From a bacterium (GTDB lineage: Bacteria; Patescibacteriota; Microgenomatia; JAMCZE01): a stretch of 64,000 nucleotides of DNA. The translations under genes were made by a program, and so were the position numbers. Below are positions 1 through 64,000 of the stretch, piece by piece. Numbering within the stretch: the first letter of the stretch is position 1; the number at the start of each line of letters is the position of its first letter. The stretch spans positions 138,142-202,141 of the forward strand of contig JAKBJL010000001.1 of assembly GCA_021836035.1 (NCBI GenBank). The letters run 5' to 3'. The notes beneath the pieces were generated by a model. It was not told the DNA's origin and did not search any database. It saw only the letters and a program-made list of their open reading frames with translations.

Positions 1-1818
1 ACTAAATTTTACTTCCAAAAGCCGCTCCGGAATATCGGCGACAAAACGGCTGATCATCCCCTCCGACCGGGCACCAAAAAGCAGGCGCCGGCGGGCATAA
101 GTTAGGAAAAGCGTTTCTTTCGCCCGGGTAATCCCGACATAACAAAGGCGCCGTTCTTCTTCCATCTCCAGGTGATCCATAAGACTCCGGCTATGGGGGA
201 ATAACCCCTCTTCCATCCCGATCATAAATACCACCGGAAATTCCAAACCCTTAGCGGCATGTAGGGTCATTAATGTTACGGCTCCCCTGCCATCCGCGCT
301 TCTTCTGCGCGAGCCTTCCCGTTCCACCAGTGCCACGTTTTCCAGGAACTCTCCCGGATCCGGGAACTCGGCAGCGACCGACCGCAATTCCTTAATATTT
401 TCCAGACGCGCTGAATCCTCTTCTTTTTCTTCATCAAACAATTCCAAATAACCCGTGATTTCTAATACCCTATCTAATAGTTCTAGCGTCGCGCTGTCGA
501 TTCCCGGTTTGGGGTGGTCAGCTGCAAATTTCTGCCATTTTTCCGTCCTTCCTTTTCCTAATTTTGCAATCCGCCGGTAAGACACGGTGTCCTTGGGATT
601 ATGCCACAATCTTAAATAAGCCAGAACGTCCTTGATTTCTTTTCGCTCATAAAAGCGCGTGCCTCCGACCAGCGAATAGGGTACCCCTTCATGCAAAAAA
701 GCCTCCTCTAAAACCCGCGACTGGGCATTGGTCCGGTAAAGGACGGCAAAATCGCTAAATTTTATGCCCCTTATTGATTTAGCGATTAACTGATTTATGG
801 TTTTTATGATGTATCTTGCCTCGTCCTGCTCGTTTTCCGCTTCGTAGAGGATAATTTTCCCGCCCCGGTCCTTTTCCGTCCACAATTTTAAGATCGGGTG
901 GTTGCGGTTTTTGGAAATCACGCCGTATGCCGCATCCAGAATTTGCTGGGTAGAACGGTAATTCCGCTCCAGATGAAAAACCCGCGCATCGGGAAATTCC
1001 GTCCGGAAATAAGACAAATTCCGATAGTCCGCTCCCCGCCAGGAATAAATCGATTGCGAAAAATCGCCGACCACACAAATCTGGCGGTATCTTTTGGCTA
1101 GGAGCCGGGTAAGTTCAAACTGCGCATGGTTGGTATCCTGATACTCATCGATTAAAAGATAGCGGAATTTCTCCTGATAGTAAGCCAGCGCGGCCGGTGA
1201 TTTTTGAAACAGGCTGACGGCTTCCATGATCAAATCATCAAAGTCTAAAGCCTGGTTCTCCCGCAACTCTTTCTGATAAGAAAGGTAGATCTGGCTTACG
1301 GTTTCCTGGAAAAATCCCCGGGCATACTGCGGATATGCCAGCGCCGAAATCAGTTGGTTTTTAGCCTGGCTGATAGTAGCCAATACCGCTCCGGGGTTAA
1401 AATTTTTCGGGGAAATATTCATCCGGATCATGATCTGCTTCACTAAATCGGTGCTGTCCCCCTCGTCATAAATAATAAAATCCGGGCTAAGTCCGATTTC
1501 CCTTCCGTCCTGGCGCAAAATTTTAGCGCACAAACTGTGAAATGTTCCCGCCCATGGTTGGCCATTGGCTGTTTGGGTAGGGCTATTAGCCAGTAGCTTT
1601 AATACTCTTTCTTTCATCTCGCTGGCCGCCTTATTGGTAAAAGTAACTAAAAGAATGTTTTCCGGGCGGATTTGCTTGCGGCTGACCAGGTACGCTACCC
1701 GATAGGTTAAAACTTTAGTTTTACCGCTGCCGGCACCAGCTAAAACCAAAGAGGGCCCCTCGGTAAACTTGACCGCTTCAGCTTGTTGCGCGTTAAGATC
1801 ATCTAAAAAATCAGCCAT
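1..1818 (-). CDS. ATP-dependent DNA helicase, UvrD/PcrA/Rep family; the window covers the N-terminal ~600 aa only
   Basis: Reverse translation from the ATG at 1816-1818 reads MADFLDDLNAQQAEAVKFTEGPSLVLAGAGSGKTKVLTYRVAYLVS, with Walker A GAGSGKT. The ORF runs off the window edge. Confidence 0.85.
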   Translation of the reverse strand, partial: MADFLDDLNAQQAEAVKFTEGPSLVLAGAGSGKTKVLTYRVAYLVSRKQIRPENILLVTFTNKAASEMKERVLKLLANSPTQTANGQPWAGTFHSLCAKILRQDGREIGLSPDFIIYDEGDSTDLVKQIMIRMNISPKNFNPGAVLATISQAKNQLISALAYPQYARGFFQETVSQIYLSYQKELRENQALDFDDLIMEAVSLFQKSPAALAYYQEKFRYLLIDEYQDTNHAQFELTRLLAKRYRQICVVGDFSQSIYSWRGADYRNLSYFRTEFPDARVFHLERNYRSTQQILDAAYGVISKNRNHPILKLWTEKDRGGKIILYEAENEQDEARYIIKTINQLIAKSIRGIKFSDFAVLYRTNAQSRVLEEAFLHEGVPYSLVGGTRFYERKEIKDVLAYLRLWHNPKDTVSYRRIAKLGKGRTEKWQKFAADHPKPGIDSATLELLDRVLEITGYLELFDEEKEEDSARLENIKELRSVAAEFPDPGEFLENVALVEREGSRRRSADGRGAVTLMTLHAAKGLEFPVVFMIGMEEGLFPHSRSLMDHLEMEEERRLCYVGITRAKETLFLTYARRRLLFGARSEGMISRFVADIPERLLEVKFS

Positions 1819-1871
1819 AGAAAAAAAGCCTGGGTTATGGCCTTCGGTGGTGTTAAAATAATACCACAAAA

Positions 1872-2636
1872 ATGTTCTTTTCCGGCCAGCCAGCCAGGAC
1901 AGAAAGCGCTCTCCAAAACCTCCGTTCCCGTCTGACAAGCGACCGGGAGCGGGATTACTTTTTAACCCACCAAAACCGCTACCGTTTTATCTTAAAAAAA
2001 ATTGCTGCTCTGGGTCTGCCTCCCGGGGCAACCGTTTTGGATATCGTCTGTTTCCCCTTGCATCTTTTTAAGATGCTGGAAGGCTGGGGCTATCGCGTCT
2101 CGGGCGTCTCCTCCGACCACGAGAAAATAAAAACGGCTAAAATTCACAGCCTGAATATTGAAATCGGGCCCTTGCCTTATCCGGATAACCATTTCGATCT
2201 AATCATTTTTGCGGAAGTGATGGAACATCTCCTTTATAATCCCGGAAATTATCTGCAGGAGATCTATCGGGTACTTAAGCCGGGCGGAACGCTATTTATC
2301 ACCACCCCGAATAGTATCAACATCAAAAACCGCCTGCTGCTCTTGGGCGGCCGCTCCTGCTACCCGCCGCTTTTTCAGCTGTTAGAATCCGAACCGGATA
2401 ATGGTTATATTTATCACCGCCGCAATCGCGAATATACCCTGTCCGAGCTGGAACAACTCCTGAAGCCGCACTTATTTAAAATTAAATCCGGGGGACATTT
2501 TAACGCCTACAGTCCCCTGCGGGAGAAATTGCATCCGAACCCCCGGGCGGTTAGAATAATAAAAGGGGTGGTTTTCCTCCCCACGGTTTTTTTCAGCTCA
2601 TTAAGAGATACCAATTTTATTCTGGCCGCCAAATGA
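1872..2636 (+). CDS. Class I SAM-dependent methyltransferase-like protein with a degenerate motif I
   Basis: Shows a Methyltransf_11-like core (DLIIFAEVMEHL...VLKPGGTLFITTPN). The glycine-rich motif I reads VLDIVCFPLHL where VLDxGCGxG is expected. Confidence 0.55.
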   Translation: MFFSGQPARTESALQNLRSRLTSDRERDYFLTHQNRYRFILKKIAALGLPPGATVLDIVCFPLHLFKMLEGWGYRVSGVSSDHEKIKTAKIHSLNIEIGPLPYPDNHFDLIIFAEVMEHLLYNPGNYLQEIYRVLKPGGTLFITTPNSINIKNRLLLLGGRSCYPPLFQLLESEPDNGYIYHRRNREYTLSELEQLLKPHLFKIKSGGHFNAYSPLREKLHPNPRAVRIIKGVVFLPTVFFSSLRDTNFILAAK

Positions 2637-3319
2637 ATCCAAAATTGTTACTGGTAGCAAACTGGAAAGCTAATTTCCCCGCAGCCTGGTTCCGGGAATT
2701 TTCCCTTCTACCTGCCCAATTTTTAAGCTACCTGGATGTGGCTATCGCCCCGCCGTATCCCCATATTTCCGACGTTCCCCAAAATTTTATCCGCTGTGCC
2801 CAAGATCTATCGGCTTTTTCGCCCGGAGCCTACACCGGAGAGGTTCCGGCGAAACTATTGGCGGACTTAGGGGTTAAATATTGTCTGGTCGGCCATTCCG
2901 AGCGCCGAAAATACCTTGGCGAAACTACGGAAGCGATAGGGAAAAAGGCTCTACAAGCCCTAGAAAATCGGATTACCCCTATTGTTTGCGCCCGAAATTT
3001 TGAGGAAATCCCCCGGCTCGCTTCGCTGCCTCAGGACGGCCCGATGGTCATGTTTGAGCCCGAAGAAGCCATCAGCTCTCACGGCGAATATCACCCCGCA
3101 ACCCCGGAAGAAGTACGGCGGACCCTGGCGGAATGGCAACGGCAGCTTGGTCCGGGCATGCGTTTTCTTTACGGTGGGAGTATAAATCCCGATAACGTTT
3201 CCCGTTATCTGTCTTCCGATTTTCGTCCGCTGCTTTCCGGCTTCGTTATCGGCCATGCTTCCCTGGAAATGCAAACCTTTTTCGCGATTCTTAAACAATG
3301 TCTTCCTACCGTCTCTTAA
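2633..3319 (+). CDS. tpiA: Triosephosphate isomerase
   Basis: N-terminal VANWKAN and the catalytic GHSERR motif are present. Length is 228 aa. Start overlaps the upstream gene (ATGA). Confidence 0.85.
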   Translation: MNPKLLLVANWKANFPAAWFREFSLLPAQFLSYLDVAIAPPYPHISDVPQNFIRCAQDLSAFSPGAYTGEVPAKLLADLGVKYCLVGHSERRKYLGETTEAIGKKALQALENRITPIVCARNFEEIPRLASLPQDGPMVMFEPEEAISSHGEYHPATPEEVRRTLAEWQRQLGPGMRFLYGGSINPDNVSRYLSSDFRPLLSGFVIGHASLEMQTFFAILKQCLPTVS

Positions 3320-4425
3320 TCACCAAAACCCGACGGCGGATCGCCAAGCACGACCGCCTCTTAAAAGCCGCTTTGTCGGCCGGTTGCTTCTTTATTCTGT
3401 TTTTCCTGGCAACCACCTTTTTCCTGCCGGCGGCCAAACTATTAAAGGAAACCGTTTTCGGAACGGTTAATCCGCTGGCGGTTGTTTTAGGCACCGGCCC
3501 GGCCTTAAAAAGCGATGAGGGAAGGACCAATATTTTACTGCTGGGTATCGGCGGAGGATCTCATGAGGGCCCGGATTTAACGGATACAATGATTATCGTT
3601 TCCCTTCCCAATAGCTCTCGGCCGCCTGTCTCTTCCGCTGCCGGAACAATTTATCTGGTCACCATCCCCCGGGACATCTACCTCGCAGACCTCAACGATA
3701 AAATTAACTTTGCTTATTCCTTCGGTCAGGAAAAAAGAAGCGGGGGCGGCTTGACCCTCTCGGAAGCCGCCGTGCGACAGGTAACCGGTTTACCGATTCA
3801 CTACGGCATCCGCGTTGACTTTACCGCTTTTGAAAAAATCATTGACCTGGTGGGCGGAGTGGACATCGAAGTGGAACGGGCTTTTGACGATTTTCAATAC
3901 CCGCTTGCCGGTAGCGAAACCGACAACTGCGGTTTTACACCGTCAGAGCTGGCTGCCCGGGAAGCCACTATGTCTCTGGAAATTGCCTACCCCTGCCGCT
4001 ATGAGCATCTGCATTTTGCCGCCGGTCTGACGCATATGAACGGCGCGACGGCTTTAAAATTCGTCCGCAGCCGGCATGCGGAGGGAGAAGAAGGTTCCGA
4101 TTTCGCCCGCTCCCGCCGCCAGCAAAAACTTATACTGGCATTCAGAAATAAATTGCTTTCCCTGCCTAATTTGCTTTCACCGCAAAAAATGCTGGAGATT
4201 TATAAAACACTCAAAAGTCATGTGGATACCGATGTCGGCAGCGGGGAAATGAATACTTTTTTACGTTTGTGGCTAAAACTTAAAGACAGCCCGGTAAAAA
4301 ACATTAATATCGATGAGAATCTTCTGGTAAACCCGCCGATTGACCAGCGGGGCTGGATTTTACTGCCGCGGGATGCCGACTTCACCGAAGTTCACGACTT
4401 TCTCCGGAAACAAATCTTTCCTTAA
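3298..4425 (+). CDS. LytR-CpsA-Psr (LCP) family cell-envelope glycopolymer transferase
   Basis: N-terminal TM anchor followed by an LCP core (NILLLGIGGG...DLTDTMIIVSLP...TIPRDIY...INFAY). Confidence 0.75.
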   Translation: MSSYRLLITKTRRRIAKHDRLLKAALSAGCFFILFFLATTFFLPAAKLLKETVFGTVNPLAVVLGTGPALKSDEGRTNILLLGIGGGSHEGPDLTDTMIIVSLPNSSRPPVSSAAGTIYLVTIPRDIYLADLNDKINFAYSFGQEKRSGGGLTLSEAAVRQVTGLPIHYGIRVDFTAFEKIIDLVGGVDIEVERAFDDFQYPLAGSETDNCGFTPSELAAREATMSLEIAYPCRYEHLHFAAGLTHMNGATALKFVRSRHAEGEEGSDFARSRRQQKLILAFRNKLLSLPNLLSPQKMLEIYKTLKSHVDTDVGSGEMNTFLRLWLKLKDSPVKNINIDENLLVNPPIDQRGWILLPRDADFTEVHDFLRKQIFP

Positions 4426-4880
4426 AAAGCCAAAAGCCCCAGAAGGATTAAAATACCGCCGATACCGACAAAAAGGACCGTCGGCATTTCTATACCCGTC
4501 CGCGGCAGTGCCGGGGTCGGCACGGGAGTTGCCGCCGGCGGTAGCGCGGGCGTGGGAGTCGGTGCCGGTATCTCCGAAGGCGTTGGCGTGGGAGTCGGCG
4601 CGGGGGTGGCCGTGGGAGTCACGGTCGGCGTCACGCCTGGAGTTACCGAGGGGGTTATGGTGGGAGTCGGTGTTACGGAAACCGCCACCGTAAAAGTTAA
4701 GGAACAGGCAGGATTAGGTTCCGCGGCGCGGGGCTTTATCTGCGGAACGGTGGGGGCTACCGGTTTAGACGGTGCCTGTGAAAGCCTTAGGGCCGTAATA
4801 ATTGCCACGGTCGCTAAAACCGCCGCTAAAACCGTGGCTATTATTCCAATCAGTAATTTTTTATTTTGCCAAATAGGCAT
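4422..4880 (-). CDS. Pro/Thr-rich surface protein with a C-terminal LPRTG sortase-type sorting signal
   Basis: N-terminal signal/TM, a PT-rich low-complexity linker, and a C-terminus LPRTGIEMPTVLFVGIGGILILLGLLAF. Confidence 0.6.
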   Translation of the reverse strand: MPIWQNKKLLIGIIATVLAAVLATVAIITALRLSQAPSKPVAPTVPQIKPRAAEPNPACSLTFTVAVSVTPTPTITPSVTPGVTPTVTPTATPAPTPTPTPSEIPAPTPTPALPPAATPVPTPALPRTGIEMPTVLFVGIGGILILLGLLAF

Positions 4881-4881
4881 A

Positions 4882-7809
4882 TTATTCTAACCAGACGTTA
4901 GCGCTCTTCCAGTGCACCCGGATTTTGACACCATAATTCCCCGGTGCGCTAACAGTGTAGGCCTGGCTGGCTTGATAGAAAACATTGCCGCCGGTGTCTT
5001 TTCCCGGTGCCCGGACGGTATTAACTATCTCGTTGGATACCTCCGTTCCGTCTTTAGTAATAATAAAGTTGATCTGGTCAATGCTGTCGGTACCGGAACT
5101 GACCCAGCCGAAACCGGTAAACGTTACCAGATCCCCTACCCGTACGGTACTTAAATCTTTGTCCGCCTGAACCAGCTGGCAGGCGGCAGTAACTGTCGGT
5201 GGCGGACTGGTAGAGATTGTCGGGGTAACCGGCGGAGTAGGGGAAAGAGTGGGCGCGGCGGAAACGGGAGGTACTACCTGAGCCGTCAGTTTACAAGAGG
5301 ATGCGTGGCCGCAAAGGAACCGCGGCGGGGCATCAACACAATCCGCCCGGCATTCACTGATCGCGTCGTTCCAGACCCGGCCGTAAACAACCGTGGTCCC
5401 CGCCTGGGTTGGAGTCCAGGTAAAGGTATAGGTTCCGGGCCCGCCGTGCTGCTGGGCATAAGGAATAACATTGTTGGAACAGGAATTGATGTAGCCGCTT
5501 ATCGCGACATCGGTAACCGTCCCGGCGGCCTGCAGGGAAAAAGTATAAGGGGTTCCGATCACCAAATTATTCAAGTCGGCGGTAGTGGTAAGGCTTGTGC
5601 AGTCCGGCGGCGGCGGTTGGGTAGAAACCGACGGTACAACACAGTCGCAGTTGTAATAAATGCCGCCGGCCATAATACTTCCGCCCGGTGGATAGGGAGC
5701 ATTCAGACAATCGAGCTGTACCACGGCACAGGTGGGATAGGTCGAAGTAATGACGCAGGATCCGGTACTACTAGTACAGGTGCCTACCTGACTACAGGAA
5801 ATATCCGGATTTTGGCAAGTACTGAGCTCCCCTACCAAATTGGGTCCGCAATTGCTGTCGCGGCACTTTAAACATTGATTCCAGCCGGCTTCGTCATGGC
5901 TAAACTGTTTAACCACTAAAGCTCCGTAATAGGTTTCCGAACCGCTACCGTTTGGTTGCCCTCCGCCGAAACAGAGGGTAGAGGCAGTATTGGAATCGGC
6001 GCGACTTCTGGTCTCCTGCTTCCGCTGGGTTAAGAAAATACCGCCGGCCAGCCCGCTCAATAAAACCAAAGCCGCTAAGGCAATTAACACCGTATTTTTC
6101 CCGTAGGGTGAGCTTTTGATCGGCGGAAGAACCACGGAAGGCATCTCGCTGCTTCCTGCCGGGCTAACGGTAGGAACTGCCTGCGCGGGAGGCGTTACCG
6201 GCTCCGGGGGCGGCGGAAGCGCGTTGGCAGTCAACGGTTTAACTTCCGCTACCGGTGGATTTGTTTCCGGTAAATCAGCTATCGAAGGTTTTTCGGGCGT
6301 TTCCGTTTTGGTAGGCCGCAGGAGTCGGTATAAACTGATGAGCACGACGCCCAGGGCAACCACAAGAACCACCACGCCCAACTTCGGAACGAAAGCCAGC
6401 ATGGCGATCACTCCAATAGTATACAGTCGGTTTCCGGCGATTGCACGCCGGGAGATTAACATTCCTGCTCCGGTAAGAAAAAAACCCAATACCGCCAAAA
6501 GTATCGTTTGCGCGGTAGCTCCGGATGTCGGGGCCCGAGGCGATGAGACCGGAACGGCTACCGGTGTAGGGCTCGGAGTCGGAATAGGAGTCGGCGAAAG
6601 ACGCGGCGTAGGAGAGGGACGGGGGGTCGGTGTGGGTGAAATCGCCGCCAGGCTGATCTGCCGTGGGGTCGGAAGGGGCGCAGCGCTGGGAGTGGCTGTC
6701 GTTGCCGGCAAAAGCGGTTCCTGGCCGGCGTTACCGGCGGCCTGAACCGCAAAAGTTCGGGTAATGGTCTGTTTTATACCGGAAGCATCGAGAAAGCTAA
6801 CCGTAATCGTATGTATACCGGGCGTCAGAACGCTGGACAAAACATAAGACCAGTTGCCGTCGGGTGCGGATTTGACCGAAGCGGAGATAACTCCCGCGGA
6901 ATGGATTTCAATCTGTAAAACCTTATTAGGCGGGGCCTTGCCGCGGAAAGTCGGCAGGGGATCGTTGATTACACCCTGATCCGCAGGACTGGAAATGGTC
7001 AGACCGGCTGAGGGGCTGGCCCCGCCCCTGGCGGGGCTTGCAACCTCCGGTGTCGGGCCAGGAGAAGCTATCGGCGCTGCTGTACACTGACCGCTCTTCC
7101 CCAGGGTGATATCCGGAAAGGGCTTGTCCAGACCGACAGTACAGTTAAGGGTAGCGGTTCCGTCTGGGCCTGCCTCGACCGTTAAAACTTCCGGGGTCTG
7201 TGGTCCGATCTCCGCAAAACCGCTCAGGTCTGCCGTCCGACCGGCGTTGACCATCATGAGAAAATTACCGTTGCTTTTTACCCGGGCAGAAAGCGGAGCC
7301 ATTCCGGGAATATCCAGATAAACAATCGCTCCCGAAGCGGGCGACCCGTCGCTTTTATAAACCGTGCCGTAAGCCGGATTGCCGACAGAGTCTGCTGCGG
7401 CAGGTACCCTAGCAGTACTAGCCTCATAGGGTTTATTGGTCAGCGGTTCTTTGCTGAAGTTTTCCGTGCCACTGATAACGGCAAAGGCATATTTGCTAGC
7501 CGGTTTTAAACCCGTAACCACAAAATAGTGGGTGACGTATCCCTGGGTTTTGAATAACCCGGAATCGCGTTCGTCGTTAACTTTCCGGCCATCGGTCAGA
7601 GAAATCACTCCGGTGGTCGCAGCATCCGTAAGGTAAGAAACGGTAAAGGTGTTATCGCTGATGTTGGTAATCCGGACGCTTTTAGGAACAGATCCCGGTG
7701 CCGCCCGGGAGGACAATTGACGGACTTGGCTAATAGCATAAACCGCGACGCCCAAAGCGAAGAGCAAAACAAGAAGGGCCAGGATCGTGGGTATGCGTAT
7801 CGGTTGCAT
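4882..7809 (-). CDS. Large (975 aa) surface protein: signal peptide, FN3/Ig-like domains, Pro-rich linkers, internal hydrophobic segments, C-terminal Cys-rich domain
   Basis: N-terminal signal MQPIRIPTILALLVLLFALGVAVYA. FN3-like stretch FTVSYLTDAATTGVISLTDG...YFVVTGLKPASKYAFAV. PT-rich stretches. About 40 Cys in the C-terminal third. Sits directly upstream of the LPXTG gene on the same strand. Confidence 0.6.
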   Translation of the reverse strand: MQPIRIPTILALLVLLFALGVAVYAISQVRQLSSRAAPGSVPKSVRITNISDNTFTVSYLTDAATTGVISLTDGRKVNDERDSGLFKTQGYVTHYFVVTGLKPASKYAFAVISGTENFSKEPLTNKPYEASTARVPAAADSVGNPAYGTVYKSDGSPASGAIVYLDIPGMAPLSARVKSNGNFLMMVNAGRTADLSGFAEIGPQTPEVLTVEAGPDGTATLNCTVGLDKPFPDITLGKSGQCTAAPIASPGPTPEVASPARGGASPSAGLTISSPADQGVINDPLPTFRGKAPPNKVLQIEIHSAGVISASVKSAPDGNWSYVLSSVLTPGIHTITVSFLDASGIKQTITRTFAVQAAGNAGQEPLLPATTATPSAAPLPTPRQISLAAISPTPTPRPSPTPRLSPTPIPTPSPTPVAVPVSSPRAPTSGATAQTILLAVLGFFLTGAGMLISRRAIAGNRLYTIGVIAMLAFVPKLGVVVLVVALGVVLISLYRLLRPTKTETPEKPSIADLPETNPPVAEVKPLTANALPPPPEPVTPPAQAVPTVSPAGSSEMPSVVLPPIKSSPYGKNTVLIALAALVLLSGLAGGIFLTQRKQETRSRADSNTASTLCFGGGQPNGSGSETYYGALVVKQFSHDEAGWNQCLKCRDSNCGPNLVGELSTCQNPDISCSQVGTCTSSTGSCVITSTYPTCAVVQLDCLNAPYPPGGSIMAGGIYYNCDCVVPSVSTQPPPPDCTSLTTTADLNNLVIGTPYTFSLQAAGTVTDVAISGYINSCSNNVIPYAQQHGGPGTYTFTWTPTQAGTTVVYGRVWNDAISECRADCVDAPPRFLCGHASSCKLTAQVVPPVSAAPTLSPTPPVTPTISTSPPPTVTAACQLVQADKDLSTVRVGDLVTFTGFGWVSSGTDSIDQINFIITKDGTEVSNEIVNTVRAPGKDTGGNVFYQASQAYTVSAPGNYGVKIRVHWKSANVWLE

Positions 7810-7811
7810 GA

Positions 7812-8096
7812 TTATCTCCTGATACCGCTGGCGGTGGCAGTTGCGCTTTCGCTTGCCGTTCTGGCTGGAAACTCTGCAACAGTAATCAGCGACTGGAAAA
7901 TATTTACCGGTTCATGCCGCTCTTTTAGTTTTTGAATCACAGCTTTATCAATCTTCGGAGTCAGCGGCAAAGCGATCTCCTCTAAAACCGGAGTGATAGT
8001 GTTGGTCGTATAGGCATGGTAAGCGTCAAAGAACACCCAAGCAATAGCGGCCAAAAGCGTTAAGACAGAAATAAAAAGAAAGTTTTTGCTTCTCAT
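7812..8096 (-). CDS. Small membrane protein, last gene of the pilN/pilO operon
   Basis: 94 aa with one N-terminal TM helix. Translationally coupled to the upstream ORF (4-nt overlap). Confidence 0.4.
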   Translation of the reverse strand: MRSKNFLFISVLTLLAAIAWVFFDAYHAYTTNTITPVLEEIALPLTPKIDKAVIQKLKERHEPVNIFQSLITVAEFPARTASESATATASGIRR

Positions 8097-8725
8097 GGAT
8101 AATATAATCCTTTCACCGTGAGCTTCACCGGCAATTCATTGGCGGGCCGCTTGTTAATGGTGCCCGATTGGGTGTGCTGCCCGATGGTTATTTTGGAAAT
8201 AACAAATATCCGCGGCAGGTTAACCAGCTGTTTTAAGAAATAACTGACCACATCGTAGGTACCCGATAGCTGTAGATCGATAGGAATGGCGGTTACCGCC
8301 GATTGGTTGGCGGAAGAATAATAATTTACCTTGGACACGCTAACCGACTCCAAACGCACCCCACTGGAGCTGGCAGTATTTTCCAATAAAATGATCGCGG
8401 CGCCGAGATCTGGGCTGGCCGGCATCGCTTCGTCCACTAAACCCAGATCCGGTTCAATCTCCTGATACTCCGTTTGGAGAAGGGCCAAAGCGTTAATTTT
8501 GGTGTCCAATTTCTGGGCAAATGCCTTTTTGTCAGTAATCTGTTTTTGTAAACCGACAATCGTCGCAATTGTCGGTCTGATAGCAAAAACCAGAAAGATT
8601 GTCACGGTTACAACAGAAGCGATCAGGGAAAAATAAGCCCGTACCGCGGGGTCTTTTAATAAGGGGCCCGCCGCGCTGTAATAGCGCTTATAACGCCGGT
8701 ATTCGGATCGATAGTCTAAGGCCAT
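8093..8725 (-). CDS. pilO: Type IV pilus assembly protein PilO-like
   Basis: Topology is short cytoplasmic N-terminus, one TM, a coiled-coil, then a periplasmic domain. Lies immediately downstream of and overlapping pilN. Confidence 0.55.
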   Translation of the reverse strand: MALDYRSEYRRYKRYYSAAGPLLKDPAVRAYFSLIASVVTVTIFLVFAIRPTIATIVGLQKQITDKKAFAQKLDTKINALALLQTEYQEIEPDLGLVDEAMPASPDLGAAIILLENTASSSGVRLESVSVSKVNYYSSANQSAVTAIPIDLQLSGTYDVVSYFLKQLVNLPRIFVISKITIGQHTQSGTINKRPANELPVKLTVKGLYYP

Positions 8726-9258
8726 AAAGTAGCGGCGACGGAAAAATTCAGAGTTTTCCCGTCTTCTGCCTGCTCTAATTTATTGACGGCAATATTTTTA
8801 ATCTGGGGATTCTTCTCCAACTCGGTAATAATTGTTTGAATTCCTCCTTCGGATTTAACCGTACCGGTCAGCGTCAGCCGGTTCACATCCAAATTGACGG
8901 AGTCGATCACGGATTCCTCCGGCAGGGCCGTGGTTAAGATCGGCAGATATTTTTCCGGCATTAAAATACTGGCGGTCAGCTTATCAATATTTTGCAATTT
9001 GTCCTGCAATTTACGAACTTTATTTTCAAACGGAGCGGAGGCGGAGATGATGCTTTTCTTGCGGGCAATATCTTCGGAAAGGTCGGTAAGATCCCGATCC
9101 AGTTTAAAGCGGGATAAAAAGGCCAAAAGCACAATCAGTTCGGTAATAACCACAATATAGCGCCCGGCGGTTAAAGCCCAGGCAAGAAATTTTCCCAACG
9201 GCGCCTTTTCAATTTCCGCCTGGGGCAACAGGTTAATTTCCGGCGTCGCCGTCTCCAT
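8716..9258 (-). CDS. pilN: Type IV pilus assembly protein PilN
   Basis: Hallmark N-terminal INLLP motif (METATPEINLLPQAEIEK), a single TM helix and a coiled-coil, about 180 aa. Confidence 0.65.
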   Translation of the reverse strand: METATPEINLLPQAEIEKAPLGKFLAWALTAGRYIVVITELIVLLAFLSRFKLDRDLTDLSEDIARKKSIISASAPFENKVRKLQDKLQNIDKLTASILMPEKYLPILTTALPEESVIDSVNLDVNRLTLTGTVKSEGGIQTIITELEKNPQIKNIAVNKLEQAEDGKTLNFSVAATLWP

Positions 9259-9319
9259 ATTTCCAGAATATACTAAACTTTCGCGGGCTACAAGTCCGGT
9301 TTTTTAAAACTACCCGGGG

Positions 9320-9553
9320 CTATCTTACCAGGCGGGAAAGACGGGAGGTCAGGCGTGAAGCTTTATTTTTGTGAATAATATTCTGTTTGACCGCTTTGCC
9401 CAAAGTCGAAGCGACCCGGGCCAAACCCTTTGCCGAAGGCTTGCGGTGGAAAGCGGCCATAATTGACCGCAGGTTAGTCTTAACCTGGCGGTTTTGCTGG
9501 TACCTTTTCTGCGCCTGGCGCAATTGTTTTGTTGCTGACTTGATAACGGGCAT
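9320..9553 (-). CDS. rpsT: 30S ribosomal protein S20
   Basis: MPVIKSATKQLRQAQKR...GLIHKNKASR is typical of S20. Start placed at the internal Met of the listed ORF. Confidence 0.85.
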   Translation of the reverse strand: MPVIKSATKQLRQAQKRYQQNRQVKTNLRSIMAAFHRKPSAKGLARVASTLGKAVKQNIIHKNKASRLTSRLSRLVR

Positions 9554-9562
9554 AGTGTTACA

Positions 9563-11251
9563 ATGAGCCAAACAATTGTACCGCCAATGAAAAACCTTTT
9601 CAACAACGGAAAGAGCTTGCTGTTCTTACGCCAGACCAACATTCTTTCCGCTGCCACGGTGATCGCCGCCGCGGTTCTTGCGGCCAAAATACTGGGTATC
9701 ATCCGCTATTGGCTGCTGGCAGTTTATATCCACCCTATCGCCGACCTGGATCTGTTTTTTGCTGCTTTCCGTATCCCCGACTTTATCTTTCAGGTCCTGG
9801 TCATGGGTACGCTTACGACCGCTTTTATCCCCGTCATTGCCGGTTTTTTAAGCTGCGGACAGCAGGAGAAAGCCTGGCGCGCCGCTTCTACCGTCATCAA
9901 CGCGGCTCTGGTTATTTTTGTCGTTTTAGCCAGCATCGCTTTTTTCTTCGCCCGCGATCTCTCCATTATTGTTGCTCCCGGTCTTTCCCAAAATCCCCAA
10001 AACCTTGTCGCGCTGACAAACCTCACAAGAATTATGCTTTCCGCCCAAATCTTCTTTATTCTTTCCAATTTCCTCTCCGCAATCATCCAATCCACCAAGC
10101 GTTTTCTCATCCCGGCCCTGGCCCCGGTCGCTTACAATTTCGGAATTATTATCGGCATCGTTCTGCTTTCTCCCTATATCGGCATTTACGGTCCCGCTTG
10201 GGGTGTCGTTTTGGGGACGCTTTTGCATTTTTTAATTCAGGTTCCCCTGATTAAGCATATCGGCCTGCGTTATGAGGCCAAAATCAACCTTGCCGACCCG
10301 GGGGTCCGCGAAATCGGCCGTCTCCTGGGACCGCGCACTTTTGGCCTGGCGGTAGCCCAAATCAGCTTTACCGTAGATACCGCCCTGGCCTCGCTCCTGG
10401 CTACCTCCTCGATTACTATTATTAATCTCTCCCAAGCGCTTCAGCAATTCCCGATCGGAATTTTCGGCGCGACGATCGCCCAGGCAGCTCTTCCTACTTT
10501 GTCTGAGGAACAAGCAAGGGAAAATCTGGACAATTTTAAAACCACCCTCCTGAACTCCTTTCATCAAATTCTCTTTCTGACGCTGCCGGCAACCGCCCTG
10601 ATTATCGTTTTGCGCATTCCCGTCGTGCGGTTGGCTTTCGGCGTCGGCAACAGCAATTTTCCCTGGCCCTTAACCGTTCTCACCGGCAAAACTTTGGCGG
10701 TTTTCGGCTTGGGCATTGTAGCCCAAAGCTTAGTCAATCTCCTGGTCCGCGCTTTTTATGCCCTAAGAGACAGCATCACTCCTGTCAAAATCGCCGTGGT
10801 CTCCTTCCTGGTCAATATCGTCTTAAGCCTGACGTTTATTGTTGTTTATAAACTTCCCGTCTGGGCGCTGGCTATCAGTTCCGTCAGCGGAGACCTGGTT
10901 TACTTTTTATTGCTTTTGGCCCTTCTTGATTACCGCCTGCATTTCAACCACCGCCAGCTCCTGTTCCCTGCCGTCAAAATGTTTTTGGCGGCCCTGGCCA
11001 CCGGGATCGCTCTTTATATTCCCATGAAGCTTTTGGACCAATTGGTTTTTGATACGACAAAAACCATCCCCTTAATTATGCTTACCGGTGTCGCCGGCGC
11101 CGTCGGCCTTTCCGTCTATCTTTTCCTTACCTGGCTTTTAGATATTCCGGAGCTTAAGGCTTTCCTGGGGCTAGTCCAGCGCCTGGGACAAATCCGGCAA
11201 ATTTTTACACCTCCGGCCGAAGTCTTGGAAGTGGTTGAAGAACATGGATAA
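9563..11251 (+). CDS. murJ: Lipid II flippase MurJ (MviN)
   Basis: 562 aa polytopic protein. FRIPDFIFQVLVMGTLTTAFIPV matches the MurJ N-terminal signature. Confidence 0.8.
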   Translation: MSQTIVPPMKNLFNNGKSLLFLRQTNILSAATVIAAAVLAAKILGIIRYWLLAVYIHPIADLDLFFAAFRIPDFIFQVLVMGTLTTAFIPVIAGFLSCGQQEKAWRAASTVINAALVIFVVLASIAFFFARDLSIIVAPGLSQNPQNLVALTNLTRIMLSAQIFFILSNFLSAIIQSTKRFLIPALAPVAYNFGIIIGIVLLSPYIGIYGPAWGVVLGTLLHFLIQVPLIKHIGLRYEAKINLADPGVREIGRLLGPRTFGLAVAQISFTVDTALASLLATSSITIINLSQALQQFPIGIFGATIAQAALPTLSEEQARENLDNFKTTLLNSFHQILFLTLPATALIIVLRIPVVRLAFGVGNSNFPWPLTVLTGKTLAVFGLGIVAQSLVNLLVRAFYALRDSITPVKIAVVSFLVNIVLSLTFIVVYKLPVWALAISSVSGDLVYFLLLLALLDYRLHFNHRQLLFPAVKMFLAALATGIALYIPMKLLDQLVFDTTKTIPLIMLTGVAGAVGLSVYLFLTWLLDIPELKAFLGLVQRLGQIRQIFTPPAEVLEVVEEHG

Positions 11252-13211
11252 TCCTTCGACTGCGCTCAGGACGGGTCCTTCGACTTCGCTCAAGACAAGC
11301 CTTCCCCGGTCTCTTATCCGCAATTTTTGCATCATCGCCCATGTGGATCACGGCAAATCCACTCTGGCTGACCGCTTTTTAGAAATTACCGGATCGGTCA
11401 GCAAAAGCGGCCATGCTGAGCAACTTCTCGATAACCACCCAATCTCCCGCGCCCGCGGCATCACTATCCGCCTCGCCCCCGTTACCATGCATTATTCCTT
11501 AATTCGCAATTCGCAATTAGATAATTATCAATTAAATTTGATTGATACTCCCGGCCACGTCGATTTCAGTTATGAAGTGGAACGGACGCTTTCCGCCTGC
11601 GAAGGAGCGATTTTATTAGTTGACGCCACCCAGGGTATCCAAGCCCAGACCCTTTCCCATTTTCAGAAAGCGCAAAAGTTGGGATTAACTATTATTCCCG
11701 TGATCAACAAAATCGATATGCCTAACGCACGGACTGCTGAAACAGAGAAAGACTTACATGAATTATTCAATTCGCAACCCCGCAATAGCGAGGTTCCGAG
11801 TGAAAACGAGGGACTGGATAATTCGCAATTCCCAATTCTTAAGGTTTCTGCCAAGACCGGAGAGGGAGTGCAGGGCTTATTGGAAGAAGTGATTAGGAAA
11901 GTGCCGCCTCCGGCCGGTAATCCCGATGGTCCGGCGCGCGCTCTGGTTTTTTCTTCCCAATTTGCTGCCCAAAAAGGTGTGACCGCATTTGTCCGAGTCT
12001 TTGACGGCAAGTTAGAAGGCCGCGGAAAAATCCGTTTTTTGGCCGCCGGACTGGAAGCAGCTGTTTTAGACCTGGGCCACTTTTCCCCGGCCATGCTCCC
12101 CACGGAGGCCCTCGGAACCGGAGAAGTTGGTTACCTTACCACCAATCTTAAAGATCCGTCGCTCGTCCGTGTCGGCGATACCATCACCACGGAAAATTCG
12201 CAATTCGCAATCCCTCGACAAGCTCGGGATTATCCCGAGCGAAGCCGAAGGACAATTCACAATTCGCAATTGATTCCGTTACCCGGTTACCGCGAAATAA
12301 AGCCCATGGTTTTTATCAGTCTTTTCCCGGTCGACCAGAACGATTACGCGCTTTTGGAGGACGCCCTGGAAAAATTAAAACTCAACGATGCAGCGCTAGC
12401 TTTTTCTCCCATGGGCTCTAAAGTCTTAGGCCGCGGGTTCCGTGCCGGATTTTTAGGGCACCTTCATGCCGAAGTTTCCCGGGAACGGCTGGAAACCGAT
12501 TTCGGGCTGAATGTTCTCGCCACCACCCCCACCGTTGAATACCGAATTCGCAATTCGCAATCTCTCGACAAGCTCGGGATTATCCTGAGCGAAACCGAAG
12601 GACAATTTGCAATTCGCAACTATGAGGAACCTTGGGTTTTAGCTACCGTCATCCTCCCCCAAAATTATGTCGGCCCCATAATGTCCCTGAGCAAAGATCA
12701 CCGGGGAATTTTAAAGAATATGGTTTATCACGGCAATAATGTCACTCTAACTTACGAAATCCCGCTGGGGGAAATTATTACCGATTTTTTTGACGAGTTA
12801 AAGTCGCGCACTTCCGGTTACGGCAGTCTCGATTATGAATTTTTGGACTACCGTCCTTTCGATGCCGTTACCCTGGAAATTTTAATTAACCACGAGGCGG
12901 TCGATGCCTTTTCCCAAATTCTGCCAAAGGAAAAAGCGGAAAGCTACGGCCGTTTTTTGGTGGAGAGACTAAAAGAAGCTATCCCCCGCCAACAAATCCC
13001 CATTATCATTCAAGCAGCCATAGATAACCAGATTATTGCCCGCGCCGATATTGCCGCTTACCGCAAAGACGTAACGGCCAAACTTTACGGCGGGGACCGC
13101 ACCCGCCGGGATAAACTGCTGGAAGCGCAAAGAAAGGGCAAAAAGAAAATGCGGCAGATCGGCCGCGTGCAAATCCCCGGCGACACTTTCCTCAAAATCT
13201 TTAAAACCTAA
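11235..13211 (+). CDS. lepA: Elongation factor 4 (LepA), 658 aa with several in-frame repeat-derived segments
   Basis: G-domain motifs AHVDHGKST, DTPGH and NKID, then the LepA C-terminal region. About 55 aa longer than typical LepA because of the repeat segments described separately. Confidence 0.9.
   Translation: MKNMDNPSTALRTGPSTSLKTSLPRSLIRNFCIIAHVDHGKSTLADRFLEITGSVSKSGHAEQLLDNHPISRARGITIRLAPVTMHYSLIRNSQLDNYQLNLIDTPGHVDFSYEVERTLSACEGAILLVDATQGIQAQTLSHFQKAQKLGLTIIPVINKIDMPNARTAETEKDLHELFNSQPRNSEVPSENEGLDNSQFPILKVSAKTGEGVQGLLEEVIRKVPPPAGNPDGPARALVFSSQFAAQKGVTAFVRVFDGKLEGRGKIRFLAAGLEAAVLDLGHFSPAMLPTEALGTGEVGYLTTNLKDPSLVRVGDTITTENSQFAIPRQARDYPERSRRTIHNSQLIPLPGYREIKPMVFISLFPVDQNDYALLEDALEKLKLNDAALAFSPMGSKVLGRGFRAGFLGHLHAEVSRERLETDFGLNVLATTPTVEYRIRNSQSLDKLGIILSETEGQFAIRNYEEPWVLATVILPQNYVGPIMSLSKDHRGILKNMVYHGNNVTLTYEIPLGEIITDFFDELKSRTSGYGSLDYEFLDYRPFDAVTLEILINHEAVDAFSQILPKEKAESYGRFLVERLKEAIPRQQIPIIIQAAIDNQIIARADIAAYRKDVTAKLYGGDRTRRDKLLEAQRKGKKKMRQIGRVQIPGDTFLKIFKT
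11247..11295 (+). repeat. Imperfect ~20-bp tandem direct repeat inside the lepA N-terminus
   Basis: CCTTCGACTGCGCTCAGGAC / CCTTCGACTTCGCTCAAGAC encodes PSTALRTG-PSTSLKTS. It sits in front of the conserved IRNFCIIAHVDHGKST start of the G domain. Confidence 0.7.
11501..11518 (+). repeat. (AATTCGC)x2.5 heptanucleotide tandem repeat inside lepA
   Basis: aattcgcaattcgcaatt, translated in frame as LIRNSQL. Confidence 0.8.
11768..11837 (+). repeat. Degenerate AATTCGC-type repeats flanking a ~13-aa extra segment in lepA
   Basis: caattcgcaaccccgcaat ... aattcgcaattcccaatt encodes NSQPRNSEVPSENEGLDNSQFPI. This lies between NKID and SAKTG, a stretch about 13 aa shorter in typical LepA. Confidence 0.65.
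12195..12271 (+). repeat. 77-bp palindrome-containing mini-element, copy 1, in frame in lepA
   Basis: AATTCGCAATTCGCAAT, then ccctcgacaagCTCGGGATtATCCCGAGcgaagccgaagg, then ACAATTCACAATTCGCAATT. Heptad repeats flank a perfect 8+1+8 palindrome. Encodes NSQFAIPRQARDYPERSRRTIHNSQL, about 18 aa more than orthologs have between GDTIT and LPGY. Confidence 0.8.
12544..12620 (+). repeat. 76-bp mini-element, copy 2 (about 93% identical to copy 1), in frame in lepA but read in a different frame
   Basis: gaattcgcaattcgcaatctctcgacaagctcgggattatcctgagcgaaaccgaaggacaatttgcaattcgcaac encodes IRNSQSLDKLGIILSETEGQFAIRN. Confidence 0.8.
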
Positions 13212-13252
13212 GCCGTTTCCTCTGTCTGCAGTTTTATGTTATTCTAGAAATA

Positions 13253-14113
13253 ATGCGGCGGTTGTTAATTTGTTCTTTATTTCTCGTCCTTAGCGGTTAC
13301 ATTATTAATTTAGCCAAAAATGATCATGTAGCATTAGCGGCAGAAAACCCCGGCCAATTCCGTTGTCTCTGGTACACATCCGGTTCGAGCTATTGTGGCA
13401 CGGACATAAACGGAAATTCCTGTCAGTCGGGATATAGTGAAGTTCCCCAAATTTGTCTGGAAATAAAAAACCCCTCGGAATGTGACTCCGCTTCCTTTGG
13501 TTGTGTAGAAAAAGCCGGACCCCGGTATAGTTGTAAAAAGAATCAGGGGTGTGTACAGGACCCAAACGGTTACGATAGTTTGACTTCTTGCCAAAATACC
13601 TGTAAAGAACTCGGGGCTGTTAAATGTCCTGAAGGGTGTACCACATATGGCTTGGGTAGCGTCTGCTATGCAGAACCATTAGATATACTTCTTCCGAAAC
13701 CCTGCGAGAGCACTCTCTGTATCCCCTCGGCCGGAGATAAATACACTCAGTATTACTATGATCAAAAAAGTAAGTTTTGTTACTCCGTCAGGCGTGATTT
13801 GAGTCCGGTTTTTCTTTGCGTCGAAGACGGTAGTTGCCAAACCGCTATCGGCACAATATTCGCCAGCCCCGAGGATTTGGTTAAAGTCATTATGCAACTA
13901 GTGATAGGGTTGGTCGGGGGCGTTGCGCTTCTAGTGCTAATTTTAACCGGTTATCAGCTAATGACCTCCTCCGGTGATCCGCAAAAATTAGCGGTTGCTA
14001 AAGAACTAATTGTTTCCGTTATAACCGGTATTCTCATGATCGTTTTTTCCATGGTATTATTACAGGCAATCGGAGTGGATATCTTAAAAATTCCCGCGCT
14101 GGTCGCGCCCTAA
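13253..14113 (+). CDS. Secreted Cys-rich protein with a C-terminal two-helix VirB2/TrbC-like pilin module
   Basis: Signal peptide and about 26 Cys, then GLVGGVALLVLILTGYQLMTSSGDPQKLAVAKELIVSVITGILMIV. This C-terminus is paralogous to the three downstream small proteins. Confidence 0.5.
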   Translation: MRRLLICSLFLVLSGYIINLAKNDHVALAAENPGQFRCLWYTSGSSYCGTDINGNSCQSGYSEVPQICLEIKNPSECDSASFGCVEKAGPRYSCKKNQGCVQDPNGYDSLTSCQNTCKELGAVKCPEGCTTYGLGSVCYAEPLDILLPKPCESTLCIPSAGDKYTQYYYDQKSKFCYSVRRDLSPVFLCVEDGSCQTAIGTIFASPEDLVKVIMQLVIGLVGGVALLVLILTGYQLMTSSGDPQKLAVAKELIVSVITGILMIVFSMVLLQAIGVDILKIPALVAP

Positions 14114-14114
14114 A

Positions 14115-14465
14115 ATGAGATTCCCGGGTTTTAGAACCATCGAGCTGCCCAACGGCTTCCCTACCGGAGGCTTGAGTATTATTGCTACGATCATCGTCAA
14201 TTTAGTATTGCTAGCCCTGATTATTATCTTTATTCTCGCCTTTTCTTACCTGGTTATCGGCGGTCTTAAGTGGATTGCCTCCGGCGGCGACAAACAAGCC
14301 CTTGCTTCCGCCCGGTCTGCTATTACTTATGCTGTACTTGGACTTGTACTTGCGCTGGTTTCTTTTGCCATAATTAACTTTGTCTCCTGCTTTTTTGGCA
14401 TTTATCTTGGTTTAGGAGGTGGCTGTTGGTCTACTGCCCAAATTACCCATGGGCTTACTCCATAA
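14115..14465 (+). CDS. Small two-helix membrane protein, VirB2/TrbC-like pilin candidate (paralog 2)
   Basis: A hydrophobic helix, a loop (IGGLKWIASGGDKQALASARSAI), a second helix, and a GLTP terminus. Starts 1 nt after the upstream stop. Confidence 0.5.
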   Translation: MRFPGFRTIELPNGFPTGGLSIIATIIVNLVLLALIIIFILAFSYLVIGGLKWIASGGDKQALASARSAITYAVLGLVLALVSFAIINFVSCFFGIYLGLGGGCWSTAQITHGLTP

Positions 14466-14485
14466 AACTATTATTAGTCACTTCT

Positions 14486-14518
14486 TGACAGCCTCCGAAA
14501 ATCATGCCATATTAAATA
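14486..14518 (+). promoter_or_regulatory. Candidate sigma70-like promoter for the third pilin-like gene
   Basis: TTGACA at 14486-14491 and an extended TATTAAAT -10 element about 17-19 nt downstream. A GAAGGGGG ribosome-binding site sits ahead of the ATG at 14575. Confidence 0.3.
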
Positions 14519-14574
14519 TAGACGAGAAGCAGGGTCCAGTTATGCTACAACCATAAGTGGCGAAGGGGGTGAAT

Positions 14575-15003
14575 ATGAGAGATTTAAGAAAATTAATTAC
14601 TACCGCTACAATATTAGCCAGCGGCTTATATTTTGCTGCGCCCGTTTTTGCCCAAAATATAAATCTTTGCCCCACTAACGGTGGTAACCTATGCTCGCTC
14701 ACGATCCCTGCGGTTATTACCGGTCTTATCCAATTTGTTTTAATAGTCGCTTTCCTTCTGGCCTTTGCCTTTCTAGTCATGGGAGGCATTAGGTGGATTT
14801 TAAGCGGTGGCGATAAAGCAGGAACGGAAGCGGCCAAGGGGACTATCACTGCGGCTCTTATCGGCCTAATTGTTGTCCTGGTTGCTTGGGCTATTCTCAA
14901 TTTGGTTAAAACTTTCTTTGGCATTAATTTTGATCTCGGTTCATTGGCCATACCAACCATAACCAATCCGGCAACAAATCCTAACCACGGAATAACCCCA
15001 TAG
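14575..15003 (+). CDS. VirB2/TrbC-like pilin candidate (paralog 3) with a cleavable signal peptide
   Basis: MRDLRKLITTATILASGLYFAAPVFA signal, then FLVMGGIRWILSGGDKAGTEAAKGTITAALIGLIVVLVAWAI. Start moved to the ATG that has a ribosome-binding site; the listed ORF starts at an upstream GTG. Confidence 0.5.
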   Translation: MRDLRKLITTATILASGLYFAAPVFAQNINLCPTNGGNLCSLTIPAVITGLIQFVLIVAFLLAFAFLVMGGIRWILSGGDKAGTEAAKGTITAALIGLIVVLVAWAILNLVKTFFGINFDLGSLAIPTITNPATNPNHGITP

Positions 15004-15015
15004 GCCCGTTCGGTA

Positions 15016-15048
15016 AAAACCCGCCCGAATATCAAAGGCGGGTTTTTG
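15016..15048 (+). terminator. Rho-independent terminator
   Basis: aaaacccgcc - cgaatatcaaag - ggcgggtttt followed by a T-rich run. It lies directly after the TAG stop at 15003. Confidence 0.6.
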
Positions 15049-15066
15049 GTGTGTTATACTAAAAAG

Positions 15067-15396
15067 GTGAACGGTTGTGATTGGAATGCATTAAAAGGTG
15101 GCGGAGGTACGGTTCCAACACTTCCCTGCCTAGCGGAGTTTTTTGTGCGGATTATCGGCGCCCTTTTTCTCTTTTTGGGAGCGGTAAGCTTGCTATTTTT
15201 ACTTTATGGTGCCGGGCGTTTCGTTATTTCTTCAGGGGATCCAAAGGCTATAGCCGGAGCCCGTAACACTATGACTTACGCTCTCCTTGGTCTTGTGCTT
15301 ATACTTATCTCCTTCGCCATTCTCCGTTTCGTCGGGGGTTTCCTGGGGCTTCCCGAAGATACCCTCTTAAACTTCAGGCTCTGGGTCGGTCCTTAA
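15067..15396 (+). CDS. VirB2/TrbC-like pilin candidate (paralog 4); start codon uncertain
   Basis: LYGAGRFVISSGDPKAIAGARNTMTYALLGLVLILISFAIL matches the paralog consensus. The listed GTG start at 15046 lies inside the upstream terminator, so a downstream start is more likely. Confidence 0.4.
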   Translation: MNGCDWNALKGGGGTVPTLPCLAEFFVRIIGALFLFLGAVSLLFLLYGAGRFVISSGDPKAIAGARNTMTYALLGLVLILISFAILRFVGGFLGLPEDTLLNFRLWVGP

Positions 15397-15442
15397 TATA
15401 TTCTCCTTGACACCTACCGCTTCCTTAGCCATAATGTAACTA

Positions 15443-17089
15443 ATGAAAAAACTGGGAACGGTCGCGATCCTGGTCCTGTCTTTTTTCTTTTTGACAGCTT
15501 CTTCTGTTTTGGCCCAAACCAACGCCCAACGAAGGACAACTTGCGTCCAGGCCTGTCCAGCCGGAAACGGGGCCGCAGCCTGTGTAGCTAATTGCTATCA
15601 ACTTTACCCCCAAAACCAGAATAATACGCCTATCGAAAACCGCGCTGCGGAAGGCCTTTGGCAGGGAACTCCTATTGATCCGACGCTCCCCCTTTATCAA
15701 AAACAGGTTGAGGAACAGCAGCAAAAAGGCGGTGCTTATGAATGGATGAGCCAGGTAACTTTTAACTATCTGGCTTTGGCGATCACTAATAAAATTGCCG
15801 GCAGCCCCGTGACCGGACCTAACGGCAACGTTACCGGTTATCGGGGGGGGGCGATTAATCTTTTTGCTTCCCTGACCGGAACAATGTATGCTAATAAGCC
15901 GGCTTCTACAGGACAATATGTCCAATATTTGGCGCAAAACGCCGGCTTTCCCAATCTTGTTCCGGTAGCTTACGCCCAAAGCGGCGGAATTGGTTTTCAA
16001 GGATTAAATCCGATCCTACAAATTTGGCAGGTGGTCCGTAATTTAGCTTACCTGGCTTTTGCCGTGATCTTTGTTATTATCGGTTTGATGATCATGCTCC
16101 GGGTGAAGATTGATCCCAAGACTGTAGTTTCCATCCAAAACGCCCTGCCGAAAATCTTTTTGTCCTTAATTTTAATTACTTTTTCCTACCCTATCGCCGG
16201 ATTTCTAATTGATTTAATGTATGTATTAATTGGCGTGATTATCAGTCTTTTTGCCGGCGCTTTCGGTTCTTTTGATGTCACGGGTTTTAGACAAAATATA
16301 CAATATAAAACCATTTTTGAGTTTGTCGGTACCAACCTTTTTATCATGCCATCTTTCCAGAGCGGAAAATCCATCAATGATATTATTGTCGCCTTAACCG
16401 GAAACATCCCCGGTGTTTCTAATCTTTTTGGTTTTGTCGGCGGGGTTATTGGCGGGCTCATAATCTCTCTTGCCATTCTTTACGCCCTTTTTAGAACCTG
16501 GTTGATGCTTCTGGGCGCTTATATCAATATTATTATCGGCGTGATCCTTTCGCCCCTGGCGATGCTTGCCGACGCTATTCCCGGCCAGAGCGGCTTTTCC
16601 GCCTGGCTTCGTTCCATGCTTTCTAATCTCTTGCAGTTCCCTCTGGTTATTACTTTGCTCCTTTTTGGCGGCGGTTTGGTTTCCATGTCTAACCAATTCC
16701 AGCCTTCTCAAAACCCGGGTGGACCTTTTGTTCCGCCACTTATCGGAGGCAGCGATCCCAATGCGATCCCCGCCCTTATCGGTATTGGTATACTACTGAT
16801 GATCCCGAAAGCGGGAGCCATGTTGCAAGAATGGTTAAAATCTCCGCCGTTTAAACACGGTATGGCCTGGGCCGAAGCAGTAGGCTGGGCTTATTCTCCG
16901 TACGCAGGGGGTCTATTAGGGCAACCAAGGGGTAGAGAGGCTGCTGCGCAAGCAGAACGCGGTGGTTTACCACGAGGAATTTGGGATCGTTTATCCCCCC
17001 TGCCCGGAGCTGCTGCCACTGCAGCTAGCGGAGCATTAGCCCGAAGAAGATCTCCCACTGGTGGTTCGCCTTCAGCTACTACACCTTAA
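15443..17089 (+). CDS. VirB6/TrbL-like polytopic membrane protein
   Basis: Signal peptide, an extracytoplasmic domain of about 180 aa, at least six TM helices and a hydrophilic C-terminal tail. Lies immediately downstream of the pilin-like paralog array. Confidence 0.5.
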   Translation: MKKLGTVAILVLSFFFLTASSVLAQTNAQRRTTCVQACPAGNGAAACVANCYQLYPQNQNNTPIENRAAEGLWQGTPIDPTLPLYQKQVEEQQQKGGAYEWMSQVTFNYLALAITNKIAGSPVTGPNGNVTGYRGGAINLFASLTGTMYANKPASTGQYVQYLAQNAGFPNLVPVAYAQSGGIGFQGLNPILQIWQVVRNLAYLAFAVIFVIIGLMIMLRVKIDPKTVVSIQNALPKIFLSLILITFSYPIAGFLIDLMYVLIGVIISLFAGAFGSFDVTGFRQNIQYKTIFEFVGTNLFIMPSFQSGKSINDIIVALTGNIPGVSNLFGFVGGVIGGLIISLAILYALFRTWLMLLGAYINIIIGVILSPLAMLADAIPGQSGFSAWLRSMLSNLLQFPLVITLLLFGGGLVSMSNQFQPSQNPGGPFVPPLIGGSDPNAIPALIGIGILLMIPKAGAMLQEWLKSPPFKHGMAWAEAVGWAYSPYAGGLLGQPRGREAAAQAERGGLPRGIWDRLSPLPGAAATAASGALARRRSPTGGSPSATTP

Positions 17090-17092
17090 ATT

Positions 17093-18958
17093 CTATTTCG
17101 GTTGAGCATACCTACCGAAATACATTTTAAGCACTTCGCTTTCGAGGACAACTGTTGAATTCCTGCTCAAAAAATTACCCTGTTTCATCGCTTGTAATAC
17201 CGCCCTTACTTGCTGATTCGTCCAATACGCCCGCTTATAAGGATTAATAGGATTATCCGGTACCGCCTCAGGAGAGCCACACCAAAAAACTCCTAGAATA
17301 TAATTGAAGCGCATTTTGTCTAAAGTAGCCTCTTGGAATTCTTTTAATGAAGCTCTTGTGTCGGGCATACCTGGCGGTACTCTTAAAAGGGTAGGGCAAA
17401 AAGCGGTAACCCGGTTAATCAGCTTATGCATAGAATCCCAATAACCCGGGTCAACCAGTTTTTTAAGATCCTGGCCTCTTTCTTTGAAGGTGCTGACAAT
17501 GGTGTTAGCAAAAGCTAAATCATAACCGAAATAGCCCGCATATTGGGTGGGTTCCAATTGCCAGAAAGGCATTTGTTTCCAAGTATAATCAGAAAGCCTC
17601 CGCGGTTGCCCAGCGTCTGCAACCTGCACTGAGCGGAAAAAGTCCCCGACTATCTCTGCCCTGGTCACATCAGCGGGGTTAAAAACAAAAACCGCCTTGG
17701 AAGTTTTATTTTTTTTCAAAATATCAATTCTCCTTTTGGCCATATCCTTCGCGCGGCCTTCCCGCGGCCAACCGCCGTAAGTGGCAATATTATCCTGTTC
17801 CGGTGCCGCCCAGTAAGCCCCGACAGTAATATCCGGTCCGGCCGGGTCGCCTTTCATAAAATCGTTGCGCCGCTTGTATTCAAAGTGCATAAGATCCCGA
17901 TCTTCACCGATGGTCGTATGTTGTTCCCTTTCTTTGTCCCACATAGACATGGTTAAATTGCAGGTTAAATAATCGCCAGCTAGTTCGGTAGCCCAGCGAG
18001 CTTGGAAACGGGTGTAATGGTCCTCGTCAACCAATTTATTCTCAATCTGTGCTTTAAAATAAGCCATATACGCGTCTGATTGAATCGCGTCTTTAAAGGA
18101 AATGGTTCCGCGATAAGGATCGGTATAGGCTTCCCCCGCCGCTTTCCATTCGTTCAAAGCGGCGCTAACAGGAATTTTTGCATCCGTGTTACTGACGAAA
18201 GGAAAAATTTCATCCAGATGGGTTATCGTCCAATGATCTTCGGGAGTAAGGTTGGTAAACTTAATCGTGGTTTGCGCTTGAACTTCCGGTGAAACCACCC
18301 CCATAACCGCCAGCGATCCTTTGGACGATTCAATTTCTACTTTGCGATTTCTGATGCGACACAAAGCCCAAAGGGTAGATTTCAATGCTTCCTGATATGG
18401 AACTTGGCGTTCATAACCGAGTCCGGCACCTCGAAACACAGTTACAAAGTTGAGTTTTAAATCTTCCGGCATCGCATCCAAGCCGTTGACTATTGAAGAT
18501 AGTTCTAAATTCTCAGAAATCCTCTCCTGAAATAGTTTACCGTTGATATTTTCGTATTGTTCAAAAACGGTGCCTAAAACCGCTTCCATCCAGCCGTCAA
18601 CACTATTCGGATCCTGCGGGCCTATTTCTAAACGATAGGGTGCCGCTACGGGGCGATTGGTAGCGGACCTGCCTGAAAAAGTCGTTCCTCCGGCAACCGG
18701 GCCCTTACCCTTTTTCATCAATTCATCGATATCGTCCAATTCCTCAGGTTTTAACTCCCCGCCGGACCCCACTATCTCACGAATATAGTTTCCCCAGGCA
18801 ATTTTAATATTAGGCAAGGTTGCCTTTTCCCGCGGGCGCGCAATTTCCTTACAAGGCGCTTCCTGTGATTTGCCCGTTTGTACTCCCGATAATATCTCAG
18901 GAGATCTGGTAGAGGCTCCTGCTTCCGGCGGCCGATATACTCCTTCTCCTTCTGCCAT
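17093..18958 (-). CDS. Hypothetical cytoplasmic protein (621 aa), no recognisable domain
   Basis: Long ORF with no signal peptide, TM helix or Walker motifs. Trp/Tyr-rich. Convergent with the VirB6-like gene. Confidence 0.5.
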   Translation of the reverse strand: MAEGEGVYRPPEAGASTRSPEILSGVQTGKSQEAPCKEIARPREKATLPNIKIAWGNYIREIVGSGGELKPEELDDIDELMKKGKGPVAGGTTFSGRSATNRPVAAPYRLEIGPQDPNSVDGWMEAVLGTVFEQYENINGKLFQERISENLELSSIVNGLDAMPEDLKLNFVTVFRGAGLGYERQVPYQEALKSTLWALCRIRNRKVEIESSKGSLAVMGVVSPEVQAQTTIKFTNLTPEDHWTITHLDEIFPFVSNTDAKIPVSAALNEWKAAGEAYTDPYRGTISFKDAIQSDAYMAYFKAQIENKLVDEDHYTRFQARWATELAGDYLTCNLTMSMWDKEREQHTTIGEDRDLMHFEYKRRNDFMKGDPAGPDITVGAYWAAPEQDNIATYGGWPREGRAKDMAKRRIDILKKNKTSKAVFVFNPADVTRAEIVGDFFRSVQVADAGQPRRLSDYTWKQMPFWQLEPTQYAGYFGYDLAFANTIVSTFKERGQDLKKLVDPGYWDSMHKLINRVTAFCPTLLRVPPGMPDTRASLKEFQEATLDKMRFNYILGVFWCGSPEAVPDNPINPYKRAYWTNQQVRAVLQAMKQGNFLSRNSTVVLESEVLKMYFGRYAQPK

Positions 18959-19013
18959 AAGCTGATTTTATCATACTTTTCCTCAATTTAGGAAAATATG
19001 GTATAAAATAGCC

Positions 19014-19580
19014 ATGCCGAGAAAACATTCCACGGAAACCCCTCGCAAAGTTGCTCTTCTTTCCCCGCAGATTTCCCGCATATTTACCGAGGGGTTTAAA
19101 AAATTCGGCATGATGATGCTCGCGGCGGTGATTATAGCCTTACTCACGGTCAACCTCTTCTTCTCCGGTAAGGAAGCTTACGACCTGGCTAAAGAGCAAG
19201 CCCAGCTTTATCCGCAAAACCCCCAACCCCATTTACTCCTGGCGACGTTTTATCAGCAGAATAACGACCTTGACCGGGCGGAAACGGAACTAAAATTAGC
19301 AGTTAGGGATCGGGGGCTGGGGGCTAGTTCAATTGCGGACAATGAGCTCCGGAAAATTCAGCAGCTACGGGTGCAGCCGGGAGAAATGGAAACGGAAATC
19401 ATCCGCTGGGAAAAAACCGTGGCCAAATATTCCGGCTACCGGGACGGCTACCTGAAGCTGGCTTACCTCAATTGGAAACTCTACCGGAATAAATTGGCCA
19501 AATCCTACTGGGAAAAAGCGTTCTTTCTGGACCCCAATAATGAAACGGTGAGGAGAATCGGAGAACTGGTTAATAAATAA
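19014..19580 (+). CDS. Membrane-anchored TPR-repeat protein
   Basis: One TM helix (MMMLAAVIIALLTVNLFF) followed by TPR-like helical repeats. Confidence 0.5.
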   Translation: MPRKHSTETPRKVALLSPQISRIFTEGFKKFGMMMLAAVIIALLTVNLFFSGKEAYDLAKEQAQLYPQNPQPHLLLATFYQQNNDLDRAETELKLAVRDRGLGASSIADNELRKIQQLRVQPGEMETEIIRWEKTVAKYSGYRDGYLKLAYLNWKLYRNKLAKSYWEKAFFLDPNNETVRRIGELVNK

Positions 19581-20019
19581 ATTAATTCCAAATAATAAAG
19601 CTGATAAAATTAATAAAGGGGGTTTAATCATCACGGGGGAGAATCGTCAGCTACAAAAAAGAATTGAAATTTTGCTGTTAATTATATAAATCCGGCTAAT
19701 AAACTTCCCCATATCATTTCTATTCTTAAAATTGGGCCCCGGTTAATTGCTGCGACTGGAAGTATTGGGGCAAAGTATCAGGGGGCTTATATGGCGGGAA
19801 GCTCTATAGATTTTGTTCGTAAAATAAAAATTTCGGAGAAAGAAGGAAGCAGGCCAGGTCGCGGGTTAAGATTTCTCTATCGCGCAAATTCCGCCCTAAA
19901 GAAAAATATCGAAGATTTAGGAAAGGAGTCGGGGGAAATTGTCAAAATGTTTTCAACTATTCTCTATTAATTTAAATGCCCCGACAACCGGTTTGTTAAC
20001 CTTATTATTTTTATTAATT

Positions 20020-20712
20020 TTATTTCTCTCCGGACTTTTCTTCGTTAGGAGATTCCGGCTTCGGGGTTGCTTCTGCTACCGTTTCCCCCGCGGCTTCTTC
20101 CGCAGCTTTTGCCGCTTCCGCGGCGGCTGCGGCCTCCGCTTCTTTCTTGGCTTCTTCGGAAACTGCCGGAGCAACACGGACAACAATTTCTTCCGCCGGA
20201 GTAAGAACGGACACCCCCTTAGGGATTGTCAAACCCCCAACCGTGATCTGTTGATCAACCTCCGTAAGTTTACCGGCATCGATCACGATTCTCTCCGGCA
20301 AATCCGTTGGTAAAGCTTCAACTTCCACCTCGTTTAGGGTTTGGAGTAACAATCCAATCCCGGCAGTAACCGCCGGCGAGTTGTTTTCCAAGATCAAGGG
20401 TACGTTGGCCCGCAGCTTCTCGGTTAAGGAAACGGCGTGAAATTCCGCATGCAGGGGGTAACGCGTTACTGGATGTACCTGGAGCCCGCTGATCAAGGTG
20501 TGGTGGGTCTTCCCGTCTACCAATAGTTCTACCAATCCCGTTTCTCCGGCTTGACTGTATACGATTAAAAAATCCTTAACCGGCAGTTCTAAAGCCACGG
20601 ACTTTAATCCCTTACCGAAAAGATTAGCCGGCAGTAAGCCGGACTTTCTTAAATTTTTAACCTTCTTTCCGACGGTTTTCCGCACCCCGGCTTTTAAAAC
20701 TGTTTTTTCCAT
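20020..20712 (-). CDS. rplY: 50S ribosomal protein L25 / general stress protein Ctc
   Basis: An L25/Ctc-like body (KAGVRKTVGKKVKNLRKSGLLPANLFGKG...) followed by an acidic, Ala-rich tail. Confidence 0.75.
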   Translation of the reverse strand: MEKTVLKAGVRKTVGKKVKNLRKSGLLPANLFGKGLKSVALELPVKDFLIVYSQAGETGLVELLVDGKTHHTLISGLQVHPVTRYPLHAEFHAVSLTEKLRANVPLILENNSPAVTAGIGLLLQTLNEVEVEALPTDLPERIVIDAGKLTEVDQQITVGGLTIPKGVSVLTPAEEIVVRVAPAVSEEAKKEAEAAAAAEAAKAAEEAAGETVAEATPKPESPNEEKSGEK

Positions 20713-23700
20713 AGCAAATTAAATTCCCGATCCCGGGATAGATTTGTATTGTAACTTATTCTCTCCTGTCCGACAAGAGGAGACGGCAAATCGGGACTTG
20801 GCAAATCCGCCGGAACCAAAAAGGCCGGAAAGTTAATTTTTAGACTCAAGGGGTCGTTGTCCGTTCCCGCCTGTTTGCGGACATAAAAACGGTAGGCAAC
20901 TTTGTCGTTTTTATAACTTACCGCCTGGGGAAGGCTATAACGGAAAGTGACCGTCTTTTGGGAATGAATGGGAATTTCTACCAGGGTTCCAAAGGCTAAA
21001 AGTCCCGATTCGCTGCTTTGATAAACCAAAAAGCGATCCTTGGGCAATTTTTTAAGGATTGTTTCGTCCAGCTTGCTGCTGATAGTGGCCAGGCGGCTGT
21101 CCCCGATATCCAGGGAAATGTTTTGGGCTGTCCGGGGAACATAAAACCGCAGATAATTTTTATAGCGGCCCGCCGGCCAGGTGTCGGTGGCACTGTTATT
21201 TTCATAATTAACGGTGACGGTACTGGCGGCGTCGCCGCCTTTATTTAACTCCGTGACGATATTGATCTTCCGCTTCACGAAATAATTAGCTTTGTTGGCT
21301 CCCAGGTTTGCTTCGACAATCCCTAAACCGTTGTCCGCCCCCTCCGGAAAAACCAGTTTGCCGGTCCAGTTGTTTTGCGCCAGAATTTCTTCCGCCCGGG
21401 GATTTTGCAAATAAATTTGCAGGTGTTTTTCCGCAAGAGCTTCGTAGGCTGCCTGGGCCAGAAGTTGGAAATTCTTTTCCCGGTTACCGGAGAGCTTAAC
21501 CCAAAGCGCCTGAGCTACTGAACTTAGATAATCTTTCTTCTGGGTGCTGCCTGGGAAAAAATTAATTTCGGCATGGTATTCTGTCCGGTTAAAAAAATCA
21601 GCCGCGCTCACCGTCTCATTATAGTCATCCAGTTTGACCGGACCGACTGCCGCTAATAGTTTTTGGACGAAAAAGAGATCTATCCCGATAACGCCGTCCA
21701 CTTTTTCACCGGTTTCCTTTTCCAAAAACCAGGCAGCACGCTTGGCAGAAAGAGCAAAGTCGGGCGACCAATTGGAATCGCGCATAAACCAGCTCGGCTG
21801 TCCCAGAAAGTGTAAAATTTCATCCGGGGGGGTAATTTTGCCGCGCAGTTGTCCGTCGGCAGCATAAATATCCTTAATCTGGTAATCCAGCATCCGTCCG
21901 TTTTCCAGTGTCAGCACGGCAAAAGAACCCAAAAAGCCGCCGCTGGGCCGCAGCTCCGCGTTGTTTTGCAAAAGGACCAGGTATTTTTTCCGGCCGTTAA
22001 CCGCCAAGAGATCCGGCGTCAGGGGTAAAAACTGTTGACCGAAAACCAGAGCTTGCTGAATCTGCGGCAGAACAGTTAGATACTGCTGGCCGGGGAAAAA
22101 GGCCGGAAAGCGGACCAGATCTTTTTCCGCCTGCACAAAAGCCAGTCTGTCGGCAGCCATCCCCAGCTGCAAACCAATCCGGGAAAAATTGGCCGCCAAA
22201 TCCGGGGGAGCAGAATTGTCCGCAGAAGCAAATACCTGTTTTTCCATAGTTAATAGGTCGGCACCGGCCCGGGTTAGAGATAATCCCGCCCCGCTCCCCT
22301 TCTCCGCAATATCCAATAAACGGTAAAAATTATCCGCGGAAGTTTTCTGCCCGACCAGATCGGGAAACCACATAAGACTACGCCATAATTCCCGGGAACC
22401 GGCGAAACGATTTTCCGCCAATTCTATTGCTGCCGCCGCTTCCGTCATTTTCCCCTGTTCCAGGCGGTTGCGGGCAACTAACAGGGCTGCTCCCCCAACC
22501 AGAGTATTGCCGATCATGGCAGAAAAGGGAATAAAAATACTGCCGGCTAACACGATTAAACCGAGGAGAATACTCCGGGGAAAACGCCAGCGCGGCGTAG
22601 GGGGGGTTCTTTTCCCCGGTTTTTCCGGAGTCGTTTCCGTGGAAATTTTTACCGGCACCGGTTCCGTTTTCGAAATTGCCGTCGAAACCGGTGCTTGCTC
22701 TATGGGCCTTTTTTCTGCCGGCGCTTCCGTAGTGGTGGGTACTTGAGCCCCGAAAAAAGCCAGCGTTTGAGTCATCCCTTCCCTAACAAAGGTGTTCTCC
22801 CGCCATCCCAATTCCTCCTGGGATTTTTCAATATCCGCTCCCAAATAGGGGGAAGCCTTTATTCCCTGGCCGTTGCTGAACTTAATCTCTAAATTCTGAC
22901 CGCTCAGCTCGTTTAAAAGATGTGCTAAGCTGACGGTGGTGACTTTTTCCGTCCCCAAAAGCGAAAATATTTTTCCGTCCGTCTCCTGCCGGAACATGGC
23001 CTTGGACAAACCATAAATAAGATCGGTAATAAAAGTTGGATGCAGCTCCTGCAGGCCGTCGCCGGGCAGTTCCATGCTCTCCCCCCTTAACGCTTTCCTT
23101 AGAAGTGCGGCGATCATCGATTGGTCCGTAATCCGCATTCCCGGTCCGTAAACGTCGGCAACCCGGACAACTACCGCTCTGAGGCCAAATTTTTTAACAT
23201 ATTCTGAAAGTATGGTTTCCGCAAACCTTTTAGCTTCGTGGAATGCGTATTGGTGGGTCCCCTGGGCTGCCGGTTCTGCCGGTGCGGAATAGGACGTTAA
23301 AGACTTATTACTCATCACTCCCTGATATACATCAGCGCTGCTGGCTAATAAAAATTTCGCCTGGCATTTGACTGCCAGATCCAAGAGGTTTTTGGTCCCG
23401 TATGCATTAACGGTTAAACTATCCAGGGACCCCTGGCCGGGGTCCTTATTTTCTTCCGCGCCTGCTAGATGAAATATATAGGTGGGGTTCGGACAGTCAG
23501 CCGGCAAGGGAAAATTCAAATCATATTCGAGGAAGCGGAAATTGGCGTGGGTTTTAAAGGCGGCAATGTTTTCGTATTTGCCGGTCTGGAAATTATCAAC
23601 GCAAAATACCGCGAGGTTTTGGCTTAAAAGCGCTTCACAAAGACGGCTGCCGATAAATCCCGCTCCGCCCGCGACTAATGCTACGGGCATTTCTGCTAGT

Positions 23701-23741
23701 TCTTCGGTTTTAAAAATCCTTTGGGGCAGTTCACTTTCCAC
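20694..23741 (-). CDS. Fusion of an NAD-dependent sugar epimerase/dehydratase, a TM helix and a DUF4012 domain (1015 aa)
   Basis: N-terminal Rossmann GGAGFIGSRLCEALL (UDP-sugar decarboxylase/epimerase-like). A Pro-rich linker and one TM helix. A C-terminal domain carrying the NAELRPSGGFLGSFA motif typical of DUF4012. Confidence 0.65.
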   Translation of the reverse strand: MESELPQRIFKTEELAEMPVALVAGGAGFIGSRLCEALLSQNLAVFCVDNFQTGKYENIAAFKTHANFRFLEYDLNFPLPADCPNPTYIFHLAGAEENKDPGQGSLDSLTVNAYGTKNLLDLAVKCQAKFLLASSADVYQGVMSNKSLTSYSAPAEPAAQGTHQYAFHEAKRFAETILSEYVKKFGLRAVVVRVADVYGPGMRITDQSMIAALLRKALRGESMELPGDGLQELHPTFITDLIYGLSKAMFRQETDGKIFSLLGTEKVTTVSLAHLLNELSGQNLEIKFSNGQGIKASPYLGADIEKSQEELGWRENTFVREGMTQTLAFFGAQVPTTTEAPAEKRPIEQAPVSTAISKTEPVPVKISTETTPEKPGKRTPPTPRWRFPRSILLGLIVLAGSIFIPFSAMIGNTLVGGAALLVARNRLEQGKMTEAAAAIELAENRFAGSRELWRSLMWFPDLVGQKTSADNFYRLLDIAEKGSGAGLSLTRAGADLLTMEKQVFASADNSAPPDLAANFSRIGLQLGMAADRLAFVQAEKDLVRFPAFFPGQQYLTVLPQIQQALVFGQQFLPLTPDLLAVNGRKKYLVLLQNNAELRPSGGFLGSFAVLTLENGRMLDYQIKDIYAADGQLRGKITPPDEILHFLGQPSWFMRDSNWSPDFALSAKRAAWFLEKETGEKVDGVIGIDLFFVQKLLAAVGPVKLDDYNETVSAADFFNRTEYHAEINFFPGSTQKKDYLSSVAQALWVKLSGNREKNFQLLAQAAYEALAEKHLQIYLQNPRAEEILAQNNWTGKLVFPEGADNGLGIVEANLGANKANYFVKRKINIVTELNKGGDAASTVTVNYENNSATDTWPAGRYKNYLRFYVPRTAQNISLDIGDSRLATISSKLDETILKKLPKDRFLVYQSSESGLLAFGTLVEIPIHSQKTVTFRYSLPQAVSYKNDKVAYRFYVRKQAGTDNDPLSLKINFPAFLVPADLPSPDLPSPLVGQERISYNTNLSRDREFNLLWKKQF

Positions 23742-23771
23742 GGTTATTCAATTTTAAGATAGGCTCTTGTC

Positions 23772-24209
23772 CTATACAAGAGAAATTTGGTCCAGCGTTT
23801 CGTTAACGAGCTTGTCGGCAAGGTAATTTTTGCTGCGGGGAATGTGCAAGAATTTGATTGATAAGGGAACGAAATTGTTCGCCAGTTCCGCCAGCATAAA
23901 GTTAACTTTCGCCGAAAGCTCTCTCAGGTTACGGTCTTTAATTTTCCAGCGTCCATTGATCTGGGAAACGGCCAGCAAGGAATCGGAATGGAAGTGAATT
24001 GTTTTATATTTCGCAGCCAATCCGCTTTTGAGTAAATACCCCAAGGCCAGGATAACCGCCTGGTATTCGGCGATATTGTTAGTAGATTTACCCAAGTATT
24101 TCCCGCACTTTTCTAAAAATTCCCCCTGATCATTAAGAATAACATAGGCGGCAGCTGCGGGACCGGGGTTTCCTCTTGCTCCCCCATCGGTAAAAATATT
24201 TAATTTCAT
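23772..24209 (-). CDS. rnhA: Ribonuclease HI
   Basis: IFTDGGARGNPGPAAAAYVI...NNIAEYQAVILAL...FHSDSLLAV matches the RNase H active-site region. Confidence 0.85.
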   Translation of the reverse strand: MKLNIFTDGGARGNPGPAAAAYVILNDQGEFLEKCGKYLGKSTNNIAEYQAVILALGYLLKSGLAAKYKTIHFHSDSLLAVSQINGRWKIKDRNLRELSAKVNFMLAELANNFVPLSIKFLHIPRSKNYLADKLVNETLDQISLV

Positions 24210-24315
24210 AATAATCTCGTACTGTGCTTGTTTCCCGTGAGGTAATTATATTTTCTTCACGGGAAAATAATTCTTTTAGATTATACTGTTGGCCTGTACA
24301 AAATCGTGCCCGGGT

Positions 24316-25611
24316 TTAAAAGATCTGTCCTCTTTTTCTGACGATTTCCCCTATCGTTTCGCGAAAATCTCTGAAACCCGGGATTCTCCCTAAATCCCGC
24401 CGCAAAACATACAGGCTTAATACCACAATTAAAGCTTCGGTTATAAAGGTAATAAAAGAAGCGGCATAAAAGGAATAGAGGGGAATAAAAACTATATTTA
24501 AAAAGACGTTGATGGCCAAGGCAACACAGGCAATTAGGAAAGAGGCCCATTGTTTTCCCAAAGCCACAATCGTGTAGCCGTTAATATGATTAAAATAGGA
24601 AACGACAATCGCCAGTGATAAAATCCTTAAGGAGCCGATCGACCCGGCAAAATCCGGTCCGGCGATAATATTAATCGCCAGGGGCGCGAAAATATAATTG
24701 GCGACGGCGACAGCCACCCCCATTATCAGCAGGATGATGAAAGATTTCCGGTAAACATCGCCGAGTTTAAATTTATCGGAGATAGCCAATTGAGAAATTA
24801 ATGGCAAAACGGAATTAGCAAAATAAGCCGCCCCCAAAACCAGGACCTCATAAACTTTATATGAAGCTCCATACAAACCTACCGCCTCCTGTCCTTTATA
24901 TAGGGAGAGAATTACCGTATCGATGCGATTGTAAATGGTAAAGACGACTAAAATTCCGCCCATGGGGATAGCTTCAATCAGTAAAAAGCGGGTTTTGGGA
25001 TGGATGAGGGAATATTTAAGCGGCAATAGTTTAAATCCCAGGAATGCGGCTACCCCGGCAGCAAAGGAATCGGAAAGAACAAAAGCTAAAATTATCATCA
25101 ATAAAGAGGTTTGGTTTTGGATTAAAAAAAGGAGGAGTGCTAAAAAAAGAGCGTTGCCGGCAATTTCGGAAAGAGCCCAGTTTTGCATTTGTAATTTGAC
25201 ATTGAAAATAATTTGAAAAGAGGTCTTTAAGGAGAGGGCGAGCAACATCAATGAGGCAACGCTGACCAAAAGTCTTATCTGTGGATCATAAGGCAAAAGG
25301 TAAATTACCAAAACGGTAATAATAGCCGCGATAAAGGCCAAGCCCAGGCGGATCACTAATACATTGCCGATTATTTCCCGAGCTAAAGCATCATTACGGC
25401 TGGCCTCCCGGACCGTAATCAGTGTCAGACCCCAGTCTGCCAACGTCCCGAACATAGTGACAAAAACCAAAACAAAAGTGTAGGTGCCGAAACCCGCCGG
25501 CCCCAAATGTCGGGTGAGAAGAATGGTAATCAAAACCCCCAAGCCGGCAGAAAAAGATTTCCCGATAATTTGGATAAGCGTATTCCAGGCAATTTTATGC
25601 GATAAGGACAT
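24316..25611 (-). CDS. Polysaccharide/oligosaccharide flippase (Wzx/MOP superfamily)
   Basis: 431 aa with about 12 TM helices. N-terminus IAWNTLIQIIGKSFSAGLGVL is typical of Wzx-type flippases. Confidence 0.65.
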   Translation of the reverse strand: MSLSHKIAWNTLIQIIGKSFSAGLGVLITILLTRHLGPAGFGTYTFVLVFVTMFGTLADWGLTLITVREASRNDALAREIIGNVLVIRLGLAFIAAIITVLVIYLLPYDPQIRLLVSVASLMLLALSLKTSFQIIFNVKLQMQNWALSEIAGNALFLALLLFLIQNQTSLLMIILAFVLSDSFAAGVAAFLGFKLLPLKYSLIHPKTRFLLIEAIPMGGILVVFTIYNRIDTVILSLYKGQEAVGLYGASYKVYEVLVLGAAYFANSVLPLISQLAISDKFKLGDVYRKSFIILLIMGVAVAVANYIFAPLAINIIAGPDFAGSIGSLRILSLAIVVSYFNHINGYTIVALGKQWASFLIACVALAINVFLNIVFIPLYSFYAASFITFITEALIVVLSLYVLRRDLGRIPGFRDFRETIGEIVRKRGQIF

Positions 25612-25619
25612 AAGCCTTG

Positions 25620-26927
25620 TTAATTATAAGTTGCTGGTTTGGCTATTACCAGGCGGGACCAGAAAAGACCAAAAGTAAAAGCCAATAGCATTTGTGTTTG
25701 TTGTAAAGTAAATAAATAGTGGTCAAAAAGACCCAGGAAGAATATTGCCAGGAAAATAATAAGCTGCGGGGAGTGAAACCGCCAGAGGCGTTTTGCGGTC
25801 AGAAACAAAATATAGAAAAAAGCCGTCATGCCAATAATTCCGGTTTCTGCCAACAAAAGAAGAAAAATATTATGGACCGGCTGCCCGATTAAATAAAAAC
25901 TATTGCCTAAAAATTGTTGATCGGCAGAAAGTATTGAAAAATTTCCCAAACCGATACCGGCAAGAGGGGAATGGTAAAAATATTTTATCGCCTCTTGATT
26001 CAGAAGTCGGCGGTTCAGAATCGTATACTTATCGGAGCTAAACAAAGCTCCAAAACGAAAGTAAAGGGTGGGTAAGAAAAAGGTAAACATGGCCAGCGCC
26101 GCAATTACCGCCGCGCCATAATTTCTTCTGAGGCCATACCGAAATACCCCCGGATGGTTAAGGATATGGAGCGCGACAATGCTGCAAACAAAGACTGCTA
26201 AAGCACTACGTGAAAGTGAGAGAAGAATAATTAAAAAAGAAATCAAAACTTCGATATAAATTAATTTCCTAAAAACTTCATTTTTAAAAACAAATTCCTG
26301 CCAGGAAAAAATAATTAATCCGCTGATTAAAAAATAGCCCGCCATTTGGTTGGGGTGGGAAAAAAAGGAATAAGGGCGGAAATATAAATAGCCGTTGATT
26401 ACTGCCGTCGCAATTCCGGGGGTAGCGATATTAAAACTTCTTTCCCCCAACCAATACCAAAAACCACCGAGAGCTGACTGCCGGTATATTTGACCGAGAG
26501 CGGAAATTAAAATAACTATCGACTGGATAAAAAAAATAGCGATCAGCGGCTTAATATTTTTAATGTTTAAAATTTTTCGACTAATAATAAAAATAAAAGT
26601 TAGTTCTAAAACTTTCAGCCATTTATATAAAGAAACCTGGGGCGATCGGGAAGAATAAATATTTAATCCCGCTGTCGCGAAAAATATCAGGACGGCGATT
26701 AGGTTGGTAATCTTTATTTTTCCCGAACTCTTTACGGTAAATAGACAAACAATAATTAAGGCGGCCGCCAGGATATCGGTAAGGTAAACAGTGGGGGAAA
26801 GGTAATCAATTCGTAATCCCCGGACGTAAGCAAAGGGTGGCCAGAAATGCATACCCAGCTGGGTCGGTAAAAATAAAAACCATAAATAAAAAAGGGGAAT
26901 AATTAGTTTTAGGAAATTGACTGCCAC
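25620..26927 (-). CDS. O-antigen ligase / polymerase-like (Wzy_C family) membrane protein
   Basis: Polytopic, 435 aa, with a large loop between later helices. Adjacent to the flippase gene. Confidence 0.5.
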   Translation of the reverse strand: MAVNFLKLIIPLFYLWFLFLPTQLGMHFWPPFAYVRGLRIDYLSPTVYLTDILAAALIIVCLFTVKSSGKIKITNLIAVLIFFATAGLNIYSSRSPQVSLYKWLKVLELTFIFIISRKILNIKNIKPLIAIFFIQSIVILISALGQIYRQSALGGFWYWLGERSFNIATPGIATAVINGYLYFRPYSFFSHPNQMAGYFLISGLIIFSWQEFVFKNEVFRKLIYIEVLISFLIILLSLSRSALAVFVCSIVALHILNHPGVFRYGLRRNYGAAVIAALAMFTFFLPTLYFRFGALFSSDKYTILNRRLLNQEAIKYFYHSPLAGIGLGNFSILSADQQFLGNSFYLIGQPVHNIFLLLLAETGIIGMTAFFYILFLTAKRLWRFHSPQLIIFLAIFFLGLFDHYLFTLQQTQMLLAFTFGLFWSRLVIAKPATYN

Positions 26928-26936
26928 GTGGGATTG

Positions 26937-27431
26937 TTATTCCTGTCCGGTCTTGGGTTTGACAATTAACCTGCGCTGTTCACCTTCTCCGATTGATTCA
27001 GCGGTTATCTGAGGATGATCTTTTAGGGCGATGTGTATTACCCGACGGTCGGCGGCCGTTAAATAGGGAAAAGTTACCGGGGAATTGGTGGTAATCGCCC
27101 GGTTGGCAAAACCCGTCGCCATCTCTTTTAACTGCTCTTCTCTTTTGGCACGGTAATCGCCGACTTCGACGACAATCTTCTCCCATTGCCCCAGTTTTTT
27201 ATATACCATAATTCCTAAGATTAATTGGAAAGAAGATAGTGTGTCCCCGTGGAAACCGATTAGCAAGCCGGAGTCGGGAGTGTTAATGCTTACCTGATAA
27301 GTGTCTTCTTCTAAAAGCTTTACTTCCGCCTCGCCGTCAAGTTGTAAAGCCGACAGCAATTCTACGGCGATATCTTTGATTACGCGGTCAGTTTTATTTT
27401 TATTTTCACTGATTTTTTTGGTGCGTGCCAT
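26937..27431 (-). CDS. khpB: Jag/KhpB RNA-binding protein (KH + R3H domains)
   Basis: An R3H region (RVIHIALKDHPQITAESIGEGEQRRLIV). Lies downstream of yidC, the conserved origin-region gene order. Confidence 0.75.
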   Translation of the reverse strand: MARTKKISENKNKTDRVIKDIAVELLSALQLDGEAEVKLLEEDTYQVSINTPDSGLLIGFHGDTLSSFQLILGIMVYKKLGQWEKIVVEVGDYRAKREEQLKEMATGFANRAITTNSPVTFPYLTAADRRVIHIALKDHPQITAESIGEGEQRRLIVKPKTGQE

Positions 27432-27434
27432 AAG

Positions 27435-28178
27435 CTACCTTCCTCCTAATTTTCTGAATTTTATCACGTATTGTTCCAGTCCGCCAAGACCGGAGATACG
27501 AAACTGTTGATAAATAGCCAATAAACTGCTTACCGACCAATATAAAGCCAGTCCCGCGGGCCATTGTGTCCCCAAGAACAGAAACATCAGGGGGAACATC
27601 CAGATCATGGAAGACTGCGCTTCGGCAAATTCGCCCATGAAATCACTTTTCTCTTGTTTTTCTGCGGGCTTATCTTCTTTTCTAATCTTGGGGGCTGTGG
27701 GCATCATCATTTTGGTCTGGATAAATTGAGTCAGGGCGGCGATGACTACTAAAATTCCGGGTACGGCAATCGGTATGCCGGTAAGATGATAAGCGTCAGG
27801 TTTAGCCATATTCCAAACAAAAAACTCCGTATTTACTTTCATACTCAAAATTCTACTGAGAGCACCTAAAAGACCGAAAAGAATAACTATCTGGACAATA
27901 CTGGGAAGGCAGCCGGCCGCGGGGTTAACTCCGTGTTGTTTAAAAAGATCCATTTGGGCGGTAGCGAATGCCTGCTGGTTGCCTTTATGTTTTTCCTTGA
28001 GGGCATTAATATGCGGCTGCAGCTCAGACATTTTTTTACTGTATTGCACTTGCTGTTTGATAACCGGATAAAAAATAAGGCGGGAAAGAACGGCAATCTC
28101 CACAATAGCAACTCCCAGATTATGAAAACCCACCGTGCTGTAAATGAAGAGAACAATTTGTAAAAAAAACTCCGTCAT
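27435..28178 (-). CDS. yidC: Membrane protein insertase YidC/Oxa1 (short Gram-positive type)
   Basis: 247 aa with 5 TM helices. Conserved gene context yidD-yidC-jag. Confidence 0.8.
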   Translation of the reverse strand: MTEFFLQIVLFIYSTVGFHNLGVAIVEIAVLSRLIFYPVIKQQVQYSKKMSELQPHINALKEKHKGNQQAFATAQMDLFKQHGVNPAAGCLPSIVQIVILFGLLGALSRILSMKVNTEFFVWNMAKPDAYHLTGIPIAVPGILVVIAALTQFIQTKMMMPTAPKIRKEDKPAEKQEKSDFMGEFAEAQSSMIWMFPLMFLFLGTQWPAGLALYWSVSSLLAIYQQFRISGLGGLEQYVIKFRKLGGR

Positions 28179-28191
28179 TAAAATTTAGTAA

Positions 28192-28443
28192 TTATAAATT
28201 AGAAATTCCCGGAACCGGGTCGTTGCCTCCTTTGTTCCAGGGATGGCAGCGGATAATACGTTTTAGGCCCAGCCAAAGCCCCGGAATTGTACCATATTTT
28301 TCTACCGCTAGATAGGTATATTCACTGCAGGTTGGAATGAAACGGCAGGCCTTGTCGGTTAAAAACAATAAACGGAAGACTCCGCCGTCAAAAGAGAGAT
28401 ACTTCTGGTAAAAACGAATTAGGAACAAAACGAGATTCCGCAC
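28192..28443 (-). CDS. yidD: Membrane protein insertion efficiency factor YidD
   Basis: CRFIPTCSEYTYLAVEKYG...RCHPWNKGGNDPVP matches the YidD signature. Confidence 0.8.
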   Translation of the reverse strand: MRNLVLFLIRFYQKYLSFDGGVFRLLFLTDKACRFIPTCSEYTYLAVEKYGTIPGLWLGLKRIIRCHPWNKGGNDPVPGISNL

Positions 28444-28463
28444 TCCTGTATTATAATAGTTTT

Positions 28464-28805
28464 TTAAGAAAGAAGCTGGGCGCGGTGCAAAATCTTTTCC
28501 ACCTCCTGAGTTATCTCGATTCTGGCAGTCGTCGCCGCTTTAGTTTTTGCTAAAAAAACCAGTTCGGTGTTTTGGGGTATCCGGTTAAGAAAAGGGTCTA
28601 CGGCGTCCGCTAGTTTCCTTTTAATCTCATGGCGAACCACGGATTTTTTATCCACCTTTTTACTGACGATAAAGGCAGCTTGGCGGCCTGGGACTTTGCC
28701 GTAAGAAACCAGCAAACCAAAAGAGGGGGAATCATACAATTTCCCGGATTTACGGATGCGCTTAAATTCTCTCCTTAAAGGAATCAGATTTTTACGGGGA
28801 AGCAT
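28464..28805 (-). CDS. rnpA: RNase P protein component
   Basis: 113 aa basic protein. LRREFKRIRKSGKLYDSPSFGLLV...AAFIVSKKVDKKSVVRHEIKRKLA is RnpA-like. Confidence 0.8.
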   Translation of the reverse strand: MLPRKNLIPLRREFKRIRKSGKLYDSPSFGLLVSYGKVPGRQAAFIVSKKVDKKSVVRHEIKRKLADAVDPFLNRIPQNTELVFLAKTKAATTARIEITQEVEKILHRAQLLS

Positions 28806-28870
28806 TTATAACTACTAATGGCAAATAGCCGTTGGCCAACAGCCTTGGGCCGCCTGCCTTAAACTGTTTA

Positions 28871-29008
28871 CTATATGGTTATTCGTTTTCTTCCTTTAAG
28901 CGTTCTCCGATGCATGAGCTTGCGCCCGCTATGTGTAGCGTTGCGCTGAAGAAAGCCGTGTTTTCTCTGTCTTTTTAATTTTTTCGGCTGCCAGACTCTT
29001 TTGGGCAT
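28871..29008 (-). CDS. rpmH: 50S ribosomal protein L34
   Basis: MPKRVWQPKKLKRQRKHGFLQRNATHSGRKLMHRRTLKGRKRITI, 45 aa, too short for the ORF track. Found by manual translation upstream of rnpA. Confidence 0.8.
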   Translation of the reverse strand: MPKRVWQPKKLKRQRKHGFLQRNATHSGRKLMHRRTLKGRKRITI

Positions 29009-29087
29009 AGCCTAATTATATCCGGCCGTTCTCTGCGAGACAATAGTGTCTTTGGCAATTTGTTATAGTTCTGCCCACTTGAAAAAA

Positions 29088-29096
29088 TGTGGATAA
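29088..29096 (-). promoter_or_regulatory. Consensus DnaA box in the dnaA promoter region
   Basis: tgtggataa, the reverse complement of TTATCCACA, lies 19 nt upstream of the dnaA start. Confidence 0.55.
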
Positions 29097-29114
29097 CTTG
29101 TAAGATGCCGTCGT

Positions 29115-30503
29115 ATGAACCCCGGCGATATTTGGAAAACGGTTCTGGCGGAAATTGAAGTAGACCTGGGGAAAAGCACGACCAAAATTAACTTCAGTAA
29201 CAGCCGGCTTTTATCCCTGGAAAAAGGTATTGCCAGGATATCGCTGGCAACCAATTTAGCCCGGGAAACCGTGGAAAAAAGATATTATGTTCTGCTGCAA
29301 AATGCCCTCGAACGACAAAGCAAAGAAAAATTATCGCTTGTTTTTGAAGTAATCAAACCGGAGCTGGCCGCTCCCGCCGGACCACTCTTTGAAACCCTCA
29401 ACTTTCCGGAACAGGTCAATAAACCGGATATCAGCCGGACAGACAGTTTTAATCTGTCCAATACCGAAGAACAATACCGTAAAACCGGTCTCAATCCCAA
29501 GTACAGTTTAAAATCTCTGGTGGTCGGCGCCAGCAACAATTTTGCACACGCCGCGGCTATGACCATCTGTAAAAACCCCGGGAAAGAATATAATCCCTTC
29601 TTTATTTACGGCGGAGTCGGAGTTGGTAAAACCCACCTTATGCAGGCCATCGGCAATGAACTTTTTGTCCGCAACTCTAATCTGCGGATTTTATACATAA
29701 CCGCCGAGCATTTTATGAACGATCTAGTCGCCTCTTTACAACAAAAAACTATGCCTGCTTTCAAGAAACGCTATCGGGAAGTCGATGTTTTATTAGTGGA
29801 CGATATCCAGTTTATTTCCAAAAAAGAAGCTATGCAGGATGAGTTTTTCTATACTTTTAATTCCTTATTTATGGGCGAGAAGCAGATTATTCTTACCTCC
29901 GATCGGCCGCCGCAAGAAATCCAGGTCGAGGACCGGCTTCTTTCGCGCCTGATGGGCGGTTTAGCCGCAGATATTCAAACTCCTGATCTGGAAATGCGCA
30001 TCGCTATTATTAAACAAAAATTATCCGCCCGGCGAGAAAACTGGGATGAGGCTTCGATAGAATACCTGGCTACCCGTTTGGAAAACAACATCCGGGAAAT
30101 TGAAGGTGCTATGCAAAAAATTATGGCCGTCTCCCAGTCCGCAAACACGCCGGTAAATTTGGATTTGGTTAAAAAAGCCCTGGGAGTAGCCAACGGCCTC
30201 GATAAGCCCCCGGTTCCGGCTTCGCCGCAAAAAATTATCTCCGCGGTTTCCAAAGTCTTCGGGATTAAACAGGGAGATATTCTTTCCGATAAGCGCGATG
30301 CGGAATTTGTTTTACCCAGGCAGGTAATCATGTTCCTTTTACGGACGGATTGCCGGATTAAACTGGAAGAGGTTGCCCGGATTATGAAACGCAAAGACCA
30401 TACGACGGTTATCCACGCCGTGGGGAAAATTGAGAAACAGTTTGCGGATAATCAACAGCTAAGGCAACAGATTTTGTTGATAAAACGGGAAGTTTGGGGA
30501 TAA
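29115..30503 (+). CDS. dnaA: Chromosomal replication initiator DnaA
   Basis: AAA+ Walker A GGVGVGKTHL, Walker B LLVDDIQF, and a C-terminal DNA-binding domain (TDCRIKLEEVARIMKRKDHTTVIHAV). Confidence 0.9.
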   Translation: MNPGDIWKTVLAEIEVDLGKSTTKINFSNSRLLSLEKGIARISLATNLARETVEKRYYVLLQNALERQSKEKLSLVFEVIKPELAAPAGPLFETLNFPEQVNKPDISRTDSFNLSNTEEQYRKTGLNPKYSLKSLVVGASNNFAHAAAMTICKNPGKEYNPFFIYGGVGVGKTHLMQAIGNELFVRNSNLRILYITAEHFMNDLVASLQQKTMPAFKKRYREVDVLLVDDIQFISKKEAMQDEFFYTFNSLFMGEKQIILTSDRPPQEIQVEDRLLSRLMGGLAADIQTPDLEMRIAIIKQKLSARRENWDEASIEYLATRLENNIREIEGAMQKIMAVSQSANTPVNLDLVKKALGVANGLDKPPVPASPQKIISAVSKVFGIKQGDILSDKRDAEFVLPRQVIMFLLRTDCRIKLEEVARIMKRKDHTTVIHAVGKIEKQFADNQQLRQQILLIKREVWG

Positions 30504-30761
30504 CTTACCCAAACTGTCCACAAACTGCCGGGAATTATCCACAAAGATATCAACAAGAAAAGTTCAATTATCAACAGAGATAATCTTAAGCTTAAAGCTA
30601 ATAGTTAATGGCTAATAGGTTAATAGATGACAAGAACAAAATAAAATGCATTTATCAACATTATAAATCAGACTGGCCAGGCTGGGCTGCCCACAAATAC
30701 ACAAAGACTACTAACAAACAAATACTAATTGTAAATAGGAAAGGGGGCGGCTAAGATTACA
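30504..30761 (+). promoter_or_regulatory. Candidate oriC: a DnaA-box cluster plus an AT-rich unwinding region in the dnaA-dnaN spacer
   Basis: Perfect TTATCCACA at 30537-30545. Box variants TGTCCACAA (30516-30524), TTATCAACA (30569-30577 and 30652-30660) and ATATCAACA. An AT-rich tract at 30585-30670. Confidence 0.6.
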
Positions 30762-31901
30762 ATGATGAAACTAGAAATATTACAGGAAAATTTGCTGAAG
30801 GGTCTCTCTATGGTAGGACGGGTGATCACTTCCAAGCCGCAAATGCCCGTACTGGCAAACATTCTATTGGAAACCGATAACGGCAGATTAAAACTCAGCG
30901 CTACGGATTTGGAAATCAGCATTACCACCTTAATCGGAGTCAAAATTCTTAAAGAAGGCAAATATACCATTCCGGCTAAAACTTTCGCGGAACTGGTCGG
31001 TAGCCTGCCTCCCGGGAAAGTGGAGATGGAATTAGAAGAAGGCCAGTTGGCGATAACCGCCGGCCGGTTTAAAGCCAAAGTTAACGGTGTACCGGCGCAG
31101 GAGTGGCCACTAAAGGCGATGGAAGGTAAAAAAACCGCAGGTTGGAAATTGGAAATCGCCGCGGAGGAATTCATTGTCGGTGTTGCCTGTACTTCCTTTG
31201 CTGCCGCCGCAGACGAGGGTCGGCCTGTACTTACCGGAATCTTATTTAAATTAACCGATTCCGGTTTAACCATGGTGGCTACTGACGGTTTTCGCTTATC
31301 GGTAAAAAAACTGGCAGCCGTAAAGGCGGAAGGAAAAGGGGAAGAAACAAGATCCTTTATTATTCCAGTGAAAGCGCTACAGGAGGTTGCCCGCATTTTG
31401 AGCGAGAATAAAGAATTAAAGATATTAAAAATCAATCTTACGGAAAACAGCGCGGATTTTGATTTGGGAGATACCCAGCTTTCTGCCCGTTTAATTGAGG
31501 GGCTTTATCCTGCATATGAAAAGATTATTCCCGGCGCTCCGGTGATTAAAGCCCGGGTCGGACGGGAAGAATTAGCTTCCGGGATCCGGACAGCCGGGGT
31601 TTTTGCCCGCGACAGCGCTAATATCGTCAAATTTGTTTTAAACAAATCTCAATTTTTAGTCAAAGCGGTAGCCGCTCAAGTAGGAGAGAATGAAAGCGAA
31701 ATTGACGCTAAAATCGAAGGGATAGAAGAGGAATTGGCAATTGCTTTTAATTTCCACTATCTATTGGATCTTTTAAATTGTGCCGGGAAAAGCGAAGAAC
31801 TGACTTTGGGTTTTTCCGGTCCTCTGGCCGCCGGGATGTTTAAAATCTCCGACGATCAGAGCTTCCTGCATATTATTATGCCTGTTCGGGTGCAGAGCTA
31901 G
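30762..31901 (+). CDS. dnaN: DNA polymerase III beta sliding clamp
   Basis: MKLEILQENLLKGLSMVGRVI...LANILLE...LKLSATDLE, a three-domain 379-aa protein. Lies next to dnaA. Confidence 0.85.
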   Translation: MMKLEILQENLLKGLSMVGRVITSKPQMPVLANILLETDNGRLKLSATDLEISITTLIGVKILKEGKYTIPAKTFAELVGSLPPGKVEMELEEGQLAITAGRFKAKVNGVPAQEWPLKAMEGKKTAGWKLEIAAEEFIVGVACTSFAAAADEGRPVLTGILFKLTDSGLTMVATDGFRLSVKKLAAVKAEGKGEETRSFIIPVKALQEVARILSENKELKILKINLTENSADFDLGDTQLSARLIEGLYPAYEKIIPGAPVIKARVGREELASGIRTAGVFARDSANIVKFVLNKSQFLVKAVAAQVGENESEIDAKIEGIEEELAIAFNFHYLLDLLNCAGKSEELTLGFSGPLAAGMFKISDDQSFLHIIMPVRVQS

Positions 31902-33729
31902 CCTCTTTTTCCCTTTGTTTTTTAGCGGCGATGAGCTCCTCGGGCTTACTGGTGATGAGTTCGTGTTCTTCGGGGGAGGCGACCACCTGTATGGCGACAT
32001 GCGAGGAGCCGGCAAAGAAAAGGCCTTGGCCGACATTGGCTGAAAGCAGAAGGCTTTTTTCTCCCTCGGAAAGATAAAATATCTGCGCCACTTTATCAAT
32101 CGCCGCCGGTGACTGTTTCATCAGCATTTGAATACTGCTGTTGGTAACAATGGTTTTACCCAGGTCGGTGGCGAGGAAATCTTCGATGTCCTGGGTAATC
32201 GTCGTTAGCCCCAGGTAATATTTGCGGGCGCGTTTAGCAAAACCCCATAAAAATTCGGCGCTGTTCTGGTTTTTCATTAAATACCAGCCTTCATCGACGA
32301 TTAAAATCCGCCTTTTCATTTTCCTTTTTATCTGGCTCCAGACATAATCCATAATGATAAAAATTGCCAAGCTGCGCATTTGATCCTCCAGGTTTTTAAA
32401 GGAGAATACGGTAAAAGAATTATTGAGATTCACGGTCGAGCGCTGGTTAAAGACGCCGCCGAAACTGCCTTTGACAAATTTTTCCAGGCGCAAAGCCAGA
32501 TTTTGGGCTATTTGCGTTTCCATCCCGATCAGTGTCCGATAAAGGTCTTCGAGAAGCGGCGGTTCGTTTCTGTGGGTAGCCGGATCATAGGTGATCCCTT
32601 TTTGTTTATAAGTCAGCTCCAGGGCGTTGTGCAAAATAGCATCTTCTTCGGCGGATTTTGTTTCGACCATAATTTTAAGAAGCCGCGCCAGGGTAAAACC
32701 GATTTTTAGCTGCAGTTCGTTCTCTGCTTCTTCACCGGAGCCGGATAAATCGAAAGGGTTGATATGGGTATCGCTGCCGAAAGCAAAGGAAATATAATCG
32801 CCGCCCACAGAATCGGACAGGCTTTTATATTCCTCTTCCGGATCGACAATAATCACATCCGTACCGAACATCAGAGAACGCAAAGCTTCTAATTTGACTA
32901 AAAAACTTTTTCCGCTGCCGCTTTTTCCTAAAACTACTTCATTGGCGTTTTCTAAAGAAAAACGGTCAAAGATAATCAGCGATCCGTTATGTTCGTTGAG
33001 GCCGTATAAAATTCCAGAATTAGCGGTTAGTTCCGAAGAGGTAAAAGGAAAGGTGGTAGCGAGCGACGTGGTATCCATATTGCGGGTGATCATCAGTTTG
33101 TCCAGACAAGTAGGAGAAGTAGTTTTAAAACCGTCCTCCATCTGGAGGGTCGCCGGCTTGCTGATAATCAAAAGCGCTCCTAGGGTGGAGGAGACCTCTT
33201 TAGTTAACTGGTTTAACTGTTCGATGCTGTCGCTGCTGATAGTGACATAAAGCCCGAATTGGTAAAACTTTTCCGCACCTTTGGCCAGTTGTTCCTGAAG
33301 ATTTAACGCGTCATCAAGAGCTACCTGGACATTGGGGTCAATTACTTTGCCGCGCTTGATATCGCTTTCAATGGTTGCTTCCATTTCTGCAATTTTCCGT
33401 TTCATATCGGAGAGGATCTCCTTGGACTCAACGGGATAAATAAAGATGGAAACGTCCAGACTGCTGTTGAAATTAATAAGCGGCGCCAGCCAATTGGCGC
33501 TGACAAACCGCGGGTAGCCGGCGACAAAAAGGGTGCGGTAAAATTTTTCCCCGATTTTTAAATAATCAAAATCAACTTCGATGGCGGCCGGGGCGATGAT
33601 ATCCTGGACGGTAACCATCCCGGCAGCCAGGGATTTGTCAGGGCCTTCCGGTACGCTTTCGGGCTGGAAGCGCTTTACCAGAGGGATGTTAATTTTGGGC
33701 AGTTTAACCATAAGAGAATCTTTAATCAT
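31876..33729 (-). CDS. VirB4/TrbE/CagE-family T4SS ATPase (C-terminal two thirds)
   Basis: CagE/TrbE/VirB4 signature IIAPAAIEVDFDYLKIGEKFYRTLFVAGYPRFV. Walker A GKSGSGKS. Walker B RRILIVDEGW. RKYYLGLTTITQ. Confidence 0.75.
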   Translation of the reverse strand: MIKDSLMVKLPKINIPLVKRFQPESVPEGPDKSLAAGMVTVQDIIAPAAIEVDFDYLKIGEKFYRTLFVAGYPRFVSANWLAPLINFNSSLDVSIFIYPVESKEILSDMKRKIAEMEATIESDIKRGKVIDPNVQVALDDALNLQEQLAKGAEKFYQFGLYVTISSDSIEQLNQLTKEVSSTLGALLIISKPATLQMEDGFKTTSPTCLDKLMITRNMDTTSLATTFPFTSSELTANSGILYGLNEHNGSLIIFDRFSLENANEVVLGKSGSGKSFLVKLEALRSLMFGTDVIIVDPEEEYKSLSDSVGGDYISFAFGSDTHINPFDLSGSGEEAENELQLKIGFTLARLLKIMVETKSAEEDAILHNALELTYKQKGITYDPATHRNEPPLLEDLYRTLIGMETQIAQNLALRLEKFVKGSFGGVFNQRSTVNLNNSFTVFSFKNLEDQMRSLAIFIIMDYVWSQIKRKMKRRILIVDEGWYLMKNQNSAEFLWGFAKRARKYYLGLTTITQDIEDFLATDLGKTIVTNSSIQMLMKQSPAAIDKVAQIFYLSEGEKSLLLSANVGQGLFFAGSSHVAIQVVASPEEHELITSKPEELIAAKKQREKEASSAPEQA

Positions 33730-33759
33730 TATTATATATGAAGAAGGGAACCTTGAGAA

Positions 33760-34437
33760 TTACTGGGTTGAGATTGCCGGAGAAGTGTAAGGGACGCTGC
33801 CGACCAGCTCTGTTCCTTCGGCGCCGGGATTATAAATAGTGTAAAAAAGCTCGATCAATTCCTGGGTGTTAAGCTGCCGGGCGCGCAGTCCCAGGCGCCC
33901 GAGCTGTCGGTAGATATGTTCTGCCTTAGGGGCTAAAGCGACCTTGGCCTTTTCGATGATCGTTTCTACCGGCAAAGGCAAGCCGGTTTGTTTAATCAAA
34001 AGCTTTGCCGAGCTGGAAACCCCCAATTCCAGGGAGCTGAAAGGGATGCAAATGTAGAATTTTTTGTCCAGGACGTTGTTTTCTTTGACTGTTTTGACGA
34101 TAAAATCACGGTATTTGGCAATCTGGTTTTTAAGAAGGGCGTTCTGTTGTTCATCCTCTGCTTTCTGAAGCTGGGATACGTAGGAGGAAATATCTTTACG
34201 TTTACTCCTGATGACGATCTGAATGGGGAAAGTGAGTGAATTTAAAAGGCCGGCATAAGCGTAAATAATTGCGTCCTGTTCCATTTCGGACAAAAGGCCG
34301 AAGTTGACGGCGGTAGTCTGGATGGTCAGGGTAACGGAACCGTCTTTAAGAATGATTAAATTATCCCGGATATCATAGATTTCCAGGTGTTCCTGAGTAG
34401 CCCCGCGGATAGCAACTTTACTAAGGTCGACGGGCAT
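33760..34437 (-). CDS. VirB4 N-terminal-domain-like protein, encoded separately 30 nt upstream of the ATPase ORF
   Basis: Soluble 225 aa protein (DIRDNLIILKDGSVTLTIQTTAVNFGLLSEMEQDAIIYAYAGLL), resembling VirB4/TraC N-terminal regions. The gap to the next ORF contains a stop codon and a possible AAGG ribosome-binding site. Confidence 0.45.
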   Translation of the reverse strand: MPVDLSKVAIRGATQEHLEIYDIRDNLIILKDGSVTLTIQTTAVNFGLLSEMEQDAIIYAYAGLLNSLTFPIQIVIRSKRKDISSYVSQLQKAEDEQQNALLKNQIAKYRDFIVKTVKENNVLDKKFYICIPFSSLELGVSSSAKLLIKQTGLPLPVETIIEKAKVALAPKAEHIYRQLGRLGLRARQLNTQELIELFYTIYNPGAEGTELVGSVPYTSPAISTQ

Positions 34438-34476
34438 TGGTAACAGTATGCCATAAGTTTATGCTATCATCAAGCC

Positions 34477-35205
34477 GTGTTGGGACTTTTCTTTGCCCTG
34501 CTAACTTTTATTTCCACCTTAAGCGGCGGTTGGGCGGCCATCCGTTTTCGCGACCGGCTCCATTTGGTTTTGGGTTTTGCTTCCGGGGCAGTAATAGCCA
34601 CGGCCCTATTTGAAATTCTGCCGGAGGTTATTAGCGAAGCGCAAAAAATGCTCCTGCCCCTCAATAATCTCCTGTTTTTCAGCGCTGTCGGTTTTTTATT
34701 TTTCCATTCTTTAGAGAGAATTATTGTCTTTCGCTCGGGAAATCATTCGGAGGAAGGCGGTAACCGCCACGTCGGTACTTTATCGGCAACCGGTTTTTCC
34801 GTACATTCTTTTTTTGACGGGCTGGGCATCGGTTTAGGCTTTTTAACCAGCATTCAGTTGGGATTGGTTATTTCCCTGGCGGTTCTGGCTCACGATTTTT
34901 CCGACGGCCTCAATACAGCTACGGTGATATTAAAAAATCAGGGGAAAAAGTCCCAGGCTTGGCGTTGGCTTTTAATTGATGCGCTGGCCCCGCTTTTGGG
35001 GCTGGCGGTGTCTTTTTATTTCAACGGTCTTACCGCGATCCTGCCGTACATTTTGGCATTCTACTTCGGCTTTTTTCTTTATCTGGGCGCGGCTGATCTT
35101 TTACCCGAAGCCCACCATCGTCATAGCTCTTATCTGACACTGTTTACTACCGTTTTGGGATTTGCCGCGGTTTTTATTATCTCCGCCCTGCTCCGCGGTT
35201 TATAA
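34477..35205 (+). CDS. ZIP-family divalent metal transporter (ZupT-like)
   Basis: Eight TM helices and a histidine-rich loop. AVLAHDFSDGLNTA resembles the ZIP signature helix. Confidence 0.65.
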   Translation: MLGLFFALLTFISTLSGGWAAIRFRDRLHLVLGFASGAVIATALFEILPEVISEAQKMLLPLNNLLFFSAVGFLFFHSLERIIVFRSGNHSEEGGNRHVGTLSATGFSVHSFFDGLGIGLGFLTSIQLGLVISLAVLAHDFSDGLNTATVILKNQGKKSQAWRWLLIDALAPLLGLAVSFYFNGLTAILPYILAFYFGFFLYLGAADLLPEAHHRHSSYLTLFTTVLGFAAVFIISALLRGL

Positions 35206-35229
35206 TAAGGGTTGTCGGAGGCGAGAAAG

Positions 35230-35385
35230 ATGACGGGTTATGGCCGCACCTACGGAATGATGAGCGGATTCGGCGGACCCGTATCTTATTGGGAATTTCT
35301 TTTAGAAACGATTACCTGGCTTTTGGTGATTGCCGCGCTAACCGCTTGCGTTCGCTATTTCTGGAAAAAGGGCAATGGAAAATAA
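35230..35385 (+). CDS. Small (51 aa) Gly-rich membrane protein; its 3' end overlaps the mpg start
   Basis: MTGYGRTYGMMSGFGGPVSYWEFLLETITWLLVIAALTACVRYFWKKGNGK. The ORF is too short for the track. Confidence 0.3.
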   Translation: MTGYGRTYGMMSGFGGPVSYWEFLLETITWLLVIAALTACVRYFWKKGNGK

Positions 35386-35938
35386 TGCTCCATTACCGCG
35401 CCGTTTCTTCGCCCGGTCGGCGGAAATCGTGGCCCGGGAACTTTTAGGAAATTATTTAATCCGTGAGGAAGAGGGGAAATGCCTGATTGTCAAAATTGTA
35501 GAAACGGAAGGATATTTAGGTCCGCAGGACTTAGCCGCGCATAGCCGCTTCGGAGAAACGCAAAGAAACCGGGTGATGTTTGGCCCGCCGGGATTTGCTT
35601 ACGTTTATTTAATTTACGGCATGTACTATTGCCTTAATGTAGTTACGGAAAAAGAGGGAATAGGGGCAGCGGTATTGCTAAGGGCTGCGGAGCCGGTAAA
35701 AAACGTGGCCGAAAAAACATCCGGCCCCGGCTTGCTCTGTAAAGCATTACATATTAATAAATCTTTATACGGGACGGATATGGCGAAATTCGGGCCTTTG
35801 TATTTTGTTTTGGGGAAGAACGTCCCCGAAGAACAAATTGCCGCGGCTCCGCGTGTCGGAGCGGCTTATGCCGGGATCTGGGCGGAGGAAAAATTGCGCT
35901 TTTACCTTAAAAACAATCCTTTTGTGTCGAGAAGATAG
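35375..35938 (+). CDS. mpg: DNA-3-methyladenine glycosylase (MPG/AAG family)
   Basis: PRRFFARSAEIVARELLG...GRIVETEAY-type N-terminus. MFGPPGFAYVYLIYGMYYCLNVV core. Confidence 0.8.
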   Translation: MENNAPLPRRFFARSAEIVARELLGNYLIREEEGKCLIVKIVETEGYLGPQDLAAHSRFGETQRNRVMFGPPGFAYVYLIYGMYYCLNVVTEKEGIGAAVLLRAAEPVKNVAEKTSGPGLLCKALHINKSLYGTDMAKFGPLYFVLGKNVPEEQIAAAPRVGAAYAGIWAEEKLRFYLKNNPFVSRR

Positions 35939-35953
35939 GAATCGGTAAAATTG

Positions 35954-37171
35954 TTAAGCCGCAGCCGATTGCTTTTCCTGAAGGCCTTCGGTTTGACTGC
36001 CGTCTGCTTCCGCGCTTTCCTTGGCCTCAATTTCTAACGGGGTAACGACATTGCCGTCTAATTTAATTTCTAAAATGTCGAAATGATAACCCTCTTTATC
36101 CATTTCCAAATAATAAGTGCCGCTTTCCAGCGGGGTGCTGGCTAAAAACTGGCCGACTTTATTAGTCCGCAGGGCCCGGACGCTAGTTCCCTGGATGTTT
36201 TTAATAATAACGATAACCCCGGGAAGAATTTGGTCCTGGGCATCTTTAACTACCCCGGAAATCAGGTTGGGAGTGGTAATTTGGAAAATGCCGGCGTAGG
36301 CCGGCTTGGGCGGTTTCTTTTCCGTTTTGGGCTGGGCGGGCTTGGCGTAAGGCGAATATCTTTTGGGGAAGGTCAGGTTTGCCGCTTTAATTTCCGTTGC
36401 CTCCTTGATTGTCGACTGCGGCAGCTTGGCTTGCTCCCGGATTTTTACCATCTCGTCGATGGTAATTGTCGCCTTTGGGGCCGTCTCTTTTGGTGCTTCT
36501 TGAACCCGCGCCTGTACCTGTTCTTCTAGCGGGGGTATTTTTTCCTCCGGCGACGGCTCTTCCGACGGGACTTTCGCGTTTTGATCACCGGAAAATTCCT
36601 TTAACAAATCTTCGCGGATGCGGATGAGGTCCTCGATGCCCATCTGTCGTTTTTCGTTGGGTTTTTCTTCAGGCGGGGGCAGGGGATTTAGCGCTACCTG
36701 CGGAGCCTCTTCCGCCGCCGCTTCTTCCGGTTCGGTCTGGGGCAGGGTTTGCAGATACTCCTGCAGGCGGGTGTCAGTAGGCGCCGAAGCCGCGGCTTGC
36801 TCTAAAGACACCGGCGGGGCTAAAGGTTCTTCGGTGGTCTCGGGAATATTCCAGACTCCCGCCTGTTTGCGCCCGCTTTTTTTCCAAAGATAAAGTGTCG
36901 GGCGGTAGATAGAGCGGAAGAAATTGATGACCCAGATGTCCAGCGGCCGCTCATTGACCGGGACAAAGGCAAAAGTGACCCCGGAAACAATAAAAAGGAT
37001 TGCCAGGGGGAATTTGATAATAGCATACCAATCGGAAGCATAGAAGATAAAAGCGGTAATAAATCCGGCCGCCAGGTAGCCGAATTGTTTCAGGGTCATA
37101 TCGCCGACCAGCTTAAACTCAAAACCGGTAATGTTCTGAGGGACAGGATGCTGCTCCATGGCAAATTTCAT
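35954..37171 (-). CDS. PrgI/VirB3-like two-TM N-terminal module fused to a Pro/Glu-rich linker and a C-terminal CarboxypepD_reg-like beta-sandwich domain
   Basis: N-terminus FKLVGDMTLKQFGYLAAGFI...FVPVNERPLDIWVINFFRSIYRPTLYLW resembles PrgI-family (VirB3-like) proteins of Gram-positive T4SS. C-terminus VKDAQDQILPGVIVIIKNIQG...GTYYLEMDKEGY. Confidence 0.4.
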   Translation of the reverse strand: MKFAMEQHPVPQNITGFEFKLVGDMTLKQFGYLAAGFITAFIFYASDWYAIIKFPLAILFIVSGVTFAFVPVNERPLDIWVINFFRSIYRPTLYLWKKSGRKQAGVWNIPETTEEPLAPPVSLEQAAASAPTDTRLQEYLQTLPQTEPEEAAAEEAPQVALNPLPPPEEKPNEKRQMGIEDLIRIREDLLKEFSGDQNAKVPSEEPSPEEKIPPLEEQVQARVQEAPKETAPKATITIDEMVKIREQAKLPQSTIKEATEIKAANLTFPKRYSPYAKPAQPKTEKKPPKPAYAGIFQITTPNLISGVVKDAQDQILPGVIVIIKNIQGTSVRALRTNKVGQFLASTPLESGTYYLEMDKEGYHFDILEIKLDGNVVTPLEIEAKESAEADGSQTEGLQEKQSAAA

Positions 37172-37443
37172 TGTAAAGGCAAAACGATGAAAAACAAGAG
37201 GGTCACCTTTTCATAGAAAGACTAATTAGGATTTGATACGCACCTGGGCTACCCGGCCGCTGGATTTTAAAATATCACCCTTCTTTACAAAATAACACTA
37301 TTCCTATCTGTTCCGGAAACCTTGCCATTTCTTCCGGCGGCGACTTCCACCCTGTTTCTAAAAAAGATAGAATTGCAAAGCTTTTTTCCTACCCTACCTG
37401 AATATCCTCAATTTTTCGAAATGCCGGGCTATCCAATTCCTTC

Positions 37444-37668
37444 TTATACGCAGATGGTTCTGAGAGAACCAAAATAGATTAATTTTCCCCCCGGCTTGAT
37501 TGCCCTGGCGGTTTTCGCTTCTGCTTTCCTTTGCGATTCTTTGTCCGCGAGCATATGACTACAACCAAAATCTGAAGCCGTGTCAAGGTGTTTGTCGGGA
37601 AAGGGTAATTTTGTGATGTCCGCTTGAAGACATACCGGTTTTACTCCGAGCCCTTCGGCTTTTTACCT
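37444..37668 (-). pseudogene. Remnant of a class I SAM-dependent methyltransferase gene
   Basis: Minus-strand translation reads LQADITKLPFPDKHLDTASDFGCSHMLADKESQRKAEAKTARAIKPGGKLIYFG (motifs II-III and post-II of a Methyltransf_11 fold). No start codon and no N-terminal half. Confidence 0.5.
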
Positions 37669-37697
37669 AGCTTCAACAACTTCTTCCTCGTGAATAT

Positions 37698-37961
37698 TTA
37701 TCGTACTTCTGGTCTTTTGCGGGCCAGCCGATTAGCAATCCTGCCGAAACCGCCACCGGTATCTGGAACCCTATCGCCGGTTTTTAATAATCCGCCCCAA
37801 TAGCTTTTTATAATTATCCCTGTCGGTTCGTTTCCTAGCCAGGCGATATTTGCGGGAGCAGCCACTATTTGGTTCCAGGTTGCACCCCCGTTATTATCCG
37901 GGGAATTAAGGCGGGTAGAGATGTGACCGCTCGCAACAAATACTACCGGGCGGATACCCAG
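37698..37961 (-). pseudogene. Remnant of a BNR (Asp-box) repeat protein gene
   Basis: An 87-codon open frame with no start codon reads ...RLNSPDNNGGATWNQIVAAPANIAWLGNEPTGIIIKSYWGGLL..., and SPDNNGGATW fits the SxDxGxTW Asp-box. Bounded upstream by an in-frame stop. Confidence 0.4.
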
Positions 37962-38003
37962 TTAGTAATAATCGGATTATTGATCTTATGGTAAGATGAA
38001 TTT

Positions 38004-40706
38004 ATGGCCCAGACGAAAGCGGATACACCGATCGTTTCTGTTCCGGCAGGAAACGGTCCTGTTTTTAAGATTTCCGAATTGCAAAAATTGCGGGCACGCC
38101 GTCACGGTCCGGCGAAAAATAGATTAGCCGAAGCGCTCCGCCGGTCTATTTTAACTTACAACAAAAATCTTTTCCGGCGTCTGGCTTTAGCTCCCGGCGA
38201 CGAAAATGTGCAGACAGTGGTGGACAACTATATCGATGACGTTACGGATAATGTGGCCCAGGAACTGGCAAACGGCCGGGGACTGGAAGAAACGGTAGCG
38301 GAAACCCTGCGGGAGAATATTACGGAAGAAGAAAATATTTCCTGGGAGCCGCAGGCGGTTGCGGAAACGGCCAAGGAAGTAGCCGAAGTTGTCGACCCGG
38401 CGACAATTGCAGAGACTATTGCCGAGGAAAGAGCCCAGGAGCAAACACAGGAGGAAGAACAAGTTCCAGCACAAGGGCAAGCGGAGGGGGAAAAAGAAAA
38501 CATTCCGCCCTTAATCTTTCGGGGCTATACGCCGCCGACCAGCCAGAGACAGGAGGCCCGGACTGCGGCACCGAAAGAAGCACCTATTCACTATACCCCG
38601 GGGGTAGGTACCGGAGCCGGTGAGAAAAAACTGACGAAAGCCCGGGAGGAGATCAAAAGCCTACGGGAACGTTACGAGAAAGAGGAGCCCTCCCTTTTAC
38701 AGTCGCCGGGTCGGAGTTTGGGGCGGATCGCCGGCAGATTTGGGATTCAACTGGGACGCCGTGGACAGGTTGTTTCTCCAGAGCCGGAAGAAGGGTTTTT
38801 ACCCGGAGTACCTATGGCTCCGGTTTCTGCAGCAGCGGCAGGGAAGGAAGCCGGAAGACCCGGAACCCTTCCCGCGAAAATGCCGGATATCCAACCGGCG
38901 CAAACGGAAACAGCCCGCGAGAAAACGGCGGCAAAAGTGGCAAAAATCCAAGCCCGGCGCGAAGCCATGCTCCGCCCGGAAACCCAGGAAGCTTTGGGCG
39001 AACCGGAAGGTATCTACGGGGCTGTCCCGGGGGAACGGCCCCGAACGGCTCAGGAATTTATCCGCCAAACCCACCGCGAAAGCCCTGAGGAAATCAGGAT
39101 ACGGGCCCCGGGACCTGCCGGCTGGCTAAGCAGTATCAAAGACCGGATTTTTACCAGCCTGGGGTTGGGAAAGAAAAAAACCGCGGAAAAAGTCGCCGGT
39201 ACGGTAACGGCAGCCGCTAAGATCGCCGCCGGTAAAGAAGCACTGGCCGGGACGGGGAAAATTTTAATTTCGGCAGCGGCTAAGAAATTTGCCGGAACTG
39301 CATTGGGGACAATTCTGGGGGGACCGGTAGGGGCTGCTCTGGCCTGGGGGATCACGCTGGTAGCCGATAGACTATGGCCCGAAATTAAAAAACTATTAAA
39401 GGTTTTGGGCGGAGCGGCCGGTGCGGCATTTATGATGCTTATGACCCTTCTGGCCAAAGCCGGTTTGGCCGGTTGGGTTGCAGGCGGAGCCTTAACAGGA
39501 GCCTTAATTGGTAGTTTTATTCCTGGTGTCGGGACCATCGGCGGTTTTATCATCGGTGGTTTTGTCGGCGGGGTAGCGGGATATATTTCCCAGATGGTGG
39601 CGGCTACTAGCGCTGCCGGGGCGGGAGCAGGAGGGGTTGCGGCAACGGCGGCGACGGCTATCAGCGGTACCGTTCCTTCCCTGATGGGAATTGCGACCGG
39701 CTTAGGGGGAACGGGTCTTTTGGGAACTGCCGCCGTTTCTATTACTACGGGCCTGTCGGCAACTTTTCTTACCGCTACGATGCTTTTGGGCCTGCGCGAT
39801 GCGGTTTATCAGGATCCGGTTTATAACGCTCAGGTCGGAGCTGATATCGCCGCGCCGGTCGGGGTTTATGTAAAGAAGGTTGGTTCACCGGATACGGTAG
39901 CAAATGATCAGATCGGCAAAACGGAAATTGCCTATCTAGCCGATGTCGTTCAGGCCAGGCAAATTAAAAGCGCGACCGTCAAAGACGAAATTATTATTAA
40001 TAAAAAGGGAACTCCCGGCACCCCGATCGTTATTTTCGGTCCGCAACCATACCAGCAGGGCAAAATGTACGATTATAAAATGCCTCTGACTCCCCAAATG
40101 CAGGATTCGTTGGTAATTAATAAATTCACCATTGAAGGAACTATGGTTAATTCTGTCGGAAAGGAAGAACAGTTTACCGCCTCCGCTTCTTTCCCGATCA
40201 AAGTCGGTACGCCGTCTATGGAAGTTTTTTCCTGCCCGGTAATTAGCGGCCGGCTGTGCGAACACTCCTTAAGTAATGGTTCACCGGCTCATTGCGACAC
40301 CAATTATCGGAGCAATCCGGAACTAGATCGGATTTGCCCGGGAGGAACGAATTATTGGCAGGGCAACGAAACGGCTATTGATGTTTGTTCCACCCAGGGC
40401 GCGCCTGTTTATTTACCCTCAATTGACGGGCAGGCGGTTAATTGGCATTATGAACATGACGGCAATGATAATAATTACCCCGGCCAAAAGTACCGCCAAT
40501 TTTCGGCGACGGTTAACGGCGTTCCCTATGTTTTACAATTGCACCACATGATTAATGAGCAGGTAACCGCCAGCACTCTGGCTTCCGGGACAGTGGTAGG
40601 ACACTTGGCAGCATTTCCCGGCGGCAATACGCCGCATTCCCATATTCAGATCAAACGTAACGGCACTTTTATCTCCGCCGAAGAAGTTTTTAAAGGCTGC
40701 CTGTAA
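38004..40706 (+). CDS. Large membrane protein: acidic cytoplasmic N-terminal region, a Gly/Ala-rich multi-helix membrane region, and a C-terminal M23 (LytM-type) peptidase domain
   Basis: C-terminal NWHYEHDGND (HxxxD-like) ... LQLHHMINEQV ... PHSHIQIKRNG (HxH) matches M23 metallopeptidase motifs. A central run of glycine-zipper helices (GGPVGAALAWGITL..., GGFIIGGFVGGVAGYI). Confidence 0.55.
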   Translation: MAQTKADTPIVSVPAGNGPVFKISELQKLRARRHGPAKNRLAEALRRSILTYNKNLFRRLALAPGDENVQTVVDNYIDDVTDNVAQELANGRGLEETVAETLRENITEEENISWEPQAVAETAKEVAEVVDPATIAETIAEERAQEQTQEEEQVPAQGQAEGEKENIPPLIFRGYTPPTSQRQEARTAAPKEAPIHYTPGVGTGAGEKKLTKAREEIKSLRERYEKEEPSLLQSPGRSLGRIAGRFGIQLGRRGQVVSPEPEEGFLPGVPMAPVSAAAAGKEAGRPGTLPAKMPDIQPAQTETAREKTAAKVAKIQARREAMLRPETQEALGEPEGIYGAVPGERPRTAQEFIRQTHRESPEEIRIRAPGPAGWLSSIKDRIFTSLGLGKKKTAEKVAGTVTAAAKIAAGKEALAGTGKILISAAAKKFAGTALGTILGGPVGAALAWGITLVADRLWPEIKKLLKVLGGAAGAAFMMLMTLLAKAGLAGWVAGGALTGALIGSFIPGVGTIGGFIIGGFVGGVAGYISQMVAATSAAGAGAGGVAATAATAISGTVPSLMGIATGLGGTGLLGTAAVSITTGLSATFLTATMLLGLRDAVYQDPVYNAQVGADIAAPVGVYVKKVGSPDTVANDQIGKTEIAYLADVVQARQIKSATVKDEIIINKKGTPGTPIVIFGPQPYQQGKMYDYKMPLTPQMQDSLVINKFTIEGTMVNSVGKEEQFTASASFPIKVGTPSMEVFSCPVISGRLCEHSLSNGSPAHCDTNYRSNPELDRICPGGTNYWQGNETAIDVCSTQGAPVYLPSIDGQAVNWHYEHDGNDNNYPGQKYRQFSATVNGVPYVLQLHHMINEQVTASTLASGTVVGHLAAFPGGNTPHSHIQIKRNGTFISAEEVFKGCL

Positions 40707-40738
40707 AAGGCTCCTTATCGTAGCCAAGGGACGGATTA

Positions 40739-41488
40739 TCAATATTCCGGCAGCGGCCCACTATTAGCTATAGGGGTAGCCATCTCGCTCCGTTTTTTAC
40801 GGAAGGGTTTTACTGCGGTAAGGAGGAAATAATTAGACAGCAATGAGACTCCCATAGCAGCCTGAACCAGTAAACGTCTCAGGGGAGAACGGTTCGGGAA
40901 AAGCCTAAAAACGTTGGGGTCGACTAATTTAATTCCTTCAGGAGCTAGGAATAAATTGTAGGAATTTCTTAAGGGGAAAATAATTCTTTTCGCTCTTTGG
41001 CTGAGGGTTCGGGATTTAGAATCTTCCGCATCGCTTCCGATAAGATCGTAGAACACCCCCGTTTTTATAAAGCAGCGAAGGGAATCCAGGCAAAGAGAAC
41101 GCAAGGTGTCGAGGTTGTTTTGGTCTAAACTTAAAATTCCTTGAAAACCAAGATTTTTTAAAGGGACTCCTTTCACAAATTTTTGTGTCCGGACAATATG
41201 GGAGCTTTCCGGTTCTGTACCCTGGGCGAGGACATATTCTTGCGGAACGATGGCTTTCTGACTATGGGGGCTTGCTATTTCCCGGGCAATTTCTTCCAGG
41301 CGCCTGAACTCTAGGGTTTTATTCAGAGCTTCCTGTACCGGTTTAGCCGGTACTTTTTGCTTGCCAATTTTTACGACCGGTTTTTCCTTTTGGGCGGGAA
41401 GGAAGACGTTGGTACCGACGCTTTCTGTTTGCCGGGGGTGCCCGGAGAGATCAAAAGGCAGAAAGGGATTTTCCCCAGAATGATCCAT
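40739..41488 (-). CDS. Hypothetical protein (249 aa)
   Basis: Open frame with typical codon usage and no confident domain. Confidence 0.4.
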   Translation of the reverse strand: MDHSGENPFLPFDLSGHPRQTESVGTNVFLPAQKEKPVVKIGKQKVPAKPVQEALNKTLEFRRLEEIAREIASPHSQKAIVPQEYVLAQGTEPESSHIVRTQKFVKGVPLKNLGFQGILSLDQNNLDTLRSLCLDSLRCFIKTGVFYDLIGSDAEDSKSRTLSQRAKRIIFPLRNSYNLFLAPEGIKLVDPNVFRLFPNRSPLRRLLVQAAMGVSLLSNYFLLTAVKPFRKKRSEMATPIANSGPLPEY

Positions 41489-41499
41489 AATTTATTGTA

Positions 41500-43758
41500 C
41501 TAGATTTTGTCTGTCCGGTGAATCGGGGGCCAGGAAGTACTTATCAGCAGTTTTTCCGGGGAGAACTGGTCCCAAACCGCCTCGGTGACAAAAGGGATAA
41601 AAGGGTGGAGCAGTTTAAGGATAGTAAGATAGGAATTTTTCAGTACCGAATAAGAAAGCAGGCCCTTTTTATACTCCTCAATATATTTGTCAGCCAGTTC
41701 GTGCCAGGTAACGCGATAAAGTTCTTCAGCGGCCTGGCCGAAACGGTAAGTCCTTAAATAGTCTGTGGTTTGCCTTACCAAATTTTTAACCAGCAATTCC
41801 AGGGCGGCATCGCCCGGCGATTTGGCCGTTAAATCCTTTTTTATTTTATCACTGCTTAAAAACCGTCCCATGTTCCAGATTTTATTAGCAAAGTTGCGGT
41901 AACCGATAATTTTTTCCTCGCTTAGGGCAATATCGCCGCCGGGGGTGACGCCGGCTGTAAGGGCCATGCGGAGCGCATCGGCGCCGTATTTATCGACCAT
42001 AATAATCGGGTCAATGACATTGCCGCGGCTTTTGCTCATTTTTTGACCGGTCCGGTCTACCACACGGGCATGAAGGTGGATTACCCGGAAAGGGGCCTCA
42101 CCGGTTAGGTAAAGCCCGAACATCATCATTCGTCCGACCCAGAAAAATAATATGTCCCACAGCGTATCTAAAACAGAAGTAGGATAGAAATATTCAAAAT
42201 CCCCGGAGCTTTCCTCGGGATGCGCAACATTATAACCCAGAGTAGTTAAAGGCCACTGGCCGGAGAGAAACCAGGTATCAAAAGTATCGGTCTCCTGGAG
42301 GGTCTGTTCGCTGTGGCATTTTTGGCACGGACCCGGTTCCAACTGGTAAACCGCGTCCTGAGGAGCTATCAGGGTTTGAAGTCCCCGGCTTATTTCCGCG
42401 AAGGGATAATTTTCTTTTAATACCCGGTAAGGACCGCTGACTTTCTCGCCCCGGGAACTGATAAAACCGATTTGAATTTCCGCGTTGCAGTCCAGGCAGT
42501 ACCAAACGGGAATACGTGGCCCCCAGACAATCTGACGGGAAATATTCCAGTCTTTTATGTTTTCCATCCAGTCGAAGTACATTTTGGCAAAGCGTTTTTG
42601 GGGGACGATTTTGGTTTTGCCCGTTTTGATCGCGGCAATCGCCGGTTCAGCCAGCGATTTGGTTTTAACAAACCACTGCGGCAAAAGCAGGGGTTCAATG
42701 ACGGTCCCACAGCGGTAGCAGATGCCGACAGCGTGCGTCAGCGGCTCTTTTTTGATAAGCGCTCCGCTTTTTACCAGGAGTTCCAGGATCTTTTCCCGGG
42801 CGGCCGGGATTTTTAATCCGGAAAGCGTTTCTAATATCGCTTTCTCGCGCAGCCCGTTAAAACGCGGGTCCGAAAAATCCAGGCGGCCGGCACGGTCGAC
42901 TATGGAAATTACCGGAAGATGATGGCGGCTGCCGATTTCGAAATCCAGCGGGTCATGGCCCGGGGTTACTTTTAGGGCGCCGCTACCGAATTTAATATCG
43001 ATCGCCGGGTCGGTAATGATGGGAATGGTTAAATTAAGAAGGGGAATGGTAGCTTGTTGTCCCGGGAGTTTCAGATAGCGTTTGTCCTTGGGGTTAATCG
43101 CAACGGCCGTATCGGCAAATATAGTCTCCGGACGGGTGGTAGCTACAGAGACGGGGCCGTAGTTTAGATAGTATAAAAAGTCAGACCGTTCCTGGTAATC
43201 CACTTCCAGCTCTGAGAAAGCCGTGCCGCAGCGGGGACAATAATTTACCAGGCGCTGTCCGCGGTAGAGTAATTTATCATGGTATAATTTCCGGAATGTA
43301 GCCAGAACGTTTTCCACGATCTGCGGCTCCAGGCTGTAGTGGTAACGGGTCCAGTCCAGGGAAAAACCCAGACGCTTGAGTTGGTTTTTGTTTAACTCCC
43401 GGTTTTTTTCCACAAACCCCCAAACCATCTTAAAGAGCGTCTCCCGGTCGAAATCAAAGCGGCTTTTGCCCTCTTTTGCCAGATGTTTCTCATAAACATA
43501 CTGTGTTTCGATACCGGCATGATCGGCCCCGGGCAGCCATAAAGTGGGATCGCCAAGCATACGGTGGTAGCGGGCCAAGATATCCCCAACGGTAAAAAGG
43601 GCATGGCCCATATGCATCGGGTCATTGGCATTCGGCAGCGGCAGGAGAATGGTGAAAGGTTTTTTTTGTGGATTTATTTGCGGCGTAAAAGCTCCGCTTT
43701 CTTCCCAGCGGTGATAAATTTTTTCTTCTATTGCCCGGTGATCATATTTTGGTTCCAT
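41500..43758 (-). CDS. valS: Valine--tRNA ligase (short form)
   Basis: Class I HMGH (PMHMGHAL) and KMSKS (KMSKSRGNV) motifs. WLPGADHAGIETQYVYEKHL matches the ValRS signature. Confidence 0.8.
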   Translation of the reverse strand: MEPKYDHRAIEEKIYHRWEESGAFTPQINPQKKPFTILLPLPNANDPMHMGHALFTVGDILARYHRMLGDPTLWLPGADHAGIETQYVYEKHLAKEGKSRFDFDRETLFKMVWGFVEKNRELNKNQLKRLGFSLDWTRYHYSLEPQIVENVLATFRKLYHDKLLYRGQRLVNYCPRCGTAFSELEVDYQERSDFLYYLNYGPVSVATTRPETIFADTAVAINPKDKRYLKLPGQQATIPLLNLTIPIITDPAIDIKFGSGALKVTPGHDPLDFEIGSRHHLPVISIVDRAGRLDFSDPRFNGLREKAILETLSGLKIPAAREKILELLVKSGALIKKEPLTHAVGICYRCGTVIEPLLLPQWFVKTKSLAEPAIAAIKTGKTKIVPQKRFAKMYFDWMENIKDWNISRQIVWGPRIPVWYCLDCNAEIQIGFISSRGEKVSGPYRVLKENYPFAEISRGLQTLIAPQDAVYQLEPGPCQKCHSEQTLQETDTFDTWFLSGQWPLTTLGYNVAHPEESSGDFEYFYPTSVLDTLWDILFFWVGRMMMFGLYLTGEAPFRVIHLHARVVDRTGQKMSKSRGNVIDPIIMVDKYGADALRMALTAGVTPGGDIALSEEKIIGYRNFANKIWNMGRFLSSDKIKKDLTAKSPGDAALELLVKNLVRQTTDYLRTYRFGQAAEELYRVTWHELADKYIEEYKKGLLSYSVLKNSYLTILKLLHPFIPFVTEAVWDQFSPEKLLISTSWPPIHRTDKI

Positions 43759-43832
43759 TCTGGGCTAATTGTAACAACTAGATCTGAACTTGACAAACAG
43801 CAATCCGGTACTTATGATCGGCCTAACTACCG

Positions 43833-45080
43833 ATGAAGAAGATACCGGGGGTGAATTTTTATTTTTTCCGCCATTGGCGGGTCAGCCTTGGGCTGATATT
43901 TTTTATTTTTTATTTAGTGCCGGCCCCGGTGCTAGCCCAGGGCTATGAGCTGCTTCCCGCCGGGCAGGTTATTGGCTCCGATTTTATCAGAGCCGCCGAT
44001 ACGGTCCAAATTGACGGCGAAATCAAAGGCGACGCTTTTTTAGCCGGCGGGTTGGTGACGGTAAACGGCCCCGTAGACGGCGACCTGTTTGTTGTCGGCG
44101 GCAAAGTCAATATCAACGGCCCGGTGGGTAACAGCATCCGGGTTCTAGCCGGAGATGTTTCCGTTAATAGTACGGTGGGGCGGAATGTCCTCCTCTTGTG
44201 CGGCAATTGTACCGTAACCCGCAGGGCGACAATCTCCGGGAGTTTACTAACCGCCGGCGGCAATCTGGAGTTATCGGCGGCCAAAATCGGCCGCGGCTTT
44301 CGCTTTTTGGGCAGCCGTTTATATTTAAATTCGGAGATTGCCAACGAAGCTTTTGTCGTCGCCGACAGGGAATTTTTACTGGGGCCAATGGCTTCAATTT
44401 CCGGCAGTTTAAAATATACCGGAAGCACCGAAGCGGTTTTGGAACCGGGGGCTACCGTTGCCGGCAATATTGCTTATCAGAAAACAACCAGGGATGAAAC
44501 TTTCCCGCGCTTTTTCGGTGCCCGGACGGTGCTTTCCTCGTATCAGCGGATTAAACCGCTGACCGACTTCCTGGGTTTTGTCGTTTCGGCAATCATCGGC
44601 TTTATTCTGCTCGGACTTTTTCCCAGGGGTTTTGAGAAAGTGGTATCGGCGATAGAAAATCGGCCTTATGCCAGTTTTGGCTGGGGCATTGTCGTTGTCT
44701 TAATGGTCCCTACTTTAGCCCTGTTGTTTGCGATTACTCTCATCGGGATCCCCGTATCGCTGGTTATTTTACTTCTGGCCTATCTGGCGTGGATTTTAGC
44801 CCAGTATCTGATGGCTTTTTTTATCGGCCGGCGTATTTTATTTGCCCGCTTCGGGGAGCGGCGCGGTTGGGCTCTCGTTTTGGGCCTGTTTTTAATTTAT
44901 TTGGTGGGTCTTGTCCCGATTATCGGAGGGATTGTGAAGCTTATATTGGTGCTCTTTGCCTTAGGAGCGATAATCCTGGCTTACCGGCAACCGGAAATCT
45001 ATATTCAGAAACAATTACCCTTCGATTACCACCCGGCTCCCGAGCGCTCACGAAAAATAAGATTTAAAAACAAAATATAA
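43833..45080 (+). CDS. Membrane protein with N-terminal signal, a bactofilin-like beta-helical repeat region and a C-terminal multi-TM domain
   Basis: Repeats DGEIKGDAFLAGGLVTVNGPVDGDLFVVGGKVNINGPVGNSIRVLAGDVSVN, followed by four hydrophobic helices. Confidence 0.4.
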   Translation: MKKIPGVNFYFFRHWRVSLGLIFFIFYLVPAPVLAQGYELLPAGQVIGSDFIRAADTVQIDGEIKGDAFLAGGLVTVNGPVDGDLFVVGGKVNINGPVGNSIRVLAGDVSVNSTVGRNVLLLCGNCTVTRRATISGSLLTAGGNLELSAAKIGRGFRFLGSRLYLNSEIANEAFVVADREFLLGPMASISGSLKYTGSTEAVLEPGATVAGNIAYQKTTRDETFPRFFGARTVLSSYQRIKPLTDFLGFVVSAIIGFILLGLFPRGFEKVVSAIENRPYASFGWGIVVVLMVPTLALLFAITLIGIPVSLVILLLAYLAWILAQYLMAFFIGRRILFARFGERRGWALVLGLFLIYLVGLVPIIGGIVKLILVLFALGAIILAYRQPEIYIQKQLPFDYHPAPERSRKIRFKNKI

Positions 45081-45094
45081 GAAGGCCCCCCGCT

Positions 45095-45595
45095 TTAAGG
45101 CGTGTTGATTCTTACGCTTTGGGCGGAGACAGAGCTATTAGCGGTTCTGGTGCCGAAAATAGTCACATTTTCCCCGGCCCTCAGGCTTTGTTGGGTGGCA
45201 GAACTAACCTGGGAGTAAGCGGTACCGGTATTAAGCGTCACGTTTAGCGTTTGGCCGTTGGGAAGGGTGACCTGCAGCTGGTTACCGTTAACGTTACTTA
45301 CCTGGCCGCTTAAGCCCCCGGCGCCGCTTCGTAAGCCCAAAGCTCTTCCGCGCCGCCTCAAGGCGCCGTTTCCGAAGGGCTGCATCATCCGCCCGAAGAG
45401 AGCTGGCCGCCTGGAAAGCGCGCCGTTTCTTAAGGCTTGGAATCTTTGTATGCGCCAACCGACAAAAAACGCCAGGGCAGCGATCAGGATAACTAGCAGG
45501 ATGCCCAATAATCCCTTTGTCCAATTACTGGTCTGCCTAACATCCCGCACGTCGGCCGGTTTGTTATTTACTTCAGCGGTGGTTGTGGTGTCCAT
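45095..45595 (-). CDS. Membrane-anchored hypothetical protein (166 aa)
   Basis: One TM helix (LLGILLVILIAALAFFVGW) and a beta-rich C-terminus (LQVTLPNGQTLNVTLNTGTAY). Confidence 0.4.
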   Translation of the reverse strand: MDTTTTAEVNNKPADVRDVRQTSNWTKGLLGILLVILIAALAFFVGWRIQRFQALRNGALSRRPALFGRMMQPFGNGALRRRGRALGLRSGAGGLSGQVSNVNGNQLQVTLPNGQTLNVTLNTGTAYSQVSSATQQSLRAGENVTIFGTRTANSSVSAQSVRINTP

Positions 45596-45643
45596 ATATT
45601 TATTTACTTATACTGTAGAATTCTGAAAAAACGCTGAAGAATA

Positions 45644-46021
45644 TTATTCTTGGGGGGGAGTTTCCTCGGCCAGGTCTTTGACCATGGCGAAATAGAGATA
45701 TTGTACATCGCGGCTATGGCGCCCGTAAGAGGTTACCCTCAGGCGCAACATATCACCGTGAAGCTCATAATATCTGGCTTCATTGATGGGAATAGCAGTT
45801 CCTTCCTTCGTAACCGGATCTTCACCACCGGAACGTTCATAATAAACATCTCCGACCCTAGGCAAGACTTCTACCCTTAAATTTCCGATCCAATGTAAAC
45901 TGGCGTTCCTATAGAGAGGAAGCCGCTCTCTCTCAATTTCAAAAACTTCCCGTCTGATCTCGCCATGCAAGAGCCTAGCGGCTTTTCCTTTTACTCCCCG
46001 GACAAGCTCGGAAATTAACAT
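45644..46021 (-). CDS. Hypothetical protein (125 aa)
   Basis: ORF with typical composition and no recognisable motifs. Confidence 0.35.
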   Translation of the reverse strand: MLISELVRGVKGKAARLLHGEIRREVFEIERERLPLYRNASLHWIGNLRVEVLPRVGDVYYERSGGEDPVTKEGTAIPINEARYYELHGDMLRLRVTSYGRHSRDVQYLYFAMVKDLAEETPPQE

Positions 46022-46193
46022 GGGTAGACATTAACACCGGGCACAGGGCTTGTCAATGGTTGGCACCCAAATTTTAAATAACAGGCAATCCCTAACCCAA
46101 TTTAGTAACCCAGATATTAATTGACACATACTAAAAAGCTGTTAATATGGCCATAACCACACGATATAAAGTGTTGAACGGCAACAGAAAATC

Positions 46194-46535
46194 TTGCAAA
46201 GGGCCCTGCGGGAAATAAAAGCCACCCCCAATATTAAAAGCATATCCCTACCGGAAGAATTATCGACCGCGCGGTGTTGGAGATATGGGATTGATTTGTT
46301 AATTGAAGCTACAGAAAATAATGGGAAAACAGCCCATAAAGCAATTTTAAAAGCATTTTCCGGTGCTGAACCGCCAATTGTTCATAATCGCGGCGAGCCC
46401 CATTGGGGCGGGCAACCCATCGCCGATCCCCACGGCGTCCGACCGTTAGTTTATGACGAGGAGCTTCTGAGTAAATCGCCGGGAGTGAAAGAATCGTTTA
46501 TCAGAGCAAAGAGGCTATTCCCGGACCACGAATAA
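46194..46535 (+). CDS. Hypothetical protein (113 aa)
   Basis: ORF only. Confidence 0.3.
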   Translation: MQRALREIKATPNIKSISLPEELSTARCWRYGIDLLIEATENNGKTAHKAILKAFSGAEPPIVHNRGEPHWGGQPIADPHGVRPLVYDEELLSKSPGVKESFIRAKRLFPDHE

Positions 46536-46543
46536 GCCGACTT

Positions 46544-47629
46544 TTAACTGTTAAAGTCCAACCCCGGGTCAGCGTCAACTTTTCCGACAGGAACCGGATG
46601 GTGATTAAAATAAGCCGCGGAGGCGATATAGGCTGCGTTGTCGGTGCATAACTTTATCTTGGGAACATGAATTGCGAATTGCGAACCGTCAAATTGCGAA
46701 TTAAGTTTCTCGCGGAGGCGGGAATTAGCTGCGACGCCGCCGGCCAACAGAACGGACCGGGTACGGAATTTTTCCGCCGCCCGGAGGGTTTTATATACCA
46801 GGACATCGGTGACGGACTCCTGCAGCTCAGCAGCCAGGGCTGATGAAAAGAAGATTTCTTCTGCAGAAGAAATCTTCTTTTTTAGCTCATTAGCCACCGC
46901 AGTTTTGAGGCCGCTGAAACTGAAGTCAAATTGCTTGTCATAAAGCAACGGACGGGGCAATTTAATTTGGAATTTGGAATTTGGAATTTGGAATTTGGAA
47001 GCCGCAGCTTCTATTGCCGGGCCGCCGGGGTAGCCGAGGTTTAACAGCCGGGCACATTTGTCAAAACATTCGCCCGCAGCATCGTCCCGGGTCCCCCCAA
47101 GCCGTTTAAATTTTCCATGGTTTTCCATAAGCACTAATTCCGTATGGCCGCCGCTGACAATAAGAACGACGGCGGGGAATTCCGGCCTCGGGCTATTTGC
47201 CCCGCCCAGCCAATTCGCATAAATGTGGCCGACCAAATGGTTAACGGGAACAAGCGGTTTATTCCAGGCAAGGGCTAAGGCCTTGGCTGTTTCCACGCCG
47301 ACGAGTAAACTGCCGATCAGACCGGGACCGACGGTCACGGCAAGGGCATCTATATCAGAGGCTAGCGGATGGCGGTAAGTATATAGACCGGGTAATATTT
47401 TTTCTTTACGCTTTACGCTAAACGCTTTACGCTCCGGATTTAAGGCTTCATTTATCACCGGAATAATCGCCCTAATTTGTTCCCGCGCGGCTTGTTCGGG
47501 AATAATCCCGCCGTATTTGGCGTGAATTTCCTGCGAACTGGCAACCACATTAGAAACAATTTCCGTGCCATCTTTTACGATAGCAGCTGCCGTTTCGTCA
47601 CAGGAGGTCTCGATAGCGAGGATTGTCAT
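46544..47629 (-). CDS. tsaD: tRNA N6-adenosine threonylcarbamoyltransferase TsaD (Kae1/Qri7 family), with in-frame heptad-repeat segments
   Basis: MTILAIETSCDETAAAIV start. HxxGH metal site (NHLVGHIYANWL). SGGHTELV, GYPGGPAIE, LCTDNAAYIA. 361 aa against about 335-340 for typical orthologs. Confidence 0.85.
   Translation of the reverse strand: MTILAIETSCDETAAAIVKDGTEIVSNVVASSQEIHAKYGGIIPEQAAREQIRAIIPVINEALNPERKAFSVKRKEKILPGLYTYRHPLASDIDALAVTVGPGLIGSLLVGVETAKALALAWNKPLVPVNHLVGHIYANWLGGANSPRPEFPAVVLIVSGGHTELVLMENHGKFKRLGGTRDDAAGECFDKCARLLNLGYPGGPAIEAAASKFQIPNSKFQIKLPRPLLYDKQFDFSFSGLKTAVANELKKKISSAEEIFFSSALAAELQESVTDVLVYKTLRAAEKFRTRSVLLAGGVAANSRLREKLNSQFDGSQFAIHVPKIKLCTDNAAYIASAAYFNHHPVPVGKVDADPGLDFNS
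46669..46702 (-). repeat. (GCAATTC)-type heptad repeats inside tsaD, the same family as the lepA repeats
   Basis: Plus strand gaattgcgaattgcgaaccgtcaaattgcgaatt; the minus strand encodes LNSQFDGSQFAI. Confidence 0.75.
46964..46998 (-). repeat. (AATTTGG)x5 heptanucleotide tandem repeat inside tsaD
   Basis: Five perfect tandem units; the minus strand encodes SKFQIPNSKFQIK. Confidence 0.85.
47404..47433 (-). repeat. (CTTTACG)x4 heptanucleotide tandem repeat inside tsaD (one unit CTAAACG)
   Basis: Encodes ERKAFSVKRKEK. It lies within a segment of about 24 aa that is absent from typical TsaD, between the ALNP and DIDALAVTVGPG regions. Confidence 0.8.
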
Positions 47630-47670
47630 ATTATATAGGCAAATTCTACTACAAATGGTAAGATAAAATT

Positions 47671-47898
47671 ATGGAGCCGGGAAAATATCTTGAGGGTAGA
47701 ACCGAGGAAGAACAACGCAATTTTTGGTTGGAAGAAATGCGGGAAAAATCACCGGAAGAGCTGAAAAAAGAGCTAACGGCAGAAATTAAGTTTGCCACCG
47801 AAGATTATCCTAAGATCAACAGCAGCGGGCGGGTTGGTGCCCCCTCTGCTTCTAATTGGAAAATAAACGCTTTAAGAGAGCTACTTAACGAGGGTTAA
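47671..47898 (+). CDS. Small hypothetical protein (75 aa)
   Basis: ORF in the tsaD-glycosyltransferase spacer; acidic and Lys-rich. Confidence 0.3.
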   Translation: MEPGKYLEGRTEEEQRNFWLEEMREKSPEELKKELTAEIKFATEDYPKINSSGRVGAPSASNWKINALRELLNEG

Positions 47899-49737
47899 AT
47901 CCCCATTAATTTTATAAACCGTATCTTCTCCCCGGGAATAGATTGTCGGGTAGTTGGTGTCGAAGAAGGCTTTGTTAAACCCCCGGGAAATTTCTACCGG
48001 TCCGATAAATACGTAATCAATCCCATTTTGGGCCAAAAGCCTTTTGGCTTCCGGTCCGCCTTCCTTAATTTGTGCGACGATTTGCTGGCGCGGAGCATAA
48101 TCAATCCCGTAGGACCAGAGCCAGCCGGGGAAACCCAAAAAAATTTTGCGCCCGGCCAGCGACGCGACCGGGTTGTCATGATTGTCGGCGGTTAAAAAAA
48201 CCGCGTCGGAAGGCGTGTTCTCTTTAATAAACTCAGCGGCCGTTACCTGTTGGCGGCCGAAAAGACGCTGTTTATTTTTCTCAAACCGGAAAAGCTGGCT
48301 GACATCGTAAAAACCGGAAACGGTACTCAGCGCAAAGAGTACAAGCGCAAATACAAGAAAAAAAGGATTTTTAGAAGCAAACATTTTTTGGAGAAGGATG
48401 CCGGCAGAAATGGCAGCCCCCAGATACCAATAGGTTAATAACTTGGAATTGTCCCAATCCCAGGGTTGGAAAAGAAAAAGGTGGGCCAGGATAAAAAGAG
48501 AAAAAAACGGCAATAGAAAAAGACGCAGCGTTCGGGGCATGAAGAATAAGCCGACAAGAGACAAAAAGAGCATCGGGCAGAAGTTTTTTAACCAAAAAAG
48601 GAAAATATTGCCACGGGCCATCCAGCCGGGCTTAAACTGAAAAAAACTATTGAGACGGCTGCCGAAATAAAAATAATATATTGCCGGCAGGGCCAGGATA
48701 AGAATAGGCAGGGCAAATCCGAGCCAGAGAAAAACCCGCCGCCGGCTCCTTAAAAAATCTTTGAGAAATACCCAGCCGGAAACCAGGATGATTACTAGGA
48801 AGCTGTGGGCGTGGACTAAAACAACTAAGGCAGTGAGCGTGCCGGCTAAAAAATAAAGCCGGAAACCGGCTTTTCCTTGCCAGATTTGCCAGAGGAGATA
48901 AAAAACTATCAGGGCCAACGGAAAAGCGAGGGCAAAACCGCGCTGGGGAACGAACTGGGTGGTCAGAACGTTAGCCCACTGGATATTTTGGCTATCGATT
49001 TTTGTCGCCTGGGAATAAATATCCGGTTGCTGCAGGACATAATAGATTCCTAAACCGCCGTTGCCCAAGAAGAGAAGGGCAGCCAGAGCCGCGCTCCCGA
49101 ATTTACCGCTTAAATTTGCCGCCAGCCGGGTAAGGAGAATGATAGCGCTGAGGGTAAACAAAAGGCTGGGGAAAACCAGGGCGGCCGTAATGTCGAGGTT
49201 CAGCTTAAGCAGGAAAGCGGAAAAGAGGTCAGTTAAGAAAGGGTAGGAAAGAACCTGCCCGGCGAAAATAGGCATCTGCGGGGGAAAATTGCGGCCATAA
49301 ACAAATCCGGTGGTATAGGCCAAATGGGCCGCCCAATCACCCCAGACGGTAATCCAACCGGAAAAAAGTTCCCCGCTTTGCCAAAACAAGAGACGGGGGA
49401 AAATAAAAAATCCCAAAACAGTCAACCCCCCAAAAAAACAGGTTTTACCCAGAGTTTTCCGGGAAAGCGGGGGAGCTATAAAGCGTTTTCTTATTAAATA
49501 AAAGAAAGAAAGAAGAGTTGCACCGAAGAGGAAAAGAAGAAGCGGCCGAGCAGCGATTTGTCCTAGGGCTAAGGACAGCCCGAGAACGACCCAGGTGAAA
49601 AATACGGTGCCGATAACAAAACCGCCGACCAAATCATAAGTGTTCCATTTTTTCTGCCCCGAACCCCAAACCCAGAGGGCTAATCCGCTGGTGGTTAGCG
49701 GCAAAAGCAGCGAAATAAATATCAGGATTTCAGCCAT
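47881..49737 (-). CDS. GT-C-fold glycosyltransferase (PMT/ArnT-like dolichyl-phosphate-mannose-protein mannosyltransferase family)
   Basis: 618 aa, with about 12 TM helices and a C-terminal soluble domain, the typical GT39/GT83 architecture. Confidence 0.5.
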   Translation of the reverse strand: MAEILIFISLLLPLTTSGLALWVWGSGQKKWNTYDLVGGFVIGTVFFTWVVLGLSLALGQIAARPLLLFLFGATLLSFFYLIRKRFIAPPLSRKTLGKTCFFGGLTVLGFFIFPRLLFWQSGELFSGWITVWGDWAAHLAYTTGFVYGRNFPPQMPIFAGQVLSYPFLTDLFSAFLLKLNLDITAALVFPSLLFTLSAIILLTRLAANLSGKFGSAALAALLFLGNGGLGIYYVLQQPDIYSQATKIDSQNIQWANVLTTQFVPQRGFALAFPLALIVFYLLWQIWQGKAGFRLYFLAGTLTALVVLVHAHSFLVIILVSGWVFLKDFLRSRRRVFLWLGFALPILILALPAIYYFYFGSRLNSFFQFKPGWMARGNIFLFWLKNFCPMLFLSLVGLFFMPRTLRLFLLPFFSLFILAHLFLFQPWDWDNSKLLTYWYLGAAISAGILLQKMFASKNPFFLVFALVLFALSTVSGFYDVSQLFRFEKNKQRLFGRQQVTAAEFIKENTPSDAVFLTADNHDNPVASLAGRKIFLGFPGWLWSYGIDYAPRQQIVAQIKEGGPEAKRLLAQNGIDYVFIGPVEISRGFNKAFFDTNYPTIYSRGEDTVYKINGDLTLVK

Positions 49738-50960
49738 AAAGTTAGTTCGGTAAGAAAAATAAACAAAACCAGGAGCAGACAGTTGCGTAGGGCCAGAAGC
49801 CAGAAGACCCAGGCATCGTTGCCGGAAGTATAAAAGACTCCCAGTAACTCATTGTAACGCAGGGGGTAAATATATTGGCTCAGGAGCGAAATAAAAAGAA
49901 TTAGAAAAAAACCGAGAGACCAAAGGCGGGTTTCCCGATTATTCCCGCTCTCGGTGGGCGGGGTGAGCGCCGGGAAAAGAAGGAAAGCCCAGAGAAGATA
50001 TTGGGCGGTGAGGATTTTAGAAAAAGTTAAAAAAAGCAGAATGATAGTTATTGCCGGCAGCAACGGAGAGATTTGACGCGGCGCTTTAAAAATCAGCCAG
50101 AAATAATAGAGGCCCAGAGGAACGAGCCAGAAGAAGTTATAAAAAAACAAGGGGCCGGGAGTATACTGCGGCGCAATTCCGAAAATACCGGTAGCCCCTT
50201 TACCCAAAGCATACGTACCGGTTGTCAGCCAGGGAATGAGGGTAAGAATCGTGCCCCAAAGACTTTCCGCATGGACCGGTTTTAAAGCGTGAACGTCGGC
50301 GTTAGTAATAAGGTCGGCGGGGGGTACCTGGAAAAACAAGAGGTAAAGAAGGATAACCGCGGCTGCGCCCATCAGAAAGATTGCCGTCTGGACCGCGGCC
50401 GTCTTAATATGCCGGCTTTTGACCGCCGGAAGGAGATAGTAGGGCAAAAGCAGGGCGGGGTAGATTTTGATACTGGTCGCTATTCCTAGCAGGAAAAAAG
50501 CCCGTCCCGCCTTTCGTTTTACTAAAAACCAGAGGGATAACAAGGTAAAAAAGACGACATAAAGATCAAAACGATAGAGAACAATCGGTCCCATAAAAAG
50601 CAGGATTAAAGCGAAGACCAGGATGCTTAAATTGTTTCCCGAAAATTTCCGGTAAAGACCGGCCAAAGCGATGATAAAAAGAATATTGGCGGCGAACAAG
50701 CCTGCCAGATATAAATTATTGCTGTTTTGCCAAAGAAGTAAAGGGGAAAGCGCCAGAAAAAAAAGAACCGCGCCCGGCTGGTACTCATTGTAGCCCAGAC
50801 CGGTGAGATTATGGTTGACTAAAAAATAACGTGCGCGGGAGAGATAAAAACCGTCAGCATCAACCCGTAGGTGGTAGGACCAGGCGGGGTGGGTAGCCAG
50901 GAGAACCAGAGTAATTATGGTCAGGGATAAAAATAATTTGCTGAAATGTTTATCGGGCAT
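49722..50960 (-). CDS. Polytopic membrane protein, probable glycosyltransferase (GT-C-like)
   Basis: 412 aa, with more than 10 TM helices. Overlaps the downstream glycosyltransferase gene by 16 nt. Confidence 0.4.
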   Translation of the reverse strand: MPDKHFSKLFLSLTIITLVLLATHPAWSYHLRVDADGFYLSRARYFLVNHNLTGLGYNEYQPGAVLFFLALSPLLLWQNSNNLYLAGLFAANILFIIALAGLYRKFSGNNLSILVFALILLFMGPIVLYRFDLYVVFFTLLSLWFLVKRKAGRAFFLLGIATSIKIYPALLLPYYLLPAVKSRHIKTAAVQTAIFLMGAAAVILLYLLFFQVPPADLITNADVHALKPVHAESLWGTILTLIPWLTTGTYALGKGATGIFGIAPQYTPGPLFFYNFFWLVPLGLYYFWLIFKAPRQISPLLPAITIILLFLTFSKILTAQYLLWAFLLFPALTPPTESGNNRETRLWSLGFFLILFISLLSQYIYPLRYNELLGVFYTSGNDAWVFWLLALRNCLLLVLFIFLTELTLWLKS

Positions 50961-50981
50961 CTGCGGTTAGTTTTTATGAAT

Positions 50982-52409
50982 CTAATTTGCTTTGGTTCCC
51001 CTGAGAAAACGGGCGGGCCAGGGGACGTAATCGGAAGTCACGGTTTCATCGATAAGAACCTCTCCGTTTCTCGTTACCGTCCGCTTAAAGAAGACCTTGG
51101 CACCGCTGTGGGCGGTATCAACTTGCTGGACAATACCCACGGGAAGGTTGGGGGCGTCTTCGTAAATGGGGTCGGGCGGAGGGGTGGAGGAGAGAATAAC
51201 CGGATCGGAAATTTTAGTTTTTCGCCCGTCGGCAGTGCCGAAAAGATCAAAGGTTAGTTGCGATTTTTCCTGGTCAAAAGTTGCCTGGAGGAGAATCCAG
51301 CCGGGCGTATCATTTTCAAATTTTAAATCCGGGGAAGGGGGATAAACAGTTGCGTCTAAGCCCGGCTTAAAGCCGCCTTGTTCATAAAATCCTACCCGGT
51401 AGCTGTGAGCTACCCGTTCAATAATGGGTAATCCGGCGTTAAGGGCGGCTCGATAGAGAGTGGTTGAAACCTGGCAGACGCCGCCGCCGTCGTCTAAAAC
51501 GGTTTTATTATTTTTAATAATATAGGCTTTTTGAAAACCGAAAACGGCGGAAATGGTTCCGATGGAATTGTCAAAGGAAAAAGTTTCCCCGGGGGCGATG
51601 AGGGAGCCGGAAATCTTTTCCGCGCCGATACGGATATTATCCACCCTGCCCGGTATAGAGTCATAAAAATAGGAAGTGCCGCTGCCGAGGAGATCTTTAA
51701 GGCCCAGGGAGTCGGCCGCGGTAGAGTTGACCTTCGGCGTTATGGTAGTTACCGGCAGGGGCAAAAGGCATTCCGTTTCCCCGGCGCAGGTTTGGCCCGT
51801 AATTAAAGAGGTAAAGATGTTTAATAGTTTTTCGTGATCGATTTCCCGACCGTTTCGGGAGGGAGCAAAGGCGACCACCCGTCCTTTGTGGTCCGGTCCG
51901 GCTTCGGGTTCAAATTTAAATTGGGCATCAACGGGGGTAACGGCAATGCTGCGGTTATAAAGGCCCTCGGTCTCCGATAGCAGATTGCCGTCGTAAGCAA
52001 TTTCCGCCGGCAGGTCAATACCGCCGCTGAAAGCGGCAATTTTCTGCACCAGGTTGTTATAAAAGTTATCCGTTTGCCGGCCGACGGAATAAGCGCGGCT
52101 GCTCATTTGCCGGGTATTAAAATGCAGATTAAGCGCCGGCAGGTCTAAGGGATAAGAGTTGTCTTCATAAATAAAAGCGACCCCTGACGGTAGTACCAAG
52201 CGGGCCCGGAAATAAGCGGTGAGCTCTTCGGGCGTCCGGCCGCCGAAATTTACCCCCGCGACTTTTACCCCGGGATAGATTTTCCCCCGGAAGGAATATT
52301 CAAAAAGGTAATTTGCTCCGACGGCCAAGAAGAGGAGAATTAAAATAAAAATCTCGCTAACCAAAATCAGCTTCTTGAGCAGTTTTTCAATTTGTGATAA
52401 CTTAACCAT
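50982..52409 (-). CDS. VanW-family protein
   Basis: N-terminal TM helix, then IYPGVKVAGVNFGGRTPEEL. A C-terminal VanW-like region. Confidence 0.6.
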   Translation of the reverse strand: MVKLSQIEKLLKKLILVSEIFILILLFLAVGANYLFEYSFRGKIYPGVKVAGVNFGGRTPEELTAYFRARLVLPSGVAFIYEDNSYPLDLPALNLHFNTRQMSSRAYSVGRQTDNFYNNLVQKIAAFSGGIDLPAEIAYDGNLLSETEGLYNRSIAVTPVDAQFKFEPEAGPDHKGRVVAFAPSRNGREIDHEKLLNIFTSLITGQTCAGETECLLPLPVTTITPKVNSTAADSLGLKDLLGSGTSYFYDSIPGRVDNIRIGAEKISGSLIAPGETFSFDNSIGTISAVFGFQKAYIIKNNKTVLDDGGGVCQVSTTLYRAALNAGLPIIERVAHSYRVGFYEQGGFKPGLDATVYPPSPDLKFENDTPGWILLQATFDQEKSQLTFDLFGTADGRKTKISDPVILSSTPPPDPIYEDAPNLPVGIVQQVDTAHSGAKVFFKRTVTRNGEVLIDETVTSDYVPWPARFLRGTKAN

Positions 52410-52428
52410 ACAGTCTCTATTTTAATCT

Positions 52429-53736
52429 ATGGCGGTCGGAAAATTAATTGCTGTTCTTTTGGGGGTGCTGGCTTTTTTAATTGTGGTCGTTTTGATCCTG
52501 GCCAAGGTTTTTTTTGGCGGCCTCTCCCCGGTTACCTTAGAGTATTGGGGCCTTTGGGAACCGGAATCGGTGATGAATGTGGCGATTACCGATTACGAGC
52601 GACTTCACCCTAATATTAAAATCAATTACAAAAAACAATCGCCGATTCAGTACCGGGACCGGCTGGCTCTGCTTTTGGCCGGCAATAGCAGCCCGGATAT
52701 CTTTCGCTTTCATAATAGTTGGCTGCCGATGCTAAAAGACGATCTTTCTCCCGTGCCGGGCAGTGCTTATACGACTACAGCCTTCCAGAGCACTTTTTAT
52801 CCCGTTGCCCAAAAAGACCTTTATTTAAACGGCCGCTATTACGGGATTCCCCTGGAGGTTGACACCTTGCTTCTCTATATAAATAATGACATTTTTACCG
52901 AAAGGGGGATGGTAGCCCCGCTTCTTTGGCAGCCGGATTTTATTGATGCCGCTAAAAATCTGAAAGTGGAAAACGGGGACCTACTAATCCGCGGCGGAGC
53001 GGCTTTAGGTAACGCCGGCAATGTCACCCACTGGCAGGATATTTTAGCCCTGATATCGCTGCAGAACCGAGCAGACTTTGGAAAATACACGGACAGCAGC
53101 GCTAAAAACGCCCTCGGCTTTTATACTGATTTTGAAAAAGTGGACAAGGTTTGGGATCAGTCTCAGGACGAGAGCAAAATGGCTTTTGCCCGGGGGAACC
53201 TGGCGATGTTTTTCGGTTATTCCTGGGACTATTTTGATATTGTCGAAATGGCGAAAAATAGGAACACCCCGCTGAATTTTAAAGTGGTTCCCGTTCCGCA
53301 ATTACCGGGCGGAAATGTTAATTATGCTTCGTATTGGGTAGAGGGGGTAGCGAAGCGATCCCCGCACCAGCAGGAAGCCTGGGAGTTTTTAAAGTTCTTA
53401 AGCTCTAAAGAGGAATTGGCCAAGCTATATGAAGCGGAAACTAAGCTGCGGGGATTCGGGGAACCTTACGGGAGAGTGGACATGGCCGGTTTGGTTGCTG
53501 ACCAGCCGGTGGTGTCGGTAGTTTTGAATCAGGCGAAAACGGCGCAAAGCTGGTATTTAGACAGCCTTACCTGGGATGGGGATACGGGAATTAACAGCCG
53601 GATCGGCAATTATTTTGCCGATGCCGTCAATTCCCTTCTCCATGGCGGGCAGATCGAAAGCGCGCTGGATACCGTTTCCCAGGGAATTGGCCAGGTTCTT
53701 ACCTCTTATGGTGTAACCCCGGCAGCCGCAAGATAA
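52429..53736 (+). CDS. Extracellular solute-binding protein (ABC transporter, family 1-like) with an N-terminal membrane anchor
   Basis: TM anchor, then a two-lobe periplasmic-binding-protein-like sequence (e.g. WGLWEPE...YKKQ). Confidence 0.55.
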   Translation: MAVGKLIAVLLGVLAFLIVVVLILAKVFFGGLSPVTLEYWGLWEPESVMNVAITDYERLHPNIKINYKKQSPIQYRDRLALLLAGNSSPDIFRFHNSWLPMLKDDLSPVPGSAYTTTAFQSTFYPVAQKDLYLNGRYYGIPLEVDTLLLYINNDIFTERGMVAPLLWQPDFIDAAKNLKVENGDLLIRGGAALGNAGNVTHWQDILALISLQNRADFGKYTDSSAKNALGFYTDFEKVDKVWDQSQDESKMAFARGNLAMFFGYSWDYFDIVEMAKNRNTPLNFKVVPVPQLPGGNVNYASYWVEGVAKRSPHQQEAWEFLKFLSSKEELAKLYEAETKLRGFGEPYGRVDMAGLVADQPVVSVVLNQAKTAQSWYLDSLTWDGDTGINSRIGNYFADAVNSLLHGGQIESALDTVSQGIGQVLTSYGVTPAAAR

Positions 53737-53919
53737 TTTTTTTAGCTTAGGGTCCCGGTAACCGCTTTTCCCGGAAAGATATCCTGTCGCGCGGCAGTTT
53801 TAGAAGGCTTCTATTTGTTTTTTACTTTTTCCTGATTTTATAAAAAGAGGGGGGGCAAGCTGCGACCATCCGGGGTTCTCTGCGGTTGCTGCCCTTTCTG
53901 GGGTTAAAGTAGTTGGCAA

Positions 53920-54915
53920 TTATCTTCTGTCTGCCTCCTCTTTCCAGTAGAGGAGAAGGTCGCGGATAATAATGACCAAAGCGGAAATGACCGGGACGGA
54001 AAAGACAGCACCCCAAACCCCGGCTATTTTATAGCCAACCAAAAAAGAAATTAAGATGATAATCGGGTGGATTTTTAGGGCGGTGCCCAAAAGCTTCGGA
54101 GCCCAGACGTTATAAACTATCTGGGCGGCGATAACAATAATAATCACGGCAATAAACATTTTTTGGAGCGAGACGGTAAGTGTGGCTAAAATTACCGGCA
54201 GGAGAAAAATAATGGGGCCGACTACGGGGATGAAAGCTAATATGGCGGCGATGACGGCGGTGGAGAAGGAATAATTAATACCCAGGGCAAAAAGAGTTAA
54301 AAAGACCAGCAGGCCCAAAAAAGCGCCCATTAACGCCTGAACGCGTAAAAAAGTGGCAAAGGTGGTGTTTAAAACGTTTTCCAGGAAGCGGTAGTCGCTT
54401 TTATACGCCTCGGGGATAACTCTTAAAATAAATTGGGAAATTTCCTCGCGGGAGATAAGAACGTAAAATGAGAGAATAAAAACGAGCAACAGGCTGGTGG
54501 CAGTGGAGGCGACTCCGGTAGCCAAAGGAGCGAAGTTGGCGGTTAAAGAGGTGAGGAAATTTTCCAGGCGGATAGCCCAGACGGAATTTTCGGGAAAATA
54601 TTGCGAGAGGAGGGGAACGGCTTGGGAAAATTGAGTCACCGTCGCCGGAATAGCGACCCAGATAAGGATAATGGTAATGATAGCCAGGATAAGATAAATA
54701 GTGGCTGCCGCCCAGACGCGCGGGAAACTCTTGGCAGAAAGTTGAGTGACAAATGGTTCCAGAATAAAGGCGAGAATCCAGGAAAGAAAAAGGATCAGAA
54801 AAATGTCCGCAAAAATTGCCAGGAACGAGCCGAAAATAGACAAAAGGTATATGCTAAGAGCAATGATGCCTAAAAAGCCTAAAATTCGCCACTCGGGAAA
54901 CCGCGATAAATTCAT
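53920..54915 (-). CDS. AI-2E family transporter (PerM/UPF0118)
   Basis: 331 aa, with 7-8 TM helices and the length and topology typical of the family. Confidence 0.6.
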   Translation of the reverse strand: MNLSRFPEWRILGFLGIIALSIYLLSIFGSFLAIFADIFLILFLSWILAFILEPFVTQLSAKSFPRVWAAATIYLILAIITIILIWVAIPATVTQFSQAVPLLSQYFPENSVWAIRLENFLTSLTANFAPLATGVASTATSLLLVFILSFYVLISREEISQFILRVIPEAYKSDYRFLENVLNTTFATFLRVQALMGAFLGLLVFLTLFALGINYSFSTAVIAAILAFIPVVGPIIFLLPVILATLTVSLQKMFIAVIIIVIAAQIVYNVWAPKLLGTALKIHPIIILISFLVGYKIAGVWGAVFSVPVISALVIIIRDLLLYWKEEADRR

Positions 54916-54955
54916 AGTTTCACATCCGCCTTGTACTTAATGGATAATAACGCCA

Positions 54956-55807
54956 ATGCAGTTAAAGCGCAACCAGATTAAAACCCTGGCCTATTCCGAC
55001 TTATTTAACTATCCCCTAAGCGGCAAAGAGCTGAAACTTTGGGAAATCTCCGTGGGCCAGAAGGAGTCGGGTGAAAGCAAAATAAAAACCGGGCACCGCG
55101 ACGGCTTTTATTTTTTGCCCGGAAGAGCGGGCTTAGTGAATTTGCGCCGGGAGAGAGAAAAATATACGGCGGAGAAAAGGGTAAAAGGACAGGATGTTGC
55201 CAGGGTTCTGCAACGGATTCCTTTTGTTCGGGCAATATTTTTAACCGGCTCGGTTGCCGCCGGCAGCGCGGAGGAAAACGCAGATATTGATTTAATGATT
55301 GTGGTTCAACCCGGAGCCTTATGGCTGACCAGGCTTTCCGTCGTTACCTACCTGAAAATTAAAGGAATTTATTCGGGCCGGACTGGCCATAACCGGAATA
55401 AAATTTGCCCGAATATTTTTTTAGACCTAAATCATTTGCCAATTGCCGAGAGAAATTTATTCACGGCGCATGAAGTGTTACAGGCCCAGTGTCTTTTCGA
55501 TCGGGGAGGAATAGAAAAGCTGTGGTTTAAGAAAAACCCCTGGACAAGGGAATTTTTACCGAACATTTTTCAGCTTAAAGTAAAAGGCTTAAAGCAAATA
55601 GCCAAAACCAGGAATGCAGGCAGGGGGGACTTTTTGTGGTATCTAATTCTCCCCCTTGAGCTTTTAGCCTTTAGCCTCCAGTTGGTTTATATGAAGCCGA
55701 AGATGACAAACGAAAATGTTGGACTGGGTTTTGCTTTCTTCCATCCGCGGAATATTTCCGCTATTATTTTGCAACAATGGCAAAAAAGACTAGAATTACT
55801 AAAGTGA
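54956..55807 (+). CDS. Nucleotidyltransferase-fold protein
   Basis: A GS...D.D signature (FLTGSVAAGSAEENADIDLMIVV). Confidence 0.5.
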   Translation: MQLKRNQIKTLAYSDLFNYPLSGKELKLWEISVGQKESGESKIKTGHRDGFYFLPGRAGLVNLRREREKYTAEKRVKGQDVARVLQRIPFVRAIFLTGSVAAGSAEENADIDLMIVVQPGALWLTRLSVVTYLKIKGIYSGRTGHNRNKICPNIFLDLNHLPIAERNLFTAHEVLQAQCLFDRGGIEKLWFKKNPWTREFLPNIFQLKVKGLKQIAKTRNAGRGDFLWYLILPLELLAFSLQLVYMKPKMTNENVGLGFAFFHPRNISAIILQQWQKRLELLK

Positions 55808-57543
55808 AAAAGCTCGCCGCCGTTGTTGGCATTCTCTTTGCGCTTTCCGCTTTCCGCCTTACGCTTTCCGCTCCGATTTTTTCTGCCGAGTGTTCCTCTT
55901 CCTGTTCTAATGATGATTTGGATAACTGCATTAAAGAATGCAATAAGCTCTTGGATATATCTATCAATGCCACCAAGCCGCACGAACAGCGGATGGAGCA
56001 GCTGCAGGAAACGATCGCTAACATTGACGCAAACGTCGAGACTTTAACCGGACTGATTGCCCGCAAAAAAGCCCAGATTGAAACCCAGGAAAAAAAGCTC
56101 GGGGGACAGCAAAAGGATTTTGAGGTAAAAGTCCGTAATTATTATGAAAAAAGCTACCAGTTCGGAACCAATTATTTATATACCGTATTATTTTCCCACC
56201 ACAATACCGGGGATGCCGTGCGCAACATTTCCTACCGCCAGAATTTTATTAACAGCGATAAACAGACAATTACCAATTTGGTTTTGCAGTTGATTGATCT
56301 AAATAAAGCCCGGGAAACCCTGGAGGAAAACCAAAATCAATTAACAAATCAAAAAGCGCAGCTGGAAACGATTTTGGCCCCGATCCGGGATCTCGTTAAG
56401 GGAGCAAAAGCTTATCAGTCGCAATTGTCGCAGACAGCAGCGGGCTTGACGAAACGCCAGGAGGAATTGTTGGCGCAGAAAACCGGCAATTTCCAGACCA
56501 GCGTCGGGGATGTGCCGCCCGCGGATGATCCGGCCTCCCGTCCGGACTATAATCCCGGTTTTAGCCCTGCATACGCCGGCTTTTCTTTCGGCGCCCCGCA
56601 CCGCAAGGGGATGAGCCAATATGGAGCTTTCGGCCGGGCCAAACAGGGGCAAAGCGCCGAAGATATTTTGAAAGCTTATTATGGCGGCAGCATCGAGATT
56701 AAAAAAGATTATTCCACTTCCGTAAATATTGCCGTTCAGGGTTACGGGACATATAAAATTGAAGATTACGTTAAAAGAATTTACGAAGTGCCGAACTCCT
56801 GGGGCGACGAGGGCGGTTACGAAGCGCTCAAGGCGCAGGCAGTTGCGGCCCGCTCTTATGCTTTGGCATATACCAGTAACGGTTCCGGTTCCATTTGCGC
56901 GAGCGAATCCTGCCAGGTTTTCCAGGCTGGAGAAAAAGGCGGGAACTGGGGAAGGGCGGTAGATGAAACGCGCGGTTGGGTACTGGTAGCAAACGGCCAG
57001 CCGTTTTCCGCCTGGTACGCCGCTACCTCCGGCGGGTATAACTACTCTTATGCAGCTAATGGTTATAGTACTCCCGGCGGCTGGGATACCAAATGCGGCA
57101 ACCAATCCTGCTGGACTAACGACGCTTATGAAAAAATCGCGGGCAGCCCCTGGTTTTATAAAGCTTGGTACCGGCCGCGCTACACAAGTCCCAGCCGTTC
57201 CCACCCGTGGCTTAATAAGGAGGAGTTTGTCGATATTGTTAATGCGGTACTCTTGTTTGTCAAAGATAACGGTACCCTTTCTCATTTATCCCAGACCGAC
57301 AAATCCAATCCCGATACCTGGTCACGCGACGAGGTCCGCAGCCACCTGGGCGGCGATGCCGTTTCCGAAGTAAACGGTATTTCCGTAACTTATAGTACCG
57401 GCGGCTATACCAGCAGCGTGCATCTGGAAACGGATAAGGGGGGAAAAGACATAGGCGGCGATATTTTTCGCCAGATTTTTAATATCCGGGCTCCGGGCGA
57501 AATCTGGCTGGCCAGCGCTCTTTTTAATATCGAGAAAAAATAG
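55777..57543 (+). CDS. SpoIID/LytB-domain protein with N-terminal anchor and coiled-coil
   Basis: AVAARSYALAYTS...CASESCQVFQAG...SAWYAATSGGYN matches the SpoIID amidase-enhancer domain. Confidence 0.7.
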   Translation: MAKKTRITKVKKLAAVVGILFALSAFRLTLSAPIFSAECSSSCSNDDLDNCIKECNKLLDISINATKPHEQRMEQLQETIANIDANVETLTGLIARKKAQIETQEKKLGGQQKDFEVKVRNYYEKSYQFGTNYLYTVLFSHHNTGDAVRNISYRQNFINSDKQTITNLVLQLIDLNKARETLEENQNQLTNQKAQLETILAPIRDLVKGAKAYQSQLSQTAAGLTKRQEELLAQKTGNFQTSVGDVPPADDPASRPDYNPGFSPAYAGFSFGAPHRKGMSQYGAFGRAKQGQSAEDILKAYYGGSIEIKKDYSTSVNIAVQGYGTYKIEDYVKRIYEVPNSWGDEGGYEALKAQAVAARSYALAYTSNGSGSICASESCQVFQAGEKGGNWGRAVDETRGWVLVANGQPFSAWYAATSGGYNYSYAANGYSTPGGWDTKCGNQSCWTNDAYEKIAGSPWFYKAWYRPRYTSPSRSHPWLNKEEFVDIVNAVLLFVKDNGTLSHLSQTDKSNPDTWSRDEVRSHLGGDAVSEVNGISVTYSTGGYTSSVHLETDKGGKDIGGDIFRQIFNIRAPGEIWLASALFNIEKK

Positions 57544-57594
57544 AAAAGCGCCGATCTTGTCAATCTGATTCCGATCTGCTAATCTCAGATTGTT

Positions 57595-58296
57595 ATGGCT
57601 CGCATCAAATTGGCCCCGGCTGCTGAGTCGGAATCGGCCCCTCCGGAACCTACGGCCTCGCCGGTTGCCGCGCCCGCGGAAGTCACCGCGTCGCCTGCAA
57701 ACGGCGTGGACCGGGAATTAAAACAAAAATCCGGGGGCCGCTTTTCCGCTTTTGCTGCTTTTCCCGACGGGGTGAGTTTTACCGGCGAGGAGACCGGTGA
57801 AAATGTAATTTTACTTTTACGCCAACATATAATTACCAACGTTCCTTGGATTTTGGTAACAACCCTCCTTCTCTTAGCCCCGCTGGTTTTATTTCCCGCC
57901 TTTTTTATGGCGGGTATTATTCCGCCTGTTCCCGCCGGTTTTCGCCTGGTAGCTCTGCTTTTTTGGTATTTGGCAACGGGCACCTATGTCCTTTTAAATT
58001 TTCTCTATTGGTACTTTAATGCTTATCTTTTGACCAACGAACGGGTGGTGGATATCGATTGGTTTTCCATTATCTACCGTCGGGTAAGTTCTGCGCAGGT
58101 GAGTAAAATTCAGGATATCAGCGCGACGCAAAGCGGGGTGGTTGCCGGTATTTTTGATTTCGGCGATGTCGTGATCCAAACCGCAGGGGAGTTGCCGAAT
58201 TTTGATTTTGAAAACGTCCCGCATCCCCAGTTGGTAGCCAAAAAACTGAACGAAATGACGGAAAAGGAAGAAAAGCAATGGGAGGCTAATCCGTGA
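57595..58296 (+). CDS. Bacterial PH-domain (YdbS/YdbT-like) membrane protein
   Basis: Pro/Ala-rich N-terminus, two TM helices, then a bPH_2-like region (TNERVVDIDWFSIIYRRVSSAQVSKIQDI). Confidence 0.55.
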   Translation: MARIKLAPAAESESAPPEPTASPVAAPAEVTASPANGVDRELKQKSGGRFSAFAAFPDGVSFTGEETGENVILLLRQHIITNVPWILVTTLLLLAPLVLFPAFFMAGIIPPVPAGFRLVALLFWYLATGTYVLLNFLYWYFNAYLLTNERVVDIDWFSIIYRRVSSAQVSKIQDISATQSGVVAGIFDFGDVVIQTAGELPNFDFENVPHPQLVAKKLNEMTEKEEKQWEANP

Positions 58297-58529
58297 CCGT
58301 AGAGAATATTGCCGCCATTATTGCCTTGTTAAATATCTGGCTGTTTATCAAGTTGTTTGTTTTAGTTTTATTGTTTTTCTATTTTGTTCTTTCGCTGATT
58401 ATTACCCGGCAGGTTGACCTCATGAACCAGGTATTGGGGACGAGAATTTCGCCGGCCATTCAAACAGCTGTGGTTTTCCACGCGATTGCCGTGGGCATTC
58501 TTTTTTTCCTGGCGGTAGTCTTAATATAG
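58293..58529 (+). CDS. Small membrane protein (78 aa, 2 TM)
   Basis: Translationally coupled to the upstream gene (ATGA overlap). Confidence 0.4.
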   Translation: MTVENIAAIIALLNIWLFIKLFVLVLLFFYFVLSLIITRQVDLMNQVLGTRISPAIQTAVVFHAIAVGILFFLAVVLI

Positions 58530-58564
58530 GTTTTTTGCCTTGCTCCGTTGCGTTATACTAAGAT

Positions 58565-60577
58565 ATGCGAAAGCTCCTGTCCCAGACCTGCGTTAAGGTT
58601 TCCGGTAACCCCGCTCCCGGCAAGCTTTCTCTTGCTTTTGAATTTTCTCCGGAGGCGGAAGAAATCAGAACCACCCGGGGCAAACTTTTCGGGGCTCTGG
58701 AAATTTTTGACGGAGGAGAAGAAATCGATACGGCCCTGGGTAAAAGCGCCGTCGATTTTCTGGAGGAAACTTATTTTACCAACCTGGCTGGTTCCAATCT
58801 CACGGCGCTTAAGGAAGCTCTGGGTAAAGCGGTGGAATATGTTCGGGAACGGTTTCACGGCGGGACGGTCAATATCAATGTCGCCCTGGCGGTAGTCTGG
58901 GGAGAAATTGTGTATTTAGCGATTGCCGGGAGAGGGAAGGTAAACCTGTTGCGTCAGGGAAATTTAACCACTCTTCTGTGTGATGATAAAAGCGAATTTG
59001 TCCAGGGGGCTTCCGGATATGCCGGCGATCGGGACATCCTGGTTTTACAGACCGACAGCTTCGGGCAGATTGTTTCCGGGGAACAGCTTAAGAGCTTGCT
59101 GACCGAGAGAGATCCGGCGGAAGCAGCGGAAGCTTTGGTGCCGCTGATTCACAGCGAAGCGGCGGAAGGCGGGGGGGCGGGGGCCGCGGCGGTAATTTTG
59201 CAGTTTAAAGTAGCCGAAGTTCCGTCCGAAGAGGAGATGATTCGTTTTACGGTTCCGGAGGAAATGGTTCCCCAGCAGATTATCCCGACGGCTTTACCGG
59301 TTGCGGAATCGGGGGTGAAACTTGCGGCGCAAATGACCGGTATCCGGCAGAAAATAATAGGGAAGACGGAAAATTTTTTGCATACCCTTTTTGCCAAAAC
59401 CCCGGCGCGTCGTCCGGTTTATCTAATCTCCGGTTACCAAAAAACAAGCAATAAAAAAGCCATCCTTCTGGTTTTGGCGGTCCTGGTTTTTCTGGTTCTG
59501 ATTATTGCCGTCGTGCAACAGTTATTTATCCGCCAGAGTATCAACCGCTCCGGTTTGTTAAAAGAAGGCATGGCGCGGGTAGAGAAAAAAATGGACATCG
59601 GGATGTCGCTTAAGGGACTGAACGACCCGCTCGCTCGCAGTACCCTTTTAGAAGCTAAGGGGGACCTGACGGAGCTGGCGGTCCGCTTGTACGGGAAGGA
59701 GTGGGAAAGCAGTAAAAATGCCGATTTGGCTTCGGTGCGCTTATTGCAGGAAAAGATTGGGAACAATATTGCGGAAATTGCCCGGATTTATAAAGTCGAC
59801 TCCCCTACCACGTTTTACGACGTTAGCTTTTTAAAGGATAACGCCAAAATTTCCGCTGCCGTGCTGCGCGACGGGAGAATTACAGCGATAGATCGCGATT
59901 CCGGAACCGTTTTTCAGGTTGATGATAAAACTAAAGCTGGAACGCTCATTGCCGGGGACGAAAACTTTCGCGGAGCCAAATTTGTCGGCGTTCGGGCGGA
60001 TCTGGTTTATATTTTTGCGGACAAGGGCATTTATCAGATTAATACCTTAAATAATAAAAAGAGCCTGGCCATATCTTCCGATTCTCAATGGCAGGAAATT
60101 GGCGATTTGGCGACTTATGCGGGAAATATTTATTTATTGGATAAGAAAGCCGGGCAGATCTGGAAATATATGGCGACGGAAAACGGCCTCAGTACCGTCC
60201 GCAATTACCTTAATACTGATATCAAACCGGATTTTAGCCAAGCCCTGTCGCTGGCCATCGACGGCTCAGTCTACGTTTTACGTGCTGATGGGAATATCGT
60301 GAAATATACCCAGGGGCAACCGGATCCCCTAACGCTTTCCGGTTTGGACAAACCCCTTTCCAATCCCCGGAAAATCATCGCGGCCGACGATTTGGATAAA
60401 ATCTATCTTTGGGATGCGGGGAATAACCGGATAGTGACTTTTGACCAAAAAGGAGAGTACTTTTCCCAATATCAGTTTAAAAACGATTTTAAACCCGCTG
60501 ACTTTTTAGTTGACGAAGCGGCAAAGAAGCTCTTTCTCCTCTCCGGCAGCAAAATTTATAGCGTGGATTTGAAATAG
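58565..60577 (+). CDS. Hypothetical membrane protein: N-terminal globular domain, one TM helix, C-terminal beta-propeller-like repeats
   Basis: TM helix ILLVLAVLVFLVLIIAVV at about residue 300. Repeats IYLLDKKAGQIWKY / VYVLRADGNIVKY / IYLWDAGNNRIVTF suggest NHL/YVTN-like blades. Confidence 0.45.
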   Translation: MRKLLSQTCVKVSGNPAPGKLSLAFEFSPEAEEIRTTRGKLFGALEIFDGGEEIDTALGKSAVDFLEETYFTNLAGSNLTALKEALGKAVEYVRERFHGGTVNINVALAVVWGEIVYLAIAGRGKVNLLRQGNLTTLLCDDKSEFVQGASGYAGDRDILVLQTDSFGQIVSGEQLKSLLTERDPAEAAEALVPLIHSEAAEGGGAGAAAVILQFKVAEVPSEEEMIRFTVPEEMVPQQIIPTALPVAESGVKLAAQMTGIRQKIIGKTENFLHTLFAKTPARRPVYLISGYQKTSNKKAILLVLAVLVFLVLIIAVVQQLFIRQSINRSGLLKEGMARVEKKMDIGMSLKGLNDPLARSTLLEAKGDLTELAVRLYGKEWESSKNADLASVRLLQEKIGNNIAEIARIYKVDSPTTFYDVSFLKDNAKISAAVLRDGRITAIDRDSGTVFQVDDKTKAGTLIAGDENFRGAKFVGVRADLVYIFADKGIYQINTLNNKKSLAISSDSQWQEIGDLATYAGNIYLLDKKAGQIWKYMATENGLSTVRNYLNTDIKPDFSQALSLAIDGSVYVLRADGNIVKYTQGQPDPLTLSGLDKPLSNPRKIIAADDLDKIYLWDAGNNRIVTFDQKGEYFSQYQFKNDFKPADFLVDEAAKKLFLLSGSKIYSVDLK

Positions 60578-60579
60578 TC

Positions 60580-60852
60580 TTATTCGGTATTGAATTCGCG
60601 AAAATTTCTTTGGGATGTCTCCAATTTAACGGCTGCCTCCTCTACCCTAGCCGCCGGCGGGCCTTTTTTTAATAGCCCGAGAAACTTTGCTAGATTTTCT
60701 TTTTTTCCTTCGGCAATAATTTCTACCCGCCCATCGGGAAGATTTCTTGCCAGACCTGTTAATCCTAATTTATCCGCCTGCGTTTTTGCCCAGGCGCGAA
60801 GGAATACTCCCTGGACCCGGCCGGAAAGGAAAACATGAAGACGGGAAGGCAT
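60580..60852 (-). CDS. acyP: Acylphosphatase
   Basis: MPSRLHVFLSGRVQGVFLRAWAKTQADKLGLTGLARNLPDGRVEIIAEG matches the AcyP signature. Start moved to the internal Met because the longer ORF overlaps the tRNA. Confidence 0.7.
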   Translation of the reverse strand: MPSRLHVFLSGRVQGVFLRAWAKTQADKLGLTGLARNLPDGRVEIIAEGKKENLAKFLGLLKKGPPAARVEEAAVKLETSQRNFREFNTE

Positions 60853-60856
60853 AAGG

Positions 60857-60943
60857 CGGAAGGTACAGGATTCGAACCTGTGTGAGCCTATTCGGCTCAA
60901 GGGGTTAGCAACCCCTCGCTTTGGGCCACTCAGCCAACCTTCC
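60857..60943 (-). tRNA. tRNA-Ser (anticodon GCU)
   Basis: Manual fold: acceptor GGAAGGT/ACCTTCC, a Ser-type D-arm, anticodon loop TTGCTAA, a long variable arm (TGAGCCGAATAGGCTCAC), T-arm ACAGG-TTCGAAT-CCTGT, discriminator G. 87 nt. Confidence 0.8.
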
Positions 60944-60959
60944 AGACCCCAAGATTATA

Positions 60960-61646
60960 TCATCTAGCTTTTATCAGTTCTCCAATAAAGCATTCGTATA
61001 TCCCTAATAATTTCAATTGGACTTTGTAATCACCATACTTTAAAGTGCAGGTTCCCTTATAATCTTCTCGATGTTTTCCTCCATGAGGGGTGGTAATTGT
61101 AGGCTTGATGAAAACCTCCGTTGGAAGCTTAAGTAAATTTGACCAATAACTTTTTAGGGAATCAAAATCATGATTCGAATGGATTTGCAGATGAACCGAA
61201 AATTTTTCCTCATTTAGGTAAAACGATCTCCTCAGAAGATTTATAAAGGTTGCAACAAGGAAAGGGTTACTATTGGAAAAAGCTACTCCGCGATTGTTTG
61301 GATATTTCGATCCCTCACAACCATATAATAAACCCGCAAGTAACTTGGCCTTTGGCGAGGATAGAGAACAAACTTTGGGAACTATCCCAATCTCTGACTC
61401 TTTGATCTCACCACACTGTTTCCTATGTCGCCCAATTAAATAATCTCTAGATGTTCCGACCAATTCAAGATTCCAATTGCCAATGGTAGTATCGGGAATA
61501 TTAAATCTTTTACCAAGCTCAGAAAACGAGAGTTTTTCCTTTATTCTTGTTTCTTTGATTTGATTAACCAAGCTGTCGCTATATCTTTTTAGTGGCTTAG
61601 AATTCATAATGGTATATAAACCATTATTATATGACAAAGATATCAT
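60960..61646 (-). mobile_element. Free-standing LAGLIDADG homing endonuclease gene (228 aa), AT-rich relative to its surroundings
   Basis: Single LAGLIDADG motif (KAKLLAGLLYGCEGSK) plus the second signature FLVATFINLLR. GC content is visibly lower (about 35%) than the neighbours (about 50%). Wedged with 2-17 nt spacers between comFC and tRNA-Ser. Confidence 0.7.
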
Positions 61647-61649
61647 GTC

Positions 61650-62315
61650 AACGGGCTAAAGTAAGCGCGAAGACTTTCGGAAATCCCACATGTTTTAAGA
61701 CTGACCCGCAGCTTTTTAGGGTCGTCCCTGTTGTCCAAATGCCATCGACAAGAATGAGCGTATAACGGTTAGCGGAAAGCGTAAAGTTGAAACTGGGATT
61801 AATAGCGAAAATACCGGCCACATTTTTTGCCGCTCCTTTTCGGAAAGGCCCCGCTGTGATTCGGTCAGTGTGGTTCCGTTGAGTAAATTTTCCGCGACCG
61901 GAATACTTAGTTGTTTACTTAATTCCCGCGCCAAACTCGTTGACTGATTAAATCCGCGCTGTTTTTCCTTCCACCAATGCAGCGGTACCGGAATAAGAAG
62001 AAGATTGTCAAACTGTCTTTTTAAAATTGTGATCTACGGCTGAACAGCGCTTTGCTCCAATAAAATTTTTATCAGCCCTGCGGAAGCCGCGAAAGTGAAC
62101 GGCCGGAATTTTAAACGGCTGATAGCGTTTTTGATCGGTTGCTGATAAATAAATCCCGATAACAATCCGTCGAGGGAATATTTTGTCTGACAGCGGAAAT
62201 GGGTCCGGCCATGAATCGCGGGATATTCACAAACCGGGCAAACCCGGGGATTAACCGAATAATTTTCCCGGCAATCCTGACAAAAATAAACCCCGGTTTT
62301 CCACGCCCCAAACAC
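61650..62315 (-). pseudogene. comFC: comFC-like (ComF amidophosphoribosyltransferase family) gene disrupted by an in-frame TAG and a frameshift
   Basis: N-terminal zinc finger (CQDCRENY...CPVCEYP). A TAG stop at 62034-62036 (minus strand), then the in-frame IPVPLHWWKEKQRGFNQS ComF motif. A later +1 shift within an A6 run is needed to reach the PRTase motif LVDGIWTTGTTL...ALTLAR. Confidence 0.6.
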
Positions 62316-62379
62316 CCCAGGAGAAACAGAAAATTTAATCTTCTTCCCCCAAAAGGATCGACTGTTATAATCATATTAT

Positions 62380-62817
62380 ATGCGCGTAATTAATCGCACC
62401 GCCAACTATAATTATGACATTTTGGAAAAATTAGAAGCCGGGATTGATTTGTTGGGGCCGGAGGTAAAATCCGTGCGCGCCGGCCAAGTTTCTTTAAACG
62501 AAGCTTTTGTGCACATTCGGGACGGCCAGGCGTATTTGGTTAACGCCCACATTCACCCTTACCAAAATTCCCAGGAATCGATCCTTCCTACCCGGGCGCG
62601 CCGGTTGCTTTTCCATAAAAAAGAAATCATAAGTTTAGCAAGTAAAGCCGCCACAGAAGGTTTGACCCTTATACCCCTGGCGCTGTATAATAAGGGCAAC
62701 ATCTTTAAGGTTGAGGTGGGACTAGGCAAGGGGAAAAAGAAGTGGGATAAGCGGGAAGCCTTAAAGAAAAAAGCCCAGGAAAGAGAAATCGATATCGCAT
62801 TACGAGGAAAAGAGTAA
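62380..62817 (+). CDS. smpB: SsrA-binding protein SmpB
   Basis: NYDILEKLEAGIDLLGPEVKSVRAGQVSL...LLFHKKEI and a basic C-terminal tail. Confidence 0.85.
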   Translation: MRVINRTANYNYDILEKLEAGIDLLGPEVKSVRAGQVSLNEAFVHIRDGQAYLVNAHIHPYQNSQESILPTRARRLLFHKKEIISLASKAATEGLTLIPLALYNKGNIFKVEVGLGKGKKKWDKREALKKKAQEREIDIALRGKE

Positions 62818-62842
62818 TTAGAGCAAGCGATTAAAAATTATC

Positions 62843-63201
62843 GTTTGGGGATGTACGAATCGACGGGAGAGCACTTTGAAAACGGCAAGCCGAAGAAGAA
62901 ACCTACTTCGTAAAAGATGGTTTCAAAACTTAAGTGCTGATAATCATCAGTACGCGTACGCTTACGCTTAAAAACGTAGACTAACGCTGTTCCCTAAATC
63001 TTTTTCCGGTGAGATTTTCGGAGCATAAACAAAGCCGGGATGCTGAAGACAAAGTTTGATTCTCTTTATCTTTATAAGCCGAACAATCACGCAATAATTT
63101 TCTTGTCGGCCCGACCAATTATTGCAAGAGTAAGAACCGAATAAGCTTGTAGATGTTTAGAAGTCACTTTCTCGCACGGGAGCTCACCCTCCCCATCTCC
63201 A
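62843..63201 (+). ncRNA. ssrA: tmRNA (ssrA); 3' end approximate
   Basis: 5' end GGGGATGTACGAATCGACGGGAG matches the conserved tmRNA 5' region. The 3' acceptor CATCTCC-A pairs with GGGGATG and gives a G3:U70 pair and discriminator A. Candidate tag frame GCT GAT AAT CAT CAG TAC GCG TAC GCT TAC GCT TAA (ADNHQYAYAYA). About 359 nt, directly downstream of smpB. Confidence 0.55.
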
Positions 63202-63446
63202 CATCGCGGAAACCCAGTTCAGAAACCCTCTGGATTAGCTGTATCGAATAAGACAAACCAGGAGATCCAAACCCATTGCCGACAAATAGCCAGCAACCTA
63301 ATCTCTGTCGGGGTTTCTAACACGAACATCCTCCACCTGTATCCCCCGAAAACAATCGGTGTAGTCAATAATCCGACCGCAATTAGGAATAGACCGGAAG
63401 CACCGATTGATTTGACCAAGGAAACTAAATATACTATTCATAGTTC

Positions 63447-63929
63447 ATGAAAAATTTTGGAACTATCTTCTTGGTTGCAATGGCTATTTTAATGGCATTG
63501 CTGGCGTTTGGAAGCCTCAGTACGCCTGTTCCTGCCGCCGAGAAAGCGATAACGTTTCGTGATTTTATGATAATGTCCGGGTCGCTTTTAGCGATGTTGG
63601 TAATCTTTAATGTTGTCAAGACGCCTGCAGCCCCTCTTAAAATTTGTCCAAAATGCGGGACAAACAACCTCCGGACTGCAACTATTTGCGTACAATGCGG
63701 GCAACAGCTTGGCGATGTTACCACTACTACTGTCCAAGGCGTAGCAACACCCATTCAATATCTAAGCTCACCGCAAATGATTGTGGGAATTGTCTGCATG
63801 GCGTTTCTGGTAAATAGCGGCTTACTCGACAAAGACCTTACCGGCTTCTTTGCCCTCACGGGGGCGATCCTTGTAATCAAGACATGTGCTTTGATGATCT
63901 GGGGTTTTATAAAAGCCAGGCCAAAATAA
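63447..63929 (+). CDS. Membrane protein with a central zinc-ribbon (CPKCG...CVQCG)
   Basis: Two N-terminal and two C-terminal TM helices flank a CxxC...CxxC loop. Confidence 0.4.
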   Translation: MKNFGTIFLVAMAILMALLAFGSLSTPVPAAEKAITFRDFMIMSGSLLAMLVIFNVVKTPAAPLKICPKCGTNNLRTATICVQCGQQLGDVTTTTVQGVATPIQYLSSPQMIVGIVCMAFLVNSGLLDKDLTGFFALTGAILVIKTCALMIWGFIKARPK

Positions 63930-63936
63930 CCCTCTT

Positions 63937-64000
63937 ATGAAGTGTCCAAATTGCCAATTTGAAAATAATCCAGACACAAAATTTTGTGTCAAGTGCGGAA
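63937..64000 (+). CDS. Zinc-ribbon protein, 5' fragment (window edge)
   Basis: MKCPNCQFENNPDTKFCVKCG; the ORF continues beyond the window. Confidence 0.35.
   Translation, partial: MKCPNCQFENNPDTKFCVKCG

Follow-up and report, generated by a model that had tools for sequence, protein, structure and literature searches.

What kind of secretion system would a bacterium keep beside its replication origin, with neither a coupling protein nor a relaxase encoded nearby? The question is raised by a 64-kb stretch of bacterial DNA (JAKBJL010000001.1:138142-202141; hereafter the window), in which T4SS-like genes lie around dnaA, dnaN and a cluster of DnaA boxes between positions 13253 and 40706. A sequence-only reading of the window had proposed a chromosomally fixed, non-conjugative apparatus, and we confirm that the genes are present at these places. 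We put at roughly 85% the probability that this is the Patescibacteria-type chromosomal T4SS of a Microgenomates-type genome, vertically inherited and derived from monoderm MPF-FATA conjugation machinery. The same system has already been described by Wang et al. 2023 (Cell) and Quinonero-Coronel et al. 2025 (Microb Genom). Therefore, the earlier reading is supported but without novelty, and the system is real rather than new. The window offers a clean Microgenomates-type example, and our survey of relatives fills some annotation gaps without revealing a new kind of system.

Pilins and a divergent VirB6-like protein

Four tandem plus-strand genes encode VirB2-like pilins, the number that had been proposed. 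Pilin 1 (13253-14113, 286 aa; PF18895 T4SS_pilin E 1.1e-7 over aa 213-273) consists of a signal peptide, a Cys-rich N-terminal domain of ~190 aa and a C-terminal VirB2-like hairpin, and is followed by Pilin 2 (14115-14465, 116 aa; PF18895 E 1.8e-6, family HMM E 1.2e-29), Pilin 3 (14557-15003, 148 aa; PF18895 E 2.3e-8) and Pilin 4 (15046-15396, 116 aa). The first three exceed the Pfam gathering score for PF18895 and the last falls below it (20.4 bits, cutoff 26.6), while a pilin family HMM recovers all four (E 2.8e-29 for Pilin 4) and finds no further pilin-like ORF in the window. An antisense ORF overlying Pilin 3 (14502-15035) was set aside as spurious.

Identity within the array is 30-42%. 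Pilin 1 is closest to the first array genes of the related loci L003, L004 and L065 (94-95 bits, versus 41 bits to its own neighbours), and Pilins 3 and 4 resemble the third-position and last-position pilins of relatives, respectively. Thus the order of the four paralogues is kept across genomes, which argues for distinct structural roles of these ancient copies over recent antigenic variation.

Directly after the array, a 548-aa polytopic membrane protein (15443-17089, plus strand) appears to be a divergent VirB6/TrbL-like subunit. It yields no Pfam match even at E<=1, and PF04610 is matched by only 2 of its 45 homologues (best E 1.3e-7). Nevertheless, it has the polytopic helical fold of solved VirB6-class subunits and sits in a T4SS gene neighbourhood. 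Published HMMs mostly miss this family in Microgenomatia, where VirB6 is described as ‘scarce’ (PMC12102498), and the family is thereby added for a class with few reported members. The assignments of this protein, of Pilin 4 and of the M23-fold protein considered below are made by transitive or structural similarity, below curated thresholds.

The ATPase and its membrane partners

The VirB4 ATPase core (31876-33729, minus strand, 617 aa) scores 394 bits against NCBIfam conju_CD1110 (cutoff 325), with an alignment that spans profile positions 183-734 of 752, and also matches PF19044 (E 3.9e-33); its Walker A motif, GKSGSGKS, is intact. This is a clear MPF-FATA-type match, and by sequence identity (54-83%) the nearest meaningfully named relatives are Patescibacteria/Microgenomates MAGs. 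Many other related records carry the names ‘Gammaproteobacteria’ or ‘Pseudomonadales’, apparently as placeholders entered at submission. The source lineage is Microgenomates-type, not Saccharibacteria.

Upstream of virB4, a gap of 30 nt separates its start from the end of a TrsD-like ORF of 225 aa (33760-34437, minus strand; NCBIfam TrsD/TraD E 2.8e-6). This ORF fits the N-terminal part of the VirB4 model that is absent from the VirB4 ORF (CD1110 positions 13-119), and it is the separately encoded equivalent of the VirB4 N-terminal domain. The sequence-only reading had described VirB4 as two ORFs. Both ORFs are real, but they form a conserved pair rather than a broken gene: in 71 of 75 related loci, TrsD and VirB4 are encoded side by side by distinct ORFs.

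The expected PrgI/VirB3-like membrane protein is likewise present (35954-37171, minus strand, 405 aa; PF12666 E 1.4e-6, 29.2 bits, cutoff 27). A CarboxypepD_reg beta-sandwich (PF13620, E 1e-7) is fused to its C-terminus, an architecture also found in L004. PrgI abuts TrsD in 65 of 67 loci, whereas in the window the insertion of a ZIP and a glycosylase gene has separated the two. Sequence searches of the window revealed no VirB8/TcpC-like component.

A candidate wall-breaching component

The 900-aa membrane protein encoded at 38004-40706 (plus strand) has a charged N-terminal region, Gly/Ala-rich transmembrane segments and a C-terminal domain of M23/LytM fold. Pfam, NCBIfam and PDB sequence searches with the whole protein were negative, and the C-terminal domain alone gave no Pfam match at E<=10, well short of the PF01551 threshold. 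When a small local database was searched, a profile of the M23-type domain family reached Pfam-confirmed M23 domains only weakly (E 1.1e-6 and 5e-5), and its best PDB profile match has an E of 0.0063. The M23 label proposed earlier is nonetheless supported by the predicted fold. The last 169 aa were modelled by AF2 with a pLDDT of 93.3, and all 38 of the top-ranking Foldseek hits in PDB are M23/LytM proteins (probability 1.00, E down to 1.9e-5).

As in LytM, lysostaphin, Csd1/2 and ShyA, the domain combines the C-terminal fold with an HxH motif (PHSHIQI), a conserved Asp and one upstream His, all invariant in 62 relatives; the invariant residues run H, D, H and HxH. It differs from them in lying below PF01551 detection and in the replacement of the canonical HxxxD spacing: there is a Glu at position -4, and the invariant His is found ~30 residues N-terminal to the invariant Asp, within a ‘GHC’ motif. 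Three invariant Cys residues in the domain suggest disulfides.

In relatives, the position directly 3' of virB4 is occupied by a 600-1300-aa protein with M23, CHAP or amidase domains. An HMM built from 39 of these large genes matches the 900-aa protein (E 4.7e-17, aa 59-884), which is their orthologue. We consider it likely that this protein is the wall-breaching component, in the VirB1 role.

Synteny in relatives and the dispersal of the cluster

A tblastn survey of 80 related Microgenomates-type loci supplied the comparative synteny check that the sequence-only reading had called for. VirB4 is 54-83% identical across these loci, and its neighbours include TrsD in 73-75, PrgI in 68-69 and dnaN/dnaA in 56-61 of them. 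The usual arrangement is a compact block of PrgI, TrsD, VirB4 and the large wall hydrolase beside dnaN/dnaA, with the pilin array and the virB6-like gene within 10 kb upstream in ~20-26 loci; L004 has the four pilin genes in one uninterrupted run with PrgI, TrsD and VirB4. PrgI, TrsD and VirB4 are almost always adjacent in Microgenomates-type loci, and PrgI lies beside virB4 in most of them, compared with the 22.6% association given in PMC12102498.

The dispersal of the genes in the window is therefore secondary: rearrangements around the origin have split the compact block into three pieces. Interleaving with core genes, as noted in the earlier reading, is present but reflects local rearrangement of a normally compact cluster and does not define the system. 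The claim of a chromosomally fixed apparatus rather than a mobile island fares better, given the VirB4 conservation, the synteny and an unremarkable base composition (GC of 0.455-0.538 for the T4SS genes, bracketing the window mean of 0.481).

Relation to known systems

With the Patescibacteria-clade T4SS (PMC10633639, PMC12102498), the window shares a chromosomal MPF-FATA-type VirB4 with a separate TrsD-like ORF, PrgI/VirB3, VirB6, an array of divergent PF18895 VirB2-like pilins and an associated peptidase, as well as the lack of a nearby relaxase or T4CP and a site beside dnaA/dnaN/rnpA. The VirB4 clade, TrsD, PrgI, pilin arrays of 2-11 genes and proximity to dnaA/dnaN have been described phylum-wide (PMC12102498). 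What sets the window apart is that its cluster is broken into three pieces and that ZIP and glycosylase genes have come to separate PrgI from TrsD.

The Gram-positive MPF-FATA systems (pCF10 Prg/Pcf, pGO1 Trs, pIP501, CTn2/CD1110) share the CD1110-family VirB4, TrsD of the pGO1 type, PrgI, a polytopic VirB6-class protein and a large membrane-anchored wall hydrolase in the PrgK/TraG role. However, they are carried by plasmids or ICEs that also provide a relaxase, T4CP and oriT, and they have surface adhesins but lack VirB2 pilins, whereas the window system is chromosomal, at the origin, with four pilins and no relaxase or T4CP in the locus.

Helicobacter pylori ComB and archaeal Ced use VirB4-class ATPases without relaxase or T4CP for import and are possible functional analogues. 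Neither is a family match: ComB is a diderm VirB2-VirB10 set, and the window scores only 49.4 bits for CedB (cutoff 700) and 18.6 for CedD (cutoff 600), which reflects only generic similarity among VirB4/HerA-class ATPases.

Conjugation, separate systems or decay

The alternative that survives best, although we regard it as improbable, is that these genes serve functional conjugation, with a relaxase and a coupling protein that are located at another site in the genome or have diverged beyond recognition. In its favour, VirB4 is of the conjugative CD1110 type, and positions 1-1938 encode a partial UvrD/PcrA helicase. As had been claimed, the Pfam-scanned ORFs of the 64-kb window include no relaxase, VirD4 or integrase domain, and the real P-loop proteins of the window are only LepA, DnaA, VirB4 and that helicase. 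This gene-content evidence covers the window rather than the whole genome, and the absence of a coupling protein holds for the window only; it should not be extended genome-wide because VirD4-like genes, found in 2,918 Patescibacteria genomes, are mostly distant from virB4 (PMC12102498).

Against conjugation, neither relaxase nor T4CP appears among the conserved neighbour clusters of the 80 loci, relaxases occur in only 103 of ~3,035 Patescibacteria genomes, and in S. epibionticum the T4CP homologue is non-essential whereas the T4SS genes are essential (PMC12102498). The tight vertical synteny with dnaA/dnaN is also unlike that of a mobile element. Other hallmarks of conjugative elements (integrase, tRNA boundary, atypical composition) are missing from the window, whose sole tRNA is at 60855-60943, so none flanks the T4SS genes. 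A conjugative role for this T4SS is thus probably not the correct one.

A second possibility, less probable still, is that two unrelated systems are present, the pilin/VirB6-like genes making up a surface-filament locus of their own that does not work together with VirB4/PrgI. In the window, 15 kb and the origin lie between the two blocks, and in one relative (CAZNUP010000001.1) they are ~100 kb apart (L003 versus L012). Yet the pilin array directly precedes PrgI-TrsD-VirB4 in L004, L065, L078, L080, L082 and others, and in ~23-26 loci no more than 10 kb separates a virB6-like gene from virB4. Moreover, VirB2 and VirB6 are T4SS-specific families, and in the Saccharibacteria cluster the pilins are among the essential components (PMC10633639).

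Least credible of all are the decaying, non-functional remnants of an integrated conjugative element, which might explain genes spread over 27 kb with core genes interleaved, an apparently split VirB4 and the absence of relaxase and T4CP from the window, but which conflict with intact ORFs throughout, a TrsD/VirB4 split conserved in 71 of 75 loci, a VirB4 that is 54-83% identical across the whole class with an intact Walker A, M23 catalytic-type residues invariant in 62 relatives, four pilin paralogues conserved by position and a composition without anomaly.

Possible functions

Taking the locus as a vertically inherited Patescibacteria-type T4SS, we can propose from the families how it might work. 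The M23 domain would open the cell wall; VirB3, VirB6 and TrsD/VirB4 would form a membrane platform, whose PrgI/VirB3-like anchor bears an external beta-sandwich; and VirB4 would power the extraction of pilins and their assembly into a short pilus or tube reaching towards a host cell. Tubular structures, possibly T4SS pili, have been reported at a parasite-host interface (bioRxiv 10.64898/2026.06.21.733656).

Apart from that of Patescibacteria, no T4SS is known to be required for growth by the bacterium that carries it. The evidence for this comes from one Saccharibacteria species, in which the T4SS genes SEML1_0006-0019, including pilins, are essential for epibiotic growth and include no recognizable coupling or relaxase proteins (PMC10633639). 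The earlier comparison with Saccharibacteria-like episymbionts agrees with this published need for such a system; the window itself is of Microgenomates-type lineage.

Host interaction or uptake is the function that we infer. We tentatively favour import of host macromolecules, and effector export is nearly as likely. A role in adhesion only seems unlikely, and conjugation with distant or unknown partners more so. The competence of S. epibionticum depends on ComEC and T4P, not on its T4SS.

The gene convergent with the virB6-like gene (17093-18958, minus strand) gives a concrete starting point in the search for a cargo or specificity factor. It encodes a 621-aa soluble protein of no assigned function and has no match in Pfam, NCBIfam or PDB. 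An opposite-strand gene of 587-1357 aa follows the virB6-like gene in 24 of 26 loci, and comparison of these 24 large neighbours yields 16 BLAST clusters, a pattern of hypervariable sequence at a fixed position. The gene presumably belongs to the T4SS. That it specifies a fast-evolving, lineage-specific T4SS substrate or host-specificity factor is doubtful; if true, it would be the first candidate cargo of a Patescibacteria T4SS and would favour export over import.

Origin and neighbouring genes

The proposed position near the replication origin is upheld by dnaA, dnaN, DnaA boxes and a cumulative GC-skew minimum at ~22-24 kb of the window. Eight matches to TTATCCACA with at most one mismatch fall within 30409-30660, at the 3' end of dnaA and in the dnaA-dnaN spacer, and we regard this cluster as a likely oriC, relevant here as context only. 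There are 24 such matches in the whole window against 11.3 expected, and a perfect box lies at 29088. The dnaN gene is convergent with virB4 and overlaps its 3' end by 26 nt. The adhesin-like gene, LPXTG gene and pilN/pilO noted earlier correspond to an Ig/fn3 surface protein of 975 aa, to a neighbour with a C-terminal sorting-type signal that reads LPRTG in translation, and to nearby genes for PilN and PilO.

Origin-linked organization of the T4SS genes

Window proteins were mapped onto 80 genome loci that we fetched around VirB4 relatives (54–83% identity). Beside virB4, these loci carry TrsD (73–75 loci), PrgI (68–69), dnaN (60–61), dnaA (56–57), and yidC and jag (45–49), and a VirB6-like gene with its pilin array lies at most 10 kb upstream in about 20–26 of them. 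Comparative synteny, which the sequence-only reading had proposed as a check, thus links the T4SS set to virB4 and to dnaN/dnaA across the sampled relatives.

The window itself was mapped by listing its ORFs and scanning them for domains. Its type IV pilus and surface block at 4.4–9.3 kb (an LPRTG-tailed 152-aa protein, a 975-aa Ig/fn3 protein, PilO and PilN) is followed by murJ and lepA, then by four tandem small pilin genes (13253–15396) and the VirB6-like 548-aa polytopic membrane protein (15443–17089). Convergent to the latter is a gene for a 621-aa soluble protein without assigned function (17093–18958, minus strand), after which core genes (those for L25, an epimerase/DUF4012 fusion, RNase H, a flippase and a Wzy-like protein, then jag, yidC, yidD and rnpA) lead up to dnaA (29115–30503) and dnaN (30762–31901). 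The 617-aa VirB4 ATPase (31876–33729) and the 225-aa TrsD-like ORF (33760–34437) are both on the minus strand, as is the 405-aa PrgI-domain protein (35954–37171), from which they are separated by a ZIP transporter and a 3-methyladenine glycosylase (34477–35938). Beyond the 900-aa protein (38004–40706) lie a 249-aa protein without assigned function and valS. The minimum of the cumulative GC skew falls at about 22–24 kb, eight DnaA-box matches cluster at 30409–30660 with a perfect box at 29088, and the whole window holds 24 such matches where 11.3 are expected.

The set had been described as dispersed and interleaved with core genes. This is accurate for the present layout but not as an original state, since the relatives are compact: PrgI adjoins TrsD in 65 of 67 loci, the window being one of the two exceptions, and in the related locus L004 the four pilins, PrgI, TrsD and VirB4 follow one another contiguously. 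Even the closest relatives (L005–L007) differ in their arrangements around dnaA/dnaN, and on CAZNUP010000001.1 some 100 kb separate the VirB6-like block from virB4 (L003 versus L012). Synteny therefore shows that the ancestral state was one compact cluster beside the origin and that the three-piece layout of the window is secondary.

The other recurrent neighbours of virB4 in relatives comprise regulators, transporters and proteins without assigned function, with no VirD4 or relaxase among these clusters. HMMs built from them (an AAA+Trans_reg_C regulator, PLD, Nramp, RecF-like, ABC and unassigned families) recovered no member in the window. Twelve relatives share, some 4 kb upstream of virB4, a gene that joins an AAA/NACHT-like ATPase to a Trans_reg_C DNA-binding domain (for example, L004:14921–16234 and L028:5247–6554) and that may regulate the T4SS cluster; the window has no counterpart. 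In the 1015-aa protein encoded at 20694–23741 (minus strand), an NAD-dependent epimerase/dehydratase is joined to DUF4012, and this fusion is again found near the origin in 18–19 related loci.

Components of the apparatus

The 617-aa protein scores 394 bits against the NCBIfam profile conju_CD1110 (cutoff 325), matching only from profile position 183 onward, and the 225-aa ORF upstream of it matches positions 13–119 as well as TrsD/TraD. Jointly, the two ORFs amount to one VirB4. Because 71 of 75 related loci likewise encode TrsD and VirB4 as two neighbouring ORFs, we reject a frameshifted pseudogene in favour of a conserved TrsD+VirB4 arrangement. The earlier description of VirB4 as two ORFs was right in number, with the smaller ORF better regarded as a conserved, separate TrsD-like gene. 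The predicted PrgI/VirB3-like protein was confirmed, with PF12666 above threshold and a C-terminal CarboxypepD_reg beta-sandwich, an architecture identical to that of its L004 relative.

All four proposed VirB2-like pilins were likewise recovered. Three exceed the gathering score of PF18895 (T4SS_pilin) and the fourth falls below it, whereas an HMM built from the family detects all four (E 8e-21 to 5e-37) and no further pilin among the window ORFs. Four ancient paralogues make up the array in a fixed order, the first gene being long and Cys-rich and the other three short, and comparable arrays occur at L003:7816–9954, L004:17161–19159 and L065:5623–7367. The first pilin scores 94–95 bits against first-position genes elsewhere versus 41 bits against its own neighbours, and positions 3 and 4 are likewise nearer to same-position genes of other genomes. 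The four are thus positional orthologues across genomes, which favours separate structural roles (major, minor or tip) over recent antigenic variation. A 177-aa ORF antisense to pilin 3 (14502–15035, minus strand) was rejected as a gene, given that pilin 3 is itself backed by Pfam and orthologues; it lacks any support of its own, is longer than the real pilin 3 gene, misleads greedy ORF callers and is most likely spurious.

The 900-aa protein was more difficult to place. Pfam, NCBIfam and PDB sequence searches with it were negative, and a word-indexed homologue search returned only the protein itself for the whole query and no match for its C-terminal 303 aa. An index-free search yielded 62 relatives of the C-terminal domain, in which Cys, His, Cys, Asp, Pro, Trp, His, HxH and Cys positions are invariant; nine of these relatives carry a Pfam M23 domain somewhere in the protein. 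A locally built domain profile can be aligned to Pfam-confirmed M23 domains and has weak PDB matches almost exclusively to M23/LytM proteins; a PDB sequence search with the domain was empty or uninformative. An AF2 model covering the last 169 aa (pLDDT 93.3) has M23/LytM peptidases as all 38 of its best Foldseek matches (probability 1.00, E down to 1.9e-5). Together, the model and the profiles therefore assign this region an M23/LytM fold. The M23 hydrolase named by the sequence-only reading consequently stands as to fold; the canonical HxxxD spacing is not preserved, so catalytic competence is no more than likely. Furthermore, 39 loci have a 600–1300-aa gene directly downstream of virB4, with members bearing M23, CHAP or amidase domains, and its HMM matches residues 59–884 of the 900-aa protein (E 4.7e-17), which is thus the displaced orthologue of that gene. 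The 832 bp between the divergent PrgI and 900-aa genes (37172–38003) hold no ORF of at least 80 aa and no Rfam match.

A hypervariable gene convergent with the VirB6-like gene

The 548-aa VirB6-like family gave 274 matches in a homologue search, and a PDB sequence search with its profile was empty or uninformative. The family supplies VirB6-like candidates in Microgenomatia, where the survey by Quinonero-Coronel et al. 2025 called VirB6 scarce (PMC12102498). In 24 of 26 loci, a gene of 587–1357 aa on the opposite strand lies 3–150 nt beyond the VirB6-like gene (window 17093–18958, minus strand; L003:11575–13680; L004:11634–14381; L035:1765–5202; among others). Almost all of these proteins are free of TM segments, and no known domain occurs in any of them. 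BLAST sorts the 24 genes into 16 unrelated clusters, between which jackhmmer makes no connection, and neither BLASTP nor jackhmmer links the 621-aa protein with three positional counterparts. Pfam matched none of ten counterparts, and a PDB sequence search with the 621-aa protein was empty or uninformative. A short ‘GPVAGG’/‘PISGG’ motif is common to only three of the genes. Such a gene may encode either variable cargo or a component that evolves fast while conserving its structure; the portions of published accounts of Patescibacteria T4SSs available to us make no mention of it. Promoter and terminator scans of 13.0–19.7 kb did not rise above shuffled controls.

Possible mechanism and role

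The observed parts list, with its conservation and linkage, can be arranged into a working model by family resemblance. PrgI/VirB3, the VirB6-like protein and TrsD+VirB4 would form a membrane platform, VirB4 would power the extraction and polymerization of pilins, and the M23-fold domain of the 900-aa protein would open the wall locally, a role likened to that of the PrgK/TraG-type hydrolases of Gram-positive T4SSs. We narrowly favour import of host macromolecules, with a probability of about 0.4. Export of effectors is a tentative alternative that we consider quite possible, while a role in adhesion only seems unlikely.

Conjugation is the least probable role. No integrase, relaxase or VirD4/FtsK-like domain was detected in any scanned ORF, and a six-frame Walker-A scan returned LepA, DnaA, VirB4, a partial UvrD/PcrA helicase (1–1938), a few chance matches and nothing else, so the reported lack of VirD4, relaxase and integrase holds within the 64-kb window. 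The GC content of the T4SS genes is 0.455–0.538, versus 0.481 for the window. The helicase gene (minus strand; motifs AGAGSGKT and DEYQDTN) extends past the start of the window; it is not a relaxase and has the look of a core gene.

Relationship to published systems

Wang et al. 2023 describe an essential T4SS cluster, SEML1_0006–0019, with essential pilins in a Saccharibacterium and no recognizable coupling or relaxase proteins (PMC10633639), in agreement with the suggestion that Saccharibacteria-like episymbionts have and need such a system. According to the 2025 survey, which covered 3,035 genomes of Patescibacteria, the majority of VirB4 proteins group in one monophyletic clade within MPF-FATA with TrsD as the most frequent partner, PrgI/VirB3 and VirB6 also occur, and Microgenomatia and Saccharimonadia are particularly rich in PF18895 pilin arrays of 2–11 genes. 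Relaxases are reported there in only 103 genomes, T4CP homologues mostly lie far from virB4, and proximity to dnaA, dnaN and rnpA is frequent in Paceibacteria and Microgenomatia (PMC12102498). A 2025 review counts these systems among the recognized T4SS types (PMC12857230), and a 2026 preprint describes tube-like structures, possibly T4SS pili, at a parasite–host interface. Therefore, the interpretation as a chromosomally fixed, non-conjugative T4SS-like apparatus is supported, but it and every element of the underlying finding have already been described (PMC10633639; PMC12102498), and the locus is a further instance. One difference is that PrgI lies beside TrsD–virB4 in most of our Microgenomates-type loci, whereas the survey gives a 22.6% association (PMC12102498), probably because of profile sensitivity.

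Lineage and minor observations

An identical copy of the 548-aa protein, in the same gene order, is present on the 343-kb contig DAHXMT010000002.1 of GCA_027371575.1. An exact-sequence search with the 617-aa VirB4 gave no match, probably owing to a different start in the recorded gene. Microgenomates-group MAGs (Shapiro-, Curtiss-, Levy-, Woyke-, Davies- and Dojkabacteria) supply the homologues of both the 548-aa protein and the ATPase, and the lineage is therefore Microgenomatia-like rather than saccharibacterial. Many of the closest VirB4 loci (L005, L007, L008 and others) come from MAGs titled ‘uncultured Gammaproteobacteria’ or ‘Pseudomonadales’. By gene content and synteny, these loci are clearly of Patescibacteria/Microgenomates type, so the labels look like submission placeholders or errors.

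The sole ARAGORN call is a tRNA-Ser at 60855–60943, and the program missed the tmRNA. A full-length tmRNA gene directly follows smpB at 62380–63204 (Rfam RF00023, 113.8 bits).

Follow-up and report, generated by a model that had tools for sequence, protein, structure and literature searches.

A very divergent VirB6-like protein encoded beside a VirB2-like pilin array in a Microgenomates-group Patescibacterium

Directly downstream of an array of four VirB2-like pilin genes, in the 64,000-nucleotide stretch of DNA analysed here (the window), lies a gene for a long polytopic protein, and the question is whether this protein belongs with the pilins as part of a T4SS. We consider it probable, with good confidence, that this gene codes for the VirB6 subunit (TrbL superfamily) of a chromosomal, monoderm-type T4SS in a Patescibacterium of the Microgenomates group. 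The VirB6 assignment, which had been proposed earlier from the letters of the DNA and its open reading frames (the sequence-only reading), is supported overall by the results given below; it rests on transitive homology, the predicted fold, the pattern of predicted helices and gene linkage.

The gene, its product and its family

The gene extends over positions 15443..17089 of the forward strand and is an ORF of 548 aa with an ATG start, exactly as the sequence-only reading had it. The protein is identical to a gene call in the public MAG GCA_027371575.1 (contig DAHXMT010000002.1). Judged by sequence comparison, this is a genuine ORF and not a chance reading frame, because a word-indexed search with the protein returned 274 database homologues and an exhaustive profile search returned 5,462 clusters (at 50% identity) with E ≤ 1e-3, at least 2,828 of which reached E ≤ 1e-30. 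Relatives are found in at least 584 species-representative genomes, and all the source names shown for family members in the searches read "hypothetical protein". The homologues carry labels such as Microgenomates, Levybacteria, Gottesmanbacteria and Collierbacteria, and the family is apparently confined to the Microgenomates group of the Patescibacteria. A promoter-like site, TTGACA-17-CATAAT (15407..15435, forward strand, 11/12 consensus matches), ends 7 nt upstream of the ATG; since 11 such sites were seen across the region against 9.0 expected by chance, it is a candidate only.

The protein begins with a putative signal peptide (aa 1-24, 15443..15514), in which the hydropathy scan and the sequence give the order M-KK, hydrophobic core (hydropathy 2.23 over residues 6-24) and VLA/Q, the last being the predicted cleavage site. 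The A-Q motif at this site (A24) is at least 90% conserved across the family, in agreement with the signal peptide proposed earlier. It is followed by a hydrophilic segment (residues 25-188 or thereabouts, 15515..16006), which we delimited from the sequence and the family consensus and take to be an extracytoplasmic N-terminal domain; such a domain had been foreseen, although its length is about 165 aa and not the 180 or so first suggested. The membrane-proximal 90 aa or so are conserved family-wide, with the motifs GGAI, PPAS..DY, AYA and G.GF..L.P, while the distal part of roughly 75 aa is variable and has, near the N-terminus, two CX3C motifs with four Cys in all. The lineage of the protein under study has lost a pair of Cys that the other family members retain with at least 90% conservation, and has the twin CX3C motifs instead.

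The remainder of the protein comprises a predicted helical core, here named the VirB6 core (aa 189-464, 16007..16834), and a C-terminal tail (aa 465-548, 16835..17086). Within the core there are five long hydrophobic stretches (194-226, 234-282, 322-382, 391-419 and 440-462), which on hydropathy have room for six to seven membrane spans. The claim of at least six transmembrane helices therefore stands as regards the number of hydrophobic spans, but not necessarily as regards their location, as the greater part of the "TM helices" in the VirB6 of R388 lies outside the membrane (PMC9259494); a channel subunit that crosses the inner membrane with six helices is therefore the older picture of VirB6. 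The loop between the first two hydrophobic helices, RVKIDP(K/R)T, is invariant in the family. The tail, about 85 aa in length and rich in Gly, Pro, Ala and Arg, was left disordered by AlphaFold (pLDDT <50) and is weakly conserved in the alignments, and corresponds to the hydrophilic tail already noticed from the sequence.

The pilin array and the related loci

The four genes directly upstream are on the same strand as the VirB6-like gene, and all of them matched the T4SS_pilin family (PF18895), so that the position after VirB2-like genes on which the sequence-only reading relied is borne out. The first (13253..14113, 286 aa; E=1.1e-7 over residues 213-273) has a Cys-rich ecto-domain followed by a C-terminal VirB2-like hairpin, and a long first gene of this kind is also seen in two relatives (L004 and L007). 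The second (14115..14465, 116 aa; E=1.8e-6) and the third (14557..15003, 148 aa from a GTG start, 142 aa in the MAG call; E=2.3e-8) scored, like the first, above the curated cut-off of 26.6 bits, under which the fourth (15046..15396, 116 aa; E=5.5e-4) remained with 20.4 bits. The fourth gave 105.7 bits with an HMM of CPR pilin domains, but it is in that model's training set. In the window, the matches of the CPR pilin HMM were the four array genes and none elsewhere.

On its other side, the VirB6-like gene meets a convergent gene on the reverse strand (17093..18958), which encodes a soluble protein of 621 aa and lies tail to tail with it at a distance of 3 bp. This protein matched no Pfam or NCBIfam family, and its only matches were in its own genome and in one close relative. 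In 63 of 71 related loci, a convergent ORF of at least 250 aa lies no more than 300 bp from the stop codon of the VirB6-like gene. A single family for these downstream proteins was considered and rejected, as they fell into many small groups in BLASTP and jackhmmer searches, and none of the 10 that were scanned had a credible Pfam domain. The 621-aa protein is a positional partner of the VirB6-like gene.

Other T4SS genes are present in the window, all on the reverse strand. A VirB4-like ATPase (31876..33729, 617 aa) matched PF19044 P-loop_TraG (E=3.9e-33) and AAA_10 (E=9.7e-12) and adjoins dnaN. Directly upstream of it, a soluble protein of 225 aa (33760..34437) is without a Pfam match; 14 of 34 related loci have a homologue of this protein, placed between the PrgI-like and the VirB4-like gene, and by comparison with the clusters described in PMC12102498 it is a candidate TrsD-like partner. 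Further on, a protein of 405 aa (35954..37171) combines a PrgI/VirB3-like part (PF12666, E=1.4e-6) with a CarboxypepD_reg domain (PF13620, E=1e-7), and the same fusion adjoins the pilin array in L007. The T4SS parts are split around dnaA (29115-30503), with the VirB4-, TrsD- and PrgI-like genes 15-20 kb from the VirB6-like gene. The genes dnaA and dnaN (30762-31901) are about 12 kb downstream of the latter and close to the minimum of the cumulative GC skew. With murJ and lepA upstream of the pilin array, and ribosomal protein L25, polysaccharide synthesis genes and yidC downstream, the window is a chromosomal region of housekeeping character. Among its genes, none was recognised as VirB5, VirB8, VirD4 or a relaxase.

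The linkage between VirB6-like and pilin genes was evaluated in 80 related loci. Their ORFs were searched with the pilin HMM, which was derived from twelve domains of CPR pilins, and also with the VirB4-like, TrsD-like and PrgI-like proteins of the window. Of the loci, 34 extended for 8 kb or more to either side, and every one of these had at least two pilin-like genes within 10 kb, a linkage far above background, because in the window the matches of the same HMM are restricted to the array. This agrees with the virB2...virB6 logic that had been read from the gene order. Within the same distance in these 34 loci, PrgI-like genes were detected in 20, TrsD-like genes in 14 and VirB4-like genes in 11. 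The complete order of pilins, VirB6-like, PrgI-like, TrsD-like and VirB4-like genes, all on one strand, is present in L017, L037 and L042, and in L030, L050 and L084 the same order continues until the flank ends inside the VirB4-like gene. Collinear clusters, with six to eight pilins, occur in several lineages, for example Gottesmanbacteria, Shapirobacteria and Curtissbacteria. The arrays of the relatives have 2-9 pilin genes, and a pilin gene is directly upstream of the VirB6-like gene in 15 of 66 loci. The murJ-lepA synteny with the upstream pilin recurs in the relative that carries the family member P0009.

These data bear on an alternative in which the protein is a true VirB6 homologue that acts mainly as a DotA-like gated protochannel, for the export or import of substrates, and not as the base of a pilus. 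The neighbouring "pilins" would then form a short conduit only, or have other roles at the surface. We consider this improbable: the linkage to multi-gene VirB2-like arrays in 34 of 34 loci argues for a direct tie to pilins, and no IcmX-like partner was identified. Both roles are nevertheless compatible in current models of the T4SS, and the two views differ in emphasis without contradicting each other.

Profile searches and predicted fold

Taken alone, the protein had no match in Pfam (E ≤ 1), NCBIfam or the sequences of the PDB and is itself below any VirB6 profile, and a profile of 49 family sequences gave only chance coiled-coil matches against the PDB sequences. When 129 family members were scanned singly against Pfam, PF04610 (TrbL/VirB6) was matched by six at E<0.1, with best values of 1.3e-7 and 1.9e-7. 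It was the best-scoring Pfam family in both sets of members (3/49 and 3/80), and no other family matched the 129 with strong E-values, so the HMM search suggested earlier favours TrbL/VirB6; the TrbL profile had no match in the other 123 members (~95%). The best match was that of P0092, a homologue related to our protein at E=2.7e-52, whose residues 314-502 scored 32.0 bits (E=1.3e-7) against a curated cut-off of 25.9 bits and correspond to residues 321-453 of our protein in the family alignment. Because P0092 passes the TrbL cut-off, our protein would be joined to TrbL/VirB6 by transitive homology. Neither in the protein itself nor in the 129 members did the Pfam scans give a match to a PrgH- or TcpH-type family.

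Direct comparison with VirB6 proteins of the IncN type was made with a reference of 15 proteins seeded with TraD of R46, a narrow alignment because the word-indexed search gave just 27 close relatives of TraD. Using hhalign, the family (49 or 129 sequences) aligned with this reference only over short, non-significant stretches (E 0.15-0.17, probability <1%), in which two residues that are invariant in the family, P371 and W388, are paired with P183 and W201, likewise invariant in the IncN VirB6 set. The register of P371 and W388 was constant between hhalign and hmmsearch. The family HMM gave collinear matches of 5-13 bits with the IncN proteins in hmmsearch, scores that are near the noise of about 5 bits, since an unrelated bitopic protein of the window (58565-60577) obtained 4.9 bits.

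Some resemblance to pilins was also seen. T4SS_pilin (PF18895) was weakly matched by 7 of the 49 members and by 9 of the 129 overall (best 7.5e-4), and the CPR pilin HMM gave 11-16 bits in about 15 of 120 members, always at helix 1, the loop and helix 2. Our protein itself had no PF18895 match and obtained 1.3 bits with the CPR pilin HMM.

The AlphaFold2 model, computed from the 49-sequence alignment, has a mean pLDDT of 74, with values of 84-94 over most of residues 190-470. In a Foldseek search of the PDB with this model, the structural comparison that had been proposed as a check, ranks 1-8 were all chains of TrwI (best E=7.7e-3, prob 1.00) and rank 9 was DotA. TrwI (PDB 7o3v) has seven long helices, of which 1, 2 and 5-7 are hydrophobic and just 1 and 2 are in the membrane (PMC9259494). 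The predicted structure has the same arrangement, with hydrophobic helices at 189-218 and 225-273 (separated by the RVKIDP(K/R)T loop), 325-368, 384-418 and 441-464, and amphipathic helices 3-4 at residues 279-318.

One could argue that the likeness in long helices is convergent and that the few TrbL matches stem from hydrophobic composition, the protein being a lineage-specific polytopic protein not homologous to VirB6, for example an insertase, a maturation factor or an anchor for the pilins of the array. We regard this as very unlikely. That the gene encodes a solute transporter or permease lying beside the pilin genes by chance is effectively refuted, as there was no profile or fold match to MATE/MurJ, MFS, ABC permeases or others, and thus no confident assignment to an unrelated transporter, the outcome that would have spoken against VirB6.

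Proposed role and comparison with known systems

If the protein is a VirB6 subunit, its role may be outlined by analogy with R388 (PMC9259494), Dot/Icm and pCF10 (bioRxiv 10.64898/2025.12.18.695078; review PMC12857230). The signal peptide would be cleaved and the N-terminal domain would stay outside the cell, while the protein would be held in the cytoplasmic membrane by helices 1 and 2, whose connecting loop, RVKIDPKT, would face the cytoplasm. Above the VirB3/VirB4 ATPase complex, five copies of the protein would come together as a dome. VirB2-like pilins embedded in the membrane would dock at helix 1 and be lifted onto the top of the dome, and their stacking would give a pilus or conduit that grows from its base; the dome would also be the first chamber of the translocation path. 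The location of the gene at the 3' end of a four-pilin array would couple the production of the platform to that of its substrate.

Minimal VirB6 proteins lack the conserved, predicted extracellular domain that our protein has at its N-terminus, and we can only speculate that this domain sits outside the membrane, on the pentamer or around it. A bolder idea, to which we give little credence, is that the conserved N-terminal half is a built-in primer or cap that could replace the missing VirB5 or mimic the first layer of pilins. This half consists of the signal peptide, the extracellular domain and a hairpin of helix, charged loop and helix, which is faintly similar to the neighbouring VirB2-like pilins. 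To see whether it is VirB5-like, the N-terminal domain was modelled alone; it reached a pLDDT of 68 and a pTM of 0.36, and with this low-confidence model a Foldseek search of the PDB found no fold match, which speaks neither for nor against a likeness to VirB5. Were the idea true, a monoderm T4SS could nucleate a VirB2-type pilus from VirB6 alone, and the protein would represent a pilin/VirB5-VirB6 fusion architecture undescribed for any T4SS.

T4SSs, VirB2 arrays and VirB6 homologues in Patescibacteria have already been described, and what is new here is a large unannotated family. A survey of 3,035 genomes found VirB6 to be scarce in Microgenomatia, "suggesting extreme sequence divergence", while pilin arrays were especially abundant in that group (PMC12102498). 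Because the present family is abundant in Microgenomatia and has the expected place in the clusters, it is probably the Microgenomatia VirB6 that the 2025 survey barely found. The subject matters since the one Patescibacterium amenable to genetics cannot lead its epibiotic life without the T4SS genes and the VirB2-like arrays (PMC12857230), and since the field is now asking whether monoderms are able to make a VirB2 pilus. The family offers a handle for modelling multimers of pilins and VirB6, an HMM for genome annotation and a conserved extracellular domain that can be tested. The picture of how T4SSs work is unchanged by it: the protein is a very divergent and architecturally extended version of a known component, and not evidence of a new kind of system.

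Among characterized systems, the closest in predicted fold is TrwI (PF04610; MPF-T, Proteobacteria). In common with it are the seven long helices, with 1, 2 and 5-7 hydrophobic, and the company of VirB2-, VirB3- and VirB4-type genes; the Pro...Trp of the helix 5/6 region, in register in alignments that are not significant, may be a further likeness to the VirB6 family. In contrast to TrwI, to which its sequence similarity is below significance, our protein is about 200 aa longer, adding a putative cleavable signal peptide, the extracellular domain of some 165 aa and the disordered C-terminal tail. Its host is a monoderm without an outer-membrane complex, no VirB5 was detected, and the gene is chromosomal, near oriC, rather than on a conjugative element. 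The VirB6-like protochannel subunit DotA, from the Dot/Icm system of Legionella (PDB 9ngy), shares no sequence similarity with our protein. Its solved chain has 857 residues, and its partner is the VirB5-like IcmX, of which there is no counterpart among the neighbours here.

PrgH of pCF10 and the MPF-FATA class share with this locus the monoderm setting, a PrgI-type VirB3, here found in the window, and a virB6 gene near small VirB2-like genes. The Patescibacteria VirB4 is phylogenetically closest to that class (PMC12102498), and AlphaFold models have VirB2 pilins, encoded near virB6 on Gram-positive plasmids, stacking on VirB6 pentamers (bioRxiv 10.64898/2025.12.18.695078). The VirB6 proteins of MPF-FATA are around 300 residues in length (PMC12857230), and the present locus further differs from that class in its four divergent pilin genes.

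In gene content, the system is the same as the T4SS already described from Patescibacteria themselves. For this group, 480 VirB6 homologues have been reported, most of which matched the MPF-T profile and not PrgH (Quinonero-Coronel et al. 2025, PMC12102498), and in the cultivated Saccharibacterium Ca. Southlakia epibionticum the T4SS, VirB6 and pilin-array genes are essential (PMC12857230). Compared with the VirB6 proteins reported so far, the present family is mostly missed by the TrbL profile (123/129) and is abundant in Microgenomatia. Patescibacteria T4SSs are monoderm-type and chromosomal, with VirB2-like arrays, PrgI, TrsD and VirB4, often near dnaA (PMC12102498), and the window likewise has a VirB2-like array, PrgI-, TrsD- and VirB4-like genes, and dnaA.

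Pilin array and neighbouring large ORFs

The first gene of the VirB2-like pilin array was long (247-286 aa) in all three of the four-gene arrays examined, namely those of the window (13253-14113) and of the related loci L004 (5861-6640) and L007 (15185-15928). In each case, the pilin hairpin of its product is preceded by a signal peptide and by an extracellular domain rich in cysteine; this pilin may be of the tip or adhesin type. Many related clusters also carry an additional large ORF of 666-1206 aa on the same strand, either separating the pilin array from the VirB6-like gene or lying immediately 5' of the array (L017:3185-6328, L042:7824-9824, L037:6421-9354, L060:3209-6829, and L004:3601-5841). 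No counterpart of this ORF was found in the window.

Downstream, the VirB6-like gene faces a 621-aa ORF (17093-18958, minus strand), tail-to-tail and with a gap of 3 bp. A convergent ORF of at least 250 aa occupies this position in 63 of the 71 related loci (median about 1000 aa), for example L004:9635-11236, L005:7223-10249, L007:9634-12381, L017:7873-10107, and L030:11177-15040. Because their sequences evolve so fast, the encoded proteins fall into many BLASTP clusters (sizes 29, 6, 3, 3, and then smaller). The window copy, for which the Pfam scan returned zero matches, has hits in no genome other than its own and that of one close relative. The product might serve as an effector or substrate, or might be a component that has escaped recognition.

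A divided T4SS cluster and a second appendage locus

The rest of the T4SS (29115-37171) adjoins the replication origin, in the order dnaA, dnaN, VirB4-like gene (31876-33729), candidate TrsD-like gene (33760-34437, with a 225-aa soluble product), ZIP transporter, DNA glycosylase, and a PrgI-CarboxypepD_reg fusion (35954-37171). In the relatives, the VirB4-like, TrsD-like, and PrgI-like genes form one uninterrupted cluster with the pilin/VirB6-like block. In the window the cluster is divided, and its two parts lie on opposite strands with about 15 kb between them. A few kb from the pilin array, the minus-strand interval 4882-9258 is a second, separate surface-appendage locus. It comprises pilN (8716-9258) and pilO (8093-8725), both for type IV pilus assembly, followed by a gene (4882-7809) whose 975-aa product has Big_13, fn3, and filamin repeats.

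Among loci L009-L087, many of the MAGs that have T4SS_pilin arrays along with the VirB6-like family bear the record title "uncultured Gammaproteobacteria" or "uncultured Pseudomonadales", and one bears the title "Clostridia". Since every informatively named record with the family belongs to the Microgenomates-group CPR (Patescibacteria), these titles probably reflect placeholder or erroneous taxonomy rather than a wider host range.

The VirB6-like gene and its pilin-like hairpin

A near-consensus sigma-70-like promoter (TTGACA-17-CATAAT, 11/12; 15407-15435) ends 7 nt before the ATG of the VirB6-like gene, with no Shine-Dalgarno sequence between them, which suggests a leaderless or near-leaderless transcript besides read-through from the pilin genes; the total count of such sites across the region was not above chance. 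Near its N-terminus, the query protein bears twin CX3C motifs, C34/C38 and C47/C51 (aa 34-51, 15542-15595), on a predicted helical hairpin. The query lacks the Cys...Cys loop (consensus C-x13-CLG), whose conservation among the other family members is at least 90%.

The first hairpin of the family, a helix-charged loop-helix unit (query aa ~198-275, 16034-16267), shows weak similarity to VirB2-like pilins, with the same placement every time, in P0053, P0111, P0043, and other members. Pfam T4SS_pilin matches 9 of the 129 family members at this hairpin. With the profile built from twelve CPR pilin domains, the query itself scored only 1.3 bits. About 15 of 120 VirB6-like family members reached scores of 11-16 bits with this profile, compared with at most 4.7 bits for unrelated membrane proteins and no meaningful match (at most 0.1 bits) among the IncN-type VirB6 proteins.

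Follow-up and report, generated by a model that had tools for sequence, protein, structure and literature searches.

The question raised by this locus is whether a VirB4-family T4SS ATPase encoded as two adjacent ORFs, of 225 and 617 amino acids (aa), is a genuinely split VirB4 or the remains of an inactivating mutation, both of which had been offered in the initial annotation. The locus very probably represents the normal two-gene VirB4 motor of a chromosomal, relaxase-less T4SS of the Patescibacteria (CPR), carried by a Microgenomates-type genome. From sequence comparison, the split was judged to be real and functional, typical of the lineage and known from earlier work, and not a broken gene. 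It was accepted because the pieces are homologous and complementary, the motifs are intact, the split is conserved, the junctions are tight or overlapping, re-fusion occurs occasionally, and the genes stand in a T4SS and oriC context. These deductions are supported by the following data.

Layout of the ORF pair and its junction

In the window (the whole 64-kb stretch of DNA analysed), both ORFs were present with the coordinates and lengths first reported, and their strand, which had been left out, is minus. The soluble ORF of 225 aa, TrsD-like or, by precomputed annotation, "TraC-like" (PF26593), lies at 33760..34437 and was assigned to the first N-terminal subdomain of full-length VirB4. The VirB4 core ORF of 617 aa lies at 31876..33729 and was assigned to the second half of the VirB4 N-terminal domain together with the C-terminal P-loop ATPase domain. 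The stop and 30-nt spacer described between them could be read directly from the sequence, with the TAA stop of the 225-aa ORF at 33760-33762 and the spacer at 33730..33759 on the minus strand, its coding-strand sequence being TTCTCAAGGTTCCCTTCTTCATATATAATA. The two ORFs share a reading frame, their ATG-to-ATG distance is 708 nt, and the spacer amounts to ten sense codons without a stop. Exactly this picture would be expected of a pseudogene left behind when a formerly full-length virB4 was recently broken by a point mutation to one in-frame TAA stop.

The AAGG proposed as a possible ribosome-binding site does exist, but it lies 21 nt upstream of the ATG of the 617-aa ORF and is regarded as a weak suggestion because this distance exceeds normal Shine-Dalgarno spacing. 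In the NCBI gene call on an identical contig, the ATPase starts at Met7 and is 611 aa long instead of 617 aa. When the junction was scanned for promoters and terminators, a sigma70-like match, TTCTCA-17-TATAAT, was obtained inside the spacer. This match was not used as evidence because sigma70-like matches occurred in the junction region at chance frequency only, their count being equal to the shuffled expectation. Compared with the rest of the family, the junction is unusual in having a 30-nt spacer, a shared frame and no convincing Shine-Dalgarno sequence, whereas relatives mostly overlap, and for the same reasons translational coupling is not evident in the window.

Complementary coverage of VirB4 by the two ORFs

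The assignment of the 617-aa ORF to VirB4, made from sequence models, is far beyond chance. The best curated model was that of the Firmicutes MPF_FATA-type VirB4 (CD1110, NCBIfam NF045971), which matched at 1.3e-117 and 394 bits (cutoff, 325) over model positions 183-734 of 752. Scores were below the curated cutoffs of the TIGR00929, TraC-F-type and VirB4_plasma models (NCBIfam), of which VirB4_plasma was covered at positions 293-893 of 894 and TIGR00929 at 238-728 of 792 (residues 60-565 of the ORF). Since the three models begin to match only at positions 183, 293 and 238, respectively, the ORF was deduced to have an incomplete N-terminal domain, roughly 180-240 model positions being absent from its start. 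Pfam gave P-loop_TraG (3.9e-33) along with AAA_10 and DUF87, while PDB 4AG5 (VirB4 CTD) aligned to residues 231-593 at 9.4e-46, and the C-terminal domain also matched TrwK. The CagE/TrbE/VirB4 signature, IIAPAAIEVDFDYLKIGEKFYRTLFVAGYPRFV, with which the ORF was said to begin almost directly, is near the start but not at it, occupying residues 44-76. The Walker motifs, also reported earlier, were located at residues 268-275 (Walker A, GKSGSGKS) and 475-480 (Walker B, ILIVDE), and both are intact.

The part absent from the 617-aa ORF appears to be supplied by its neighbour. The 225-aa ORF was matched at positions 113-233 of the 894 of VirB4_plasma (3.3e-8) and at positions 13-119 of the 752 of CD1110 (9.4e-5), both NCBIfam models, and in all, three independent VirB4-family models match it in their N-terminal regions only. 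Together, the two ORFs span the whole of the CD1110 (CD1110/Tn916-type) and VirB4_plasma (mycoplasma ICE VirB4) models. The sequence comparison thus supports the 225-aa ORF as the missing N-terminal part of VirB4, complementary to the 617-aa ORF, in agreement with the earlier description of this region as a separate soluble ORF just upstream. Similarity of the 225-aa ORF to VirB4 N-terminal regions had been named as a test, and its detection favours a genuine split. The difference from full-length VirB4 is that two polypeptides are present; the N-terminal domain itself is divided, the break not coinciding with the boundary between the N-terminal and ATPase domains.

The family of the 225-aa ORF could be placed less closely. 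It scored 27.3 bits (E 2.8e-6) with the NCBIfam TrsD/TraD family NF041427 and is deduced to be a distant relative rather than a member of this curated subfamily, because the score is far under the curated cutoff of 200. PF26593 (TraC-like) is the precomputed annotation on the identical protein and on nearly all homologues; the local Pfam copy, which presumably lacks the model, did not give it, and a local Pfam scan of the ORF up to E 10 returned no significant family, with TraC_F_IV at E 0.055. A search of the family profile against PDB sequences (E up to 10) gave no match, and homology to solved VirB4 structures is visible at the fold level only. In Foldseek, the top 13 matches of the 225-aa structural model were all to TrwK of R388 (PDB 7O41-7O43, 8RTB and 8RTD), which is one polypeptide. 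The alpha/beta core of the model is nearly as similar to T3SS CesT-type chaperones as it is to TrwK. The family profile also matched residues 114-246 of a fused 1344-aa VirB4 from the actinobacterium Rubrobacter (E 9e-9).

The classical precedent for this two-gene architecture is TrsD-TrsE of the staphylococcal plasmids pGO1/pSK41 (MPF_FATA, pGO1 subclass). In pSK41, trsD (227 aa) is followed by trsE (672 aa) after a 14-nt gap, sizes like those of the window pair. The family profile aligned end to end with pSK41 TrsD at E 5.9e-5, with an hhalign probability of only 65%, while the 617-aa ORF is 27% identical to TrsE (1e-45). The same TrsD/VirB4 split is found on a Pontibacillus plasmid. The 225-aa ORF or its counterpart is directly upstream of and co-directional with virB4 in the window, in 80 related loci and on both plasmids. 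However, pSK41 is conjugative, and a single operon of this plasmid contains genes for a relaxase, a VirD4-like coupling protein, a TrbL-like protein and a CHAP-domain protein, whereas the window locus is chromosomal and lacks these genes.

Conservation of the split and reading frames in relatives

Homologues of the 225-aa ORF number 3116; they are stand-alone and nearly all 212-260 aa long, and among 38 sequences of the family 44 columns are invariant. The closest homologues are all from Patescibacteria, and every contig among the nearest relatives (55-83% identity) belongs to Microgenomates/Patescibacteria. The check for the split in related genomes was run on 80 Microgenomates loci in which the TrsD-like gene and virB4 are adjacent and co-directional; 78 were split and 2 naturally fused, the fusion count used (2/80) being that of a same-frame test. 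A re-analysis with different criteria found 71 of 78 loci split, with fusions over-called since overlapping genes in different frames were counted, and ATGA overlaps (n=23) with a median gap of -1 nt. Across the 80 loci, the relative frames +2, +1 and 0 were found 45, 24 and 11 times, the last including the 2 true fusions, and the in-frame state is the rarest, at 11/80 compared with the one third expected by chance.

It was concluded that a nonsense mutation is extremely improbable as the origin of the split. Fused versions do occur in some relatives, as this explanation would require, but 78 of the 80 loci are split, mostly in the +2 or +1 frame and frequently with ATGA overlaps, and the explanation is effectively refuted because one mutation cannot yield splits in other frames with such overlaps. 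The large number of strongly conserved stand-alone homologues of about 225 aa, the intactness of both ORFs and the preserved catalytic motifs also argue against it. A pseudogene produced by nonsense mutation was thus rejected on the comparative frame and split data. Of the two readings initially offered, the inactivating mutation fell on these numbers, and the genuine split stood on the complementary model coverage. The probability that sequencing or assembly introduced the stop codon in error is negligible. The window derives from a MAG (GCA_027371575.1), a type of assembly in which errors do occur, but the identical 225-aa protein was found on 7 contigs of different origin (NCBI, ENA and Logan assemblies), and the split is the family norm.

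Programmed readthrough of the in-frame TAA, giving a fused protein of about 853 aa besides or instead of the two proteins, was deemed very unlikely. It would accord with the shared frame, the single TAA, the spacer without a stop and the lack of a good Shine-Dalgarno sequence before the downstream ATG, and the natural fusions show that a fused form is functional. Against it, TAA is the least leaky stop codon, and the in-frame arrangement is not a conserved feature, because it is the rarest state among the relatives even with the 2 fusions included. Conserved programmed readthrough as a family feature was ruled out by this under-representation.

Natural fusions provide further support for two polypeptides acting as one VirB4. 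One relative (L046) encodes a 787-aa TrsD-VirB4 fusion, and in another (L043) a PrgI/VirB3-like protein, the TrsD-like protein and VirB4 form one ORF, a triple fusion comparable to the VirB3-VirB4 fusions of some conjugative systems, whereas the window keeps three genes. The triple fusion indicates that the same three modules act together, and fusions of both types serve as Rosetta-stone evidence for the three proteins functioning as a single unit. No VirB3-VirB4 fusions were reported from the Patescibacteria dataset of Quinonero-Coronel et al. 2025 (PMC12102498). The fusions also bear on whether the 225-aa ORF could instead be an unrelated accessory protein, such as a secretion-chaperone-like adaptor, beside a naturally short VirB4. 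This was considered highly improbable: the module order in the fusions is TrsD and then VirB4, and a TraC_F_IV match spans the junction in L046. The N-terminal-only matches to three VirB4-family models complementary to the 617-aa ORF, the profile match to the N terminus of the Rubrobacter protein and the uniform TrwK matches in Foldseek likewise stand against it.

Genomic context and proposed role

Other T4SS genes were identified in the window. A 405-aa PrgI/VirB3-like membrane protein with a C-terminal CarboxypepD_reg domain is encoded at 35954..37171 on the minus strand (Pfam PrgI, 1.4e-6; CarboxypepD_reg, 1e-7). A hydropathy scan gave one strong TM segment at residues 54-72, and the protein probably anchors the VirB4 complex in the membrane. 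Its orthologue is directly upstream of the TrsD-like gene in two related loci (L001 and L046). Three VirB2-like T4SS_pilin genes lie on the plus strand at 13253-14113, 14115-14465 and 15046-15396 (Pfam PF18895, 1.1e-7, 1.8e-6 and 5.5e-4, respectively), with an NCBIfam match to the Mbov_0395 pilin-like family and two C-terminal TM segments in each. Directly after them, at 15443..17089 on the plus strand, a 548-aa protein with a signal peptide and approximately 8 TM segments (hydropathy scan) is, by inference only, a candidate VirB6-like channel subunit. Searches for a VirB6-, VirB8- or VirB1-like partner gave no family match for this ORF (Pfam/NCBIfam, E up to 10) or for 38004-40706, 43833-45080 and 17093-18958, VirB6 being rarely detectable in Microgenomatia (PMC12102498). 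In L046, virB4 is followed by an 890-aa ORF, to which the 900-aa ORF of the window had no detectable similarity.

The pair is in a replication-origin context. The plus-strand genes dnaA (29115-30503; Pfam Bac_DnaA) and dnaN (30762-31901; Pfam DNA_pol3_beta domains) are close by, dnaN being convergent with virB4 and overlapping its 3' end by 26 nt, and dnaA, dnaN, rnpA, yidC and jag are all within 6 kb of the pair. The same dnaA/dnaN neighbourhood was found in four related loci (L001-L004). The flanking housekeeping genes are dnaA, dnaN, a class I aminoacyl-tRNA synthetase gene (Pfam tRNA-synt_1), lepA, murJ, tsaD and smpB. As first noted, no VirD4/T4CP, relaxase or VirB8 was found by Pfam and NCBIfam among approximately 60 ORFs of at least 100 aa in the 64-kb window. 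The linked relaxase, VirD4/TcpA and oriT that mark a classical conjugative element (an MPF_FATA plasmid or ICE) were not found in these 64 kb, and the argument already made against such an element is supported by the chromosomal position beside dnaN-dnaA.

The locus instead has the features of the Patescibacteria T4SS clade: TrsD, PrgI/VirB3 and VirB2-like pilin genes, a chromosomal location near dnaA/dnaN and no relaxase. In the survey of that clade, TrsD was the most abundant component, with 2272 homologues, of which 1664 adjoin virB4; virB4 is near dnaA/dnaN in Microgenomatia and Paceibacteria, with no relaxase; and Patescibacteria VirB4 is a monophyletic clade nested in MPF_FATA (PMC12102498). 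The window agrees with these systems in the TrsD homologue just upstream of virB4, the PrgI/VirB3-like protein and VirB2-like pilins, the lack of a relaxase or coupling protein by virB4, and the position beside dnaN/dnaA/rnpA. Nothing substantive differs; the window has its 30-nt in-frame spacer in place of the usual overlap or short gap, and its PrgI-like gene is set off from the TrsD-virB4 pair by two opposite-strand genes (for a ZIP transporter and a methylpurine glycosylase).

For the preferred two-gene motor, the 225-aa TrsD-like protein would be the first VirB4 N-terminal subdomain made as a separate soluble polypeptide. The two proteins are probably co-translated from one operon and would associate non-covalently to form the equivalent of VirB4. 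The TrsD-like protein is predicted to be membrane proximal and to contact VirB3 (here PrgI-like), by analogy with the N-terminal domain of TrwK in the structure from R388, and a hexameric ATPase would then power VirB2-like pilin assembly and substrate transfer. Alternatively, the TrsD-like piece could act as an adaptor, dosed separately or exchangeable, that gates or recruits substrates to a coupling-protein-independent, relaxase-less T4SS, to which a minor isoform fused by readthrough of the single in-frame TAA might add in this genome. This was suggested by the near-equal resemblance of its core to CesT-type chaperones and is considered unlikely.

Recognition of the 225-aa gene as a detached VirB4 N-terminal module avoids two misannotations, as a pseudogene and as a conjugative-element remnant. 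Patescibacteria account for much of bacterial diversity, and no T4SS other than their chromosomal one has been reported to be indispensable to the cell that carries it, which depends on it for epibiotic growth on a host bacterium. In the one patescibacterium tested genetically, Ca. Southlakia epibionticum ML1, T4SS genes including a TrsD homologue are reported to be essential for epibiotic growth by Tn-seq (Wang et al. 2023, as cited in PMC12102498). No new principle emerges from the window, as the TrsD plus VirB4 architecture, the near-origin location and the lack of a relaxase had all been published before. What is added is modest and consists of side results of the comparisons, namely, the natural TrsD-VirB4 and PrgI-TrsD-VirB4 fusions and the Walker A inteins. 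The latter are homing-endonuclease inteins, observed inside the VirB4 Walker A (P-loop) motif of several relatives.

The gene pair and its junction

The two adjacent, co-directional ORFs proposed as VirB4 in the initial annotation were confirmed at 33760-34437 (minus strand; 225 aa) and 31876-33729 (minus strand; 617 aa), and the pair is very probably a two-gene VirB4. This interpretation is based on two intact, conserved genes whose products jointly span full VirB4, on intact ATPase motifs, on tight gene coupling in relatives, and on the fusion order VirB3, TrsD, VirB4. The 617-aa ORF was deduced from its sequence to be a VirB4-family ATPase, as it matched the NCBIfam CD1110 VirB4-like model (1.3e-117, 394 bits, cutoff 325), Pfam P-loop_TraG (3.9e-33) and, over residues 231-593, the VirB4 C-terminal domain of PDB 4AG5 (9.4e-46). 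The annotated Walker A (GKSGSGKS, residues 268-275) and Walker B (ILIVDE, 475-480) motifs are intact. The VirB4-like motif quoted in the initial annotation is also present, at residues 44-76, near the start of the ORF rather than at it.

Alignments of the 617-aa ORF begin deep within the full-length VirB4 models, at position 183 of 752 in CD1110, 293 of 894 in VirB4_plasma and 238 of 792 in TIGR00929. The 225-aa ORF, a TrsD-like protein, matched VirB4_plasma at positions 113-233 (3.3e-8), CD1110 at positions 13-119 (9.4e-5) and the TrsD/TraD family model (2.8e-6), each under the curated cutoff. Similarity to VirB4 N termini, the absence of which had been named as grounds for rejecting a split, was therefore found. 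The two ORFs cover complementary positions of CD1110 and VirB4_plasma, and the model region absent from the 617-aa ORF is exactly what the 225-aa ORF supplies. An identical protein and homologues carry the label PF26593 "TraC-like" in a public protein collection, while PF26593 was not among the families returned when the 225-aa ORF was scanned with the local Pfam copy. A hydropathy scan predicted no membrane segment in either protein, in agreement with the annotated solubility of the 225-aa product.

Between the ORFs lie a TAA stop and a 30-nt spacer (coding strand, TTCTCAAGGTTCCCTTCTTCATATATAATA). Both are in one reading frame, a point absent from the initial annotation. The AAGG proposed there as a ribosome-binding site is present but, at 21 nt from the ATG of the 617-aa ORF, is not convincing in that role. 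On the identical contig, NCBI places the start of the ATPase at Met7 (611 aa). A sigma70-like match (TTCTCA-17 nt-TATAAT; 33731-33759, minus strand) fills nearly the whole spacer and ends 1 nt before the ATG; such matches around the junction occur at the frequency expected by chance in the region. If it were used, transcripts would begin inside the first codons, favoring the Met7 start (611 aa).

Conservation of the split in relatives

Searching a protein collection with the 225-aa sequence gave 3116 matches. Among the matches listed, nearly all were 212-260 aa with 57-79% identity, and the names given were Patescibacteria, Microgenomates or Gottesmanbacteria; the family alignment (38 sequences) contains 44 invariant columns. 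One genome per species was scanned, which yielded 581 encoding loci; the 80 that were fetched, together with four further related loci (L001-L004), made up the analysis set of 84. The TrsD-like and ATPase genes were adjacent and co-directional in 80 of these; the remaining four comprised two loci that stop short of the ATPase gene, one with a divergent ATPase and one with no ATPase nearby. The adjacent genes were split in 78 of 80 loci and fused into one ORF in 2, the frame of the downstream gene relative to the upstream one being +2 in 45, +1 in 24 and 0 in 11. A re-analysis under different criteria (three identical loci merged to one, looser fusion calls) gave 71 of 78 loci split, with a 4-nt ATGA overlap in 23 of the 71 and a median gap of −1 nt.

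A split in three frames with stop-start overlaps is the hallmark of two genes in one operon with coupled translation. The initial annotation had weighed a genuinely split VirB4 against an inactivating mutation; the former was upheld by the related genomes, and the latter was rejected, as the occurrence of all three frames and of overlapping stop and start codons rules out a single nonsense mutation as the origin of the split. Since relatives are split in all frames with overlaps, the in-frame window junction with its 30-nt spacer is an unusual variant of the normal arrangement. It is no evidence for conserved readthrough. The identical 225-aa product occurs on 7 contigs drawn from several assembly sources, which speaks against an assembly error as the cause of the stop.

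Many third-party-annotated MAG contigs among loci L009-L084 are titled "uncultured Gammaproteobacteria," "Pseudomonadales," "Bathyarchaeia," "Nevskiaceae" or "Clostridia." On contigs with the Microgenomates-type gene pair, these non-Patescibacteria titles look like taxonomy-label errors in public records.

Fusions, inteins and plasmid precedents

One fused locus (L046, CAYHNU010000002.1) encodes a 787-aa TrsD-VirB4 protein (4986-7349, plus strand) that lacks the TrsD-like part's low-confidence C-terminal tail and ~44 N-terminal ATPase residues; a weak TraC_F_IV match bridges the TrsD/VirB4 junction, and the separate PrgI-like gene has an ATGA overlap with the fused gene. The other (L043, LCOA01000014.1, "Ca. 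Amesbacteria" GW2011_GWA1_47_20) is a single 1584-aa ORF (4254-9008, plus strand) comprising a PrgI domain, a CarboxypepD_reg domain, a TrsD-like segment and VirB4. The junction sequence is identical in both, and the split gene appears to have been re-fused in one lineage. The PrgI-TrsD-VirB4 fusion may be unreported so far, since PMC12102498 states that Patescibacteria yielded no fusion of VirB3 with VirB4; its PrgI-TrsD junction could also be an artefact of misassembly by 1 nt at an overlapping ATGA.

The natural fusions point to a single functional unit made up of the PrgI/VirB3-like protein, the TrsD-like protein and the VirB4 core. From R388 structures, to which the structural model of the 225-aa protein is similar, and general knowledge of VirB4, we propose that the TrsD-like protein would dock on the 617-aa protein, completing the N-terminal domain, and would lie at the membrane-proximal face, touching the PrgI/VirB3-like anchor. 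The assembled hexamer would then supply the energy to extract pilins, assemble the pilus and pass substrate. The specific docking geometry is put forward with moderate confidence.

Enlarged VirB4 ORFs were found in L015 (5770-9426), L020 (3814-7509) and L066 (5764-9462), each ~1220 aa, and in the L043 fusion. All four carry an insertion of ~550-600 aa at or just before Walker A, which in L043 breaks the motif itself (GSGKS / ... HN / SYLVKLE). Pfam scans of the L043 and L015 ORFs returned Intein_splicing and LAGLIDADG_3, and the insertion in these two was deduced to be a homing-endonuclease intein in the P-loop.

The same two-gene order occurs on pSK41 of Staphylococcus aureus, where trsD (227 aa) is followed 14 nt on by trsE (672 aa). 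The 225-aa family profile aligned with TrsD over the whole length (E 5.9e-5, probability 65%), and the 617-aa ORF matched TrsE at 27% identity (1e-45). A tblastn search of plasmids matched 410 records, mostly Bacillus and Clostridium. The best was a Pontibacillus megaplasmid, on which a hypothetical gene of 274 aa runs into the start of a "VirB4-like, CD1110 family" gene of 621 aa. A Rubrobacter plasmid carries the homologous segment as residues 114-246 within a single 1344-aa ATP-binding protein (hhalign with the family profile, E 9e-9, probability 95.7%).

Genomic context and known Patescibacteria systems

The locus is chromosomal. It lies in the origin neighborhood, with dnaA (29115-30503, plus strand) and dnaN (30762-31901, plus strand) convergent to the ATPase gene, which dnaN overlaps by 26 nt; immediately beyond come rnpA, yidC and a Jag-like gene. 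Upstream on the strand of the pair is a PrgI-family protein gene with a CarboxypepD_reg domain (35954-37171, minus strand), separated from it by two opposite-strand genes, for a ZIP transporter and a methylpurine glycosylase. The neighborhood PrgI, TraC-like, VirB4, dnaN, dnaA, rnpA recurs in relatives. Three VirB2-like T4SS_pilin genes (PF18895; 13253-15396, plus strand) are followed directly by a gene for a 548-aa protein with a signal peptide and ~8 TM segments (within 13253-17089, plus strand). This polytopic protein matched no Pfam or NCBIfam family at E up to 10 and is put forward as a candidate VirB6, the component "missing" from Microgenomatia. As initially annotated, the scanned ORFs of the 64-kb window gave no match to a coupling protein (VirD4), relaxase or VirB8 family.

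These features match point by point those reported by Quinonero-Coronel et al. (2025; PMC12102498) from 3035 Patescibacteria genomes. In that survey, VirB4 forms a Patescibacteria clade nested inside MPF_FATA, PrgI/VirB3 and VirB2-like pilins occur widely, Microgenomatia seldom have a VirB6, there are no relaxases, and the virB4 of Microgenomatia and Paceibacteria lies close to dnaA, dnaN and rnpA. It also lists the TrsD homologue of "Ca. Southlakia epibionticum" as essential (data of Wang et al. 2023). Because these findings match and a 2025 review places the Patescibacteria systems in the T4SS superfamily as accepted newcomers (PMC12857230), the two-gene VirB4 is already known in kind and detail and is ordinary for Patescibacteria. 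Uptake of host macromolecules by these systems has been proposed in the literature as a hypothesis only.

A 900-aa ORF (38004-40706, plus strand) with a glycine-rich hydrophobic middle (~435-590) has the PrgI-like gene on one side and a class I aminoacyl-tRNA synthetase gene (Pfam tRNA-synt_1) on the other. It had no family match in Pfam or NCBIfam and no detectable similarity to the 890-aa ORF after virB4 in L046. Elsewhere in the window are type IV pilus PilO and PilN genes (8093-9258, minus strand) and a 1015-aa NAD-dependent epimerase/DUF4012 fusion (20694-23741, minus strand).
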